Source: Desulfobulbus propionicus DSM 2032 (GTDB lineage Bacteria; Desulfobacterota; Desulfobulbia; Desulfobulbales; Desulfobulbaceae). Taken from it: DNA of 32,000 nucleotides. Positions 1-32,000 of the stretch are shown here, piece after piece. The stretch covers positions 3,540,001 to 3,572,000 of the forward strand of contig NC_014972.1 of the NCBI RefSeq assembly GCF_000186885.1, given 5' to 3'. Below the pieces are notes generated by a model. It had not been told where the DNA came from. It was given only the letters and a program-made list of their open reading frames with translations, and did not search any database. The translations under genes were made by a program, and so were the position numbers. The first letter of the stretch is position 1, and each line of letters opens with the position of its first letter.

Positions 1-51
1 ACGGATGTGGAGTTCAGGCCTGGGGTGTTGTGTGGCTGCAATGCGTGGCAA

Positions 52-447
52 TCAGAACGGTACGTCGTCAGAGGGTGGTGGTTCCTGGCCGTCTTCCGGT
101 GGAACCGGAATATCGGTTCGTTCACCGCCGCCCAGCATCTTCATCTCACGGGCAATGATTTCCGTGGTGAAGCGGGTGACACCTTCTGCGTCTTGCCATT
201 TGCGGGTCTGTAAACGGCCCTCCAGGTAGACACGGGAGCCTTTCGAGAGGTACTCGGAGCAGATTTCGGCCAGGCGACCGAAGGCAACGATGCGATGCCA
301 TTCGGTCGATTCCTGCGCCTTACCTTCGTTATCCTTCCACCGTTCGGTGGTGGCGATGCGGAAGGTGGCCACTGCGACCTGGGTCTTGGTGTAACAGGTG
401 TCAACGTCTGCGCCTAAATTGCCGATCAGCATGGTCTTGTTCAACAT
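52..447 (-). CDS. ssb: Single-stranded DNA-binding protein (131 aa)
   Basis: The last 131 aa of ORF 52..789 (MLNKTMLIGNLGADV...WHRIVAFGRLAE...VYLEGRLQTRKW) read as an SSB OB-fold. A Gly/Pro-rich linker and an acidic tail ending DDVPF follow. The internal ATG at 445-447 has AAGGAG 7 nt upstream (revcomp of 455-460). The 114 upstream codons of the ORF are Arg/Ser/Trp-rich and look non-coding. Confidence 0.9.
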   Translation of the reverse strand: MLNKTMLIGNLGADVDTCYTKTQVAVATFRIATTERWKDNEGKAQESTEWHRIVAFGRLAEICSEYLSKGSRVYLEGRLQTRKWQDAEGVTRFTTEIIAREMKMLGGGERTDIPVPPEDGQEPPPSDDVPF

Positions 448-526
448 GAGGGTTCTCCTTGAAGAATGAGAGGGTAGCTCTCCCCACCATGGGAAGAGAT
501 TTGGGTGCGATTTGGGAAACCTGAGT

Positions 527-1498
527 TCAAGCGGCTTTCTTGACCTCCAGGAAGGCGTAGGAGCTGCTCTTCTGGAAATCATTGAGCGAGTGGCCGTAGC
601 CTTGGAGGAACTGGTTGAGCTGGTCCGCATCCAGTGACTTCCTGGTGCGAACCGCCTTACGCAGCAGATGGCCGCAAGTCTTGAGCGGACCGCGTTGGGC
701 CACGATGGCCAGCAGATTGCTCTTGCGGTAATTGACCTCGGCCTCCAGATCTTTTTGCTGGTGCTGTAATTCCAGGAGGACTTCGACACTCTCGGTCAGC
801 TCGCGCACCTCTTCAGCCTCGAACTTGGGGCAGTCCAGGAGGAAGGGGCAGTAGCCGCAGAGCGGTCCTACCTCCATGGAGGGGGTAGCCAAATCACCTG
901 CACTGTAGGCTTGGTATTGGTTCCAGATGGTAGCGGCCCGGTCGATCAGGCCGTGATAGATGGTGTCCTGGGGCGTGTAGCCGCCAAAGAGTCGCATTCC
1001 CTGATCACCGAAGTTGACTGCCAGGATGGCGCCTTTCTCCACGGTGTAGTCGGGGAAGCTGTCGGCCAGCAGTCCCATTTGCAGATAGAGTTGGGTCTCC
1101 CAAGCGCCGTAGGGGTGTTCCGGGATGTTCTCCGGTGCTTTCACCTCCAGGACCGCCATGGTCTTGCGCACTTCCGAGATGAAGACAAAATCGAGATGGG
1201 CCATGACCGGGACAGCGCCCGCATGACGAACCTCGGTTTGTCGCTGGAAGTTGCTGAAACCAGCGATCATGAAGGCAGCGGCAACCACTTCCTCGGCCAT
1301 GTGACCGCGCCGCTGCCGCAGCAGGGTAACCAGGTCGGCCTCCGGGGCATGGAGTTTTCTGAGAATGGTTTTGCGTGGGCAGGCGCCGATGTCGGAAGCC
1401 CCGAGATAGGTACTCCGATCACCGAGTGTTGCCTCGGTCTGTTGGATGGCAAGCTGCTGGAGAGCGGCCTGCAGGGTGAGCATTAACTGATCTGACAT
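527..1498 (-). CDS. PD-(D/E)XK (Cas4/RecB-like) exonuclease with 4-Cys Fe-S signature and a C-terminal coiled-coil extension (323 aa)
   Basis: A nuclease motif is present: D in AHLDFVF followed by LEVK (ExK). The Cys pattern is GACPRK near the N-terminus plus CGYCPFLLDC (C-x2-C-x5-C), as in the Cas4/AddB cluster. The start is taken at MSDQLM (ATG 1496-1498) with AGGAGG upstream. The last ~100 aa (EVLLELQHQQKDLEAEVNYRK...) extend beyond the nuclease core. Confidence 0.75.
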   Translation of the reverse strand: MSDQLMLTLQAALQQLAIQQTEATLGDRSTYLGASDIGACPRKTILRKLHAPEADLVTLLRQRRGHMAEEVVAAAFMIAGFSNFQRQTEVRHAGAVPVMAHLDFVFISEVRKTMAVLEVKAPENIPEHPYGAWETQLYLQMGLLADSFPDYTVEKGAILAVNFGDQGMRLFGGYTPQDTIYHGLIDRAATIWNQYQAYSAGDLATPSMEVGPLCGYCPFLLDCPKFEAEEVRELTESVEVLLELQHQQKDLEAEVNYRKSNLLAIVAQRGPLKTCGHLLRKAVRTRKSLDADQLNQFLQGYGHSLNDFQKSSSYAFLEVKKAA

Positions 1499-1591
1499 GG
1501 TTGGATCCTCCTGAAAAAATGAGGGAGGATACACGGATTCCCGCCGAGGGAATGGTATCGCTCCCTCTGGGGCTGGGTGATGTTGTGGTGA

Positions 1592-2284
1592 TTAAGCTGC
1601 TTGCTTCATCCAGGTTTTTCCGGTCTTATCCCATTGAAAGCCTGCGGCCTTGAGCAGTTCCTTCTTGTCGAAGAGATGGTCGCCGATGGCGATGATCACC
1701 CCTTGACGATGCTCGAAGCTGACGCCGGCGATCCTAGGCAGGGTTGCCGAGGGATCGCTTTGATTGGCAGGTGGTTCAGTGGGTTGGCTTCTGGATGCAG
1801 GTTTGGTTTTCGGTTGAGGGTTGGATTGCGTTGCGGGTGGCGAAGTTCGTTGCGTTCCCTGAAGGAAGACGTTCTTCAACAGGCCCTTGTAGGCATCGCT
1901 GCCGATGGACAACAGTGACATGCATTTCTGAATAGCATCGGTGATCGCCCCTTTCTGGGCATCGCCGACATTGCCTTTGACGATCTGCATCTGTCCCTTG
2001 TGCGAGCCCTTGCACATCCAGTCACCGTCGATTTTCACAAACAATCGAACTTCAGCGACCGCCTGGGTCTCAAAAATCTCCTCCTTGGTCAGTTCGTACC
2101 GCCAGTTCTCCGGACCGAGCACCTCATTGACGCTGTCAAAGACGTACTGCGGCCGAAAACCGTACTTGATCTGACCGATCACGTTACCGCCCTTGTCGGT
2201 CATCTTGATTTCCTGAATCGCCTCGATGCCGAATGTTCGCAAGCGTTCGTTGATCGACTGGATCTGTTCCTGCAATGGTGCCAT
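1592..2284 (-). CDS. Rad52/Rad22-family single-strand annealing protein (230 aa)
   Basis: The N-terminal ~130 aa include GNVGDAQKGAITDAIQKCMSLLSIG, a Rad52/Sak-type annealase signature. A Pro/Gln/Ser-rich linker and a small C-terminal domain follow. AAGGAG lies 8 nt upstream of ATG 2282-2284. The gene sits in a phage-like trio with the exonuclease and SSB. Confidence 0.7.
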   Translation of the reverse strand: MAPLQEQIQSINERLRTFGIEAIQEIKMTDKGGNVIGQIKYGFRPQYVFDSVNEVLGPENWRYELTKEEIFETQAVAEVRLFVKIDGDWMCKGSHKGQMQIVKGNVGDAQKGAITDAIQKCMSLLSIGSDAYKGLLKNVFLQGTQRTSPPATQSNPQPKTKPASRSQPTEPPANQSDPSATLPRIAGVSFEHRQGVIIAIGDHLFDKKELLKAAGFQWDKTGKTWMKQAA

Positions 2285-2840
2285 GGTGTTGCCTCCTTAT
2301 GAGTATGGGGGAGCAAGACGTCATGGCTCCGCCGGGAGCATGACGTAACAGCTCCCGATGGATGAGTGGGGTGGGGTATGTATTGAAAGAAACGATAGGA
2401 TCAGTCATTCCGAGAACGCGCAAAGAGAATGCGGGTGCGAAAAGACAGGGAAAAAGCTATCGATTCAACGGAGAAAAGAGAATGAGGGGAACGAATCGAG
2501 CGATTCGTTTGCAGGGGGGCTTGCGCGACTCTTCCAGGTCAAAGAAAAACGTTCGCCTCTGCGATTAAACGTCTTTGGTCGAGGAAAGGCAGCGCTGCGT
2601 ACTACTGGAGTTCAAGAACACGAAAATCGTGTTCAGCTAAGCCCTGGAAAGGGGTATCTCATTGGAAATGAGCCAAAATTTCTTATAAAAAACTTCTATA
2701 CTCATAAATATTACTCCGGCGATTAAACAACTAAATCGTTCTGGTGAACAATACGATAACCATCGTAAAAACAGTAAATTAACCGGATGGGCTTTCAAAT
2801 ATTTCACTGTTTAGTCACCGGAGCAATAGCAAGACGAATA

Positions 2841-2890
2841 TTTAGAAAAAGTTGAATATATGGACATTGGCACCAAACGATACAATGTCC
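2841..2890 (-). terminator. Candidate intrinsic terminator after the OM beta-barrel gene
   Basis: On the minus strand an 8-bp stem GGACAUUG/CAAUGUCC (2862-2869 / 2883-2890) encloses a 13-nt loop. The tail AUAUAUUCAACUUUUUCUAAA follows. The element starts 20 nt after the stop at 2910. The stem is short and the loop large, so confidence is modest. Confidence 0.4.
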
Positions 2891-2909
2891 ACATATTCAG
2901 CCAGTTCCA

Positions 2910-3785
2910 TCAAAACGCAAATTTGACGGCAGTGATCAAGGTGGTAGTTTTATCGGTATTTTCACCCCACAGGCCCTGCTGGACACCAACATTCACCCGT
3001 AACGTGTCGTTGATCGGCATGATCAGTCCGGCGGTCACCGCAAGCACTTGTGCATCGTTCTCGTCAGAAAGCGCATCGTGGCCATAATTCAGTTCCACCT
3101 CCGGTTGCAGCCAGGGCAGCATCTGATAGCCCAGCGCCAAGTCTGCGTTGAACGTACCCCTGGCATTTTCCCGCTTGCAGCCGATGGGCAGGACAAAACC
3201 GATATCGCCGTTGAGGGTCCATTTCCCCAAATCCTTGGTCGCGACCAGGGTCTGGTTGAAGCTCCAATATTCCTGACTGGTACCGATCTCGCTCTGATCC
3301 GAACTGTTGCCGGTCGGGAGGGTCATTCCGGCGATATAGGCGATCTCCAAGTGCTGCTCCTCGTTGCTATAAAAACGGTAGCGGCCGCTCACCTCCAGGT
3401 CGGTGAAGTCTTCGCCCCGAAAAGGACCGGTCAGCCCACCGTCGCCGTCGAAATCGTTGTCGTTGTCCTTGATCCAACTGTACCCCCCATTTATGTTGAT
3501 ATCGACGTTATCGACCACACCGGCGGTGAACGAGAGGCCGAGGTTGTGTTCCCGATAAAGCCCTCGGCCATGAGCATGGCCACCGGCATCCCAGAATCGC
3601 TCGGAGCGGGTTGTCGCAAAAGAGGGTTCCAGTTCGAAGTGACCTGGATCGACAGGCGAGGCGTCGGCGGTGTTGATCTTGCCGTGCTCAACACTGATTT
3701 CGTCAGCATCGGATTGTGCCGCCTGCACTGCTTGGGCAAACCCCAGCAGGCAGGCCAAGGCGACTGTGATTGTTGGTTGCGACAT
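2910..3785 (-). CDS. Secreted outer-membrane beta-barrel protein (291 aa), possibly of the MetA-pathway/'transporter' porin-like family
   Basis: A signal peptide is present (MSQPTITVALACLLGFAQAVQA). The body shows alternating amphipathic beta-strand patterning and is Gly/Asn/Asp-rich. The C-terminus VKFAF ends in an aromatic residue, as is typical of OM barrels. AAGGAG lies upstream of ATG 3783-3785. The family assignment is tentative. Confidence 0.75.
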   Translation of the reverse strand: MSQPTITVALACLLGFAQAVQAAQSDADEISVEHGKINTADASPVDPGHFELEPSFATTRSERFWDAGGHAHGRGLYREHNLGLSFTAGVVDNVDININGGYSWIKDNDNDFDGDGGLTGPFRGEDFTDLEVSGRYRFYSNEEQHLEIAYIAGMTLPTGNSSDQSEIGTSQEYWSFNQTLVATKDLGKWTLNGDIGFVLPIGCKRENARGTFNADLALGYQMLPWLQPEVELNYGHDALSDENDAQVLAVTAGLIMPINDTLRVNVGVQQGLWGENTDKTTTLITAVKFAF

Positions 3786-3919
3786 ATTGACTCCTTGTTA
3801 TCTTAGCGTATTTGTACAGAAGTGTTGATTCCGGCGCCTTGCTGGAACACAAATCTTTCATTGTTCATTATGGCCAACTAATTTTCTCCTTTTAGGCTTG
3901 TTAGATGCTATAAGTCTTA

Positions 3920-4114
3920 TTACTGAAGAATATCATTAGACGGATGCGTCAGGAGAGACGTCTGGGCTTCAACACTGTCCATGGAGGCTTCGATGGCGGC
4001 ATAGAGCAGGTCAACAGTCAGGTCATTGGGGTGTCTCTGGAGACGAGTTGCAAGATATATCAAATTTTCCAGAGTTTTTCCGGATAGCTCAAGGGTAATA
4101 TGTGCTGTTTTCAT
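3920..4114 (-). CDS. Small ribbon-helix-helix (CopG/Arc-like) protein, 64 aa, hypothetical
   Basis: From the internal ATG (4112-4114, GGGGGAA upstream) the sequence reads MKTAHITLELSGKTLENLIYLATRLQRHPNDLTVDLLYAAIEA. This fits a beta-strand/helix/helix RHH pattern. No partner toxin ORF is visible. Confidence 0.4.
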   Translation of the reverse strand: MKTAHITLELSGKTLENLIYLATRLQRHPNDLTVDLLYAAIEASMDSVEAQTSLLTHPSNDILQ

Positions 4115-4253
4115 TCTATGTTCCCCCTTGCACTCTCTTGCAAGATATGAGATTCTATCGACCGTCATGGTACAATGGCTCAGTTTTTTGCTAAAAGACC
4201 CTTGTCGTCCAGCTGCAAGCTACTACTTCCCCTGATAACTGATAGAATGGGTC

Positions 4254-4364
4254 CCTGGTAACTTTTTCCGGCCTTATATTGAAGTGGCGTTCTGTCGGCA
4301 AACGGAGCGCCCGGAGTGACATGGCAACCGGATACAATCCTTGGGCACGGAAAAAGTTACCGGG
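4254..4364. repeat. Long-range inverted repeat forming an extended hairpin (17-bp stem, ~77-nt interior)
   Basis: GGTAACTTTTTCCG (4257-4270) pairs perfectly with CGGAAAAAGTTACC (4348-4361). The stem extends by 3 more pairs (one G-U). The interior can form a further helix (GCGTTC...GAGCGC). The element lies 40 nt downstream of the meaB stop and has no adjacent U-tract. Confidence 0.6.
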
Positions 4365-4403
4365 ACTTCATTCGATTCGTAGCTCACTGTTTGTCCACAG
4401 TCA

Positions 4404-5543
4404 TTAGGATTTACATTCAAACACGGCAATCAATTGCTGCACCGCCGCCACCGCCGGCAGGGAACCGCCTGCCACACTGCGCTCGATGTCCTTGATGATC
4501 CGGTTCACCCCCGGGTGCTTGGCAAAGAGCGAGCGCAGGTGGTCATCGACCATGTCGTGCACCCACTTGATGCTTTGCTCCCGACGATGCCGCTCAAACA
4601 CGCCGGATTTGCTCGTAATCTCGCGGTATTTGCCGATCACCTTCCAGATTGCATCGATGCCCTCGTTGGCCATGGCCGAACAGGTGTAGGCGTGCGAGAT
4701 CCAGCCCTCGGTGGAGGGTTGCAGGTAATGCAGGGCGCGTTCATATTCCGCCCGTGCCGTTTCGGCGATCAGCTTGTTCTTGCCGTCGGCCTTGTTGATC
4801 ACCAGGGCGTCGGCCAGTTCCATGATGCCCTTCTTGATCCCTTGGAGTTCATCACCGGCTCCGGCCAGCATCAAGAGTAGAAAAAAATCGACCATGGAAC
4901 GCACCGTGGTCTCGCTCTGGCCCACGCCCACGGTCTCGATCAGCACCACGTCAAAACCCGCCGCCTCGCAAACCAGCATGGTCTCGCGGGTCTTGCGCGC
5001 CACCCCGCCCAGGGTGGACCCGGCGGGCGAAGGGCGAATGAAGCAGCGCTCGTCCCGGCTCAACCGCTCCATGCGGGTCTTGTCGCCGAGGATCGAGCCG
5101 CCGGAGATGGAGCTGGACGGATCCACCGCCAGGACCGCCACCTTATGGCCCTGCTCGATCAGATGGCAGCCAAAGGTTTCGATAAAGGTGGACTTGCCCA
5201 CCCCCGGCACGCCGGTGATGCCCACCCGGATGGAGTTGCCGGTGAACGGCAGGAGGATTTTCAGCACTTCCTGCGCTTTTTCGATATGCTGGGCCGCATT
5301 GGATTCCACCAGGGTGATGGCACGGCCCAGCACGGCCCTATCTCCCTGGCGCACACCGTCGGCGTATTCCTGGGCACTCAGTTGCGGCCGGCGGTGACGG
5401 ACGGCGGGTTTGACCACCTGTTCCGTGCCCTTGTAGCTGCTGATACCGTCATGTCCGGCTTCCACCCCATCCATCACCCGGCAGGCAAAGCCCTCGCAGT
5501 TACCCTCCGGTGCCCATTCCGGCATTTTGGTGTTCAATGTCAT
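4404..5543 (-). CDS. meaB: Methylmalonyl-CoA mutase-associated G-protein chaperone MeaB/ArgK (379 aa)
   Basis: A P-loop GVPGVGKST is present, together with DRAVLGRAITLVES, VLAVDPSSSISGGSILGDKTRM and INKADG (NKxD). The gene lies immediately downstream of mutAB. AGGAGG lies upstream of ATG 5541-5543. Confidence 0.9.
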   Translation of the reverse strand: MTLNTKMPEWAPEGNCEGFACRVMDGVEAGHDGISSYKGTEQVVKPAVRHRRPQLSAQEYADGVRQGDRAVLGRAITLVESNAAQHIEKAQEVLKILLPFTGNSIRVGITGVPGVGKSTFIETFGCHLIEQGHKVAVLAVDPSSSISGGSILGDKTRMERLSRDERCFIRPSPAGSTLGGVARKTRETMLVCEAAGFDVVLIETVGVGQSETTVRSMVDFFLLLMLAGAGDELQGIKKGIMELADALVINKADGKNKLIAETARAEYERALHYLQPSTEGWISHAYTCSAMANEGIDAIWKVIGKYREITSKSGVFERHRREQSIKWVHDMVDDHLRSLFAKHPGVNRIIKDIERSVAGGSLPAVAAVQQLIAVFECKS

Positions 5544-5625
5544 TGCTCCTCCTGTGCAAAGGGTTGAAGAAGGGGCATCCCCGCACGGTGCAGCGCAAGG
5601 GTGCCCCTTGAGGGATGCGCCTTCC

Positions 5626-7802
<2,177 letters not shown>

Positions 7803-7806
<4 letters not shown>

Positions 7807-9938
7807 GCGATCACCTCCAGGTGTTGTTGCAGTTTGGTGAGCAGTTCCAGGGCATTGACGCGGACGTGCAGGAACTCGTCCACCCCGGCCTCCTTGAAGG
7901 CATCGACAAGGTCTTTGGGAAAACCAGCGAGGATGATCATCATGCCGGGATCAGCGGCCTTGAGCTCCTGGGCTAATGGAGGAACAATCTCCGGGTAAGT
8001 GGCATCGGTGGAGCAGATGACCACCGCCTTGGCTCCGGAGGCCAGCGTCGCCTGGACGGCTTCGTCCACGGTGGCGAACCCGTTGTTGCCGATGGTCTCA
8101 AAGGCACCGACATTGAAAAAGGCGGTGGAGAAATCGGCCCGGGCCTTGTGCTGGGGGATGGGTCCCATGTTGGCAAGGAACAGTTTGGGAGTGGCACCGG
8201 TGCGGGCGGTAAAGGCCTCGGTGGCCCGGCGGATCTTCTCAAAGGGCTCGGCGCCGCGATGGATGTTGAGCGGGGTGATAGCAATCTCCCGGCTATCGCC
8301 CTGCAAGGCTCCGGCCACCATGCCCAGGGTGGCCCCCTGGCGGAAGGCGGCAATGGCCCGGGCCATCAGTTCGCCATCGAGAGTGGAAAGTCGATCGCGC
8401 AACGCGGCCAGCGCCGCGCCGCAGGCCTGGCTGTCAACGGTCCCGGCATGGGCCTTGACCGCCTGGATGCGTTTGTCTTGGAATCCCCGGTGGTCGAAGG
8501 GCTCGGCCTCCAGCCGTTTTTCCGCGAGGTTGGGGTACATGTTGGTGCCGACGAAACGGTCGGTGCGGGTGGCGACGTTCTTGGCCCGCTGGGCGGCGGT
8601 CTGGGCCACGGCTCCCTGGGGCATGCCCTGCTCAAGGGCCGCCAGCATGCCGCCGGCCGCCTCGATATCCTGGAACAGCTTCCAGGCTTTTTCCGCCAAC
8701 TGGGCAGTGATTTTCTCCACATACCAGCAACCGCCGGCCGGATCGACCACCTTGTCGAAATGGCCTTCTTCCTTGAGCACGATGTGGACATTGCGGGCGA
8801 TACGGCGGGAAAACTCGTTGGGGGTGCGGAAGATCTCATCAAAGGGGCTGACGTGCATGCTATCGACACCGCCGGCAATACCGGAGAAGGCCTCGGTGGA
8901 GACGCGCAGCATGTTGACCCAGGGATCGACCTCGGTCTTGTTCCAGGTGGCGGTGCGGGCATGGATAACCATTTTCTGCGCCTCAACATCGCCGTCAAAG
9001 GAGGCGACCACCTGCGACCAGGCCAGGCGTGCGGCGCGGAACTTGGCAATCTCCATGAAGAAGTCATTGCCGATGGCAAACTCAAAACTCATCCGCGCGG
9101 CGATGTCGTTGATGGCCAGTCCACGCTCCTGCAGAGCGCGGATATAGGCCACACCGGTTGCCAGGGCAAAGGCAATGTCCTGGACCGCGTTGCCGCCGCT
9201 GTTGCGGTACCCATCGGTGCCCACAGTGATGGTGCGCAGCTTGGGCGCATGGGCCATGGCCCAGCGGGTGAGTTGTGCCATGCGGTCATAGGCAGTGGCC
9301 AGGGAGGAGCTGAGTGTACCCTCCACCGCCAGTACGCCCAGGGGATCAACCACCAGCGATCCCTGGAGATCGGCCAGCGATTGCCCCTGTTCCTCAACCA
9401 GGGCGGCGATGAGGGCTGCAGGGGCAATCCCCAAAGGTCCACAGGTGAGACGACAGGGTTGGGCGGTCAGGTCGATCCCGGCGAAGGCGGCTTTGGCATC
9501 CGTCAAGCTGGAGAGCGACAACCCCTTTTTGCCGACCAAATCCGCCGGGGCCTGCTCAGGATCCAGGCCACGTAGGCTGGCGCAGTCGAGTACGATATTG
9601 AGGCTGTTCTGGCCACGACTGAGATCGTATTGCGCGGCCTGGTTGAACGCCTCGGCATCGGCCAGGGTGATCTCCTGGGCAATGTTCCAGGCATTGATCC
9701 TGTGGCCTGAAGCGCTCGTGCCGCGCATGTAGGGCGCCTCCCCCGGCAGGCTATCCACCTGGGGCAGGCCGTCAAGATCGTGGACAAAGTACATCGGCTG
9801 GATGTCGATACCTTCGTAACTTTTCTTGACCAGGGTCTTGTCAAAGGGTTTGCCCTTCAACTCCTTTTCCACCGCCGCCAGCCACTCGGCATGGGTATTG
9901 GCCGGAAAATCCTTGAGAATGTCCAATGCTGTTCCCAT
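7803..9938 (-). CDS. mutA: Methylmalonyl-CoA mutase small (beta) subunit (711 aa)
   Basis: The mutase fold is present ([34 protein letters not shown]) but the C-terminal domain lacks a DxHxxG His-ligand motif, as expected for MutA. The start is taken at MGTALDIL (ATG 9936-9938) with AAGGAG 7 nt upstream. The 25 codons upstream in the ORF track overlap the terminator. Confidence 0.85.
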
Positions 9939-9960
9939 TTTTACTCCTTGTTGCTTGGTT

Positions 9961-9993
9961 AACAAAAAACCCCCGGCCCTTTCGGACCAGGGG
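9961..9993 (-). terminator. Intrinsic terminator / expression platform of the proximal cobalamin riboswitch
   Basis: The minus-strand RNA reads CCCCUGGUCC-GAAA-GGGCCGGGGG (10 bp including two U-G pairs that only work on this strand), followed by UUUUUUGUU. The element ends 22 nt before the mutA RBS. Confidence 0.75.
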
Positions 9994-10091
9994 TTCCCCT
10001 GTCTCTGCACCATCGATGACGCGCAGGACTTGCGCCTGCACAGGTGCTGGGATCAACAACGGGAACCACGGCCGCTTACGCTGATCAAAAA

Positions 10092-10248
10092 ATCGGCAGG
10101 TCTTCTGGCTTTCGGATCAGCCTACTCTCCGCGTCTTCCCGATCAAATCGATCAGTGACATGCTACGGATTTCGTCCCCGATTACAGCGGCCGGACCGCA
10201 ACGGACTTGCACCGTTTTCCCTGTTAGGCCATAAAAAATGGCACCGAT
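10092..10248 (-). promoter_or_regulatory. Cobalamin riboswitch aptamer, proximal copy
   Basis: The minus-strand RNA reads AUCGGUGCC...ACAGGGAAAACGGUGCAAGUCCGUUGCGGUCCGGCCGCUGUAAUCGGGGACGAA...CACUGAUCG...GAUCGGGAAGACGCGG...AGCCAGAAGACCUGCCGAU. It carries the conserved core and the B12 box (AGCCAGAAGACCUGCC). It is closed by P1 AUCGGU/GCCGAU. Confidence 0.9.
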
Positions 10249-10330
10249 TTTTTTGTACAAACAATGAGTTAAAACTGTACCGCCTGACTACATCGGACCA
10301 ACATCTCCCCAATATTTTCCACGACAAAAC

Positions 10331-10375
10331 GGCAAAAAAAAAATCCCCGGATCAATATAAAATTGATCCGGGGAT
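10331..10375 (-). terminator. Intrinsic terminator of the distal cobalamin riboswitch
   Basis: A perfect 14-bp stem pairs ATCCCCGGATCAAT (10343-10356) with ATTGATCCGGGGAT (10362-10375) around a 5-nt loop. On the minus strand a run of 10 U follows (A10 at 10334-10343 on the + strand). Confidence 0.85.
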
Positions 10376-10438
10376 GCCCTGGTTTATCCACGTATCGGTG
10401 CCCTCCCTGGTCCAAGGGGAAAGCGCTAGTCATCTTTT

Positions 10439-10587
10439 CAGGCAGGTCTTCTGACTTCCGGATCAACCTACTTGCTGCGCCTTCCCAACCTTTTGGTCAG
10501 TGACATCATGCAGCGTTCGTCCCCGGATACAGCGGCGGGCCCGTCCCCGATTCTCACGGGGTTCCCTTTTCATCCTTGCGGAGCCTG
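10439..10587 (-). promoter_or_regulatory. Cobalamin riboswitch aptamer, distal copy
   Basis: The minus-strand RNA reads CAGGCUCCGCAAGGAUGAAAAGGGAACCCCGUGAGAAUCGGGGACGGGCCCGCCGCUGUAUCCGGGGACGAA...CACUGACC...GGUUGGGAAGGCGC...AGUCAGAAGACCUGCCUG. The conserved core, the B12 box and P1 CAGGC/GCCUG are all present. Confidence 0.9.
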
Positions 10588-10829
10588 AAAATGTATAATC
10601 CTTACAACAGCAAACGCGTTCACCTAAACGGTTTGCATTTCTTTTGTCAAGTGCAAAAAAAGGAGCTGTTTTGTTCAGCATGCCTACGCCAACCCGCGCC
10701 CAAGACAGAAAACCGAGCCTGGCCATGGCTTCTCGCCAGGACAAGGTGCAGAGGAACATACCTGGCAATTATTCTGTGACCGGGCTGTGGAACTCCCAAA
10801 CAAACCATATCAGACAAAGGGGAATACGT

Positions 10830-11186
10830 TCAGCGATTGATGGACATGGTGACGGTAACGATTTGCTGGCCCGTGTCGAACAACCCCAGGACAGTCGAGC
10901 AAGAACATTCATTTGATACCTGAACTGCTTTCGACAGCGTGCTGTAACACTGGGCTAATTGGGGCGTGCGTACCCAGTTTTTTTGACCAAGTCCCTCTTC
11001 CAGGGCCTCATCAACCTCGGCTAAATACTCCTCGGACTCCTTTCGATAGACTGCATACCCCAGGAAATTGGTGCCCTCGGGAAAGCCTAGCGTCTTGCGC
11101 AACTCCTCCACAGAGGGTTTCTCCGCACCGGACTTCTTCACGAGGTCTTTTTTCTTCTTCACGCCGGACAACTTCATTTTTCCCAT
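10830..11186 (-). CDS. Hypothetical protein (118 aa), Lys-rich N-terminus
   Basis: This is the only sizeable ORF in the interval. Its composition is protein-like (MGKMKLSGVKKKKDLVKKSGAEKPSVEELRKTLGFPEG...). I recognise no family and see no clear RBS. Confidence 0.5.
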   Translation of the reverse strand: MGKMKLSGVKKKKDLVKKSGAEKPSVEELRKTLGFPEGTNFLGYAVYRKESEEYLAEVDEALEEGLGQKNWVRTPQLAQCYSTLSKAVQVSNECSCSTVLGLFDTGQQIVTVTMSINR

Positions 11187-11339
11187 GCAATACCACGTAC
11201 TGTTTCATTAAAATTTAACGCCCCAATGCTGGAGAACTCTTGCCGTTCCTCACCTGAACTCGATGGCATGACCAGGATTTGCTGATCGTGGAGGCTCCAG
11301 GAAATTCTCTGCGGAAGGGGCACCGGATCACTGCAATAA

Positions 11340-11606
11340 TCAAGCTTTGGCCCTTGGAGTCACTTTCGCATTACCCCTTGGGGATTTTTTTTCAAATGTA
11401 TAAAGGTACAAAGATTCAACCTTATCTCTCGCCCATTGTGTTTTCCGTAAAAACTTCAGCGATGAATTGATGGATGGATCACTCTTGAAACAATTGATCT
11501 TGATTTTCTGGGCGAGGCCTTCCCAGCCGTAATGTTCGACTAATCGGGTGACCGCCATTTCTAGGGTAATACCGTGTAATGGATTGTTTTCTTGCTTGGT
11601 ACTCAT
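11340..11606 (-). CDS. DUF2132 / VF530-family small helical protein (88 aa)
   Basis: The sequence [62 protein letters not shown] matches my memory of the conserved DUF2132 core ([16 protein letters not shown]...I...CF...[21 protein letters not shown]). Confidence 0.7.
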
Positions 11607-11733
11607 GCTGTGAATTGTATTATCCTTCTAGGGAGGTGTAGAGCGCATAACGGTGAAATAACCTGCCGGCCAAGTTTGCTGCCCACCTATTAAGAACGCG
11701 GCTATTTCCGGTCAGGTTTATTGACTTGATATG

Positions 11734-12117
11734 CTATTTTTCATGCTTTAAAAAAACATCTGTCGTTCTTTTTTTGAATTGATCAGCTATATACTCAGAA
11801 ATTTTCTCCTTTGATTTCAGCTTAGTATACCCTAAGCTGTAGTGACTTATGATTTGTTTAAGTTCATCAACAGTCAATTCATTCAAAAGAGCAATTATTT
11901 CTTCCTTGTTATGGTTTTTCGAGAAAGAAAACAAGTCAGTGTCTTTCATGGCACTTGGCAAACCATGAGGCTTTTCTTTTGCTTGTGGAGGAGCCTCTGC
12001 CTCTACTTCCTTATCCAATATAGACATTAAGATTTCAGGCTTTGATACAATAATTTCACCAAGCGCCTGCAATACTTTTCCAAATATCTTGATGTCGTTC
12101 TTGCTAATATTACTCAT
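11734..12117 (-). CDS. Small protein coupled to the ParA-like ATPase (127 aa); C-terminal HeH/SAP-like motif
   Basis: The ATG at 12115-12117 lies 1 nt after the ParA-like stop (12119-12121). The AGGAGA RBS sits inside the end of the upstream gene. The domain order is an N-terminal helix, an acidic/Pro linker (EAEAPPQAKEKPHG), then LLNELTVDELKQIISHYSLGY, which resembles Rho-N/SAP helix-extended-helix DNA-binding motifs. AT-rich codon usage matches the ParA-like gene. Confidence 0.65.
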   Translation of the reverse strand: MSNISKNDIKIFGKVLQALGEIIVSKPEILMSILDKEVEAEAPPQAKEKPHGLPSAMKDTDLFSFSKNHNKEEIIALLNELTVDELKQIISHYSLGYTKLKSKEKISEYIADQFKKRTTDVFLKHEK

Positions 12118-12118
12118 C

Positions 12119-12967
12119 TCATTCTCCTAACCTTTTAAGAAGCTCGTTTGTAATATTTGTGATTAATTGCTGTGTCTGCCGCCAATCACTTTTCCCTTTT
12201 GCAGTTTGGGAAGTTAAAAATGGCCTAGAGTCTATTGGTGCTTCGGCGACAGAAATTCGCTGAGGAAATTCAGAATCGAAAATATATTCGCTTAGTTCTC
12301 CTGCTCTCAACTCAGTCATTGTTGAACTATGTAAATTTGTACGATAATCGATTTTGGTAAAAATTATTCCACCAAGTTCAATCTCGCATGTTTTTTTCTT
12401 TTTTCTGAAATTTTCTATACGGTTAAGGATTAAGCTTATCCCTATTTTTGAAAGTATATCTGGTACAGTAGGAACAATGTAGTAATCACTTATAGTAATA
12501 CCATTAAGAGTGATAGCACCTAAATTTGGAGGACAATCAATTATTATATAATCGTAATTTGATTTGATGTCTGAAATAGCATTACCAACGACATCGACAT
12601 GACTAACATATGCTTTATTATCCATGTCTGGAATTGCGTCTTGTATTTCTACCAAATAAAGGCTTGAAGGCAACAAATCGAGACCTTCAATGCTGCCAAC
12701 ATTTGTTAATAATGCCTTATTAATGTTAAACCTATCCGTCCCATTTAGCATGTCGTCAAACAAGTGATAAAGAGTTTGGCATTTGTTATGCCGATCTTGC
12801 CATTCTTCTTGGTCAATAACCGAAATAGTTGCGTTTGTTTGCGGGTCTAGATCAATCAGCAGAACTCTATATTCCTTAATCTTAGCAAGAGTTGCGGCAA
12901 TATTTACAGCGGTAGTCGTTTTCCCGACACCACCTTTAAGATTAATAAAACTTACTATTTTCGCCAT
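12119..12967 (-). CDS. ParA/Soj/MinD-family deviant Walker-A ATPase (282 aa)
   Basis: Motifs: KIVSFINLKGGVGKTTTAVNIA (KGGxGKT deviant Walker A with the signature Lys), LLIDLDPQTNAT, and YIIIDCPP (Walker B). AGGAGA lies upstream of ATG 12965-12967. The gene is markedly AT-rich. Confidence 0.9.
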   Translation of the reverse strand: MAKIVSFINLKGGVGKTTTAVNIAATLAKIKEYRVLLIDLDPQTNATISVIDQEEWQDRHNKCQTLYHLFDDMLNGTDRFNINKALLTNVGSIEGLDLLPSSLYLVEIQDAIPDMDNKAYVSHVDVVGNAISDIKSNYDYIIIDCPPNLGAITLNGITISDYYIVPTVPDILSKIGISLILNRIENFRKKKKTCEIELGGIIFTKIDYRTNLHSSTMTELRAGELSEYIFDSEFPQRISVAEAPIDSRPFLTSQTAKGKSDWRQTQQLITNITNELLKRLGE

Positions 12968-13580
12968 AATTGTCTCCTGTGTTTAATTCAAGCATAACAA
13001 GTACGGGTAGGTTGGGGTGAGGAACGAACCCCAACAGAGTCAGCCCACAACACGATATCACTAACAGGACCGCAAGGAACAGCCCTGCCCCAACCGATTA
13101 AACCTCTAATTTTCGGCAAGAGAGCCAACACTACCCAGAATCAACAAGGAGAGCGAGGAGAAACAACACTCAGTCGAAGCAGCAAAAAAACCACCGCAAC
13201 CGTCCGAGCCCGTGAGTCGTGAAGATGCTGGCTCCGCAATTCTCGGCACCAACCATTTTTTCCCTAATATTCGCCAGGTTATTTTCGGTTGACACGGTAT
13301 TCCCTGATGGATACGTTGCCATGCAAGACGGCCGGCAAAGCAGCAAGCCGTTGAAAAAATACTATGATGACCGCCAAAACTCTGCTTGAAGAGGGAGATC
13401 TCTCCCTTGTGGTCGAGATGACACCCAGGTGGCCCGGTATCCCTCGGAACGACCGGCAATGACACAACGAAATTGCGCCGAAGACACTCTCTCCAAGGAT
13501 TGACAACCATCACGCTCCCCTGTGAAGGGAGCCATTACCCAAACTGCAAACGCATTCTGCAAACACAAGAGGACTTGCCC

Positions 13581-14402
13581 ATGAAACGCGCCATCTGCAT
13601 CCATCCCCCCCTTGCAACCATCAGAAAGTGGTTGGGGACGCTCTTGCTTGTTGCCGTATTTGCCGTCTCCAGTTGTGCGGCTGAGCAGCAGGGACCGTTG
13701 AAAGTTGGGATGGAGTTGGCCTACCCCCCGTTTGAGATGACCAACACCACCGGCAAACCAGCCGGGGTCAGTGTTGATCTGGCCAAGGCGCTTGGCATCA
13801 GTCTGGGCAGGGAGATCAAGATAGAGAACATGAGTTTTGACGGCCTCATCCCTGCGCTTAAGACCGGCAAGATCGACATCATCCTTTCCTCGATGACCGC
13901 CACCGCAGAGCGGGCACAGTCCATCGACTTTTCCGAGCCGTATCTGCAAACCGGGCTCTGTTTGCTGGTGCGCAAAGATTCTGCGGTGCAAACCATTGCG
14001 GATCTTGACCAGGACGGCATGACGGTTGCCGTGAAGAAAGGCACCACCGGGCACAACTATGCCAGCAAGGCATTGAAAAAAGCCAAGCTACTGGTCCTTG
14101 ACAAGGAGGCAGCGGCGGTGCTTGAGGTTGTCCAGGGCAAGGCCGATGCCTTTATTTACGATCAGATGTCCACCTACAGCAACTGGAAGCGCAACCCGCA
14201 GACCACCCGCGCCCTCCTCAAACCCTTTCAGCAGGAATCATGGGCCATTGGCATCCGCAAAGATAACACCGCCCTCAAGGAGGAGATCAATCGTTTCCTC
14301 AAGGACTATCGGGCCAAGGGCGGCTTTGACAAGCTCGGCGACACCTGGCTGCTGGAGCAGAAACAGGAATTCAAGCGGCTTGGCTATCCGTTTTTCCTGT
14401 AA
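13581..14402 (+). CDS. Polar amino-acid ABC transporter substrate-binding lipoprotein (273 aa)
   Basis: From the internal ATG 13581 (AAGAGGA RBS at 13567-13573) the protein has a signal peptide with a lipobox-like AVSSC. The body is family-3 SBP-like (LKVGMELAYPPFEM, GVSVDLAKALG, GKIDIILSSMT, ERAQSIDFSEPY). The upstream 36 codons of the ORF lack support. Confidence 0.9.
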   Translation: MKRAICIHPPLATIRKWLGTLLLVAVFAVSSCAAEQQGPLKVGMELAYPPFEMTNTTGKPAGVSVDLAKALGISLGREIKIENMSFDGLIPALKTGKIDIILSSMTATAERAQSIDFSEPYLQTGLCLLVRKDSAVQTIADLDQDGMTVAVKKGTTGHNYASKALKKAKLLVLDKEAAAVLEVVQGKADAFIYDQMSTYSNWKRNPQTTRALLKPFQQESWAIGIRKDNTALKEEINRFLKDYRAKGGFDKLGDTWLLEQKQEFKRLGYPFFL

Positions 14403-14417
14403 TCGCCAGGCCAAAGC

Positions 14418-15206
14418 ATGGGCAGATTGACCCTCTGGTGGCGGATGGAGGACAACGAGGCGCCGTCGCTGCTCTCGCGGCTCCTGGCCTTTGCCCTGGT
14501 CCTCCTCCTGCTCTCGGCACTGTTCTTTTTTTCCTTCAGCCAGTTGCAGTATGGGTGGAACTGGACTGCGGTCTGGCAGTATCGGCAGAAATTTCTGCAC
14601 GGCTGGATGACCACCCTACTGATTTCCGTCGCGGCGCTTGGCCTCAGCCTGCTGATTAGTGTCTTTTTCGCCCTCGCCCGCCGCTCCCGCCTGTTGCCGC
14701 TGCGCTATCTGGCCATGCTCTATATCGAAGGAGTGCGCGGCACCCCGCTTCTGGTGCAGATTCTGGTCTTTTTTTACGTGGTGGCGGATGCCTTTGGCAT
14801 CAATAATCGCTATGTTGTCGGCATTCTCACCCTGGCCTTCTTTGCCGGGGCCTATCTGAGCGAGATTATTCGGGCGGGCATCGAGAGTATCGGTGAATCG
14901 CAAATAGAATCCGCACGCGCCATTGGCCTGAGCCCCTTGCAGACCTACCGTTTTGTCATCCTCCCACAGGTGGTGCGGCGGATTTTGCCGCCCCTAGCCG
15001 GTCAATTCGCCTCGCTGGTCAAAGACTCCTCGCTGCTTTCGATCATTGCCGTCAGTGAATTCACCCTCAACGCCCAGGAGGTCAACGCCTTTACCTATAG
15101 CACGCTGGAAAGCTATCTGCCGCTGGCCGTTGGCTATTTGGTGTTGACCCTCCCCATTTCCCTGTTCAGCCGCCACCTGGAACAGAAATTTCGCTATGCA
15201 ACTTAG
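14418..15206 (+). CDS. Polar amino-acid ABC transporter permease (262 aa)
   Basis: Multiple TM segments are present. An EAA-type loop is visible ([30 protein letters not shown]), along with YIEGVRGTPLLVQI, which is typical of the His/Glu/Gln/Arg permease family. Confidence 0.9.
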   Translation: MGRLTLWWRMEDNEAPSLLSRLLAFALVLLLLSALFFFSFSQLQYGWNWTAVWQYRQKFLHGWMTTLLISVAALGLSLLISVFFALARRSRLLPLRYLAMLYIEGVRGTPLLVQILVFFYVVADAFGINNRYVVGILTLAFFAGAYLSEIIRAGIESIGESQIESARAIGLSPLQTYRFVILPQVVRRILPPLAGQFASLVKDSSLLSIIAVSEFTLNAQEVNAFTYSTLESYLPLAVGYLVLTLPISLFSRHLEQKFRYAT

Positions 15207-15930
15207 CCTGACGCATCTCAGTAAATCCTATAATGGCCACCGGGTGTTGGACGATATTTCCATTGAACTGCCGGATGTGCATGCCCTGGTCATCATTGGC
15301 CCCTCGGGAGGTGGCAAGACAACCCTGCTGCGCACGATTGCCGGCCTGGAGCGACCTGATTGCGGACAAATATGCATCAACGGCCAACCGCTGCTCTTTG
15401 ATGCGGCAAGCCTACTCCTCCATCGTCGCAGCATCGGCACGGTCTTTCAGGCCTTCAACCTCTTTCCGCACCTGAGTGCGCTTGACAATATCATGCTGCC
15501 GCTTGAGCAGGCGCAGGGATATACGCACGAGCAGGCCCTGGCAACGGCCCAGGCCATGCTGCACCGGTTTCAACTGACAGCCCATGCCGACAAGAAACCG
15601 GCCCAGTTATCCGGCGGCCAGCAACAGCGGGTGGCCATTGCCCGCGCCATCGCCATCAAACCACGGTTTCTGCTCTTCGACGAACCGACCTCGGCCCTTG
15701 ACCCGGAGATAACCTCAGAGGTGCTTGATATTATCAAGGAATTGCAAGAGGAGGGGCGCGATTTGCTGCTGATCACCCATCACATGGGATTTGCCCGCAC
15801 CGCAGCGGACCATTGTCTCTTTGTTGCAGAGGGAAAAATCAGGGAAAGCGGCAGTGTCGAGCGCCTCTTTGACCACCCGCAAAGCGAACAACTGCAGCAG
15901 TTTTTGGGAAGGGTCACCCGCTATAATTAA
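15196..15930 (+). CDS. Polar amino-acid ABC transporter ATP-binding protein (244 aa)
   Basis: Motifs: Walker A GPSGGGKTT, ABC signature LSGGQQQRVAIARA, Walker B LLFDEPTSALD, and the H-loop ITHHMGFA. The gene overlaps the permease end by 11 nt. Confidence 0.9.
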   Translation: MQLSLTHLSKSYNGHRVLDDISIELPDVHALVIIGPSGGGKTTLLRTIAGLERPDCGQICINGQPLLFDAASLLLHRRSIGTVFQAFNLFPHLSALDNIMLPLEQAQGYTHEQALATAQAMLHRFQLTAHADKKPAQLSGGQQQRVAIARAIAIKPRFLLFDEPTSALDPEITSEVLDIIKELQEEGRDLLLITHHMGFARTAADHCLFVAEGKIRESGSVERLFDHPQSEQLQQFLGRVTRYN

Positions 15931-16032
15931 TACCCGGTGGAAAACCACATCCTTTGACCAAGGCGGTGCCCGCAGAGCTGCAAGGTTGATCATTTTTGGG
16001 TGTGGCGTAACAAGCTACGAGCCCTACCAGGA

Positions 16033-16659
16033 TCAGTGCATAACACCATCGATCACTGCCCGGACCGCAAAGAACATCCCCGCCCCCAACGACAGCACCC
16101 GTCCCAACCGCTTCAGCCTCTGGTTTTCGACAAGATAGCCCCCAAACCCCAGGGGCAGCAGGTAGAGCGAGGTGCCCAGGAAAAAGGCAAGGAAGAACAG
16201 AGCCGCCGCCAACGGGCCAATGCCCTGGCCCCAGACCCAGGTGAGGGCGAGAAGAAACGGCGGGCAGAGGGAAAAGCCGGTCAGCGCGCCCAAGAGCAGC
16301 GGCGAGGCAACGCCACCCATGACCGAGCAGCCGAAGCGGCAGGAGAACCGCCGCAACAGTCCGAGCCCGTGGGCCATGAGCAACAGCGCCAGCAGCAGGC
16401 TCATCCAGGGGGCGAGCAAGCCACTGACCGCTTGCAGGGAATGACCGCTCAGCCCGGCAAGCATGCCAACCAGGGTGTAGGCACTCAGGCGGCCGCAGAG
16501 GAAGCGGCCCAGCAGCGGCCAGGCAAAGCGTCTTGCAACAGGCGATGGCGCAGTGGTGAGCATTACCGGCACCAGGGCCGGGACGCAGGCGACCAGACAG
16601 GCCGGACCGTTAGTCAGACCCAGCAGCAGCCCGGTTCCGGTTATTTCCAGGCCGGTCAT
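16033..16659 (-). CDS. Integral membrane protein (~208 aa, about 6 TM), Cys-containing; DsbD_2/TauE-like guess
   Basis: The protein is hydrophobic throughout. Membrane-embedded Cys motifs are present (GPACLVACVPALVP, GFSLCPPF). The start is taken at MTGLEITG (ATG 16657-16659), 4 nt after the activase stop. The family call is weak. Confidence 0.6.
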   Translation of the reverse strand: MTGLEITGTGLLLGLTNGPACLVACVPALVPVMLTTAPSPVARRFAWPLLGRFLCGRLSAYTLVGMLAGLSGHSLQAVSGLLAPWMSLLLALLLMAHGLGLLRRFSCRFGCSVMGGVASPLLLGALTGFSLCPPFLLALTWVWGQGIGPLAAALFFLAFFLGTSLYLLPLGFGGYLVENQRLKRLGRVLSLGAGMFFAVRAVIDGVMH

Positions 16660-16663
16660 CGGT

Positions 16664-17449
16664 TCAGGCCTGGGTCCCGGCGATGCGGGCCGCACCGATG
16701 GCACCGTTGAGCTGCGGGTGCAGCGGCAGATGGATATCAATCATCAATTCGTCTTCCAAGGCCTGAACAATACCGGGGTTGAGACCGCCACCACCGGTGA
16801 GCAGCACCCCCGGTTCAAAACGGGCCTTGCGTGCCATTGCACCGATGCGTTTGGCCAGGGCCTCGTGGATGCCGGCGACGATATCCCTGGCCGGCTTTTT
16901 ACGGGCCACCAGCGAGATCACCTCGGATTCGGCAAAAACCACGCAGGTGGAGTTGATGGTTGCCGGGGCAATGGATTGCAGGGACAAAGGGCCGAGATCG
17001 CTGACCTTCAGCTCCAGCACCCGGGCCAGGGATTCGAGAAAACGGCCGGTGCCGGCAGCGCACTTGTCGTTCATGACAAAGTTCTGGGTGTCGCCGTCCT
17101 CGCCTAGGACAATCACCTTACTGTCCTGGCCACCGATATCAATGACGGTGCGGATGTTGGCCTGCGGTGGTGCGGTCAGCAGTGCTCCGGCGGCATGGGC
17201 GCGAACCTCGGTGATGGTATCGTGGGCCACATCGATGATACGGCGGCTGTAACCGGTGGCCATGATCGAGCGGATGGTCTCGGTTGAACCACCGAGATCG
17301 TTCATGATCGTCTCCAGCAAGCGGCGCGAGGTGCCGGCGGCATCAATACCGGTGGGCCGGTGCTGGAAACCGGCCAGTTCCCCCTCTTCGGTGAGGACCG
17401 CCACCTTGACATAGGTGGATCCGGCGTCAATGCCGGCAAAATATTCCAT
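16664..17449 (-). CDS. HgdC/BcrAD_BadFG-type ATPase 'activase' for HGD-D-family enzymes (261 aa)
   Basis: Motifs: MEYFAGIDAGSTYVKVAVL (ASKHA phosphate-1), IDIGGQDSKVI, NDKCAAGTGRFLE (cluster-bridging Cys region), STCVVFAESEVISL, and LTGGGGLNPG. AAGGAG lies upstream of ATG 17447-17449. The 153-codon N-terminal extension in the ORF track is low-complexity and crosses an inverted repeat. Confidence 0.9.
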   Translation of the reverse strand: MEYFAGIDAGSTYVKVAVLTEEGELAGFQHRPTGIDAAGTSRRLLETIMNDLGGSTETIRSIMATGYSRRIIDVAHDTITEVRAHAAGALLTAPPQANIRTVIDIGGQDSKVIVLGEDGDTQNFVMNDKCAAGTGRFLESLARVLELKVSDLGPLSLQSIAPATINSTCVVFAESEVISLVARKKPARDIVAGIHEALAKRIGAMARKARFEPGVLLTGGGGLNPGIVQALEDELMIDIHLPLHPQLNGAIGAARIAGTQA

Positions 17450-17550
17450 GGCTGTTCTCCTTGGGTTGATGGGGTTTGAATGGGCTGGAGGTTGATTGTT
17501 GGGATCAGGCCTCGAAGCACCTCTTTCATATAAAGCGGGTTTGTTTTTTT

Positions 17551-17685
17551 CTCCCGCAGAGGCGCAGGGGCGCGGAGAAGATAAGGACGTCTGTTTGCTG
17601 CGCCTCAGTGCTCGACTGAACACTTGCAGTACAAACACTCCCTTTTCTCTGTGCCCCCCTCTGCGCCTCAGCGCCTCTGCGGGAG
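17551..17685. repeat. Perfect 15-bp inverted repeat enclosing ~105 nt, with internal GAGGCGC/GCGCCTC repeats
   Basis: CTCCCGCAGAGGCGC (17551-17565) pairs with GCGCCTCTGCGGGAG (17671-17685). CTGCGCCTCAG occurs at 17599-17609 and 17661-17671. The element sits in the only large gap (335 nt) of the 16-27.5 kb gene chain. Confidence 0.6.
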
Positions 17686-17784
17686 TCCCTTGCACAGTCA
17701 ACCACTGGGGTGTCTTCTCGAATAACGGGGGCTCTTGCTGCAATGCACCAAAGGAGGAGATCCTCTCTGCCTTCGGGATGGCAC

Positions 17785-19074
17785 CTATCGCCGTTTGCGC
17801 TGTACCAGCATCTCCACAAAGGCCTCGATGCGGGTGCGTAACTGTTCCACATCCTCGGGACTGTAGTCGGTTTCGATACGCACCATTGCCACCCCCGACT
17901 CCTTGCACACCGCCTCCACCCGTCCCACCTCGAAATCATAGACCACGCAGCCCTTGAGCACGTGGTAGACCACTCCATCGACCCGGTGGGAGGCAATCAT
18001 CCGCCGCAGGGTGACCAGCCGATCCTCGTTGGGGGCAAAACTCGGACAGATGCAGGGCATGAGCGTGCGTGCGGCCAGGGCGATAAGCTGCGCGCGCAGA
18101 TTGCGTTCCGGATGGCCCACCGGGTCGTAGAGCGCCCGTTCGCCGACGCAGGATTCGTCGGCCACCAGGATGGCCCCCAACTCCTCGATAAGGGTGGGCA
18201 GCTTGAGGTTGGGAAAGATGACCGGACTACCGGCAATGAAAATGCGCGGGGCACGGGCCGGGCACACCGCAATCTGCCGCTGCTCCAACTCGTCGTTGAG
18301 CGTGCGCATGGCCCTGGTCCAGGCTTCCACCTCCATGAAGGAGAAGGCATTGGCCGCCACCATCGCCTGCCGCCCCCAGAGCGGGCTGGTCTCCGCGCTA
18401 CGCAGGGCCTGCAAGCGCCGCATCTGGCTCTGGGCCGCTGCCTGCACCTGGATGGCCTGATCCAGGGTCTGAGCAGTGATGCGCACCCGCCTCCCCTGCT
18501 CCCGGCTCATATGCTGCTCCAATCGCTCCTTGAGGGCCATGACTTGCAGCAGCCAGGCCTGCTGGGAGATTTCCGAGTCCTTGAGATGGGGCACCTCCAG
18601 CATCCACACCTCGCGGAAGCGCGACAGCTCCTCGGCAAACTTGCGTTTGGCATCGCAGGTGGTGGGCACGATCACCACATCGCAGAGATCGTAGACGGCC
18701 AGACCTGGCTGGGCGGTCAAACCGAGTGAAGACTTGGCCAGGGGGCAGCCGTCACGGGGCACATGCTCCTCACCCGCCGCGCAGGAGGACGAGCAACCGC
18801 CGCAGAGCCGCAGGGGGATGGCACCAACGGCGTAGATCAGCTCCTCCGGCACCAAAATACAGTAAATGCCGATCACCGACCGGGTTGCACCGTCACGCAA
18901 GAGCAACGATCTGGGATCGTTGGCAACAAAGACCTGTTCCAGGGCCTCGATAAAGGGGGCAAGCGCGGCGGGGCCATCGGTCAGATCGCGGAGCATGGCC
19001 AACTGCCGGCCGGCCTCGCGGCTGATCTGCCGCAGCCAGCGGCCCGCTGCCTGGGGTTGGAGCGGTTTATTCAT
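17785..19074 (-). CDS. Single-subunit 2-hydroxyacyl-CoA dehydratase/benzoyl-CoA reductase (HGD-D) family protein, double-cubane-cluster-reductase-like (429 aa)
   Basis: Family-like blocks are present: VIGIYCILVPEELIYAVGAIPLRLCGG, VIVPTTCDAKRK, RIFIAGSPVIFPNLKLPTLIEELGAILVADESCVGER, and VDGVVYHVLKGCVVYDFE. A single polypeptide is paired with an activase downstream. The start is taken at MNKPLQ (ATG 19072-19074), overlapping the upstream stop by 8 nt (ATGAATAA). Confidence 0.8.
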   Translation of the reverse strand: MNKPLQPQAAGRWLRQISREAGRQLAMLRDLTDGPAALAPFIEALEQVFVANDPRSLLLRDGATRSVIGIYCILVPEELIYAVGAIPLRLCGGCSSSCAAGEEHVPRDGCPLAKSSLGLTAQPGLAVYDLCDVVIVPTTCDAKRKFAEELSRFREVWMLEVPHLKDSEISQQAWLLQVMALKERLEQHMSREQGRRVRITAQTLDQAIQVQAAAQSQMRRLQALRSAETSPLWGRQAMVAANAFSFMEVEAWTRAMRTLNDELEQRQIAVCPARAPRIFIAGSPVIFPNLKLPTLIEELGAILVADESCVGERALYDPVGHPERNLRAQLIALAARTLMPCICPSFAPNEDRLVTLRRMIASHRVDGVVYHVLKGCVVYDFEVGRVEAVCKESGVAMVRIETDYSPEDVEQLRTRIEAFVEMLVQRKRR

Positions 19075-20038
19075 GGCAAGACTCCGTAGCCGACGGGCGA
19101 TTGTGCTGCATCGCCAGGGCCGGGTGGCTGAAAAATCCCCGCGAGGAGGATCTGTAGATGGCAAGCCCCATAAAATCGGCACGCAGGGCGCGGTCTTCCG
19201 GGCAGTGCTCAATGCACTTCAGGCAGAGGATGCAATCGCCAAAGGTCACGTCGACCCGCCCCCGCGAGCTGAACACCTCGGTGATCTCCATGGGGCAGAC
19301 ATCGGCGCAGATGCGGCAGTGGGTGCAGGTGGCATCCTCCTTCTTCAATTTCAACAGACTCCAGCGCCGGTACCAGGACATCAGCAAGCCCAGCGGGCAA
19401 TACGGGCACCAGAAGCGGCGTTTGACCAAGGCGCCGATGATGGCCATCAGCGAAAAGAGCAGGCCCAGCGAGGACATCACCAGCCGGGTGGTGCTTTCAA
19501 AGTCGACCAGGATGCGATCCGGCGAAAAGGTGATCAGCGGCAGGATGTACTTGCCGGGGCACAACTGGCAAAAAGGGATGAACAGATCCAAGGCCACCGA
19601 GGGAAAGAACACCGGAAAGGCCACCCACAGCGGAATGAGCACGGCAATGGCCAGGAAGATCCACTTGGCCCAGCCAAGCCGCTGCCGCAATCGTTGATCA
19701 AAACGGGCAAAGCCCATGCCGAGCGCGCGCCGCAGCCGGTCCATCAGGTCCTGGAAAAACCCAAGCGGACAGATCCAGCCGCACCAGGCCCGGCCGATCA
19801 ACAGCACCAGCAGGCTGAACCAGAAGAAGCGTTCGAGAAAGAGCTGCATCTCCGCCCAGGTAAACGAGCCGAGGCTGGTTTGCAACGGCAGAAAAAAGCA
19901 GGTGCCGGCCCGGGTAGGCACAAAACAGCAGGAAAAGGTGGGCAGAAAACTGCCCAGATGCAACCCGGCACAGGCGCCAAAGAGCAAGATTGCAAAGGAA
20001 GTGGCCAAGATTAGCCAGCGGAGGTGAGCGATACGCAC
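19067..20038 (-). CDS. NapH/MauN/YccM-type membrane-bound polyferredoxin (323 aa)
   Basis: TM helices are present, with WCGWICPLG and FWCPYCPLG (CxxxCP/CxxCP) motifs. Two ferredoxin motifs follow: CTHCRICADVCP and CILCLKCIEHCP. The start is assigned to GTG 20036-20038, 2 nt after the upstream stop, with AAGGAGGAG just upstream. The longer ORF-track start would overlap the upstream gene by 150 nt. Confidence 0.8.
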   Translation of the reverse strand: MRIAHLRWLILATSFAILLFGACAGLHLGSFLPTFSCCFVPTRAGTCFFLPLQTSLGSFTWAEMQLFLERFFWFSLLVLLIGRAWCGWICPLGFFQDLMDRLRRALGMGFARFDQRLRQRLGWAKWIFLAIAVLIPLWVAFPVFFPSVALDLFIPFCQLCPGKYILPLITFSPDRILVDFESTTRLVMSSLGLLFSLMAIIGALVKRRFWCPYCPLGLLMSWYRRWSLLKLKKEDATCTHCRICADVCPMEITEVFSSRGRVDVTFGDCILCLKCIEHCPEDRALRADFMGLAIYRSSSRGFFSHPALAMQHNRPSATESCHE

Positions 20039-20040
20039 GG

Positions 20041-21048
20041 CTACTCCTCCTTGACGCGGCACTGCGCAAAGCGCACCAGGCCCAGCCGCTGCTGCCGCCG
20101 CTTCCCCAGCATGGCCCCGCCTACCAGCAGCAGGGTACCGCCGAGACCGAGCCCGGCCCAGACCATGTAACCAGCCACATGGCTGGTCCACTCCGGCCGG
20201 TTACGGAAGATGATCATCGGCAGGGTGGCGACATGGAGGGCCTGATGTTCCGGGTCTTCGACCCTGACCACATAGAGCAGCTTATCGTAGTGGAGCTGCT
20301 TAGAGCGGTCGTCAAAGGGAATGACTGTGAAGCGGCCGGAGGCATCGGTACGATAGCTCCGGCGCCAGCCGCTGCCCTCGGCAATCGCCTCGACCATGGC
20401 CCCGGCCAGGGGACGCCCCTGATAGCGTACCTCCATGCCATACTCCTCGTGCGGGCGCTGGAAACCGCCCCCCATGCGGTACATGGCCGGTGAACGGGCT
20501 GAACCGATCTCCAGGGCGATGGCGGGATCCTCGAAGAAGAAGGCCGGGGCCGATCCGGGACGTCCGTCATGCTTGTAATGGCCGACCATCAGCTTGGGAT
20601 AGAGGTGGAGCCGTTGCCGACCACCATTCCCATCAAGCTGAAAATGACCACCCACCAGATAGCGGCCATTGAGGTTGAGGTCCTCAGGCAGGACGATTTC
20701 CCGCATGTCCGGGCTTACCGTTGTTGCCTTGCGGACTCCGTCCGGATCGCAGATGACCACCGTACCCGCCGGCAGCAGGGCCTCGGCCTCCTGCCCCATG
20801 GCGATGAAGGGATCGGCCAATACGCCCCGCACCAGTTCCAGGTGTTTGGGTTTCTCCTGGACACTCTGTCGCTGTTCGCGCTCCTCTCGGATCTGTCGCC
20901 AGTTGAGGTTGTCCATCGCAAAACGGTAGACGTGGAGGCCTTCCTGTTGCAGTTGCCAATAGAGGAGTTTGGGCGCATCTGCGCCAGAGCCAATTTGGGG
21001 AACAAACCCTACTATTATCAAGAGGAAAAAACGTAGCGGCCCCTTCAT
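20041..21048 (-). CDS. Periplasmic protein with signal peptide and C-terminal TM anchor (335 aa); function unknown
   Basis: From ATG 21046-21048 the protein starts with the signal peptide MKGPLRFFLLIIVGFVPQIGSGA. A beta-rich body includes a carboxypeptidase-regulatory/transthyretin-like stretch (GRPLAGAMVEAIAEGSGWRRSYRTDASGRFTV). The C-terminal TM segment is VWAGLGLGGTLLLVGGAML, followed by a basic tail. The ATG overlaps the CobN-like stop (ATGA). Confidence 0.65.
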   Translation of the reverse strand: MKGPLRFFLLIIVGFVPQIGSGADAPKLLYWQLQQEGLHVYRFAMDNLNWRQIREEREQRQSVQEKPKHLELVRGVLADPFIAMGQEAEALLPAGTVVICDPDGVRKATTVSPDMREIVLPEDLNLNGRYLVGGHFQLDGNGGRQRLHLYPKLMVGHYKHDGRPGSAPAFFFEDPAIALEIGSARSPAMYRMGGGFQRPHEEYGMEVRYQGRPLAGAMVEAIAEGSGWRRSYRTDASGRFTVIPFDDRSKQLHYDKLLYVVRVEDPEHQALHVATLPMIIFRNRPEWTSHVAGYMVWAGLGLGGTLLLVGGAMLGKRRQQRLGLVRFAQCRVKEE

Positions 21049-24000
21049 TGTCCCAGCCTCTCCAGACGCCATACCGGTCGCCACTTCTCGACATCAGCAG
21101 CGGTCATGACCTCAACCTTGGAGCCCTGGAACTCCTCGCGTACCTCGCCGATACTTTCCTCCATGTCACCCTCGATTAACAGCGCCGCCTCCTGCACTGC
21201 GGCCAGCCGTTCGGCATCGGCCTGCCACAGGCCCCGGCTCTGGGCTTCAAGCAGACGGCGGGTGATCTCCTCCAGGCCGTAGGGGTTTTCGCGGCGCAGC
21301 CATTCTAGATTGGTCTGATCCTGAATGTAGGTGGTCACCACCCGGTCAAAGACCCAACCGGCCACGGTTTCGGTGGTGGCACTCCATTTGAACAGGGTGT
21401 TGACCCGGCCGGCCACCTCGCCCGCGCCCTGGTAGCCCTCCTGTTGGCGCTGATCGATCCAGTGCGGGTTGAGCAGTTTGGCCATGGTCGTGGCCTCCAG
21501 ATCTTCCTGAAAGTCCCGCACCGAATGATCGGCCTCGCTGTTGTTGTCGGCAAAGTAGATCCGGGCCCGTTTGCCGGTCAAGGCCTTGGCCGCCACCGAC
21601 ATGCCGCCGAGACAACCGGTGTAGCAACTACAGTCGGTGGCATCGTACTCCGGCGAGGCTTGGCGCATATAGCTCACCTCCACATCTTTGAGGCGGGCGG
21701 CAAAGAGGCGATGCGCCGCCACGCCCTGAACACGTTCAAACCCACTGATCCGGTCCGAACCGTAGGCAAAGCCACTCCAGTTGATATAGGTCTCGGCCAA
21801 ATCGGCCTCATCGTTCCAGGCTGAAGCATCCAAAGCCAGACCAACCCCGGTGCCGCTGGCCCCAGGAGCCGAAGAAAAGACCCGGAAGCTGGCCATTCGC
21901 CGCAGTTCTTCGCCGCTGTGCTGCTCACCCAGTTCCCGGCGTAACTCGTCGAGTTGTTCCAGGGTGTGTTTGCGGATGAAATTCTGTTCAATCGGTTCAG
22001 GCAGATCCCCGGCCATGACGGCGGCCTCGTCGAGCAGGTCAGCAAAGTGCGGCACCATGTCGCGGAGGATGGAACTGGTCTGGATGACCACATCCACCCG
22101 CGGCCGGAGCACACCGGGGCCGTCGGTGCGATCCAGTTGCAGTACGTGCAAGGGGATGGGTTCAACTCCGCAGACCCGGCCGTTTGCTTGCCAGAGAGGC
22201 CGCATACCCATCAGGGCCAGGATCTGGCAGAAGACCTCGCCGTCGGACTTGAAGGCATCGATGCTCCACAGGCTGATGCCCACGCTCTCGGGGAAACGCC
22301 CCTCGTCCTCGAGGTATTTGCGCAAAAGATTATCCGAGAGCGCCTGTCCCACCTCCCAGGCGGCCCGCGTGGGGAGGGCGGCAACATCGCTGGTGAAAAA
22401 ATTGCGCCCCGTGGGAAGGGCCTCGGTCTTGCCCAGGGCCAGGGAGCCACAGAGGCCCGGCTCGATGTACTCGCCGTCCAGGGCGCGAAGCAGTTGACCA
22501 ATCTCACGGGTGCAAAGGCCGATGCGGCCCCCCACATCCTGGCACCAATCCAGGAGTCGGCGAAACGGTTGCTGGCCGGGCTCCGCTTTGCAGCCGTCCT
22601 TTGTCGTTGTCAGCAACCATTCGAGCACGGCCACGGCATCGTCAAACGCATTGCCCGAGGACGGCTGATGATGGGCAGCGATCTCCGCCAACAGGGGCAG
22701 GCCGTCCACTGGTTTGCCAAGGATGGTGGCCAACAGAGTGGCAATGCCGTGGCTGTCCGGGGCTGTTCCCAACAGATGTGGGCCGGTGGCAGAAAGGACG
22801 CGTCGGCTCCGGCCAATCCGGCGGGAGAGCAGCTCCATTGCCCGATCAAAATCCTCCTCCCCTTCCAGACCGCCCATTTGCTGCATCAGCGGCTGCATTC
22901 GTGCCCGCAGCACCTGCTGCCGCTGGTTTTCCCCGTGCAGTTTTGCCTTCTGGTACTGGTCAAGCAGGTCTTCCAACTCCAGGGTCATGGCATCCAGCGG
23001 CGCCGGCCGACGAACCGGGCAGAGATGATCGACCATCACCGCCCTGGCCCGCCGCTTGGCCATCAGCCCTTCGCCCGGCACATCCATGATGTAGAGGTAG
23101 ATGTTGGGCAGATCGCCCAGGCTTATCTCCGGAAAACAGGCTGCCGAGAGTCCGACCTGCTTGCCCGGCAAAAATTCGAGCGCCCCATGGGCACCGAAAT
23201 GGAGCACCGCATCCGAGGTGGCACGGATATAGGCGTAGGTGGCCAACCAGTGTGGTGGTGGCGAGAGGTGCGGATCATGGAGGATGCGGCAGACCTCGCC
23301 GTTGCACTTGGCTCCGTAGCAGCCGCGCTTGGGCTGGACAATGATCTGGAGATGACCAAAGCGCAGGCCGGTCACCAACAAAGTGGCCTGGCCGTCTTGC
23401 CGGTACACCATGCCCTCGCCGGGAAAGCGGCCCCAGTCGTTTTCAACCCGCTGCCTGGCCGCCTCGGGCATATCTGTTAGTAATTGCAGGTATTCCTCCG
23501 CATCCACCCGGTGCAGCACCCCACCCTTGGCCACGATCTCGTCGGTGGTGGTCCAACGGAACTCGGAGATGGCCTTGCGTGCGAGCAGCAGATCGAGCAG
23601 TGCTTTGCCGTCCTCCGGGGCATTGCCGGTATCGTAGCCCGCCTCGCGCAGGGCGGTGATCAGGGCCGCCAGACTGGCAAAGGTATCCAGACCGGCGGCC
23701 AGCCCCAGGGTGGCTTCCACGCCCTTGCAGGGATTGTTGTGCAGCACAATGGTCAGCCGCTTTTCATCATTGTCGAGCAGGCGTAGGCGGATCCAGCGAT
23801 GCAGCCGCAGGCAGAGCCGCTCGATCTGTTCCGGCAGAGGGATATATCGTCGCAGCAACAGCCCGGTGACGGGATCGGTTTCCCCTCTGGTGGCAGCCAC
23901 GGCGGTGGGCTCGATCACTCCGGCCATCTCCGGCTGGGTGAGGCTGAAAACCATGGATGCGGCGCCCGCCCCCGCGCCGGTGACATCCTGGCGCCACTGC

Positions 24001-24821
24001 TCGGGCGTTTGCTGGTAGAGACGCAGCAGTTGCACCACCGGCAGATTCAGTTCCTTCAGGATGGTGACATCCTCGGGCTGGGTGAGAAGGCGGCCGGCAA
24101 GAAGGTTGAGCAGCAACTGCGGCGCTGCGCCCCGCAGATACTCCAGCCAGGGATACCGTTGCTCCGGGGGCAGGCTGCTGTCAGTCATGCCCTCGGTGAC
24201 CACACACAGCGGCGTTAGGGCCTGGCATTCCAGGGCCTGGATGAGGGCGTCGATTTCAGCGTGGTTGTTCTCGACAATCTGTCCGTAATAACAGAGCAAC
24301 GCCACCAGGGGCCGCTTGACGGTGTCGCTGATGCGGCTGCACTGCCAGCGCAGATAGTCGCTGGTATCAAAGAAAAACGTATCGTGTTCAGCATGATAGA
24401 TGCCGCAGGTCCGTACCTGCTCCGGCGGATCGATGTGGTGATCCGTTCCCGTGGCGCAAGCGACGAGAAAATGGATCCCATTGACAAAGTTGGCCAGCGA
24501 AACCTGCTCCAGATAGGCGGAAAATCGCACGGCCTGCTTCGCAGTGAAAGTGGTGAAGCCGGGTTGCCGCTGCGGCCCGAGATCGATGCGGTGCGGCAGT
24601 GAGCTTGCCGCCTCCAGCAGCGCCTCATACTGCGGTAAATCGCGAAACAACTGGACAATGCAGAGATCAGCCCAACCGCTTGCCATCAGCTTAATTGCCT
24701 CCCCGGCCTTGACATGCTGGGCATAAAAGCGCAGCTCAACCCCCTCGGCGAGCAACAGGGCGTATGCACGGGACCAAGTCTGGGTCTGGAACATCTGTCC
24801 GTGGACAAAGAGAATCTTCAT
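21045..24821 (-). CDS. CobN/ChlH/BchH-family large chelatase-like protein (1258 aa)
   Basis: Size and collinear blocks are typical of CobN. These include HFGAHGALEFLPGKQ, NIYLYIMDVPGEGLMAKRRARAVMVDHL, ALDGEYIEPGLCGSL.GK.EALPTGRNFF, SLWSIDAFKSDGE and RVDVVIQTSSILRD. No signal peptide is present. The start is taken at MKILFVHG (ATG 24819-24821, AGGAGG upstream), overlapping the upstream stop (ATGA). Confidence 0.9.
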   Translation of the reverse strand: MKILFVHGQMFQTQTWSRAYALLLAEGVELRFYAQHVKAGEAIKLMASGWADLCIVQLFRDLPQYEALLEAASSLPHRIDLGPQRQPGFTTFTAKQAVRFSAYLEQVSLANFVNGIHFLVACATGTDHHIDPPEQVRTCGIYHAEHDTFFFDTSDYLRWQCSRISDTVKRPLVALLCYYGQIVENNHAEIDALIQALECQALTPLCVVTEGMTDSSLPPEQRYPWLEYLRGAAPQLLLNLLAGRLLTQPEDVTILKELNLPVVQLLRLYQQTPEQWRQDVTGAGAGAASMVFSLTQPEMAGVIEPTAVAATRGETDPVTGLLLRRYIPLPEQIERLCLRLHRWIRLRLLDNDEKRLTIVLHNNPCKGVEATLGLAAGLDTFASLAALITALREAGYDTGNAPEDGKALLDLLLARKAISEFRWTTTDEIVAKGGVLHRVDAEEYLQLLTDMPEAARQRVENDWGRFPGEGMVYRQDGQATLLVTGLRFGHLQIIVQPKRGCYGAKCNGEVCRILHDPHLSPPPHWLATYAYIRATSDAVLHFGAHGALEFLPGKQVGLSAACFPEISLGDLPNIYLYIMDVPGEGLMAKRRARAVMVDHLCPVRRPAPLDAMTLELEDLLDQYQKAKLHGENQRQQVLRARMQPLMQQMGGLEGEEDFDRAMELLSRRIGRSRRVLSATGPHLLGTAPDSHGIATLLATILGKPVDGLPLLAEIAAHHQPSSGNAFDDAVAVLEWLLTTTKDGCKAEPGQQPFRRLLDWCQDVGGRIGLCTREIGQLLRALDGEYIEPGLCGSLALGKTEALPTGRNFFTSDVAALPTRAAWEVGQALSDNLLRKYLEDEGRFPESVGISLWSIDAFKSDGEVFCQILALMGMRPLWQANGRVCGVEPIPLHVLQLDRTDGPGVLRPRVDVVIQTSSILRDMVPHFADLLDEAAVMAGDLPEPIEQNFIRKHTLEQLDELRRELGEQHSGEELRRMASFRVFSSAPGASGTGVGLALDASAWNDEADLAETYINWSGFAYGSDRISGFERVQGVAAHRLFAARLKDVEVSYMRQASPEYDATDCSCYTGCLGGMSVAAKALTGKRARIYFADNNSEADHSVRDFQEDLEATTMAKLLNPHWIDQRQQEGYQGAGEVAGRVNTLFKWSATTETVAGWVFDRVVTTYIQDQTNLEWLRRENPYGLEEITRRLLEAQSRGLWQADAERLAAVQEAALLIEGDMEESIGEVREEFQGSKVEVMTAADVEKWRPVWRLERLGQ

Positions 24822-26386
24822 GTCAAGCCTCCTGGTTGAGCAATGGCCCACCGGTCAAGAGGCACCTGGTGATTTGGCGAGTAGTGCCGCAACAGTGTTG
24901 GGTAATCGATTCTGTCCTGGAAGCGCTTCACCCTTGTTTTTCTGGTATCAAGGATGACGCCACCGTTTTCTCCCTGCTGAACAAGGGTTTCCTGCCAGCG
25001 TTGGTGGCCTTCCGGGGGTAACCATATCCCCGCCCCCCCGGCTGAGATCACCACCACCGCCACCTGTTCGACGGTACGGGCTCCACCAAGCAATTGGACC
25101 GCATCGGTGAATGAACGGCTGAAAATAACGACCACATCAGCACCCTCTTTGGCACAGGCCAACACCATTTCCGGGTGATAGAGCGCTCTTTCCGGCAAAA
25201 GATGAATCCTTGCAGGCCCGCAATCGCAACAGGGGAAAGGAATGGGCATTGCAACAGAGTCGCTGAAAACACCTAAAGAGAAAGGCCTCGTGTGACCATC
25301 AAACCAATAAACAGCCTTCACCGCCTCCATTGTTCGCACAAGCAGAATTTTCTGCCCCTGGGATACGCACCAATCATGTAAGTTGGCCATGTCGGCATCA
25401 TCGTAATCGTTGATCGGAAGGAGGTGGAGCGTATCGGCACCCCCCTCCGAGTTCGGGTTCGTGTTTCTGATTGGCGGGATAGCACCTGCCTGTTCAGAAC
25501 AGTGACATCGAACCTCCAACTTCCCAGGCGGAGGCAAATGGAGAAATGTTGTCAAATCATCGATCCCAGTTCTGTTGAGCGTACAGGGATGAACGTGGTC
25601 AGTACTCCTTGAAGTCAGACGCTTGAGGCGATTGCCGGAGAGCAGTTTGTGGTCCGCATTGAGGGGCAAATTAATCCGCAGCAGCTTCGAGGTTCGGGAA
25701 CATTTCTGGAGTTGCACGATTCCTTGTGGACTGACGATGGCCGAAGGGGCGTGCCGGCAATCCATGAGCAGATCCTTGCCGGTGCGGTTGCAGGCAAGGA
25801 CGAACAGCCCATTTTCCAAGGCCCTAGCTCGCCATATTTCCAAGGGATCAAGTCCCAATGGAGGCCAGTTAGCGAGCACGAGTAACAGATTGGCGCCGCG
25901 AAGAGCCGTGACTCTTGCCATGAGACTATGATACGAGTCGGAGCAGATCAGTACCCCCATCCGTCCCCAAGGGGTATCAAATGTATTGTTTTCATAGGGA
26001 TTACCAGGACAGGCCCAACGGAATTCAGCATTCATCTTCCGATAGCGACAAACAATTTCTCCTTCCGCATCAAGGACAAATGCGCTGTTGTAGAGAATGC
26101 CATTTGCCGGGTCTCGCTCTGCCATGCCAATACAAGCGTACATGCCGTAATGACGGCAGATCTTACCGACCTCCGACAGGGTTGGGCCATCAACGGCTTC
26201 GACGTAGGGTGCGACATCCCGCATGTCGGCAAAAGAATATCCGGAGATAACCATTTCAGGGGCCACAACCATCTGTACCCCTTTTTTCCCGGCCACATGG
26301 CAGAGGTCCAGCAACTGCTGCCGGTTGGCCTCGGGCTGTTTGTATTCAACGGATAGATGCATCAAACCGAACTTCAGAAAAGCCAT
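24818..26386 (-). CDS. Carbon-nitrogen hydrolase (nitrilase-superfamily) protein with a second, apparently degenerate CN-hydrolase-like domain (522 aa)
   Basis: The N-terminal domain has an intact Glu-Lys-Cys triad context: VVAPEMVISGY, CRYRKMN and GVLICSDSYH. RARALENGLFVLACNR is also present. The C-terminal ~220 aa repeat the fold pattern (PERALYHPEMVLACAKEGADVVVIFS; GGARTVEQVAVVVISA), but the nucleophile position is unclear by eye. The start is taken at ATG 26384-26386 (GGAG 6 nt upstream). Confidence 0.8.
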   Translation of the reverse strand: MAFLKFGLMHLSVEYKQPEANRQQLLDLCHVAGKKGVQMVVAPEMVISGYSFADMRDVAPYVEAVDGPTLSEVGKICRHYGMYACIGMAERDPANGILYNSAFVLDAEGEIVCRYRKMNAEFRWACPGNPYENNTFDTPWGRMGVLICSDSYHSLMARVTALRGANLLLVLANWPPLGLDPLEIWRARALENGLFVLACNRTGKDLLMDCRHAPSAIVSPQGIVQLQKCSRTSKLLRINLPLNADHKLLSGNRLKRLTSRSTDHVHPCTLNRTGIDDLTTFLHLPPPGKLEVRCHCSEQAGAIPPIRNTNPNSEGGADTLHLLPINDYDDADMANLHDWCVSQGQKILLVRTMEAVKAVYWFDGHTRPFSLGVFSDSVAMPIPFPCCDCGPARIHLLPERALYHPEMVLACAKEGADVVVIFSRSFTDAVQLLGGARTVEQVAVVVISAGGAGIWLPPEGHQRWQETLVQQGENGGVILDTRKTRVKRFQDRIDYPTLLRHYSPNHQVPLDRWAIAQPGGLT

Positions 26387-26438
26387 GATCTGCTCCAATT
26401 ACGTCTGAACCATAGTGCAATGACCTTGATACACCTTT

Positions 26439-27494
26439 CTATTGATCCGCCATGCTGGCAGAAGCCAACGTTTGATACAAGGTGCAGGCCAGCGTGCGAA
26501 CGACTGGGGGATTGTACAACAGACGGCTGGGGCAATCATTGGGGCAACAGCCCGACAATGGGCACTCACCACAGTCCTGGCCGAAGGTTGATAGCTCCGC
26601 GGAAAGGATAACTGAGGAATAGTTCGCTTCCGGATCGATCACAAAGCGTTCGTCGCCCAGGGTCTGGTTGCAAGGGAACCAGCGGCCATCAGGATGAACC
26701 GCCAAGCTACCCCCTTGCGCTGCTTGACAGAAATTGCGGGGAGCCATTCGCCGATCACGGTGAAGCATCCGCCGTACCAGATCCCATTCGCGCAGCCGTA
26801 GTGGTATCTTCCGCTGCGTATTGATGGCTGCCAATGCCTTGGTCAGGGAACAAACGCCACCTTTCAGTGCTTCCGCTGTCGCAGGAATAGGTTTATATTC
26901 CACATTCTCGGCCGAGCCCTTCTTCACCAAGAGGTCAAGGCCGATCCCCCTGGCTTGACGGAAGGCAGAGAGTAACCAGGCCAGGCGGTCCAACTGCCCC
27001 ACGTTCTCACCTGAGACCACGGCAGTGACTCGGAAGGGGATTTGCTCCGACTCTAGCAGCATCAGCCCGCGGAGGGTCTCGGCAGCTTGGCCGCGCAAGG
27101 ATTGTTGTGTCTTGGGTGAACCATCAAGGCTGATGCCCACCTGGAGACCAAAGGTGCGACACAGTTCGATCACCTCGGGCGTCAAACAGGTACCATTACT
27201 TTGCAGTCCCATGGTGTACGGTCGCGACAGGCTCCTTGCCCGTTCACAGGCCTCTTCGATCAGATCCGGCACCAGGCAGGGTTCGCCCCCGGTCAGCTGA
27301 ATGTGCAACGGCCCGGAGCCGGAAGCCGCACGGGCAAAGGCACGCTCAAGAGTGGCACTGCCCATATCCTGCCGTCCCGGAGTATCACCATGATAGCAGT
27401 AGCGGCAACGCAGGTTACAGCGGGTGGTCAGGGCAAGAATCAGATAGTTGATTGATTGGGGGACAGCCGAGTGCGGCAAGGGAGGGGGCTTCAA
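26439..27494 (-). CDS. Radical SAM enzyme with C-terminal SPASM/twitch-type Cys-rich domain (351 aa)
   Basis: Motifs: LALTTRCNLRCRYCYHG (CxxxCxxC) and IQLTGGEPCL (GGE motif). The C-terminal Cys set is CQAAQGGSLAVHPDGRWFPC ... CGECPLSGCCPNDCP. There is no in-frame ATG or GTG before the cluster motif. The start is assigned to TTG 27492-27494, overlapping the cobO stop (TTGA). An alternative TTG lies at 27477-27479. Confidence 0.85.
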   Translation of the reverse strand: MKPPPLPHSAVPQSINYLILALTTRCNLRCRYCYHGDTPGRQDMGSATLERAFARAASGSGPLHIQLTGGEPCLVPDLIEEACERARSLSRPYTMGLQSNGTCLTPEVIELCRTFGLQVGISLDGSPKTQQSLRGQAAETLRGLMLLESEQIPFRVTAVVSGENVGQLDRLAWLLSAFRQARGIGLDLLVKKGSAENVEYKPIPATAEALKGGVCSLTKALAAINTQRKIPLRLREWDLVRRMLHRDRRMAPRNFCQAAQGGSLAVHPDGRWFPCNQTLGDERFVIDPEANYSSVILSAELSTFGQDCGECPLSGCCPNDCPSRLLYNPPVVRTLACTLYQTLASASMADQ

Positions 27495-28012
27495 AACTCG
27501 ATCCCCTTCTGGGCCTTGATGCCGCTCTTCAGGGGATGCTTGACCACCCGCATCTCGGTGACGAGATCAGCCGCCTCAATGAGGGCTTGCGGGGCGTAAC
27601 GACCGGTGATCAACACATGCTGCTCGGCACGGCGCGATGCAAGAAACTCCAGGCAGGGTGCAATCTCCAACATACGGTAATGGAGCAGGTAGGTGAACTC
27701 ATCAAGCACCACCAGATGATACTGGCCGCTGTCGATGGCCTGGCAGGCCAGGGCCCAGCCCTCACGGGCTAGGCGGATGTCCTCCTCCAGGCTCTCCGAT
27801 TTCCAGGTAAACCCACGTCCCATGACGTGCAAATCGATGCAATCATCAAAGCGTTTGACCGCCTCCAACTCGCCGTAGCGCCAACTGCCCTTGATGAACT
27901 GGATGAAACAGACCCGCAGCCCATGGCCCGCTGTCCGCAGGGCCATGCCTAGCGCAGCGGTGGTTTTGCCTTTGCCGTCGCCGGTGTGGATGATCAGTAA
28001 GCCTTTGGTCAT
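27491..28012 (-). CDS. cobO: Cob(I)yrinic acid a,c-diamide / cob(I)alamin adenosyltransferase, CobA/CobO/BtuR type (173 aa)
   Basis: The sequence MTKGLLIIHTGDGKGKTTAALGMALRTAGHGLRVCFIQFIKG...YGE...LVVLDEF...ITGR.AP..LIE.ADLVTEM..VKHP is a full-length match to the CobA/CobO P-loop family. The start is at ATG 28010-28012 with AAGGAA upstream. Confidence 0.9.
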   Translation of the reverse strand: MTKGLLIIHTGDGKGKTTAALGMALRTAGHGLRVCFIQFIKGSWRYGELEAVKRFDDCIDLHVMGRGFTWKSESLEEDIRLAREGWALACQAIDSGQYHLVVLDEFTYLLHYRMLEIAPCLEFLASRRAEQHVLITGRYAPQALIEAADLVTEMRVVKHPLKSGIKAQKGIEF

Positions 28013-28068
28013 TGGTGATTCCTTATTCCTGGAACGAATCGGTCTTTGCAAAGCGGCCATGCCGCCCT

Positions 28069-28108
28069 CTCACCCGGCAATCGATAAGCGTCCCGGTTGC
28101 CGGGTGAG
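28069..28108 (-). promoter_or_regulatory. 12-bp intergenic stem-loop between TBDR-1 and cobO
   Basis: CTCACCCGGCAA (28069-28080) pairs with TTGCCGGGTGAG (28097-28108) around a 16-nt loop. The element starts 10 nt after the receptor stop. No U-tract follows on the minus strand, so it is more likely an mRNA processing, stability or attenuation element than a full terminator. Confidence 0.5.
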
Positions 28109-28117
28109 TTGCTGGAT

Positions 28118-30121
28118 TCAAAAATGGAATTTCACACCGCCGTACACGGAGAATCCCTCCATGCAGTAGCCGGATTCCGTGTATTCCTTATCCAACAGGT
28201 TATCAATGCGGGCAAAGAGATCCATATTCTCCAAGGCCTTATACGTACCGGACAGATTCACAGTGGTGACCCCGTCTTCCTCCCAGCGGATACTGTTCCA
28301 GCTCGGATCATTGAGCGGGACAATCTGCGCATCCCGCCAATTGATATCCAAGGCCATGGTCAGCTTGTCCATGGAATAGAGGGTGACGATGAAGTCAATC
28401 TTGTTTCTCGGCAGGTAGGTATTGCGGGTCCAATCGGCATTCTCATCAGCCTTGGAACGGGAGTCGATGTAGGTGTAGGCCAGATCAAATCGAACCATCT
28501 TCCAGGGCTGCACGCGAATCGAGGTCTCAATACCTGAGCTTTCACCCTCCTTGGCGTTGTCGTAACGCATGGCCGTATTATCGAAAATGATCATGTCGTC
28601 GAACTGGGTTTGAAAATAGGTAACCCCTACATTGACCTTGCCCCCTGCCAGCTCCTGGTTGACACCGATCTCGTAACTGGTGCTTTCTTCCGGTTGCAGG
28701 TCCGGGTTACCGATGGTGATCAGGTTGCCGTTATAGAGGTAGCCACCATAAATCTCGTACAATCCCGGAGTGCGATAGCCGGTGCCCACGTGGGCATGGA
28801 GTTTGGTTCCGGTGTTTTTAAACAGATACGCCGCCGAGGTTTCCCAGACAGCCTCACCATCAAATTCATCGTGGTCGTTGTATCGGCCTCCCAGGTTGAT
28901 AAACAGGCTGCGATCAAGCAGGGCAAACTGGGCCTGGCTAAAGACGTCTTTATTCCCCCACGACTCATCAAAACTGACCGGGGTATAATCGCCGGCATAT
29001 TTGTTCTTGGGTTCCTGACCGTCGTAGACGGATTTCTCGTAATCAGCCCCGAGATTGAGTGTCAGCCACTGGTTGAGATGCAGGTTGTGCTGCATTTCCA
29101 CATAACTGGTTTCGCCATCGTAGTTGGATTGGTCTCCCGGAGTGGTGGACCAAAAATAGTGGCGTTCGGTGGCGCCTTGCGAGCCCTTGAGCGAGAAATC
29201 CCACAGCGGCGAGATCGTCTGGTTCCAGTTGAGTCCCACCTGATAGAGTTGCCCTTCGCGATGCTGGTCCGCATAGGCCTGGTTCTTGATCAGACCGCCA
29301 TCGGCGCCCAGACTCGGAGAACTGCCCATGGCCAGATCGGTATCCGAAAAAATGCCGCTGAACTCGACGGTAGTCCTCTCTGTGGGTTTTACGCCTGCCC
29401 CAAAGGTCGCGCCGGTGTTATCGTACCAGTAGCCGTTGGGGCCACCGTTGTTGGCGCCATCGGTGGTGATGTACATGGGGTTGAAATCGACGTAATAGTT
29501 GTCCTTGCCGTAGGCGGCGCGGGCGTTGGTAACATAGGTGCCGTTGGGGCCGAACTCGTTGCGCCATTCCGCCGAAGGCCCGGATTGCCATCTTTTGGGA
29601 ATGATGTTGACCACCCCGCCCATGGCCTGGGAACCGTAGAGGGTACTGTTGGTCCCCTTCAGCACCTCCACCCGATCGAGATTGGAACCGCTGTACATAT
29701 CTTCGATGAAGTATTGCAGGGTGCTCTGGGTGTCGGCGGCATCGCGCAACGGCATGCCGTTGTACTGATATTGAGTGTACTGCGAGCCCGTGCCACGGAT
29801 GCTGATATTGGACCACTGCCCCATACCCCCGAGCCTGCGAAGATAAACGCCGGGCTCGTTGTCGAGCAATTCGGGGAGGAAATACTGTTGTTGCTCCTCC
29901 CGATCCTCGCTGTCGATAATATTGATGCTTTTGGTGGTTTCTTTGAGCAGGGTTTCCGTCCGCGAGGCGGTTACCACGATATCCTCGGCCTTCTGGATGG
30001 TTTGCTGTTCTTCGGAGGTTACGGTTTCCTGGTCATTGGCCAGCGCCGGAACGGCCATCCACGGCATCAGAGCCAGGGCAAAGAGTAACTGGCTCGGTTG
30101 CAGTCTTATTCTTGATTGCAT
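28118..30121 (-). CDS. TonB-dependent outer-membrane receptor (667 aa), BtuB-sized
   Basis: A signal peptide ends in PALA. A TonB-box-like EDIVVTASR is present. Plug motifs include ISIRGTGSQYTQYQYNGMPL and RVEVLKGTNSTLYGSQAMGGVVNII. The C-terminal barrel ends GGVKFHF. AAGGAG lies upstream of ATG 30119-30121. Confidence 0.9.
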   Translation of the reverse strand: MQSRIRLQPSQLLFALALMPWMAVPALANDQETVTSEEQQTIQKAEDIVVTASRTETLLKETTKSINIIDSEDREEQQQYFLPELLDNEPGVYLRRLGGMGQWSNISIRGTGSQYTQYQYNGMPLRDAADTQSTLQYFIEDMYSGSNLDRVEVLKGTNSTLYGSQAMGGVVNIIPKRWQSGPSAEWRNEFGPNGTYVTNARAAYGKDNYYVDFNPMYITTDGANNGGPNGYWYDNTGATFGAGVKPTERTTVEFSGIFSDTDLAMGSSPSLGADGGLIKNQAYADQHREGQLYQVGLNWNQTISPLWDFSLKGSQGATERHYFWSTTPGDQSNYDGETSYVEMQHNLHLNQWLTLNLGADYEKSVYDGQEPKNKYAGDYTPVSFDESWGNKDVFSQAQFALLDRSLFINLGGRYNDHDEFDGEAVWETSAAYLFKNTGTKLHAHVGTGYRTPGLYEIYGGYLYNGNLITIGNPDLQPEESTSYEIGVNQELAGGKVNVGVTYFQTQFDDMIIFDNTAMRYDNAKEGESSGIETSIRVQPWKMVRFDLAYTYIDSRSKADENADWTRNTYLPRNKIDFIVTLYSMDKLTMALDINWRDAQIVPLNDPSWNSIRWEEDGVTTVNLSGTYKALENMDLFARIDNLLDKEYTESGYCMEGFSVYGGVKFHF

Positions 30122-30156
30122 GGGTGTCTCCTTTTTGCTGTTTCTTTAGTTCAATC

Positions 30157-32000
30157 TCAAAACTTATAGGAATAACTGAGAAAAAAGGACTGACCAGGTT
30201 TGGGGTAACCCTTTTTCTCGTAGTAGTCCTCGTCAAAGAGGTTATCGATGGTCAGCGCCACCCGGTGGTGCTCCAGAAAATTGTAGCCCACCACAAAATC
30301 GATCACGGTAAAGGAAGGGTATTCGATCTCCGGGTAACCGGCGGTAACCCAGTCGGTGTCACGCATCGGTCCAACGGTACGAAAATGGAGACGGCTGTCG
30401 ATGGTGCCATCATCGTATTCCACCCCATAGTTATAGGTGTAGTCGGCGACATTGTAGATATCGCGATTGGTGCCGGCAGTGACCTCCTCTTCCGCCGAAA
30501 AGATGGTGGTATTGTTGACGTAGAACTTGAGGCTGCGGTTCCAGTGCAGGGGTACGCCGAGATCAAAACTCAAGGTTGATTCCAGCCCCTGAATATCGGC
30601 ACCCAGTGCGTTGATATAGGTTTTGACGTTACCGCTCTGGGTGGTGGTGATGCGATCATCGACCGTGGTGTCGAAATAGGTGACATCCAATGCCACACCC
30701 CAGGCAGGGAGTTCATAGCCGACACCCGCGTCCCAGGTGGTCGAGGTTTCGGGATCAAGTCCGCTGTTGCCTTGGGTGATCATGGTGACGCCGCCGACCA
30801 TGGTTTCGGAATAACCGGCCAGTTCAAAAGCGCTGGGCGGGACAAAGGCTTGGCCGATGGTGGAATGCAGTCGAATACCGGAATCAAAGAGGTAGTTGGC
30901 GCCGACCCGGGGACTGAAGGTGGAAAAATCCTCGGTCGTGGGATCAAAGCCGCTCATGTAGGGGGTGGACAGGGTTTCAACCTCAAAGGTGTCATAACGT
31001 CCGCCGCCGGTGAGGGTCAGGCGTTTATCATTGAACTTCCACACCGATTCGAGATAACCGGCCAAGTTGGTGCGGCCTTCATCGGGGGAAGAGGGCGCCT
31101 TGCGGCTGCCGCTGGTGGTGTAACTGCGCGAGAGTTTTTCGATGTACTGGTAATCGAATCCAGCAATAAACTTGTGATCGCCCCAGGTGTAGGTATCCTG
31201 CAACTGCCACCCATCCCAGGTGGTGTCGGAATCATAGCTCCGATAGGTGGGAACGGTTTTGCTACCGGAATAGTTCGAGTAATTTTCAGCCTCTTCCTCG
31301 GTATGGTAGACGGTGGCCCCGACCTCATTATTGGCGCCCAGTCCGCCACCGACCCGCAGATCGACACCGTTATTGTCGATATCCTTGCTGCCGCTGCGCA
31401 CATCGCCGTAGGCCACGTCACCGGGGGTTTCAATGTCACGGCCCTGGTACATATTGGCGGAAAAATCCGCTCGCCAGTCATCGGCAAAATTGCCGCCAAT
31501 GCGCACTGAACCGTTGCGGGTGCTGTAGGCGGTGCTGGCGCGTTCATCACCATTGTCCCCGGTTTTCAGATTATCGGCCTGCTCGTACCGGCCAGCAGCC
31601 ACATTAAAATCCAGCTTGTCGGCAATAATGGCCCCACCGGTATTCAGTTTCTCGAAATTGGTATCAAAGCTGCCAAATCCGGCCTCTACCTCACCGGCAA
31701 TGCCCTTAGTATTTTTCTTGGTGATCACATTGACCACGCCTCCCATAGCCTCGGCACCGTACAACGAGGAGGCGGGTCCTTTAAGGACCTCAATGCGTTC
31801 GACGTTATCGGTGAGCACGGTGGCCAGGTTGGTGGCACCAATGGGGCGGCCGTCGAGAAGAATCAAGCTGTGTTTGGTGATACCGGAAAACTCGGGCCGG
31901 AAGCCGCGGATGCCGATACCTGCCAAGGCTCCCGGATACTCGATCACACTGACCGAACTCGATTTTTTCAGCTGTTCGGTGATCATGGTGGCTGCGGTCA
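30157..32000 (-). CDS. TonB-dependent outer-membrane receptor, 5'-partial (N-terminus beyond the window edge)
   Basis: Plug motifs are present (IGIRGFRPE, LILLDGRPIG, RIEVLKGPASSLYGAEAMGGVVNVITK). The barrel ends FFLSYSYKF. The reading frame stays open from 31986 to position 32000, so the signal peptide and TonB box lie outside the window. Confidence 0.9.
   Translation of the reverse strand, partial: TAATMITEQLKKSSSVSVIEYPGALAGIGIRGFRPEFSGITKHSLILLDGRPIGATNLATVLTDNVERIEVLKGPASSLYGAEAMGGVVNVITKKNTKGIAGEVEAGFGSFDTNFEKLNTGGAIIADKLDFNVAAGRYEQADNLKTGDNGDERASTAYSTRNGSVRIGGNFADDWRADFSANMYQGRDIETPGDVAYGDVRSGSKDIDNNGVDLRVGGGLGANNEVGATVYHTEEEAENYSNYSGSKTVPTYRSYDSDTTWDGWQLQDTYTWGDHKFIAGFDYQYIEKLSRSYTTSGSRKAPSSPDEGRTNLAGYLESVWKFNDKRLTLTGGGRYDTFEVETLSTPYMSGFDPTTEDFSTFSPRVGANYLFDSGIRLHSTIGQAFVPPSAFELAGYSETMVGGVTMITQGNSGLDPETSTTWDAGVGYELPAWGVALDVTYFDTTVDDRITTTQSGNVKTYINALGADIQGLESTLSFDLGVPLHWNRSLKFYVNNTTIFSAEEEVTAGTNRDIYNVADYTYNYGVEYDDGTIDSRLHFRTVGPMRDTDWVTAGYPEIEYPSFTVIDFVVGYNFLEHHRVALTIDNLFDEDYYEKKGYPKPGQSFFLSYSYKF

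Follow-up and report, generated by a model that had tools for sequence, protein, structure and literature searches.

Two cobalamin riboswitches with separate terminators in the leader of the methylmalonyl-CoA mutase genes of Desulfobulbus propionicus

The mutA leader and its two aptamers

The window analyzed here, a 32-kb stretch of DNA from Desulfobulbus propionicus DSM 2032 (NC_014972.1), carries on its minus strand the genes for the small subunit (mutA) and the large, B12-binding subunit (mutB) of methylmalonyl-CoA mutase and for the G-protein chaperone of this enzyme (meaB), with which the regulon as published, Despr_3084-3086 (Table S1B, PMC9600662), ends. The start codon of mutA (ATG, 9938..9936) is preceded by the ribosome-binding site AAGGAG (9949..9944), upstream of which lie two cobalamin aptamers (Table 1). 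When the whole window was searched with cmscan against Rfam 15, RF00174 (Cobalamin) was the sole family matched, with two matches, both on the minus strand and both with scores far beyond chance expectation (the gathering score of the family is 31.5 bits). They enclose the intervals 10439-10587 and 10092-10248, where the original prediction had expected two minus-strand matches. All core motifs, namely GGGAA, the GGUGnnAnUCC T-loop, the GCCACUG-like element and GGGAAG, are visible in the cmscan alignments of both aptamers, and the B12 boxes are present as previously quoted, with AGUCAGAAGACCUGCC (10456..10441, minus strand) in riboswitch 1 and AGCCAGAAGACCUGCC (10110..10095, minus strand) in riboswitch 2. 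The respective L5 regions are GGGCCCGCC (10534-10542) and GGUCCGGCC (10189-10197). In both copies, the model positions of the P6-extension helices are matched and their stems are paired; a peripheral P6 extension of this kind is typical of AdoCbl-selective cobalamin riboswitches.

Table 1. Coordinates of the features of the tandem leader and the downstream genes
Feature	Coordinates	Strand	Details
Candidate -35, TTGACA	10645..10650	minus	putative; candidate -10 TAGGTG at 10626..10621
Cobalamin riboswitch 1, aptamer	10424..10603	minus	RF00174, 116.6 bits, E 7.4e-29, model positions 1-189 of 189
P13 hairpin, riboswitch 1 (P13-1)	10400..10424	minus	GCUUUCCC[CUUGGACCA]GGGAGGGC; -10.2 kcal/mol
Second small hairpin, riboswitch 1	10372..10389	minus	GGAU[AAACCAGGGC]AUCC
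Terminator T1	10334..10375	minus	perfect 14-bp stem (10375..10343), 5-nt loop, ten U; -23.8 kcal/mol
Spacer between T1 and aptamer 2	10264..10333	minus	holds UUGGUCCGAUG (10301..10291); length and sequence differ between species
Cobalamin riboswitch 2, aptamer	10078..10263	minus	RF00174, 123.4 bits, E 8.5e-31, model positions 1-189 of 189
P13 hairpin, riboswitch 2 (P13-2)	10051..10086	minus	GAUCAGCGUAAGCGG[CCGUGGUUC]CCGUUGUUGAUC, adjoins P1 3′ strand; RNAalifold; -10.8 kcal/mol
Predicted antiterminator AT2, 5′ strand	10061..10073	minus	GGCCG-U-GGUUCCC; overlaps P13-2 loop and 3′ strand
Stem B, GCACC/GGUGC	10007..10047	minus	closes hairpin of variable sequence and length; 79/90 cells paired
Predicted antiterminator AT2, 3′ strand	9985..9998	minus	GGGAACC-CC-UGGUC; overlaps T2 5′ arm
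Terminator T2	9964..9995	minus	12-bp stem (9995..9968), GAAA loop, U6; -23.3 kcal/mol
mutA with RBS (mutase small subunit)	7803..9949	minus	Pfam PF01642, E 6e-166
mutB (mutase large, B12-binding subunit)	5626..7806	minus	PF01642, E 2e-221; PF02310 B12-binding domain
meaB (G-protein chaperone of mutase)	4404..5543	minus	PF03308, E 9e-110

Both elements are already known, being catalogued in RiboD and Rfam and individually reporter-assayed. Positions 10618..10279 and 10263..9939 of the window correspond exactly to the published mutA-1 and mutA-2 sequences, which Kennedy et al. (2022, mBio 13:e01121-22, PMC9600662) took from RiboD with a predicted transcriptional mode and the same mutA-mutB-meaB regulon. 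In that study, the two were assayed in B. subtilis as separate constructs, each with a foreign promoter and a synthetic RBS, and 38 of 86 riboswitch reporters repressed GFP upon corrinoid addition. The wild-type riboswitches in its Table S1B number exactly 38, of which 37 are transcriptional and one is translational, and they include mutA-1 and mutA-2; because this set matches the 38 repressors, we count both among the repressing reporters. The Cbl-Cbl tandem, its conservation and its combined response are not discussed there.

The claim that each aptamer is followed by its own intrinsic terminator ahead of mutA is supported by both the RF00174 matches and the two hairpins, T1 and T2, and gains further weight from the persistence of the doublet across Desulfobulbus and from the reporter results published for each element. 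T1 proved, in the terminator scan and upon folding, to be just the perfect 14-bp hairpin with U10 that had been described. For T2, the GAAA loop and U6 were borne out, while the stem is of 12 rather than 10 bp and the U run ends ~15 nt, and not 22 nt, ahead of the RBS. T2 was not picked up by the simple terminator scan, probably because A-U pairs of its stem take up part of the U run. Both terminators are present in the minimum-free-energy folds and are maintained by compensatory changes across 17-18 related leaders: T1 is paired in 236/238 cells, with a G-C to C-G compensatory change in one leader (L017) and U-A to A-U in three, and T2 in 205/216 cells, with several such changes (e.g., G-C to A-U and U-G to C-G).

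The same-strand RF00174 doublet occurs 5′ of mutA at nine of ten Desulfobulbus genome loci; at the tenth, which comes with only 366 nt of upstream sequence, the proximal aptamer alone is seen. Where metagenome loci extend 800 nt upstream, the two B12 boxes and the two U runs are all present, and the order aptamer 1, T1, aptamer 2, T2, mutA is maintained at every locus with enough sequence. That the doublet has been kept across Desulfobulbus suggests that the arrangement is selected and not accidental. The power to detect covariation is low because the metagenome and genome scans comprise only ~20 close relatives; most platform motifs are invariant.

The constancy of this order also bears on whether the leader might represent two transcription units, with a promoter in the spacer serving riboswitch 2, and riboswitch 1 with T1 constituting a stand-alone short RNA. 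The strength of T1 (14 bp and U10) would suit such an organization, and a B12 riboswitch that yields a regulatory small RNA has precedent in the Listeria case (cited in PMC11575231). However, the consensus scan found no promoter-like site in the spacer between T1 and aptamer 2, which has no conserved ORF either; the only minus-strand ORFs of at least 40 aa between or over the two copies have TTG starts, and all of these overlap the aptamers. Moreover, spacers differ between species both in sequence and in length, whereas a TTGACA motif 5′ of aptamer 1 is conserved. We thus consider two separate units very unlikely and, from the absence of a recognizable promoter between the elements, infer a single transcript. 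The TTGACA motif, found ahead of aptamer 1 only, recurs in Desulfobulbus leaders, where it is followed after 17-18 nt by a hexamer that contains TA. The -10-like ATTATACAT (10591-10599) proposed earlier, which adjoins the P1 5′ strand, is not supported; it is the TTGACA and this hexamer that the species have in common. The consensus promoter scan did not call the TTGACA site in the window because its -10 is weak.

Expression platforms of the two riboswitches

Riboswitch 2 displays the order P1, P13, AT2 and T2, which is the standard layout of an OFF switch. In Data Set S1 of Kennedy et al. (PMC9600662), its P13 hairpin is likewise annotated as P13/L13; the hairpin is well conserved, with 107/108 cells paired in the outer stem, 72/72 in the inner stem, and variation from G-U to A-U. 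When leaders are cut off ahead of the T2 3′ arm, the AT2 pairing appears in the minimum-free-energy fold of 14 out of 18; its core has 125/126 cells paired and its distal part 85/90. GGUUCCC and GGGAACC, which could be read as an isolated helix, are better taken as the core of this longer pairing. The hairpin closed by stem B, almost missing in one leader (L014), would be a spacer enclosed by AT2. As long as the T2 3′ arm has not been made, the AT2 and P13-2 states are near-isoenergetic (-42.8 versus -39.9 kcal/mol), and with the full sequence the combination of P13-2 and T2 wins (-57.8 kcal/mol). Folding models thus show P13-2, AT2 and T2 to be mutually exclusive, with P13-2 in the predicted role of an anti-antiterminator.

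Data Set S1 (PMC9600662) again lists the P13 hairpin of riboswitch 1 under P13/L13. Across 17 leaders, 131/136 of its cells are paired, and the pairs vary from C-G to U-A and from U-A to U-G. Its loop and 3′ strand could instead base-pair with the T1 5′ arm. The candidate antiterminator AT1 has two fixed mismatches, is paired in 159/204 cells and folds less favorably than the P13-1 state by 3 kcal/mol; the compensatory T1 change in L017 weakens it instead of preserving the pairing. The antiterminator of riboswitch 1 is hence poorly defined. We also considered an antiterminator strand from within the aptamer, as either AUCCGGGGA or UUGAUCCGG could form 9 bp with the T1 5′ arm, and rejected it as a selected feature because the substitutions that L003, L007 and L012 carry in the aptamer, like the T1 change in L017, have no counterpart on the opposite side. 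Similarly, GGACCAGGG in a loop of riboswitch 1 can pair with the T2 5′ arm, perfectly in the window and in L001 and L009 but with mismatches in L002, L003 and L004, and we therefore treat this pairing as chance.

Between P13-1 and T1 there is a second small hairpin, whose loop GGGC complements the GCCC of L5 and whose 3′ strand forms the base of T1. It is invariant in 17 leaders and hence offers no covariation; its extended form has a folding energy of -5.2 kcal/mol. The same GGAU..AUCC hairpin motif also precedes the terminator in the riboswitches of exbB, cbiZ and a TonB-dependent receptor gene (L006), and the overall design of the riboswitch 1 platform matches theirs. The targets of these riboswitches are classical B12-repressed functions.

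This hairpin might be read in the opposite sense, with B12 binding preventing termination and synthesis of the mutase being restricted to conditions in which its cofactor is available. Such ON switches are biologically attractive for an enzyme that needs B12, and since the hairpin overlaps 4-11 nt of the T1 5′ arm, a ligand-stabilized kissing loop between it and L5 could in principle block T1. Nevertheless, the same overlap of hairpin and terminator recurs ahead of the TonB-dependent receptor, exbB and cbiZ genes, riboswitch 2 has the standard OFF arrangement, and mutA-1 and mutA-2 are among the corrinoid-repressed reporters (PMC9600662). Given the platform shared with repressed targets and the repression seen in the published reporters, we dropped the ON-switch reading as extremely unlikely.

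The loops raise a further question, namely whether the two riboswitches contact each other. The P13 loop of riboswitch 1 (GGACC) faces its own L5 (GCCC) with an A-C mismatch, the perfect GGGC match being in the second hairpin, and L13-2 gives only ~3 bp with its own L5. All L5 and L13 loops are invariant, so that they yield no covariation, and the putative kissing-loop partners are ambiguous. One could envisage that in read-through transcripts UGGACC (10416..10408) in the riboswitch 1 P13 loop kisses GGUCCG (10197..10189) in L5 of riboswitch 2 via 6 bp, including one G-U, with the state of riboswitch 1 thereby biasing riboswitch 2. Every leader that includes L13-1 retains GGAC there, and every one that includes L5-2 retains GGUCC; the btuF sequence of B. 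subtilis points to a pairing of GGAC with GUCC between L13 and L5. Yet, with both motifs invariant, this retention carries no covariation signal, and the single exbB and cbiZ riboswitches share the GGAC loop and the GCCC L5, which makes the A-C mismatch a family trait and no sign of cross-pairing. Further, GGUCC is also found in the spacer and in T2, rendering five-base matches cheap, and each element works alone in the reporter (PMC9600662). A physical coupling of this kind is accordingly very unlikely.

A proposal of two OFF switches in series

We propose, with a probability of about 0.8, that the leader comprises two independent OFF riboswitches acting in series on one transcript through intrinsic termination. 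A single promoter ~45 nt upstream of the first P1 would drive a leader of ~680 nt, in which both units would act independently as adenosylcobalamin-type (Rfam Cobalamin) riboswitches. Corrinoid binding is predicted to close P1 and stabilize the adjoining P13, which would sequester the sequence that otherwise pairs with the terminator 5′ arm, allowing T1 or T2 to form and RNA polymerase to stop; without ligand, the antiterminator would form and the polymerase would read through. Synthesis of the mutA-mutB-meaB mRNA would require passage of both terminators, and expression would fall with the product of two occupancy terms. The tandem might thereby attain a steeper response and a lower leak than one switch, i.e., a "pseudo-cooperative" behavior; this combined dose-response is what the architecture would predict.

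Repression by B12 of a B12-dependent enzyme runs against the usual regulon logic. One possibility is that when the cofactor is scarce, more apo-mutase and MeaB are made.

A variant of the above model would have a division of labor, in which the diverged aptamers are tuned to different corrinoid sets, making the tandem a NOR gate over cobamide types and not a means of sharpening the dose-response. Identity between the two aptamer cores is only 73%, and their L5 loops differ (GCCCG versus UCCGG). D. propionicus makes two very different cobamides, a 5-methylbenzimidazolyl and a p-cresolyl one (Table S1B, PMC9600662), and Cbl riboswitches are semiselective or promiscuous, with the aptamer setting the selectivity (PMC9600662). 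However, in the same study all functional riboswitches answered both Cbl and pCbl, and selectivity followed taxonomy rather than the target gene, which predicts similar behavior for two elements of one genome. We therefore regard ligand division as unlikely; were it to apply, it would modify the serial OFF-switch model rather than exclude it. In a broader formulation, the aptamers either read different cobamides (benzimidazolyl versus phenolyl) or are linked by the contact of L13-1 (GGACC) with L5-2 (GGUCC). The chance that one of these holds is small, and if it did, the leader would compute something beyond the reach of one switch.

Relation to other tandems and origin of the doublet

The original prediction labeled tandem riboswitches for the same ligand as uncommon, which is fair, although earlier publications cover the architecture as well as both of these elements. 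Paired AdoCbl riboswitches form a recognized class (Sudarsan et al. 2006), and Sherlock et al. 2022 (PMC9481103) counted 26 such doublets. The D. propionicus leader resembles the pseudo-cooperative tandems, such as these AdoCbl doublets, the TPP doublets of Bacillus anthracis and Desulfovibrio, and P. megaterium cbiW-1/cbiW-2, in having two complete same-ligand aptamers in one leader and a terminator-type expression platform for each. It differs from them in its target, a B12-dependent enzyme as opposed to a gene for biosynthesis, transport or a B12-independent isozyme, and in its members being, by sequence comparison, old paralogues with differing platforms. The cooperative tandem of the glycine type also has two adjacent same-ligand aptamers but one expression platform for both. 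In contrast, the D. propionicus leader provides a separate P1, P13 and terminator for each aptamer, and the two aptamers are parted by the 14-bp terminator with its U run and a ~70-nt spacer, leaving no shared platform of the glycine type.

With respect to the target, a counterpart is the Cbl riboswitch of Veillonella parvula mutA, which also lies before methylmalonyl-CoA mutase genes and represses upon corrinoids, but is treated in its source as a single element, from a Negativicute (PMC9600662). Elsewhere, a study of Xylanibacter ruminicola reported no riboswitch close to its mutAB genes, Rodionov 2004 described tandem THI elements with control of the mutase absent, and B12-dependent enzymes under Cbl control are absent from the list in a 2013 regulon survey.

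As for the origin of the doublet, a recent local duplication, which the original prediction had suggested from positions shared by the two copies outside the family consensus, is contradicted by the wider comparison. The core of aptamer 1 is 87% identical to that of the unlinked exbB riboswitch and 83% to that of cbiZ, as against 73% to its neighbor, and the riboswitch 1 expression platform has 63-67% identity to the exbB and cbiZ platforms versus 50% to that of riboswitch 2 in the same genome. On these identities, mutA-1 and mutA-2 are old paralogues with different platform designs. The shared off-consensus motifs, GGATCARCCTACT and CAGTGACAT, lie in the P6-extension region of the aptamers.

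Paired cobalamin OFF riboswitches in the mutA leader

Scanning the whole 32-kb window against Rfam 15 returned exactly two matches, both to RF00174 (Cobalamin), on the minus strand and complete over model positions 1-189, which bears out the original prediction of two complete cobalamin riboswitches. The conserved cobalamin core and both B12 boxes quoted earlier are visible in the RF00174 alignments, and each aptamer has its own terminator (T1 and T2), only small corrections of the coordinates being needed.

Features of the mutA leader and operon (window coordinates)
Feature	Position	Strand	Details
Riboswitch 1 aptamer (distal)	10603..10424	-	RF00174, 116.6 bits, E 7e-29
B12 box of riboswitch 1	10456..10441	-	AGUCAGAAGACCUGCC
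P13-1 hairpin	10424..10400	-	conserved, covarying; 131/136 cells paired
Second small hairpin	10389..10372	-	loop GGGC complements L5; 3′ strand is the T1 base
T1	10375..10343	-	perfect 14-bp stem, then U run; -23.8 kcal/mol
Riboswitch 2 aptamer (proximal to mutA)	10263..10078	-	RF00174, 123.4 bits, E 9e-31
B12 box of riboswitch 2	10110..10095	-	AGCCAGAAGACCUGCC
P13-2 hairpin	10086..10051	-	GAUCAGCGUAAGCGG[CCGUGGUUC]CCGUUGUUGAUC; directly after P1 3′ strand
T2	9995..9968	-	12-bp stem, GAAA loop, then U6; -23.3 kcal/mol
mutA	7803-9938	-	downstream of both riboswitches
mutB	5626-7806	-	carries B12-binding domain
meaB	4404-5543	-	chaperone of the mutase; downstream of mutB

The two elements constitute a tandem cobalamin OFF riboswitch pair acting by transcription termination; the doublet is real, conserved and correctly interpreted in the original prediction, and mechanistically ordinary. 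ON switches were considered since the target enzyme needs B12. This reading is rejected because the platform design of riboswitch 1 matches that of riboswitches of B12-repressed functions and, decisively, because both elements have already been assayed as repressors. Table S1B of Kennedy et al. 2022 (mBio, PMC9600662) lists them as "D. propionicus mutA-1" and "mutA-2" (NC_014972.1, minus strand, 3550279-3550618 and 3549939-3550263, respectively), with the regulon Despr_3086 mutA, 3085 mutB and 3084 meaB, classed as "corrinoid-dependent isoenzyme" and with "transcriptional" as predicted mode. The published sequences are exactly identical to window 10618..10279 and 10263..9939, respectively, which identifies the window as D. 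propionicus DSM 2032 with an offset of 3,540,000 from window to NC_014972.1 coordinates. In that study corrinoids repressed GFP in 38 of 86 reporters, 37 of these 38 having terminators (PMC9600662); as the table's 37 "transcriptional" and one "translational" entries match these counts, mutA-1 and mutA-2 both belong to the functional, repressing set. Each was assayed on its own, in B. subtilis and with a synthetic RBS (PMC9600662), and the main text of that paper mentions neither D. propionicus nor a Cbl-Cbl tandem. The doublet is thus already present in databases and the experimental literature, with nothing new in the elements themselves; nor is B12 control of the mutase new, since the Veillonella parvula mutA riboswitch has been characterised as a repressor (PMC9600662). 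D. propionicus makes both benzimidazolyl and phenolyl cobamide (PMC9600662), and with two such types present the aptamers might conceivably differ in cobamide selectivity.

Conservation, transcript and origin of the pair

A MutA search yielded ten loci from Desulfobulbus genomes and about ten from metagenomes. Upstream of mutA, Rfam detects a same-strand pair of cobalamin aptamers in nine of the ten genome loci; L005, whose upstream sequence stops at 366 nt, shows the proximal aptamer only. Where metagenome loci extend 800 nt upstream, the two B12 boxes and the two U runs are all retained. The doublet is fixed in every examined Desulfobulbus leader with enough upstream sequence. In one Desulfobulbus MAG (L010), an insertion of about 190 nt (~2260-2460) follows T2 ahead of the mutA start codon and could be genuine or an artefact of assembly; mutA itself contains a run of N. 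A metagenome MutA homologue (L020 1-53; 82% identity over residues 1-367) has differing sequence directly upstream of its start codon, the comparison spanning just 50 nt.

Comparison of the leaders reveals a conserved TTGACA (10650..10645) upstream of aptamer 1, followed after 17-18 nt by a TA-containing hexamer (10626..10621) conserved with it. From T1 to aptamer 2 the spacer differs among leaders in both length and sequence, and a promoter scan found no promoter-like site in it. Together, these observations support placing both riboswitches on one transcript. The "-10 box" proposed earlier at 10591-10599 adjoins the P1 5′ strand and, unlike the TTGACA and its hexamer, lacks conservation support.

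Independent OFF switches in series are expected to give a steeper, tighter response, as established for tandem TPP riboswitches; by analogy, a steeper and tighter combined response would be expected of the native mutA leader. Tandem AdoCbl riboswitches are a class reported in 2006, with 26 doublets in a 2022 survey (PMC9481103), and P. megaterium has a similarly adjacent pair of riboswitches, cbiW-1 and cbiW-2 (PMC9600662).

The suggested local duplication finds no support as a recent event: in pairwise comparisons riboswitch 1 is closer to the unlinked exbB (aptamer core 87% identity, platform 63%) and cbiZ (83% and 67%) riboswitches than to its neighbour riboswitch 2 (73% and 50%). The pair is old, and each member has a platform of its own design.

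In two of the related loci (L006 1860-2044 and L002 2005-2205, both minus strand), a third cobalamin riboswitch lies back-to-back with the mutA leader. That of L006 is oriented divergently and controls a TonB-dependent receptor (Plug and beta-barrel domains). It is closely paralogous to riboswitch 1 and shares its GGAUAAA..GGGC..AUCCCGGAUCGAU terminator layout. No such element lies upstream in the window, which has just the two RF00174 matches; a 118-aa ORF without Pfam match, a VF530 protein and a ParA-like ATPase are found there instead.

Terminators and expression platforms

Compensatory changes maintain both terminators. Pairing is kept in 236/238 cells for T1, where the metagenome locus L017 has exchanged a G-C pair for C-G, and in 205/216 cells for T2, where G-C has been replaced by A-U and U-G by C-G. 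A consensus terminator scan missed T2 (9961-9995) despite its folded -23 kcal/mol hairpin and U6, probably because A-U pairing at the foot of the stem consumes part of the U run and defeats the tail rule. In L017, whose MutA is 98% identical to that of the window, the T1 homologue (~1079-1113) carries a double change from CCGGAUC/GAUCCGG to CCGCAUC/GAUGCGG that preserves the terminator and weakens every candidate antiterminator pairing.

The platform of riboswitch 2 is a textbook three-element design. P13-2 is predicted by RNAalifold and is conserved, with pairing in 107/108 and 72/72 cells, and its loop and 3′ strand can alternatively pair just before and within the T2 5′ arm. The resulting long antiterminator (AT2; GGCCG-U-GGUUCCC with GGGAACC-CC-UGGUC) encloses a variable hairpin; of 18 leaders cut off ahead of the T2 3′ arm, 14 have it as their minimum-free-energy fold. 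In the window, the antiterminator and P13-2 states are nearly isoenergetic before that arm exists (-42.8 vs -39.9 kcal/mol), and P13-2 plus T2 is favoured once it is made (-57.8 kcal/mol); a ligand-stabilised P1/P13 would consequently tip the choice towards termination, an OFF logic.

The platform of riboswitch 1 is less clear. Its candidate antiterminator, pairing the P13-1 loop and 3′ strand with the T1 5′ arm, has two fixed mismatches. The design is common to the exbB and cbiZ riboswitches of D. propionicus and the TonB-receptor riboswitch of L006; TonB-dependent receptors, exbB and cbiZ are classical B12-repressed functions.

Loop-loop contacts and neighbouring genes

The P13-1 loop UGGACC pairs at all six positions with GGUCCG in L5 of riboswitch 2, the aptamer loop that is the candidate kissing partner of L13, whereas against L5 of riboswitch 1 it leaves an A-C mismatch. 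Cross-talk between the two riboswitches through this contact is nonetheless unlikely, as the single exbB and cbiZ riboswitches show the same mismatch with their own L5, the loop motifs are all invariant, leaving no covariation for the P13-1 loop/GGUCC pairings, and each unit works alone. The loop (UUGGACCA, 10408-10416) can pair with GGUCC at three sites: L5 of riboswitch 2 (10189-10197), the spacer after T1 (10291-10301; UUGGUCCGAUG, found in most species, not all) and the T2 5′ arm (9984-9989; in some species). This complementarity may be due to chance.

Elsewhere the window holds a plus-strand ABC transporter permease and ATPase pair (14418-15930) and a minus-strand 1268-aa ORF (21045-24851).

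Follow-up and report, generated by a model that had tools for sequence, protein, structure and literature searches.

We propose, with a probability of about 0.45, that eleven open reading frames at positions 16033-32000 of the window (the 32,000-nucleotide stretch of Desulfobulbus propionicus DNA that was analyzed), all on the minus strand, belong to a B12-repressed system for cobalt or corrinoid acquisition and metallation that has an ATP-driven reduction step and consists of three modules. The cluster is no single fixed unit, and its modules are separable: the first comprises two TonB-dependent receptors and CobO, the second a radical SAM enzyme, an amidase and a CobN-type chelatase subunit (CobN), and the third, hereafter the cassette, an anchored periplasmic protein (Peri), a NapH-like polyferredoxin, a double-cubane-type reductase, its activase and a DsbD_2 membrane protein. 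An initial annotation had listed the same eleven minus-strand genes, and ORF calling with Pfam and NCBIfam searches returned them with the domains it had named. It had also held that the idea of a corrinoid-linked system should be abandoned if the genes were nowhere syntenic and never linked to corrinoid genes or riboswitches; synteny and links of both kinds were found, so this objection falls away.

Direct reading of the sequence at the gene boundaries agreed with the five overlapping or near-overlapping junctions reported previously. The cobO stop and the radical SAM start share TTGA at 27491-27494, ATGA overlaps join the CN_hydrolase gene to cobN (24818-24821) and cobN to the Peri gene (21045-21048), the Peri and NapH-like genes meet at AAGGAGGAG followed by a GTG start at 20038, and the NapH-like and HGD-D reductase genes overlap by 8 nt at 19067-19074. 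These overlaps had been taken to argue for co-translation and probably for a physical complex, and the latter step we do not follow, as overlapping stops and starts are common in operons and alone are no proof of a complex. The reductase and activase genes are set apart by a 335-nt spacer, within which lies a long hairpin (17551-17685, minus strand) with a 27-nt inverted repeat, a folding energy of -76.8 kcal/mol and a z-score of -5.8; D. rhabdoformis and most other cassettes lack the spacer.

At the upstream end, TonB-dependent receptor 2 (30157 to beyond 32000; Plug and beta-barrel domains) is still in open frame at 31998 and its gene crosses the right edge of the window, so the operon head and any riboswitch lie outside, beyond 32000, and no riboswitch is visible within the window. 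In relatives, an RF00174 cobalamin riboswitch identified with Rfam sits directly upstream of the first receptor in five loci (L001, L005, L006, L018 and L025), which were the closest among the genome-scan loci scanned with Rfam, and in four of them (L001, L006, L018 and L025) the gene directly 3′ of RF00174 is a receptor 2 orthologue with 83-88% identity. The usual site is between CbiZ and the first receptor; another locus (L012) carries three RF00174 elements in tandem, and the CbiZ-receptor gap of a very close relative (L170) has no riboswitch. Receptor 1 (28118-30121; Plug and TonB_dep_Rec_b-barrel in Pfam) has the TonB-B12 model as its top NCBIfam match at 179 bits against a cut-off of 600 and is therefore no BtuB equivalog. 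CobO (27491-28060) is a CobO/BtuR-type ATP:cob(I)alamin adenosyltransferase (CobA_CobO_BtuR) with 224 bits to PF02572 and 214 bits to TIGR00708 (cobA), above the cut-off of 168. Riboswitch-controlled outer-membrane receptors, CobO and, in relatives, a CbiZ gene directly upstream recall the BtuB/CbiZ-CbiB/CobA (CobO) salvage route; however, neither receptor is a BtuB equivalog, BtuFCD is absent from the window, and that route has no step for the chelatase, radical SAM enzyme, amidase or reductase.

The second module begins with the radical SAM enzyme (26439-27494; PF04055, 57 bits), which has a Cys-rich, SPASM-like C-terminus. It had been called an rSAM-SPASM protein, and of this the radical SAM domain stands, with SPASM-type maturases as the top NCBIfam matches, although all matches are far below cut-off (PapB 90 bits, NirJ 52, AhbD 49) and the Pfam SPASM model found no match in the protein. 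The nitrilase-superfamily amidase (24818-26398) had been described as a tandem CN-hydrolase. Only the N-terminal half is recognizable, with PF00795 covering residues 21-237 and Glu48, Lys121 and Cys152 invariant across 11 orthologues, whereas the C-terminal half gave no significant Pfam match and hhalign assigned the two halves a probability of 2.5%. CobN (21045-24821; 1258 aa) is a class I chelatase large subunit that matches PF02514 (CobN-Mg_chel) at 1005 bits over its full length and falls below all NCBIfam CobN/BchH equivalog cut-offs; a D. propionicus DSM 2032 protein matches it with 100% identity. It belongs to a bacterial-archaeal clade, methanogens included, in which Cys365, 501, 506 and 511 are invariant; three of the four lie in a clade-specific insertion missing from the solved CobN and ChlH structures, and domain V carries Cys-x-Cys at the site of the canonical Asp-Asp or Asp-His. 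Judged from sequence, these cysteines fit redox or thiolate metal chemistry.

In other respects this 4-Cys CobN resembles the ATP-dependent class I chelatases (CobNST; ChlH/BchH-ChlI-ChlD): it keeps the superfamily HFGxHG motif and the glutamate of HGxLEFLPGK, CobO is adjacent, as with consecutive steps of the late-insertion pathway, and orthologous loci encode ChlI- and ChlD-type partners. Among 80 CobN-anchored loci, ChlI/ChlD occurred in 43, a TonB receptor in 37, CbiZ in 23 and an adjoining radical SAM gene in 21, and 43 of the 80 held a riboswitch-like match. Unlike the known class I chelatases, CobN here is found in strict anaerobes and is linked to TonB receptors, CbiZ, ABC-2, radical SAM and amidase genes and not to cobG/cobW-type genes. 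The statement that the CobN-like protein lies outside the known pathways did not survive, since relatives encode ChlD, ChlI, an ABC-2 transporter and CbiZ just upstream of the rSAM-amidase-CobN module and a CobN plus ChlID cobaltochelatase is an earlier proposal (Rodionov 2003, as cited in PMC9227772 and PMC8620254).

The cassette opens with Peri (20041-21048). Behind its signal peptide the protein has a DUF4198-like beta-sandwich, and at the C-terminus a membrane anchor that bears a conserved cytoplasmic tail. Its Pfam match to DUF4198 is weak and below cut-off; the AlphaFold model (pLDDT 79) has as top PDB matches the Zn-, Cu- or Co-bound forms of Zcp (Foldseek E 3e-10) and a Ni-bound DUF4198 protein, and distant homologues carry His-rich inserts. 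Zcp, whose solved structures contain Zn, Cu or Co, is a DUF4198 protein that binds metal (PMC12663993), and Peri resembles such metal-capture proteins of TonB-dependent uptake in predicted fold, periplasmic location and position next to a TonB receptor gene, which it overlaps in L156. It differs from them in its sub-threshold Pfam score, its anchor and tail, and its translational coupling to a polyferredoxin. Broader cassette relatives are likewise co-located with receptors and DUF4198 proteins. Together, the metal-binding fold and these contexts point to cobalt handling as at least as likely as tetrapyrrole editing, so the corrinoid-editing idea put forward at first was overstated.

The NapH/CcoG-type membrane polyferredoxin (19067-20038; Fer4_5 and dicluster ferredoxin domains) carries CX3CP/CX2CP and two CX2CX2CX3CP motifs and matches NapH models below cut-off. 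For the HGD-D family reductase (17785-19074; PF06050, 302 bits), the double-cubane assignment is upheld by a match to the solved DCCP (6eno, 7yyl) at E about 1e-55, although the 327 bits to NF040772 (double_cubane) are marginally under the NCBIfam equivalog cut-off of 350; eight cysteines are invariant in 38 homologues. The activase (16664-17449) is an electron-transferring ASKHA ATPase (BcrAD_BadFG; PF01869, 184 bits; TIGR00241, 228 bits, above the cut-off of 125) with its cluster cysteines within KCAAGTG and STCVVFAE. The pair thus has the make-up of DCCP/DCCP-R from Carboxydothermus hydrogenoformans, an HGD-D catalytic subunit with conserved cysteines and an adjoining ASKHA ATPase with two cluster cysteines, but unlike DCCP it is set among a polyferredoxin, a periplasmic DUF4198-fold protein and DsbD_2, and its cassette occurs in B12-riboswitch operons. 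The DsbD_2 protein (16033-16659; PF13386, 63 bits) has conserved cysteines in its membrane helices, and its GPACxxxC and LCPP motifs are kept in L001, L025 and L083; in L154 a DsbD_2-family protein also follows the activase.

In the scheme we favor, the region would make up the last two-thirds of an operon for "cobamide supply" that is repressed by cobalamin. The two receptors would bring in corrinoids and/or chelated cobalt, and CobO would adenosylate the reduced corrinoid. The radical SAM enzyme, the amidase and 4-Cys CobN would make up an ATP-dependent class I chelatase system, with CobN most likely partnering the ChlI/ChlD encoded just upstream in relatives, and we infer that it puts cobalt into a corrin or tetrapyrrole intermediate, in a strict anaerobe that has the early-insertion pathway. 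Peri, seated on the NapH-like polyferredoxin, may capture the metal (or cargo) in the periplasm; the cargo is ambiguous because DUF4198 proteins bind bare metal ions while CobO and CbiZ act on corrinoids. The reductase and activase would spend ATP to yield very low-potential electrons, DsbD_2 could offer a thiol-lined membrane path, and the electrons would go to the cobalt centre, driving it from Co(III)/Co(II) towards Co(II)/Co(I). Such a reduction would loosen cobalt for handover to the chelatase and give the Co(I) form needed by CobO. The double-cubane cluster is more reducing than strictly required for Co(II)/Co(I) chemistry (PMC9351452).

The same parts could run in the opposite direction, as metal piracy. 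Imported corrinoids or other metallotetrapyrroles would lose their tail to CbiZ and their side-chain amides to the nitrilase-type amidase, be reduced by the ATP-driven cassette and be demetallated by 4-Cys CobN, with cobalt kept and the ring expelled by the ABC-2 exporter, much as HmuS takes iron from heme. HmuS, of the Bacteroidota hmuYRSTUV system, is a CobN homologue that can run backwards after metal reduction and is likewise encoded beside a TonB-dependent receptor in an anaerobe (PMC12583661). Also in favor of stripping are the co-occurrence of CbiZ, amidase, an ABC-2 exporter-type transporter and TonB receptors with the 4-Cys CobN clade, and the metal-ion-binding fold of the DUF4198-type protein in the cluster. 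It is established knowledge that typical B12-riboswitch targets include cobalt transporters (Rodionov 2003/2006), which also suits this reading. We nevertheless consider it unlikely. CobN is not HmuS, an identity that we rejected because its match to 9d26 (312 bits) is weaker than those to CobN (456) and ChlH (421); it lacks the terminal membrane segments and the 120-residue Met-rich insertion (1258 aa against 1469), the cluster has no HmuY/T/U/V partner genes, and its relatives, unlike the hmu heme-uptake operon, are under B12 riboswitch control. CobN is moreover cytoplasmic and the DUF4198-fold protein periplasmic, insertion is the reaction for which ChlI/ChlD motors are known, cobalt bound in a corrin is exceptionally inert, and destroying corrinoids under B12 scarcity would be counter-intuitive with CobO and CbiZ in the locus.

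We then compared gene order across loci. The clusters in L001 and L025 are syntenic with an identical order, rSAM-amidase-CobN-(DUF4198)-Peri-NapH-DCCP-activase-DsbD_2. One obligate eleven-gene unit could not be maintained, as close relatives keep receptor-CobO-rSAM-amidase-CobN without the cassette; the nearest of these are L170, L005, L006 and L018, the CobN identities of such relatives are 84%, 69%, 66% and 65%, and the cassette is therefore dispensable for the chelatase module. In L170 a methylmalonyl-CoA mutase operon lies directly 3′ of CobN, so the cassette represents an insertion or a deletion. This distribution would also suit a cassette (Peri to DsbD_2) that is independent, acts on an unrelated substrate and was inserted downstream of a B12 operon whose own system is limited to the receptors, CobO, radical SAM enzyme, amidase and CobN, as would the hairpin spacer that breaks the cassette and the missing B12 markers at cassette loci L095, L104, L109 and L154. 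No B12 marker was found within 10 kb in 7 of 17 long cassette loci or in any of the 13 long loci with a reductase 38-47% identical, and the wider NapH-DCCP-activase trio has no B12 linkage.

We think mere proximity improbable, however, because independent events have brought the cassette together with CobN, receptors, CbiZ and CobO in at least five different gene orders and lineages and the ATGA overlap couples CobN to Peri in D. propionicus. It adjoins ChlI, CbiZ, a receptor, CobO and rSAM in L083 and ABC transporters and CobN in L085 and L086, follows a receptor and a DUF4198 gene in L169, and in Desulfosarcina ovata (L168) is split by an inserted receptor gene and followed by CobN. Across 15 long loci with a reductase at least 48% identical, Peri and NapH are present in 13 and B12 markers in 8, to which L168 and L169 add two more B12-marked loci. 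At six loci RF00174 heads an operon containing the cassette, directly before Peri or DUF4198 in L086, L168 and L169, and with a receptor (L156), a MetE-like gene (L096) or a receptor and CobO (L103) in between. Even among the marker-free loci, L104 holds a tetrapyrrole methylase fusion and L154 a nitroreductase-family protein, of the Pfam family that includes BluB. With riboswitches in relatives, syntenic clusters and these six operons, the link of the genes to B12 drawn by the initial annotation was borne out.

Less probable again is that the reductase acts on the macrocycle itself, with the radical SAM enzyme and amidase tailoring side chains and the chelatase completing an alternative oxygen-independent branch to a cobamide or another modified tetrapyrrole. 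The logic would be that of coenzyme F430 synthesis, where a chelatase (CfbA), amide chemistry (CfbB amidotransferase) and an ATP-driven low-potential reductase (CfbCD) are likewise combined; in three loci (L002, L013 and L057) a CfbC-like NifH fusion (321 bits to F430_CfbC, cut-off 402) with a NifD-like partner stands in for the cassette beside the 4-Cys CobN clade. The presence of that clade in methanogens, the methylase fusion of L104 and the weak similarity of the radical SAM enzyme to NirJ, AhbC and AhbD are in keeping with ring chemistry. On the other hand, the enzyme family differs from that of F430 synthesis at every step in the window, the system is B12-regulated in relatives and has uptake and periplasmic components, methyltransferases and other ring-building genes are absent at the locus, the top radical SAM matches are peptide maturases, the periplasmic metal-binding-fold protein, receptors and DsbD_2 would have no role in a cytoplasmic branch, and close relatives do without the cassette. 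That CobN is simply the standard subunit of the aerobic CobNST late-insertion pathway, with the rest annotation noise, has next to no probability despite the full-length domain and HFGxHG motif, given its sub-threshold equivalog scores, clade-specific cysteines and altered domain V motif, a strictly anaerobic host, and ChlI/ChlD-type partners in place of CobS, CobT, CobW and CobG, which were found in no locus inspected.

We suggest that an ATP-driven double-cubane cassette could serve a B12-repressed cobalt or corrinoid supply system, and the link between B12 and such a cassette appears undescribed in the literature. The physiological role and substrate of DCCP are stated to be unknown (PMC9351452), and the cluster context offers a DCCP-type reductase a testable biological role.

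An initial annotation had placed eleven same-strand ORFs across 16033-32000 of the window, and we found all eleven on the minus strand. Every domain it had named was assigned by Pfam and NCBIfam: two TonB-dependent receptors, CobO (cobA model above cut-off), Radical_SAM, CN_hydrolase, CobN-Mg_chel, an anchored periplasmic protein that we call Peri, a Fer4_5 NapH-like protein, an HGD-D/double_cubane reductase, a BcrAD/BadFG activase and DsbD_2. The sequence agreed with the five gene junctions quoted for the cluster, the CobN-like protein (21045-24821) was 100% identical to a D. propionicus DSM 2032 protein, and the gene for receptor 2 is truncated at the window edge. A promoter and terminator scan of 15800-32000 gave nothing over shuffled background at intergenic positions. 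The CN-hydrolase had been described as tandem, but only its amino-terminal half was recognisable, and neither Pfam nor hhalign of the N-terminal against the C-terminal half supported a tandem; Glu48, Lys121 and Cys152, the Glu-Lys-Cys triad of the nitrilase superfamily, are invariant in 11 orthologues of this amidase. The radical SAM (rSAM) enzyme, described as an rSAM-SPASM protein, has a CNLRCRYC motif, PF04055 and a Cys-rich C-terminus, with no Pfam SPASM match at E ≤ 0.01. Peptide maturases among its best matches prompted a RiPP reading, which we rejected because the flanking gaps of 0-40 nt leave no room for a precursor ORF and the gene travels with CobN.

The window's CobN matched PF02514 with 1005 bits over residues 112-1215, retained the HFGxHG superfamily motif as HFGAHG at 541-546, and was about equidistant from solved CobN and ChlH, with HmuS more distant. 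It fell below the ChlH/BchH equivalog cut-off (TIGR02025, 648 vs 829 bits) and lacked the DLDH (Asp-His) motif. At the domain V motif, canonically D-x-D-[DH]-[YF], the protein reads D-C-S-C-Y. When 106 homologues from the retrieved loci were aligned, the window's CobN fell into a clade with four invariant cysteines (Cys365, Cys501, Cys506 and Cys511). This clade extends through Desulfobacterota (70% identity), Chlorobi (45%), and methanogens and clostridia (30-35%). Three of these four cysteines sit in an insertion, RGCYGAKCNGEVC, that is absent from solved CobN and ChlH. The four-cysteine site may hold an iron-sulfur cluster or bind a metal through its thiolates. In domain V this 4-Cys clade mostly carries C-x-C or C-C-C, and paralogues without the four cysteines carry DSDD or DLDH; by motif reading, as distinct from residue-level alignment, this place in domain V would correspond to the second active-site histidine of HmuS and ChlH. 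A rival explanation is a reverse chelatase of the HmuS kind, which would scavenge cobalt. HmuS is described as having terminal membrane segments, a ~120-residue Met-rich insertion and an hmuYRSTUV context (PMC12583661), whereas the window's CobN is a 1258-aa protein starting MKILFVHGQ with no hydrophobic N-terminus, and its neighbors are not hmu genes. Identity with the heme dechelatase itself was rejected, the score of 312 bits to 9d26 being under the scores to CobN and ChlH.

Conservation of the gene order was examined in a CobN-anchored scan with one genome per species, which returned 79 loci; counts were made over 80 distinct loci, with ORFs tabulated against the window proteins and annotated neighbors. 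The recurrent order was ChlD, ChlI, ABC ATPase, ABC-2 permease, CbiZ, receptor(s), CobO, rSAM, amidase and CobN, and the neighbors found were ChlI/ChlD (43 loci), a TonB receptor (37), CbiZ (23), rSAM (21), amidase (10) and CobO (9). The full set including the redox genes was present in an uncultured Desulfobulbus (locus L001) and in D. rhabdoformis (L025), and a partial set in Desulfatiglandales (L012). Receptor, CobO, rSAM, amidase and CobN occurred together without redox genes in very close relatives, namely L170 (CobN 84% identical), D. elongatus (L005), L006 and L018. Because close relatives lack the redox genes, we consider the cluster modular, with the D. propionicus redox genes representing an insertion or a deletion relative to its nearest relatives. 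A second rival explanation, in which unrelated units merely neighbor each other, is compatible with these relatives without redox genes. By its own terms, the initial annotation would have been refuted by a gene set lacking both synteny and any link to corrinoid genes or riboswitches; what we found were syntenic relatives and a link to B12 regulation.

Several features lie around this region and its relatives. A low-GC stretch at 10830-13000 of the window (GC 0.35-0.44 vs ~0.6 elsewhere) encodes a ParA-like ATPase (12119-12967) in addition to small ORFs without assignment. This stretch and a plus-strand amino-acid ABC transporter (13578-15930) separate the cluster from a methylmalonyl-CoA mutase operon; in L170 cluster and operon are adjacent, the mutase operon directly following CobN. 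Phage-like recombination genes occupy 52-2284 on the minus strand, comprising an SSB (52-456), a 335-aa ORF without assignment, and a protein weakly resembling Rad52/22 (1592-2284). Downstream of CobN in L018, an uncultured Desulfobulbus, there are two group II intron D1-D4 matches (RF02005, ~147 bits each) at 15955-16191 and 20947-21183.

The link to B12 came from cobalamin riboswitches (RF00174). In the initial Rfam scan of orthologous loci, the five closest (L001, L005, L006, L018 and L025) each carried RF00174 directly 5′ of the first receptor. L012 had three tandem aptamers at 7221-8010, ~300 nt apart, upstream of an operon of receptor, CobN, DUF4198 and redox genes. A profile built with nhmmer from 13 Rfam-confirmed aptamers was then searched across the CobN loci, with key matches confirmed with Rfam, and gave matches of at least 40 bits in 43/80, often immediately 5′ of CobN. 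An Rfam scan of L170, which is closer still, found no riboswitch between CbiZ and the receptor, and the two RF00174 aptamers of the window precede the mutase operon and not the CobN cluster. We conclude that the tie of the cluster to B12 regulation is real; for D. propionicus itself we infer it from the relatives.

The window's own tandem riboswitches (10424-10603 and 10078-10263, minus strand) precede genes for B12-dependent methylmalonyl-CoA mutase subunits and MeaB (4404-9937, minus strand), an arrangement conserved in L005, L008 and L170. Each is followed by a hairpin and T-run, and the aptamer of the first contains TTGATCCGG, to which the 5′ arm of its terminator is complementary. The first riboswitch thus looks like a classic OFF design, and a B12-dependent enzyme repressed by B12 would be a paradox.

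The redox genes form a cassette of Peri, the NapH-like protein, reductase and activase, with or without DsbD_2. The reductase scored 302 bits against PF06050 and matched solved double-cubane cluster proteins (DCCP) over residues 65-423 with cysteine positions aligned (7yyl, E 8e-56; 6eno, E 1e-55), and eight cysteines are invariant across 38 homologues. The earlier description of a double-cubane-like reductase with its activase agrees with this match to solved DCCP (E ~1e-55), although the reductase is a marginal miss for the NCBIfam double-cubane model (NF040772, 327.3 bits vs cut-off 350). The activase exceeded its cut-off (TIGR00241, 228 vs 125 bits) and has Cys130 in KCAAGTG and Cys169 in STCVVFAE; the counterpart cysteines of the DCCP reductase are C115/C152 (PMC9351452). 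The NapH-like protein combines CX3CP with two ferredoxin-type clusters (motifs at residues 86, 157, 211, 238 and 269) and a Fer4_5 domain; it scored below the NapH equivalog (TIGR02163, 79 vs 213 bits), and the nap partner genes NapG and NapAB were not found in the window. The membrane helices of DsbD_2 carry conserved cysteines. Between reductase and activase lies a 335-nt spacer (17449-17785), whose 27-nt inverted repeat forms a long and very stable hairpin at 17551-17685 (-76.8 kcal/mol, z-score -5.8). D. rhabdoformis and most other cassettes have no such spacer, so that it could be an inserted element or else a signal for processing or stability.

We examined reductase homologues in their genomic context and added a metagenome scan anchored on the reductase. 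A trio of NapH-like protein, reductase and activase is widespread. Where the reductase was at least 48% identical, Peri preceded the trio in 13/15 long loci, and B12 markers were present in 8 of these 15, as well as in L168 (Desulfosarcina ovata) and L169. At 38-47% identity B12 markers were found in 0/13 long loci, with receptors and DUF4198 genes sometimes present. The four- to five-gene cassette is joined to B12 genes in several differing orders. L083 reads ChlI, TonB-ExbBD, CbiZ, cassette, DsbD_2, riboswitch, receptor, CobO, rSAM, and L085 reads cassette, periplasmic binding protein, ABC pair, CobN. The spirochaete locus L086 has riboswitch, cassette, receptor, ABC pair, riboswitch and CobN, and L168 has riboswitch, Peri, NapH, receptor, reductase, activase and CobN. 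A riboswitch is followed by DUF4198 and the cassette in L169, and by a receptor whose stop overlaps the Peri start in L156. Two loci without a B12 marker had other partners: in L154 a nitroreductase-family protein and then DsbD_2 follow the cassette, and in L104, which also lacks a riboswitch, an 850-aa molybdopterin-oxidoreductase/tetrapyrrole methylase fusion (3809-6358) lies between a TonB receptor and the cassette. That fusion would suit a third rival explanation, the reduction of a macrocycle in an alternative biosynthetic branch. The most general partners of the cassette are receptors and metal-binding proteins, which is one reason that we propose cobalt as the reduced species.

At L002, L013 and L057 a CfbC-like NifH fusion and a NifD-like partner took the place of the cassette beside the 4-Cys CobN, and this pair is a second, unrelated type of ATP-driven low-potential reductase. 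All three loci are from Desulfobacterota, far from methanogens; in L002 (5944-9517), as in the other two, the NifH-NifD fusion has the F430 protein CfbC as its best match (321 vs cut-off 402 bits), and with its NifD/BchB-like protein it lies directly upstream of the riboswitch-preceded CobN.

Peri has a signal peptide, a beta-rich body, a C-terminal helix and a conserved basic tail, and its distant homologues have histidine-rich inserts. Its PF10670 score was 18.8 bits vs a cut-off of 34, and His135, His148, His253 and His272 are conserved. The AlphaFold model (pLDDT 79) matched Zcp (9mhl/9mhm) in Foldseek with E 3e-10, probability 1.0 and a target-normalised TM-score of 0.58-0.61, and the Ni-bound DUF4198 protein 9gcb with E 3e-6; generic Ig-like folds ranked lower. 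The predicted structure thus assigns Peri the DUF4198/Zcp fold. The first DUF4198 protein to be characterised was Zcp, which has been solved with zinc, copper or cobalt and functions in periplasmic metal capture; its authors anticipate that further proteins of the family handle different metals (PMC12663993). For a family member controlled by a B12 riboswitch, the most obvious metal would be cobalt. By score the receptor is not a BtuB equivalog (TIGR01779, 179 vs 600 bits; NF007926, 149 vs 836), and heme and siderophore receptor models gave similar scores.

Part of the system was known. CobN with ChlI/ChlD in anaerobe B12 regulons was noted earlier and proposed to be a cobaltochelatase, a 2003 proposal as cited in PMC9227772 and PMC8620254. 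A fourth rival explanation is an ordinary CobNST. The window's CobN is below the CobN equivalog cut-offs (NF004646, 904 vs 1468 bits, the best; TIGR02257, 636 vs 822). No AAA+/VWA partner subunits were found within the window; L001 and L170 have ChlI/ChlD-type genes upstream, and such genes are present in 43/80 loci. In Chlorobi (L023, L028, L036-L038, L044, L046, L047, L051, L054 and L060) and clostridia (L075, L079, L080 and L082), the 4-Cys CobN is usually accompanied by a second CobN paralogue (~30% identical, without the four cysteines) and one ChlI/ChlD pair, which suggests two large subunits sharing one motor.

The cluster is real and conserved, and the initial proposal of an undescribed system survives in part: the CobN-ChlID-CbiZ-receptor portion was already known, and what is new is the cassette under B12 regulation, the signature of cysteines that marks the CobN clade, and the modularity of the cluster. 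The best-supported interpretation is a system that supplies cobalt and corrinoids and is repressed by cobalamin, in which the cargo and the chelatase substrate are presumptive. TonB receptors would import the cargo, Peri would capture it at the inner membrane, and the NapH-like protein, reductase, activase and DsbD_2 would carry out an ATP-boosted reduction. The 4-Cys CobN with ChlI/ChlD, aided by the rSAM enzyme and the amidase, would then perform ATP-dependent metallation, and CobO adenosylation. ATP-coupled Co(II)/Co(I) reduction by corrinoid activases is established (cited in PMC9351452); this and the requirement of CobO for Co(I) are our further reasons for proposing cobalt. More specifically, we put at roughly one in four the chance that Peri, the NapH-like protein, DCCP-like reductase and activase serve specifically as an ATP-driven reduction in the acquisition of cobalt or cobamides, working with the uncharacterised Cys-rich, possibly iron-sulfur, CobN clade of sulfate reducers, green sulfur bacteria, clostridia and methanogens. 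The mechanism of such a step might be a reductive loosening of cobalt for insertion into, or extraction from, corrinoids.

The physiological function of DCCP is stated to be unknown (PMC9351452), and the role of CobN homologues in strict anaerobes and archaea with the early-insertion B12 route is called unclear or speculative (PMC12583661, PMC8620254, PMC9227772). Our search of an open-access collection found no paper in which DCCP/HGD-D genes were connected to cobalamin riboswitches, CobN or TonB receptors. The locus and its relatives put both DCCP and the anaerobe CobN under cobalamin riboswitches, beside outer-membrane importers and a metal-capture protein. If the cassette does act as a reductive step, this would be the first physiological function for double-cubane proteins and would give a reason why strict anaerobes retain "aerobic-type" chelatases. 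If confirmed, metal and cofactor acquisition would gain an ATP-driven reduction step, and the system would show how anaerobes of sulfidic habitats obtain cobalt for cobamides.

Follow-up and report, generated by a model that had tools for sequence, protein, structure and literature searches.

An ATP-dependent double-cubane reductase pair in a putative TonB-dependent cobalt or corrinoid salvage cassette

Introduction

What is the function of an ATP-dependent reductase pair that is encoded amid genes for corrinoid uptake and adenosylation? The span 16664–19074 of the window, the whole 32,000-nucleotide stretch of DNA analysed, consists of two minus-strand genes, which code for a double-cubane cluster protein (DCCP) and its activase. 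The initial annotation described the physiological substrates of this family as not established, in agreement with the literature (PMC9351452, PMC7317905). The reading favoured here, whose chances we put at about even, is that the pair forms the reductase arm, driven by ATP and working at low potential, of a cobalt or corrinoid salvage cassette that depends on TonB and is regulated by B12. Cobalt or corrinoid acquisition would be the first testable role for the double-cubane enzyme family. No published description of a DCCP uptake cassette was found in the literature.

Layout of the operon and survey of related loci

The two genes form part of one minus-strand operon that also encodes two TonB-dependent receptors, CobO and a CobN-like protein. 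As noted in the initial annotation, cobO (27491–28015, TIGR00708) is co-oriented with the pair; it lies inside the same tightly packed gene string, which also carries BtuB-like TonB-dependent receptors and the CobN-like gene. The genes are as follows.

16033–16656, minus strand: DsbD_2 (CcdA/DsbD/UreH-like) membrane protein, 207 aa (Pfam DsbD_2, E 4e-17)
16664–17446, minus strand: HgdC/DCCP-R-type ATP-dependent activase (archerase), 260 aa (BcrAD_BadFG, TIGR00241, PDB 4eht, 1hux, 7yyl_E)
17447–17784, minus strand: intra-operon spacer with a long hairpin, 338 nt (15-bp perfect inverted repeat)
17785–19074, minus strand: DCCP-type HGD-D reductase, cytoplasmic, 429 aa (Pfam HGD-D, PDB match, seven-Cys motif, AF2 model)
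19067–20038, minus strand: NapH/MauN-family membrane polyferredoxin, ~323 aa, four TM helices (Pfam Fer4_5 and Fer4 families)
20041–21051, minus strand: periplasmic DUF4198-fold protein, termed unk350, 336 aa (AF2 model and structure matches)
21045–24851, minus strand: CobN-like ('BtuS'-type) chelatase homologue, 1268 aa (Pfam CobN-Mg_chel, E 6e-302)
24818–26398, minus strand: carbon-nitrogen hydrolase family protein, 526 aa (Pfam CN_hydrolase, E 8e-38)
26439–27494, minus strand: radical SAM/SPASM protein, 351 aa (Pfam Radical_SAM; NCBIfam matches all sub-threshold)
27491–28015, minus strand: CobO/BtuR cob(I)yrinic acid a,c-diamide adenosyltransferase, 174 aa (TIGR00708, 214.6 bits, cut-off 167.75)
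28118–30121, minus strand: BtuB-like TonB-dependent receptor TBDR_a, 667 aa (best NCBIfam match TonB-B12, E 2e-52, sub-threshold)
30157–32000, minus strand: second TonB-dependent receptor TBDR_b, truncated at its N-terminus where the window stops (TonB-hemin subfamily, 217 bits, sub-threshold)

The HMM envelope of TBDR_b extends to 31998, and the operon start and any leader are located outside the window. The stop of the NapH-like gene overlaps the DCCP start by 8 nt, the CobN-like and unk350 genes share 7 nt, and the unk350 and NapH-like genes are adjacent: this tight packing counts in favour of one functional cassette. Gene neighbourhoods were surveyed in more than 80 loci carrying a DCCP/activase pair, which a neighbour-joining tree divides into clades A, B, C and D. 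The window belongs to clade A; the 26 loci of this clade that retain 6 kb or more of sequence upstream make up the well-flanked set.

The double-cubane protein

The DCCP starts with MNKPLQ, matches Pfam HGD-D (PF06050, E 7e-90) and is a single HGD-D-fold polypeptide within the characteristic range of ~380–430 residues. Its AlphaFold model (pLDDT 86) superposes on 6ENO and 7YYL over ~430 columns with TM scores of 0.83–0.87. A seven-Cys motif, C72-X18-C91-X18-C110-X29-C140-X168-C309-X33-C343-X32-C376, reproduces the spacing in the 6ENO chain; in this motif six cysteines are cluster ligands and one is located nearby (PMC7317905). The six ligands are retained in 92 of 92 homologues and the seventh cysteine in 81, and two additional residues, C131 and C341, are invariant across clade A. 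The score against NCBIfam double_cubane (NF040772), 327.8 bits, falls just below the equivalog cut-off of 350, and a homologue with 52% identity carries the NCBI name 'double-cubane-cluster-containing anaerobic reductase'. On sequence grounds the protein represents a divergent subfamily of double-cubane cluster proteins.

The closest characterized system is DCCP_Ch/DCCP-R of Carboxydothermus hydrogenoformans (CHY_0487/0488; 6ENO, 7YYL), likewise a single HGD-D polypeptide with the same Cys spacing, an N-terminal extension and an adjacent two-Cys ASKHA activase. Identity to the window protein is ~29–30%. DCCP_Ch lacks the invariant C131/C341 pair of clade A and the riboswitch and uptake-gene context, and in the neighbour-joining tree it groups with loci that have no NapH-like gene, an obligatory neighbour in the clade of the window. 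Its cluster is not reducible by dithionite or Ti(III) citrate and the ATPase is therefore needed (PMC9351452). The N-terminal extension of DCCP_Ch leaves narrow channels that limit cluster access to small molecules (PMC7317905). The modelled window protein retains this helical extension, which speaks against direct docking of a 1.3-kDa corrinoid to the cluster; judging from the model, the helices would favour either a small molecule as substrate or a role in electron transfer only.

Public annotations of homologues read '2-hydroxyacyl-CoA dehydratase' or 'BcrC/BadD/HgdB', and the gene might accordingly be taken for an ordinary carbon-metabolism enzyme of the dehydratase or benzoyl-CoA reductase type that lies beside B12 genes by chance. 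This reading is effectively refuted already and retains next to no probability. Dehydratases such as HgdAB and HadBC are built from two different HGD-D subunits that both carry a [4Fe-4S] site with three cysteines, and they are accompanied by genes of a CoA-ester pathway, whereas the operon contains one HGD-D gene with seven cysteines. All seven align with 6ENO, as had been suggested for checking, and the double-cubane structures 6eno/7yyl are by far the best PDB sequence matches (E 1e-55, against 2e-14 for the dehydratase subunit HadC). No CoA-transferase or dehydrogenase neighbours were found, and the conserved neighbourhood and riboswitch control described below likewise speak against a chance association.

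The activase and the intra-operon spacer

The activase begins with MEYFAGIDAG and belongs to Pfam BcrAD_BadFG (E 9e-55); its TIGR00241 score of 230 bits exceeds the cut-off of 125. The nearest solved structures are HadI (4eht, E 8e-55) and HgdC (1hux, E 1e-49), and 7yyl_E is also matched. The protein has only two cysteines, in the motifs MNDKCAAGTG and STCVVFAESE that align with the HadI and HgdC chains, and these are predicted to hold a dimer-bridging [4Fe-4S] cluster. An HgdC/archerase-type partner reductase is hence encoded alongside the DCCP, and the original identification of a single-polypeptide, seven-Cys reductase with an archerase-type activase is borne out by PF06050, the Cys spacing, 6ENO and TIGR00241.

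RACE-type activators (RACo, RamA, RamQ/OdmC) are also ASKHA-fold ATPases and spend ATP on the uphill reduction of Co(II) to Co(I) (PMC7317905; PMC12176620), the very function that was first proposed for the window pair. They constitute a different family of single large proteins that possess their own ferredoxin-like domain and act on protein-bound corrinoids, whereas the window encodes a 260-aa archerase of the HgdC type whose double-cubane acceptor is a separate protein. Membership of the RACE/RamA group was rejected: TIGR04270 gives just a weak match (E 7e-4), to the ferredoxin portion of the NapH-like protein.

The two genes are separated by 338 nt with a perfect 15-bp inverted repeat (arms 17551–17565 and 17671–17685). 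In L007 and L009 the gap is just 9–18 nt, without a long spacer, and in the D. propionicus comparison the spacer measures 455 nt and is poorly alignable. The spacer is a lineage-specific element.

Fixed membrane and periplasmic partners

A NapH-like gene lies directly upstream of the DCCP gene in 32 of 37 clade A, 25 of 25 clade B and 10 of 10 clade C loci, and next to none of the five DCCP_Ch-like genes of clade D. Its product exhibits the NapH/MauN hallmarks, with four TM helices, CX3CP motifs and two C-terminal [4Fe-4S] motifs. On the cytoplasmic side are found CX3CP, CX2CP and two CX2CX2CX3CP motifs, and on the periplasmic side C37, C157 and C160, invariant over 82 homologues. With 79 bits against the TIGR02163 napH cut-off of 213, it is related to NapH at the level of the family but is no orthologue of it. 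The four TM helices, the CX3CP motif(s) and the pair of cytoplasmic [4Fe-4S] motifs are shared with NapH, MauN, CcoG and FtrD; the invariant periplasm-facing Cys triad sets the window protein apart, and no other member of the family is known to be coupled to a double-cubane reductase driven by ATP. FtrD is the membrane polyferredoxin, of the NapH/CcoG type, of the FtrABCD iron-uptake system, in which periplasmic proteins are paired with an inner-membrane permease. CcoG is a copper reductase with two [4Fe-4S] clusters, whose physiological electron donor is unknown (PMC7558416).

Upstream of the NapH-like gene, unk350 is present in 33 of 33 clade A and 22 of 22 clade B loci. It has a signal peptide and a C-terminal TM anchor, its AF2 model has a pLDDT of 79, and its Pfam matches are weak (DUF4198, 18.8 bits, cut-off 34; CarboxypepD_reg). 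The best structural matches are the metal-bound DUF4198 protein Zcp (Foldseek E 5e-10) and 9gcb, a DUF4198 structure with bound Ni. Members of the DUF4198 family capture metals in the periplasm, binding Zn, Co, Ni or Cu (PMC12663993). The fold is common to unk350 and Zcp of Neisseria gonorrhoeae, and DUF4198 genes, which have been linked to the response to metal starvation, adjoin TonB-dependent receptors in the surveyed loci. Unlike Zcp, unk350 has a C-terminal membrane anchor and a sub-threshold Pfam score; no broadly conserved His, as expected of the metal-binding His triad of the family, and no broadly conserved His or Cys metal site were seen in the alignment of its homologues.

A TonB-dependent receptor occurs near the pair in 22 of 26 clade A and 13 of 14 clade B loci. 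Downstream, the activase gene is followed by the DsbD_2 gene in 17 of 34 clade A and 23 of 23 clade B loci; the encoded protein has four invariant membrane cysteines across 47 homologues (CxxxC in TM1, one further Cys and a C-P-P motif). Many clade-A1 cassettes carry at this position, right after the activase, a BtuF/IsdE-like chelate-binding protein instead. Clade B operons are self-contained, in the order TBDR-unk350-NapH-DCCP-ACT-DsbD_2-ExbBD-TonB. These fixed partners of the pair (the NapH-like protein, unk350, TonB-dependent receptor and DsbD_2 protein) had gone unnoticed in the initial annotation.

Riboswitch control and corrinoid context

A cobalamin riboswitch (RF00174) lies upstream on the same strand and heads the operon in 14 clade-A loci. 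Within the well-flanked set this applies to 12 of 26 loci, the other 14 having no detectable riboswitch. In five of the loci (L006, L013, L014, L015 and L017) unk350-NapH-DCCP-activase follows straight after the aptamer, and no receptor gene intervenes. Two loci of the window's genus are informative: L007, with a DCCP 80% identical, has a riboswitch-led operon, and L088, with a TBDR_a orthologue 78% identical, has a riboswitch directly before the receptor gene. The operon in the window, whose leader falls outside it, is probably under the same control.

CobN-like proteins and BtuF/IsdE-like binding proteins are each encoded in 11 of the 26 well-flanked clade-A loci and CobO in four (~15%); no CobO was found in clade-B or clade-C loci. 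Across loci the accessory genes include CobO, CobN-like, CbiZ and CbiK, and the receptors are BtuB-like and heme-receptor-like; source annotations label the homologues of TBDR_a 'vitamin B12 transporter' or 'BtuB1'. The carbon-nitrogen hydrolase and radical-SAM genes recur together in B12-regulated loci (L003, L009, L020, L087, L088). The expected recurrence of corrinoid genes beside such pairs therefore holds for riboswitches, CobN-like and BtuF/IsdE-like genes, and much less for CobO.

The CobN-like protein matches CobN (7c6o, E 3e-135) better than HmuS (9d26, E 6e-92) and scores below the cut-off of all NCBIfam CobN/BchH equivalogs. Neither a signal peptide nor a membrane-anchor helix at either terminus was found, hydropathy giving a single marginal segment inside the chain (370–388), and no ChlI/ChlD partner is present in the window. 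A TonB-dependent receptor and a CobN-family protein without ChlI/ChlD are likewise found in the hmu heme-uptake operon of Bacteroidota, which encodes HmuS; for the 'BtuS' class of CobN-like dechelatases a function in metalloporphyrin salvage has been proposed. When HmuS was assayed, NADH brought the bound heme to the ferrous state, but reduction alone released no protoporphyrin from the high-affinity complex. The window protein differs in being closer to true CobN and in showing no terminal anchor in the hydropathy scan, and DCCP, activase and NapH-like genes are absent from the hmu operon.

Outside clade A the picture changes. No cobalamin riboswitch was detected in clade-B and clade-C loci, and the alpha- and gammaproteobacterial and archaeal cassettes show neither riboswitch nor cob genes. 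The cassette is thus a generic module, tied to B12 only in the clade of the window. The corrinoid link that had been suggested is stronger within this clade than could be gathered from the window, and is lacking in more distant cassettes.

A possible mechanism and its alternatives

The proposed cassette would span the envelope, with a TonB-dependent receptor, the DUF4198-fold protein, the NapH-like protein, DCCP and activase, often followed by the four-Cys DsbD_2 protein; its reductase arm would be cytoplasmic. In the window lineage it would form part of a cobalamin-riboswitch regulon, amid BtuB-like receptors, CobO, the CobN-like protein and the amidohydrolase/radical-SAM pair, so that expression is expected at corrinoid scarcity, serving the acquisition or salvage of a cobalt cargo. 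Candidate cargoes are corrinoids, cobalt tetrapyrroles or tightly chelated cobalt. The activase dimer would accept an electron from ferredoxin or flavodoxin, and ATP hydrolysis would drive it into the predicted [8Fe-9S] double cubane of the DCCP. The latter may dock on the cytoplasmic [4Fe-4S] domain of the NapH-like protein, either feeding electrons into a membrane wire or reducing cargo presented there. The cobalt centre would pass from Co(III)/Co(II) to Co(II)/Co(I), becoming labile or reactive, and the product could then be taken over by CobO for adenosylation, by the CobN-like protein or by a permease.

It is well established that ATP can drive the reduction of corrinoids (Co(II)/Co(I)) and of F430 (Ni(II)/Ni(I)), the latter step in methyl-coenzyme M reductase (MCR) activation proceeding at -650 mV (PMC12176620). 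The MCR activation complex (A2 ATPase, McrC and Mmp proteins) delivers ATP-driven electrons via [8Fe-9S-C] clusters to a tetrapyrrole metal, as envisaged here; it differs in its unrelated proteins, ABC-type ATPase, L-cluster-like clusters and enzyme-bound target cofactor. Several observations weigh against the salvage proposal. The riboswitch is missing from 14 of 26 clade-A and from all clade-B and clade-C loci, and the module is hence not intrinsically B12-specific; no broadly conserved His or Cys metal site was seen in unk350; and the CobN-like gene is missing in L087, a 97%-related strain. Menaquinol is thermodynamically unable to feed the activase, which calls the NapH-type protein into question as donor.

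If the cargo were the cobalt ion itself, the receptor would import cobalt or a chelate, the DUF4198-fold protein would capture the ion, the NapH-like protein would act as a CcoG/FtrD-like reductase energised by DCCP and activase, and the DsbD_2 protein, of the LysE superfamily, would be the inner-membrane permease. B12 riboswitches are known to control cobalt transporters, the fold of unk350 matches metal-ion-bound Zcp and 9gcb, CcoG offers a precedent (PMC7558416), and clade-B operons manage without an ABC importer for a large chelate. Single metagenome-assembled genomes with one riboswitch-led cassette and one without (L012/L028, L011/L070) suggest paralogues for different metals. We nevertheless regard this version as unlikely: no conserved metal-binding residues were seen in the unk350 alignment, many clade-A1 cassettes have the chelate-binding protein and not DsbD_2, the receptors are BtuB-like or heme-like, and reduction of free Co(III) needs no ATP-boosted electron. 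The initial proposal, a soluble ATP-dependent reductase converting cob(II)alamin to cob(I)alamin for CobO in strict anaerobes, is distinctly unlikely. It draws on the operon shared with cobO in the window, L003, L009 and L087, on CobO next to or near the cassette in the distinct lineages L017, L018, L030 and L034, on riboswitch control in relatives and on the otherwise inaccessible potential of the double cubane, which suits a Co(II)/Co(I) couple near -0.5 V. The scarcity of CobO beside the cassette leaves it weakly supported. A soluble enzyme needs none of the NapH-like, DUF4198-fold, receptor and DsbD_2 partners, and the channel-closing N-terminal extension is retained. CobA/CobO-type adenosyltransferases bind four-coordinate cob(II)alamin and can be served by flavodoxin, so a dedicated reductase is not obligatory.

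The retained extension is more compatible with reduction of a small non-metal molecule, such as a ligand released from corrinoids (cyanide, for example) or an N-O, N-N or C-S compound, with the uptake linkage reflecting co-regulation only. DCCP_Ch does reduce acetylene, hydrazine and azide, and CO and cyanide bind at or near its cluster (PMC7317905, PMC9351452). No conserved small-molecule pathway genes were found nearby, and we consider this version very unlikely. The strict gene order and the overlapping start and stop shared with the polyferredoxin across bacteria and archaea point to a physical complex over mere co-regulation.

A double-cubane protein and its activase

In the window annotation, the gene pair under study belongs to a minus-strand string of tightly packed genes that extends from TBDR_b through DsbD_2.

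Genes of the operon
30157 to window end (-): TBDR_b, TonB-dependent receptor, N-terminus cut off
28118-30121 (-): TBDR_a, BtuB-like receptor
27491-28015 (-): CobO
26439-27494 (-): radical-SAM/SPASM protein
24818-26398 (-): carbon-nitrogen hydrolase, 526 aa
21045-24851 (-): CobN-like protein, 1268 aa
20041-21051 (-): secreted protein with C-terminal membrane anchor, 336 aa
19067-20038 (-): NapH-like membrane polyferredoxin
17785-19074 (-): HGD-D protein, 429 aa, predicted double-cubane cluster protein (DCCP)
17447-17784: spacer between DCCP and activase genes, 338 nt
16664-17446 (-): activase, 260 aa
16033-16656 (-): DsbD_2 membrane protein

The CobN-like and secreted-protein genes overlap by 7 nt and the NapH-like and HGD-D genes by 8 nt; a gap of 7 nt separates the activase gene from DsbD_2.

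The 429-aa protein matches the Pfam family HGD-D with an E-value of 7e-90. Its best solved relatives in a PDB sequence search are the DCCP structures 6eno/7yyl (E 1e-55), the same search returning a dehydratase beta subunit at 2e-14 and BzdN at 4e-14. DCCPs are recognized by a seven-cysteine motif, of which six residues ligate the [8Fe-9S] cluster and the seventh adjoins it (PMC7317905). The cysteines of the window protein (C72, C91, C110, C140, C309, C343 and C376) display the spacing of the 6ENO chain, and in an alignment of 92 homologues the six ligands are invariant (92/92) and the seventh is retained in 81. An AlphaFold model (pLDDT 86) matches 6ENO/7YYL over its full length, including three confident N-terminal helices, with TM scores of 0.83-0.87. 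By sequence and predicted fold the protein is thus assigned as a double-cubane cluster protein. Its score of 327.8 bits against the NCBIfam double-cubane equivalog lies just below the cut-off of 350, which indicates a divergent subfamily and not an orthologue of the type protein; the closest named homologues are found in Desulfobulbus propionicus (83% identity) and Desulfobulbus MAGs. The activase scores above the cut-off of TIGR00241, has 4eht, 1hux and 7yyl_E as closest solved structures, and contains exactly two cysteines, in the motifs MNDKCAAGTG and STCVVFAESE that align with HadI and HgdC; it is classed, from these matches, as an HgdC/DCCP-R-type ASKHA ATPase. The initial annotation had named a double-cubane-type protein with an HgdC-type activase, a view that the cysteine motif, the structural match and TIGR00241 bear out. 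Readings as a dehydratase or benzoyl-CoA reductase fail on the single HGD-D gene, the seven cysteines and the absence of CoA-pathway genes.

The 338-nt spacer harbours a 15-bp perfect inverted repeat (CTCCCGCAGAGGCGC) that folds into a long hairpin (z = -2.2). It is absent in two relative loci, L007 and L009, and in D. propionicus it measures 455 nt and is barely alignable. An Rfam search of the whole window at gathering threshold gave no match in the spacer and only two riboswitches, at 10.1-10.6 kb. Because conservation of the spacer is lacking among Desulfobulbus strains, a conserved RNA element was rejected; an insertion specific to the lineage is probable, or else an element for processing or attenuation within the operon.

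A conserved cassette across relatives

The survey covered 80 species-representative loci with DCCP relatives (36-80% identity), plus several from exact-protein look-ups, annotated by tblastn and by iterated, home-made HMMs built from the window proteins; the counts below are of species representatives and not of independent events. The loci fall into four groups, A-D, with which a quick and rough neighbour-joining tree agrees.

Clade A, to which the window belongs, comprises 42 loci whose DCCP is at least 46% identical to that of the window, from Thermodesulfobacteriota, a spirochaete, a planctomycete and an Omnitrophota MAG. A NapH-like gene lies directly upstream, within 400 nt, in 32 of 37 loci, and further upstream in others (for example L006, L016 and L018), in some cases past a receptor gene. 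The secreted protein (33/33) and the activase (35/35) are constant companions; a TonB receptor upstream (22/26) and DsbD_2 (17/34) complete the set. Clade B (26 loci, 39-45% identity) is drawn mainly from alpha- and gammaproteobacteria and has the NapH-like gene directly upstream in 25/25, the secreted protein in 22/22, the activase in 24/24 and DsbD_2 in 23/23; a TonB receptor is present in 13 of 14 loci, 11 of these upstream on the same strand, often with exbB-exbD-exbD-tonB after it. The ten loci of clade C, from Archaea, FCPU426 and others, all have the NapH-like gene directly upstream and sometimes DsbD_2, with neither secreted protein nor TonB receptor; the activase satisfies the distance criterion in 6/9, the gene being present in all ten loci and sometimes duplicated. 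Clade D (five loci) includes the Carboxydothermus hydrogenoformans DCCP (6ENO) and has a NapH-like gene directly upstream in none. These fixed neighbours place the DCCP/activase pair in a conserved cassette, whose invariant core is, in order, NapH-like protein, DCCP and activase.

Scans for Fur/Zur boxes and shared 10-mers upstream of 16 clade-B receptors yielded no convincing site, and Pfam searches of genes flanking the archaeal, FCPU426 and Lentisphaerae cassettes gave mostly no matches and none that was informative. In a clade-B locus from Sedimenticolaceae (L063, 3326-5476), a DedA/VTT membrane domain fused to a pyridine-nucleotide-disulfide oxidoreductase is encoded upstream of the cassette receptor, and may hint at the non-B12 cargo of this clade.

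The B12 riboswitch link

Riboswitches were sought with Rfam and with a covariance model built from the Rfam matches, whose E-values are rough and with which Rfam gathering-threshold matches concur wherever both were run. In 14 clade-A loci the cobalamin riboswitch RF00174 stands upstream of the cassette and in the same orientation. In five of them (L006, L013, L014, L015 and L017) the aptamer directly precedes the DUF4198-like, NapH-like, DCCP and activase genes with no intervening receptor; in L007, L011, L012, L020, L022, L030, L031, L039 and L043 the operon that follows it is led by a receptor gene and includes the cassette. L007 is a Desulfobulbus locus with a DCCP 80% identical to that of the window. 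In L088, a Desulfobulbus MAG, a riboswitch stands directly before a 78%-identical TBDR_a orthologue that neighbours cbiZ, cbiK, cobN-chlID and the radical-SAM/carbon-nitrogen hydrolase pair also seen in the window. As the window ends inside TBDR_b, the first gene, the operon leader lies beyond view and riboswitch control is read from these relatives.

Of the 26 clade-A loci whose upstream sequence extends for 6 kb or more, 12 have a riboswitch, 11 a CobN-like gene, 11 a BtuF/IsdE-like binding protein and four CobO, which occurs in six surveyed loci overall besides the window and L087. No riboswitch, CobN or CobO was found in any clade B, C or D locus surveyed. The corrinoid or metalloporphyrin context noted in the initial annotation therefore recurs in other genomes, and the corrinoid/B12 link of the clade-A cassette is real and stronger than the neighbourhood alone had indicated.

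Three MAGs hold two paralogous cassettes each (L012/L028, L011/L070 and L018/L036). One cassette of each of the first two pairs is riboswitch-led and the other is not; within the available flanks neither L018 nor L036 has a riboswitch upstream, the sole one of L018 lying downstream of the cassette, ahead of another receptor gene that stands apart. The L012/L028 and L018/L036 pairs each combine a first cassette that encodes a BtuF/IsdE-like binding protein with a second that encodes DsbD_2; L011 and L070 both have a binding protein and lack DsbD_2. This pairing suggests functional diversification, with paralogues serving different cargoes.

Partner proteins

The NapH-like protein has four predicted transmembrane helices, N-in by the positive-inside rule. 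Its cytoplasmic side bears CX3CP (C86/C90), CX2CP (C211/C214) and two CX2CX2CX3CP ferredoxin motifs, and its periplasmic side three invariant cysteines (C37, C157 and C160); it is a NapH/MauN-family relative, though scoring below the family cut-off. All Pfam matches of the secreted protein are sub-threshold. Its AlphaFold model (pLDDT 79) resembles Zcp (E 5e-10), a DUF4198 protein solved with Zn, Cu or Co bound, and also a Ni-bound DUF4198 protein; periplasmic metal buffering is the role of DUF4198 proteins (PMC12663993). The homologue alignment of the secreted protein revealed no broadly conserved metal-binding residue.

The DsbD_2 protein has four invariant membrane cysteines, in a CxxxC motif in the first helix, one further position and a C-P-P motif, which point either to a thiol relay of the CcdA kind or to a permease for soft metals; the superfamily includes metal-transporter relatives. 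An HmuS-type periplasmic dechelatase was rejected for the CobN-like protein, which is closer to CobN and in which neither terminus showed a membrane anchor. A close strain (L087, TBDR_a 97% identical) has the same operon without the CobN-like gene, its carbon-nitrogen hydrolase gene being followed directly by the DUF4198-like gene, so that the CobN-like protein seems dispensable for the cassette. In B12-regulated loci (window 24818-27494, L003, L009, L020, L087 and L088) the genes for the radical-SAM/SPASM protein and the 526-aa carbon-nitrogen hydrolase recur as a pair, which in L088 neighbours cbiZ and cbiK and is not accompanied by the DCCP cassette. Both proteins are candidates for corrinoid remodelling.

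A proposed reductive arm of metal import

All components would be accounted for by the reductive arm of a TonB-dependent acquisition cassette, for which we infer the cargo, the electron direction and the redox step. The activase would use ATP to energize an electron and pass it to the DCCP, and the NapH-like polyferredoxin, its gene apparently translationally coupled to that of the DCCP, would connect this unit with the membrane and with a cysteine site that faces the periplasm; the DUF4198-fold protein and the receptor would handle incoming cargo. Riboswitch control in the clade of the window implies that this cargo may contain cobalt. The receptors resemble BtuB or heme receptors, and the binding proteins resemble IsdE/BtuF, which leans towards corrinoids or cobalt tetrapyrroles; a cobalt-ion version is kept alive by the DUF4198 fold of the secreted partner and by clade-B operons devoid of ABC genes. 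Menaquinol feeding electrons through the NapH-like protein to the activase was discounted on our own reasoning as thermodynamically implausible without extra energy input. Two systems lend plausibility as precedents and not as proof: CcoG, a metal reductase of the NapH family that has no assigned electron donor (PMC7558416), and HmuS, a CobN-like heme dechelatase with which NADH reduced bound heme in vitro.

The initial annotation had instead cast the pair as a soluble reductase converting cob(II)alamin to cob(I)alamin for CobO. That chemistry is thermodynamically sensible, given that neither dithionite nor Ti(III) citrate can reduce the double cubane unless the ATPase takes part (PMC9351452) and that the principle of driving Co(II)/Co(I) reduction with ATP is established (PMC12176620). 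However, the proposal is weakly supported, because CobO is found nearby only occasionally, the proposal does not explain the obligatory partners in membrane and periplasm, the module is also found in the absence of any B12 signal, and the N-terminal extension, which in the C. hydrogenoformans protein admits only small molecules (PMC7317905), is kept. A more far-reaching possibility, less likely than not, is that NapH-associated DCCPs are the engine of an undescribed ATP-powered Fe-S reductive import that would place electrons below about -0.5 V onto TonB-imported metal cargo; in the riboswitch clade they would act physiologically on the cobalt centre of a salvaged compound, whether a corrinoid, a cobalt tetrapyrrole or an inert Co(III) chelate.

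The literature searched contained no description of the cassette or of a riboswitch-controlled DCCP, and prior mention elsewhere is possible; reviews up to 2022 list DCCP function as unknown (PMC7317905, PMC9351452). DCCPs have a solved structure and nitrogenase-like chemistry, yet no known physiological role. Here, a known enzyme family is found in a previously unrecognized conserved system, which opens its function to experiment: a large subfamily of wide phylogenetic spread is tied to a NapH-like polyferredoxin, a periplasmic protein of metal-capture fold and a TonB-dependent receptor. If the import reading is true, double-cubane reductases would gain their first physiological function and anaerobes a new route to cobalt or B12. 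The cassette further suggests what may donate electrons to the cytoplasmic clusters of NapH/CcoG-family proteins, which have been enigmatic, and it enlarges the B12 regulon known from sulfate reducers and related organisms.

Other features of the window

A B12-dependent methylmalonyl-CoA mutase operon is directly preceded by two cobalamin riboswitches in tandem.

Riboswitch-led mutase operon
10424-10605 (-): cobalamin riboswitch
10078-10260 (-): cobalamin riboswitch
7803-9938: mutA-like
5626-7806: mutB
4404-5543: meaB

Behind each riboswitch comes a hairpin that resembles a terminator, the one at 10375-10343 having a 14-bp stem and a T-run and the other lying at about 10005-9965. This layout, unusual in placing a riboswitch ahead of a B12-requiring enzyme, is kept in three Desulfobulbus genomes (the window, L007 at 12963-13485 and L088 at 16857-17357). 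A low-GC stretch at about 10600-13500 (0.45-0.48 versus about 0.6), carrying a ParA-like ATPase (12119-12967) and small ORFs, lies with an amino-acid ABC transporter (13473-15930, +) between the cassette and this operon; since the two adjoin in L007, the intervening stretch is a likely insertion. At the window edge (52-2284), an SSB (52-480), a 335-aa ORF without assignment and a protein weakly similar to Rad52 (1592-2284) suggest the recombination module of a prophage or mobile element.

Follow-up and report, generated by a model that had tools for sequence, protein, structure and literature searches.

Two genes located between cobO and a CobN-like gene of Desulfobulbus propionicus, one for a radical-SAM/SPASM enzyme and one for a two-domain amidase of the nitrilase superfamily (CN-hydrolase), appear to belong to the cobalamin (B12) regulon and to be controlled by riboswitches, as judged from the DNA of many related loci. 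Corrinoid salvage counts as a mostly charted process, consisting of uptake, adenosylation, cleavage by CbiZ or CbiR and rebuilding of the nucleotide loop. Here, two families without an assigned step are found under B12 riboswitches and beside a CobN-type chelatase in dozens of anaerobe species, and this context points to an undescribed salvage step in species of sulfate reducers. Our favoured, though tentative, reading assigns both proteins, as cytoplasmic accessory enzymes, to a B12-repressed cassette for corrinoid uptake and salvage and has them act on corrinoids. The lack of an assigned cobalamin step for either family, as stated in the preliminary description, is in line with our literature search, in which no paper linking a nitrilase-type amidase or the radical-SAM enzyme to corrinoids was found, and the Protein Atlas records for the two proteins give generic names only. 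Enzymes of the amidase's type are soluble and tolerate oxygen, and its catalytic cysteine is clear, which makes the protein an easy biochemical entry to the cassette. Its substrate would reveal how these bacteria handle scavenged B12-like molecules, which matters for the way B12 is exchanged in sediments, in guts and within dehalogenating consortia.

The window, i.e. the whole analysed stretch of 32,000 nucleotides, carries all genes in question on the minus strand in the order TonB receptor, TonB receptor, cobO, radical-SAM gene, amidase gene and CobN-like gene. The two TonB-dependent receptors (28118..32000; Plug and TonB_dep_Rec domains) are encoded at the operon head, where the first gene runs past the end of the window, its start and a cobalamin riboswitch being located just beyond base 32000. 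This riboswitch was matched to RF00174 with 97 bits (L028:1377-1580, minus strand, equal to 32377-32580 in window numbering). The product of cobO (27491..28060), the ATP:corrinoid adenosyltransferase, scored 224 bits against PF02572 (CobA_CobO_BtuR) and 214 bits against TIGR00708, above the cut-off. The radical-SAM gene (26439..27494, 351 amino acids) begins with a TTG codon (27494-27492), which shares TTGA with the cobO stop. Such a start had been suggested before and is plausible in view of the AAGGGG 8 nt upstream, the N-termini of close relatives, which match in length, and the public protein record, which begins at the same codon. For the amidase, the open reading frame 24818-26398 encodes 526 amino acids. 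Its start was assigned to ATG 26386 (24818..26386, 522 amino acids), while TTG 26398 was rejected, because the ATG has an RBS (GGAG, 6 nt upstream) and the database copy comprises 522 residues. The gene of the CobN-family large chelatase subunit (21045..24821; PF02514, CobN-Mg_chel, 1005 bits) corresponds to an open reading frame at 21045-24851 and was given the start ATG 24821, which is preceded by AGGAGG and overlaps the amidase stop as ATGA; through this overlap the start is coupled to the amidase stop. Open reading frames and Pfam matches thus place both genes where they had been described, between cobO and the CobN-like gene, and they should not be regarded as chance reading frames because each has hundreds of full-length homologues with 35-86% identity.

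The assignment to the B12 regulon is mainly suggested by the regulatory elements found at other loci. Rfam-confirmed riboswitches are located directly upstream of the amidase gene in six genomes (L035, L038, L039, L041, L042 and L045), where it is the first gene after the riboswitch, and in L004, L036 and L040 they head operons that contain the amidase gene; these RF00174 matches reached 72-123 bits. With our own nhmmer profile, a riboswitch-like match was found in 33 of 78 species on the strand of the amidase gene and upstream of it, with no known genes in between other than co-directional ones. Furthermore, a riboswitch or a gene for CbiZ, CobN, CobO or ChlI/D was present within 10 kb in 60 of the 78 amidase loci (one per species), and when only loci with 5 kb or more on each side were counted, the same markers were found in 38 of 45. 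CobN, ChlI/D, CbiZ, CobO and BtuFCD are conserved linkage partners of both genes in dozens of species. Together with the riboswitches, this linkage supports the tie to corrinoid metabolism that had been drawn from the single locus. In 34 of 78 loci the radical-SAM gene adjoins the amidase gene, and in approximately 20 loci it stands beside CobN. CobO recurs as an upstream neighbour of the amidase and is encoded no more than 10 kb away from it in 24 of 78 species. Moreover, the genome of D. propionicus contains an amidase paralogue (51% identical) directly behind a second cobO, and this two-gene unit of cobO and amidase recurs in L089, L091, L092, L094 and L095. The constant partner of the radical-SAM gene is CobN, the partners of the amidase are CobO, CbiZ, ABC-2 and the riboswitch, and the pairing of the two genes is not obligatory. 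A similar arrangement is the "operon-2" of Dehalobacter restrictus PER-K23, which rose 346-fold on corrinoid starvation (Rupakula et al. 2015, PMC4285132). It is headed by a riboswitch and encodes BtuFCD-like transporters, CbiZ paralogues, CobN and Mg-chelatase-type subunits; however, the description in that paper mentions no radical-SAM enzyme and no nitrilase-type amidase (PMC4285132).

Only the first domain of the amidase was matched by Pfam (CN_hydrolase, PF00795, 130.7 bits versus a gathering threshold of 23.2, residues 21-237 of the 526-residue frame). This domain (approximately residues 1-262; 25601..26386) carries E44, K117, E121 and C148. Counted along the 522-residue protein, the quoted motif PEMV supplies P43-E44, YRKMN supplies K117 and LICSD supplies C148, and the intact Glu-Lys-Cys context reported for it was confirmed by conservation: among 36 homologues E44 and K117 are invariant and C148 is kept in 33, and domain 1 reads E-K-C in 62 of 63 species copies. 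Domain 1 is therefore predicted to be catalytically competent. Glycine replaces the nucleophilic cysteine in the L093 species copy and in two further database sequences, which implies that catalysis is not always required. The AlphaFold model of the protein (pLDDT 90.8) and Foldseek indicate a four-layer alpha-beta-beta-alpha fold for domain 1, with Nit2 (2w1v), the PH0642 amidase (6ypa) and N-carbamoylputrescine amidase as top matches and a probability of 1.00 for Nit2, PH0642 and carbamoylases. Among solved structures, domain 1 comes closest to those of the omega-amidase Nit2, the PH0642 amidase with bound glutaramide, carbamoylases and formamidase, all of which cleave terminal C(O)NH2 groups. 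Nit2 (2w1v) and Pyrococcus PH0642 (6ypa, 1j31) share the fold (E 1e-20 to 1e-19, TM by target 0.78-0.85) and the triad plus second Glu with domain 1, but the sequence identity is just 24-25%, and the amidase differs from them also by its predicted B12 regulation through the riboswitch. Consistently, it remained below every NCBIfam equivalog cut-off for the named subfamilies of the superfamily (score/cut-off in bits: archaeal nitrilase as the best 76/500, formamidase 61/406, AguB 52/410, deaminated-glutathione amidase 46/355, aliphatic amidase 43/427).

The second domain (approximately residues 283-505; 24872..25540) had been taken for a seemingly degenerate copy of the first, and this holds at the level of the fold but not of the sequence. 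Modelled alone (pLDDT 86), it retrieved nitrilase-superfamily chains in all Foldseek matches listed, the best with E 9e-10 and a TM of approximately 0.6. In contrast, it has no Pfam match, a profile-profile comparison with domain 1 in hhalign gave a non-significant probability of 16% over 21 columns in a different register, and its profile found only chance matches among PDB sequences (E >= 0.3). It has its own invariant motifs, HPE, RTxE and KRFQDxID, and at the places of the triad Glu, Lys and Cys it shows a variable position, another variable position and Pro398. Domain 2 is thus a pseudo-enzyme nitrilase domain with a degenerate fold that is visible by structure only and with all three catalytic residues lost. 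Fused to domain 1, this dead domain is a built-in pseudo-dimer partner, whereas Nit2 and PH0642 form homodimers.

The obvious known enzyme for comparison is CbiZ, the adenosylcobinamide amidohydrolase (PF01955), and the preliminary description had considered the amidase as its non-orthologous replacement. This idea fails: far from lacking cbiZ, the genome of D. propionicus has two such genes (202 and 163 bits), one of them directly upstream, and in 30 of 78 species CbiZ is encoded no more than 10 kb away from the amidase. Both are amide hydrolases found in the same riboswitch-controlled operons of corrinoid salvage, and CbiZ resembles the amidase further in its functional coupling to adenosylation and in that several copies per genome are possible. 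Nevertheless, fold and family are unrelated, the amidase matching PF00795 only and showing no PF01955 match in the Pfam search. The amidase could also be a second cobamide or cobinamide amidohydrolase, whose target would be, as for CbiZ, the secondary amide that links the f-propionate to the aminopropanol arm, but on substrates that the resident CbiZ enzymes refuse, for example those with other lower ligands or other linkers or non-adenosylated forms. The operons shared with CobO and CbiZ fit this idea, as do the cobO-amidase units, since adenosylation is known to precede CbiZ action. Moreover, several CbiZ paralogues have been recorded in one salvage operon (PMC4285132), which makes parallel amidohydrolases with different specificities plausible. 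But the amidase occurs with CbiZ and not instead of it, bears no similarity to it, and has its nearest structural relatives among enzymes that hydrolyse primary amides or carbamoyl groups, whereas CbiZ cuts a secondary amide, so that we consider such a second amidohydrolase unlikely. Returning to the favoured reading of accessory enzymes acting on corrinoids, we infer that the amidase probably removes primary side-chain amides; the side chains of the corrin ring are acetamides and propionamides.

The radical-SAM enzyme was recognized by PF04055 (57.3 bits versus 29.5) and its CX3CX2C motif (C26, C30 and C33) is invariant in 33 homologues. The Pfam SPASM model was not reported at E 0.01; however, when the seven-cysteine pattern CX9-15GX4C, CX2CX5CX3C, C was used, the cysteines C256, C275, C308, C311, C317, C321 and C337 as well as G270 proved invariant in the 33 sequences. 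No NCBIfam subfamily cut-off was reached, the best score being that of PapB (NF047865, 90.5 versus 340), and anSME (TIGR03942) gave 53.8 versus 349. The enzyme had been likened to the NirJ/AhbC/AhbD type, and these proteins share with it the superfamily and the SPASM architecture; they tailor tetrapyrrole side chains, and the genomic context here is also one of tetrapyrrole metabolism. By sequence this placement does not hold, as NirJ (TIGR04051, 52.5/515), AhbD (TIGR04545, 49.2/500) and AhbC (TIGR04546, 44/650) are all far from their cut-offs and the matches cover the core domain only. The opposite placement, within a characterised clade outside tetrapyrrole metabolism, was not obtained either, anSME and PapB lying below their cut-offs. 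With the profile, CteB reached 98 bits, and anSME gave 84 bits over the full length; PapB, CteB and anSME thus score somewhat above NirJ and AhbD, with membership in none of them. The sequence leans to peptide or protein modifiers, which speaks against a tetrapyrrole role.

This leaning is the basis for an alternative in which the radical-SAM enzyme would be an anSME/PapB-like maturase of a protein of the cassette, such as CobN or a binding protein, with the amidase acting independently. The enzymes in question, anSME (4k36-4k39), CteB (5wgg) and PapB, have the CX3CX2C core and the seven-cysteine SPASM domain in common with the radical-SAM enzyme, which is likewise short and compact without an N-terminal extension, as is anSME, and the gene is tightly packed against cobN. 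Even so, every score is far under the family cut-offs, and the cluster motif begins already at residue 26 and leaves no room for an N-terminal peptide-recognition domain. Furthermore, no conserved free-standing small open reading frame was found near the gene in 27 loci, where the only conserved short frames were parts of large genes or were riboswitch DNA. Different from anSME, CteB and PapB, the gene has no neighbouring substrate peptide and constantly adjoins the CobN chelatase gene. We therefore regard maturation of a cassette protein as improbable. A function as RiPP maturase was rejected, as neither a precursor peptide gene (27 loci) nor a peptide-recognition domain is present.

The preferred role of both proteins as accessory enzymes on corrinoids can be put into a scheme. 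The cassette would comprise the TonB receptor or receptors, BtuFCD, CobO, CbiZ, an ABC-2 pump and the CobN chelatase with ChlI and ChlD. Once the corrinoid has been imported, reduced and adenosylated by CobO, the amidase might attack its primary carboxamide side chains, hydrolysing one or several of them and freeing ammonia, which would reset the amidation pattern to that accepted by a CobN-type chelatase and the rebuilding enzymes. Beside CobN, the radical-SAM enzyme may carry out a radical reaction with SAM on this tetrapyrrole. That amidase, radical-SAM enzyme and CobN/ChlI/ChlD together form an undescribed route for re-tailoring imported corrinoids is a rather doubtful extension. Its steps would be the deamidation of side chains, a radical reaction and the insertion or removal of metal driven by ATP, and the route might permit anaerobes in cobalt-poor sulfidic habitats to use metal-free or otherwise unusable corrinoids. 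To our knowledge, salvage adds amides and removes none, and we know of no established need for corrinoid deamidation under B12 starvation.

The same set of enzymes could also work in a catabolic direction, in which amides are stripped, the upper ligand is removed or the corrin opened by the radical-SAM enzyme, and CobN with ChlI/D acts as de-chelatase for the harvest of cobalt from corrinoids that the cell cannot use. Deamidation to the a,c-diamide would recreate a CobN-type ligand and the ABC-2 exporter could remove the metal-free product. However, remodelling via CbiZ is generally known to cost far less than a de novo synthesis that starts with recovered cobalt, demetalation of corrins is not known, and the cassette holds CobO, an anabolic enzyme, which makes cobalt harvest quite improbable, slightly more so than the maturase function. 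A precedent for the direction itself is HmuS, a CobN-family protein that has been shown to be a haem de-chelatase and thus to run in the demetalating direction; it belongs to anaerobes and, as in our cassette, its gene shares an uptake operon with that of a TonB receptor, but the protein acts on haem, is not under a B12 riboswitch and is described with no amidase or radical-SAM partner (PMC12583661).

Riboswitch control as such does not demand an action on corrinoids. The two proteins might instead substitute without B12 for a B12-dependent reaction, and radical-SAM enzymes often parallel adenosylcobalamin enzymes. B12-independent isozymes, such as nrdDG of delta-proteobacteria, are well-known riboswitch targets (PMC545781). 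We hold this for very improbable, since the genes do not form operons of their own and are usually found in the middle of operons among genes for transporters, CbiZ, CobO and chelatase.

The distribution of the genes is narrow. Among the retrieved loci, the amidase family is nearly confined to Thermodesulfobacteriota, and in a sample of 401 genomes of this phylum CobN was found in 110, compared with 24 genomes for the radical-SAM gene and 17 for the amidase. Without exception, these 24 and these 17 genomes carry CobN as well, and the amidase is accompanied by the radical-SAM gene in 16 of its 17 genomes, where approximately one would be expected by chance. The CobN genes without a radical-SAM partner form a distant subfamily (34-38% identity). 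A housekeeping omega-amidase next to an unrelated radical-SAM enzyme in accidental position, although Nit2 is the top structural match and a few genomes have the pair, or the amidase alone, amid unrelated genes, is hardly credible, because it is contradicted by the comparative data on these 17 of 401 genomes, all with CobN, on the corrinoid markers in 60 of 78 loci and on the riboswitch directly preceding the gene in six genomes. The genes were also considered as candidates for the cbiJ step that is missing from delta-proteobacteria (PMC545781); this was rejected, as 24 and 17 of 401 genomes are too few. In a minority of genomes (L001/L032, L005/L109 and L132), the pair has no corrinoid gene within 10 kb, which counts against the favoured reading. 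As an isolated case, a MoaE gene adjoins the amidase in L003, a genome in which the radical-SAM gene stands next to CobN on a different contig.

The two TonB-dependent receptors of the window and the CobN-family gene are connected by a tight chain of minus-strand genes, which also continues beyond the latter. Receptor gene 1 (30157 to past the window end) heads the chain and is followed by receptor gene 2 (28118-30121), cobO (27491-28060), a radical-SAM gene (26439-27494), a CN-hydrolase gene, here called the amidase (24818-26386), and the CobN-family gene (21045-24821), behind which a membrane-anchored protein, a NapH-like polyferredoxin, an HGD-D/BadF-type reductase pair and a DsbD-like protein are encoded. 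As stated in the preliminary description, the TTG start of the radical-SAM gene overlaps the cobO stop; the shared bases are TTGA, and AAGGGG lies 8 nt upstream of the TTG. The amidase stop and the ATG of the CobN-like gene overlap as ATGA, preceded by AGGAGG. For the amidase itself, ATG 26386 with GGAG 6 nt upstream is the start; a TTG four codons before it was rejected, since the database copy has 522 residues.

A cobalamin riboswitch (RF00174) is situated directly upstream of the first receptor gene, just past the window end (L028:1377-1580, in the retrieved locus continuing there). Directly upstream of it lies cbiZ, the last gene of another riboswitch-headed operon, which begins with two unknown genes and continues with BtuF, BtuC, BtuD, CobN, TonB receptor, ChlD, ChlI, ABC-2 pump and CbiZ. 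A related operon of Dehalobacter restrictus, which comprises BtuFCD-like transporters, two CbiZ, CobN and Mg-chelatase subunits, was up 346-fold under corrinoid starvation; neither the radical-SAM nor the nitrilase-type amidase family is mentioned there (PMC4285132). A nitrilase-type enzyme linked to cobamides was not found in the literature searched, and the HmuS paper describes most CobN-family clusters as not yet annotatable (PMC12583661).

The genome, a single contig of 3.85 Mb, contains two cbiZ, three CobN-family genes, three cbiK and cbiD, and hence belongs to an organism that makes corrinoids de novo by the anaerobic route and has an expanded island of salvage genes. These genes are clustered at C1:3483045-3695917, and approximately 40 kb around the window hold all three CobN-family genes and both cbiZ. 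The amidase also has a paralogue, 51% identical and with an intact triad, which immediately follows a second cobO at a distance of 1.8 Mb (L027:9128-11216; genome C1:1761127-1763215); this locus lacks a radical-SAM gene, and a search of the surrounding 20 kb found no riboswitch.

The closest relatives of both proteins carry the name Desulfobulbus. Of 401 genomes evenly drawn from the phylum, 17 encode the amidase, 24 the radical-SAM enzyme and 110 a member of the CobN family; these are counts without statistical test, because the genomes carrying the genes are related. CobN is present in every genome with either gene, and 16 of the 17 amidase genomes also have the radical-SAM gene. When the cluster proteins were used as tblastn probes, CobN immediately adjoined the radical-SAM gene in about 20 loci, usually in the order BtuFCD, radical SAM, CobN or ChlD, ChlI, radical SAM, CobN. 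Genomes without the radical-SAM gene mostly have a CobN of a distant subfamily (34-38% identical). Two CobN contexts can be distinguished (L161-L178 versus L071-L081): one subfamily adjoins the radical-SAM gene, whereas the distant one occurs as BtuCD, ABC-2, CobN, ChlI, ChlD without it.

A scan with one genome per species gave 79 loci, 78 of them with the amidase. A riboswitch, CbiZ, CobN, CobO or ChlI/D lies within 10 kb of the amidase in 60 of the 78, and in 38 of the 45 loci that have 5 kb or more of DNA on each side. In 34 of the 78 loci the radical-SAM gene directly adjoins the amidase, while CbiZ (30), CobO (24) and the ABC-2 pump (24) are found nearby. In six genomes an Rfam-confirmed riboswitch directly precedes the amidase gene, and in several more one heads an amidase-containing operon. 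In a few loci the pair, or the amidase alone, stands amid unrelated genes. It is well supported that both genes belong to the B12 regulon. Their preferred partners differ, CobN for the radical-SAM gene and CobO, CbiZ, the ABC-2 pump and the riboswitch for the amidase; the two are fellow passengers in one cassette and not an obligate pair. A handful of amidase copies come from bins labelled Chlorobiota (Prosthecochloris), Armatimonadota, Verrucomicrobiota and Accumulibacter (L137, L156, L158, L121, L124), which reflects gene transfer or mis-binning; where flanking DNA is adequate (L137, L156, L121), the amidase is again within B12 uptake cassettes.

The Pfam CN_hydrolase match of the amidase is confined to residues 21-237, and none of the curated subfamily models comes near its cut-off. 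All 36 full-length homologues keep E44 and K117, and nearly all keep a second glutamate, E121; position 148 is occupied by Cys in 33 of them and by Gly in three. The E-K-C triad is present in 62 of 63 species copies. Gly replaces the nucleophile in L093 (second copy of Desulfobulbus elongatus), P0049, P0062 and P0071. The L093 copy is situated directly behind a riboswitch-like element and may be a non-catalytic, binding-only derivative. AlphaFold, run on the alignment, gave a confident model (pLDDT 90.8, pTM 0.91) whose N-domain matches Nit2 omega-amidase, a glutaramide-bound Pyrococcus amidase, N-carbamoylputrescine amidase, formamidase and carbamoylases.

The degenerate second nitrilase copy proposed earlier is borne out at the level of the fold. 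Domain 2 has no sequence relation to domain 1 (hhalign probability 16%) or to any PDB sequence; folded alone (pLDDT 86), its listed structural matches are all from the nitrilase superfamily, and in the models its strand and helix order repeats that of domain 1. Placed by this secondary-structure register, the catalytic positions fall on variable residues and a conserved proline, which marks domain 2, as modelled, as a dead nitrilase domain. It carries invariant motifs of its own (HPE, RTxE and a KRFQDxID tail) and is therefore under selection; we infer that it probably takes the place, within one chain, of the partner subunit in the usual dimer.

The radical-SAM enzyme has its SAM-cluster motif at C26, C30 and C33 and a complete SPASM signature of seven further cysteines, all invariant in 33 homologues. 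The NirJ/Ahb-type membership considered earlier does not hold, as NirJ (52 bits), AhbD (49) and AhbC (44) score far below their cut-offs, as do anSME (54) and the top curated model, PapB (90 bits versus 340). Among solved structures, the family profile is closest to CteB and, over the full length, to anSME. Such scores and profile matches characterize it, as judged by sequence, as an orphan SPASM enzyme leaning slightly toward protein/peptide modifiers. It is without an N-terminal recognition domain, and no conserved small ORF was found near its gene in 27 loci.

A housekeeping role of the amidase is unsupported, given the corrinoid markers at most of its loci and CobN in all 17 of its genomes. 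Replacement of CbiZ, as initially suggested, is contradicted by the two cbiZ of this genome and by the frequent proximity of CbiZ to the amidase. The enzymes closest to domain 1 all cut terminal carboxamide or carbamoyl groups, and the side chains of corrin are acetamides and propionamides. Together with the CobO linkage, which by analogy with CbiZ suggests an adenosylated substrate, this favors a corrinoid side-chain deamidase that would fit scavenged corrinoids to the chelatase and the rebuilding route. The main rival is a CbiZ-like cleavage of the linker with another substrate range. Beside the favored deamidase, the radical-SAM enzyme may carry out radical chemistry on the tetrapyrrole at CobN or, alternatively, mature a cassette protein. 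Less probably, the whole cassette could run catabolically and harvest cobalt, a direction suggested by the de-chelation of haem now known for a relative of CobN (PMC12583661).

Elsewhere in the window, two tandem cobalamin riboswitches (10078-10263 and 10424-10603, minus strand; 123 and 117 bits) lie directly upstream of methylmalonyl-CoA mutase genes (7803-10013 and 5626-7806) and meaB, an order of two riboswitches and mutase that recurs in L082-L084 and L099. It is unusual for a B12-dependent enzyme to be preceded by a B12 riboswitch. The stretch 11000-13000, with a GC content of 0.35-0.44 versus approximately 0.6 elsewhere and a ParA/MinD-type ATPase gene (12119-12967), may be foreign DNA. 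Finally, an SSB gene adjoins a weak Rad52/22-like gene at 52-2284; the two together hint at the remnant of a prophage or mobile element.
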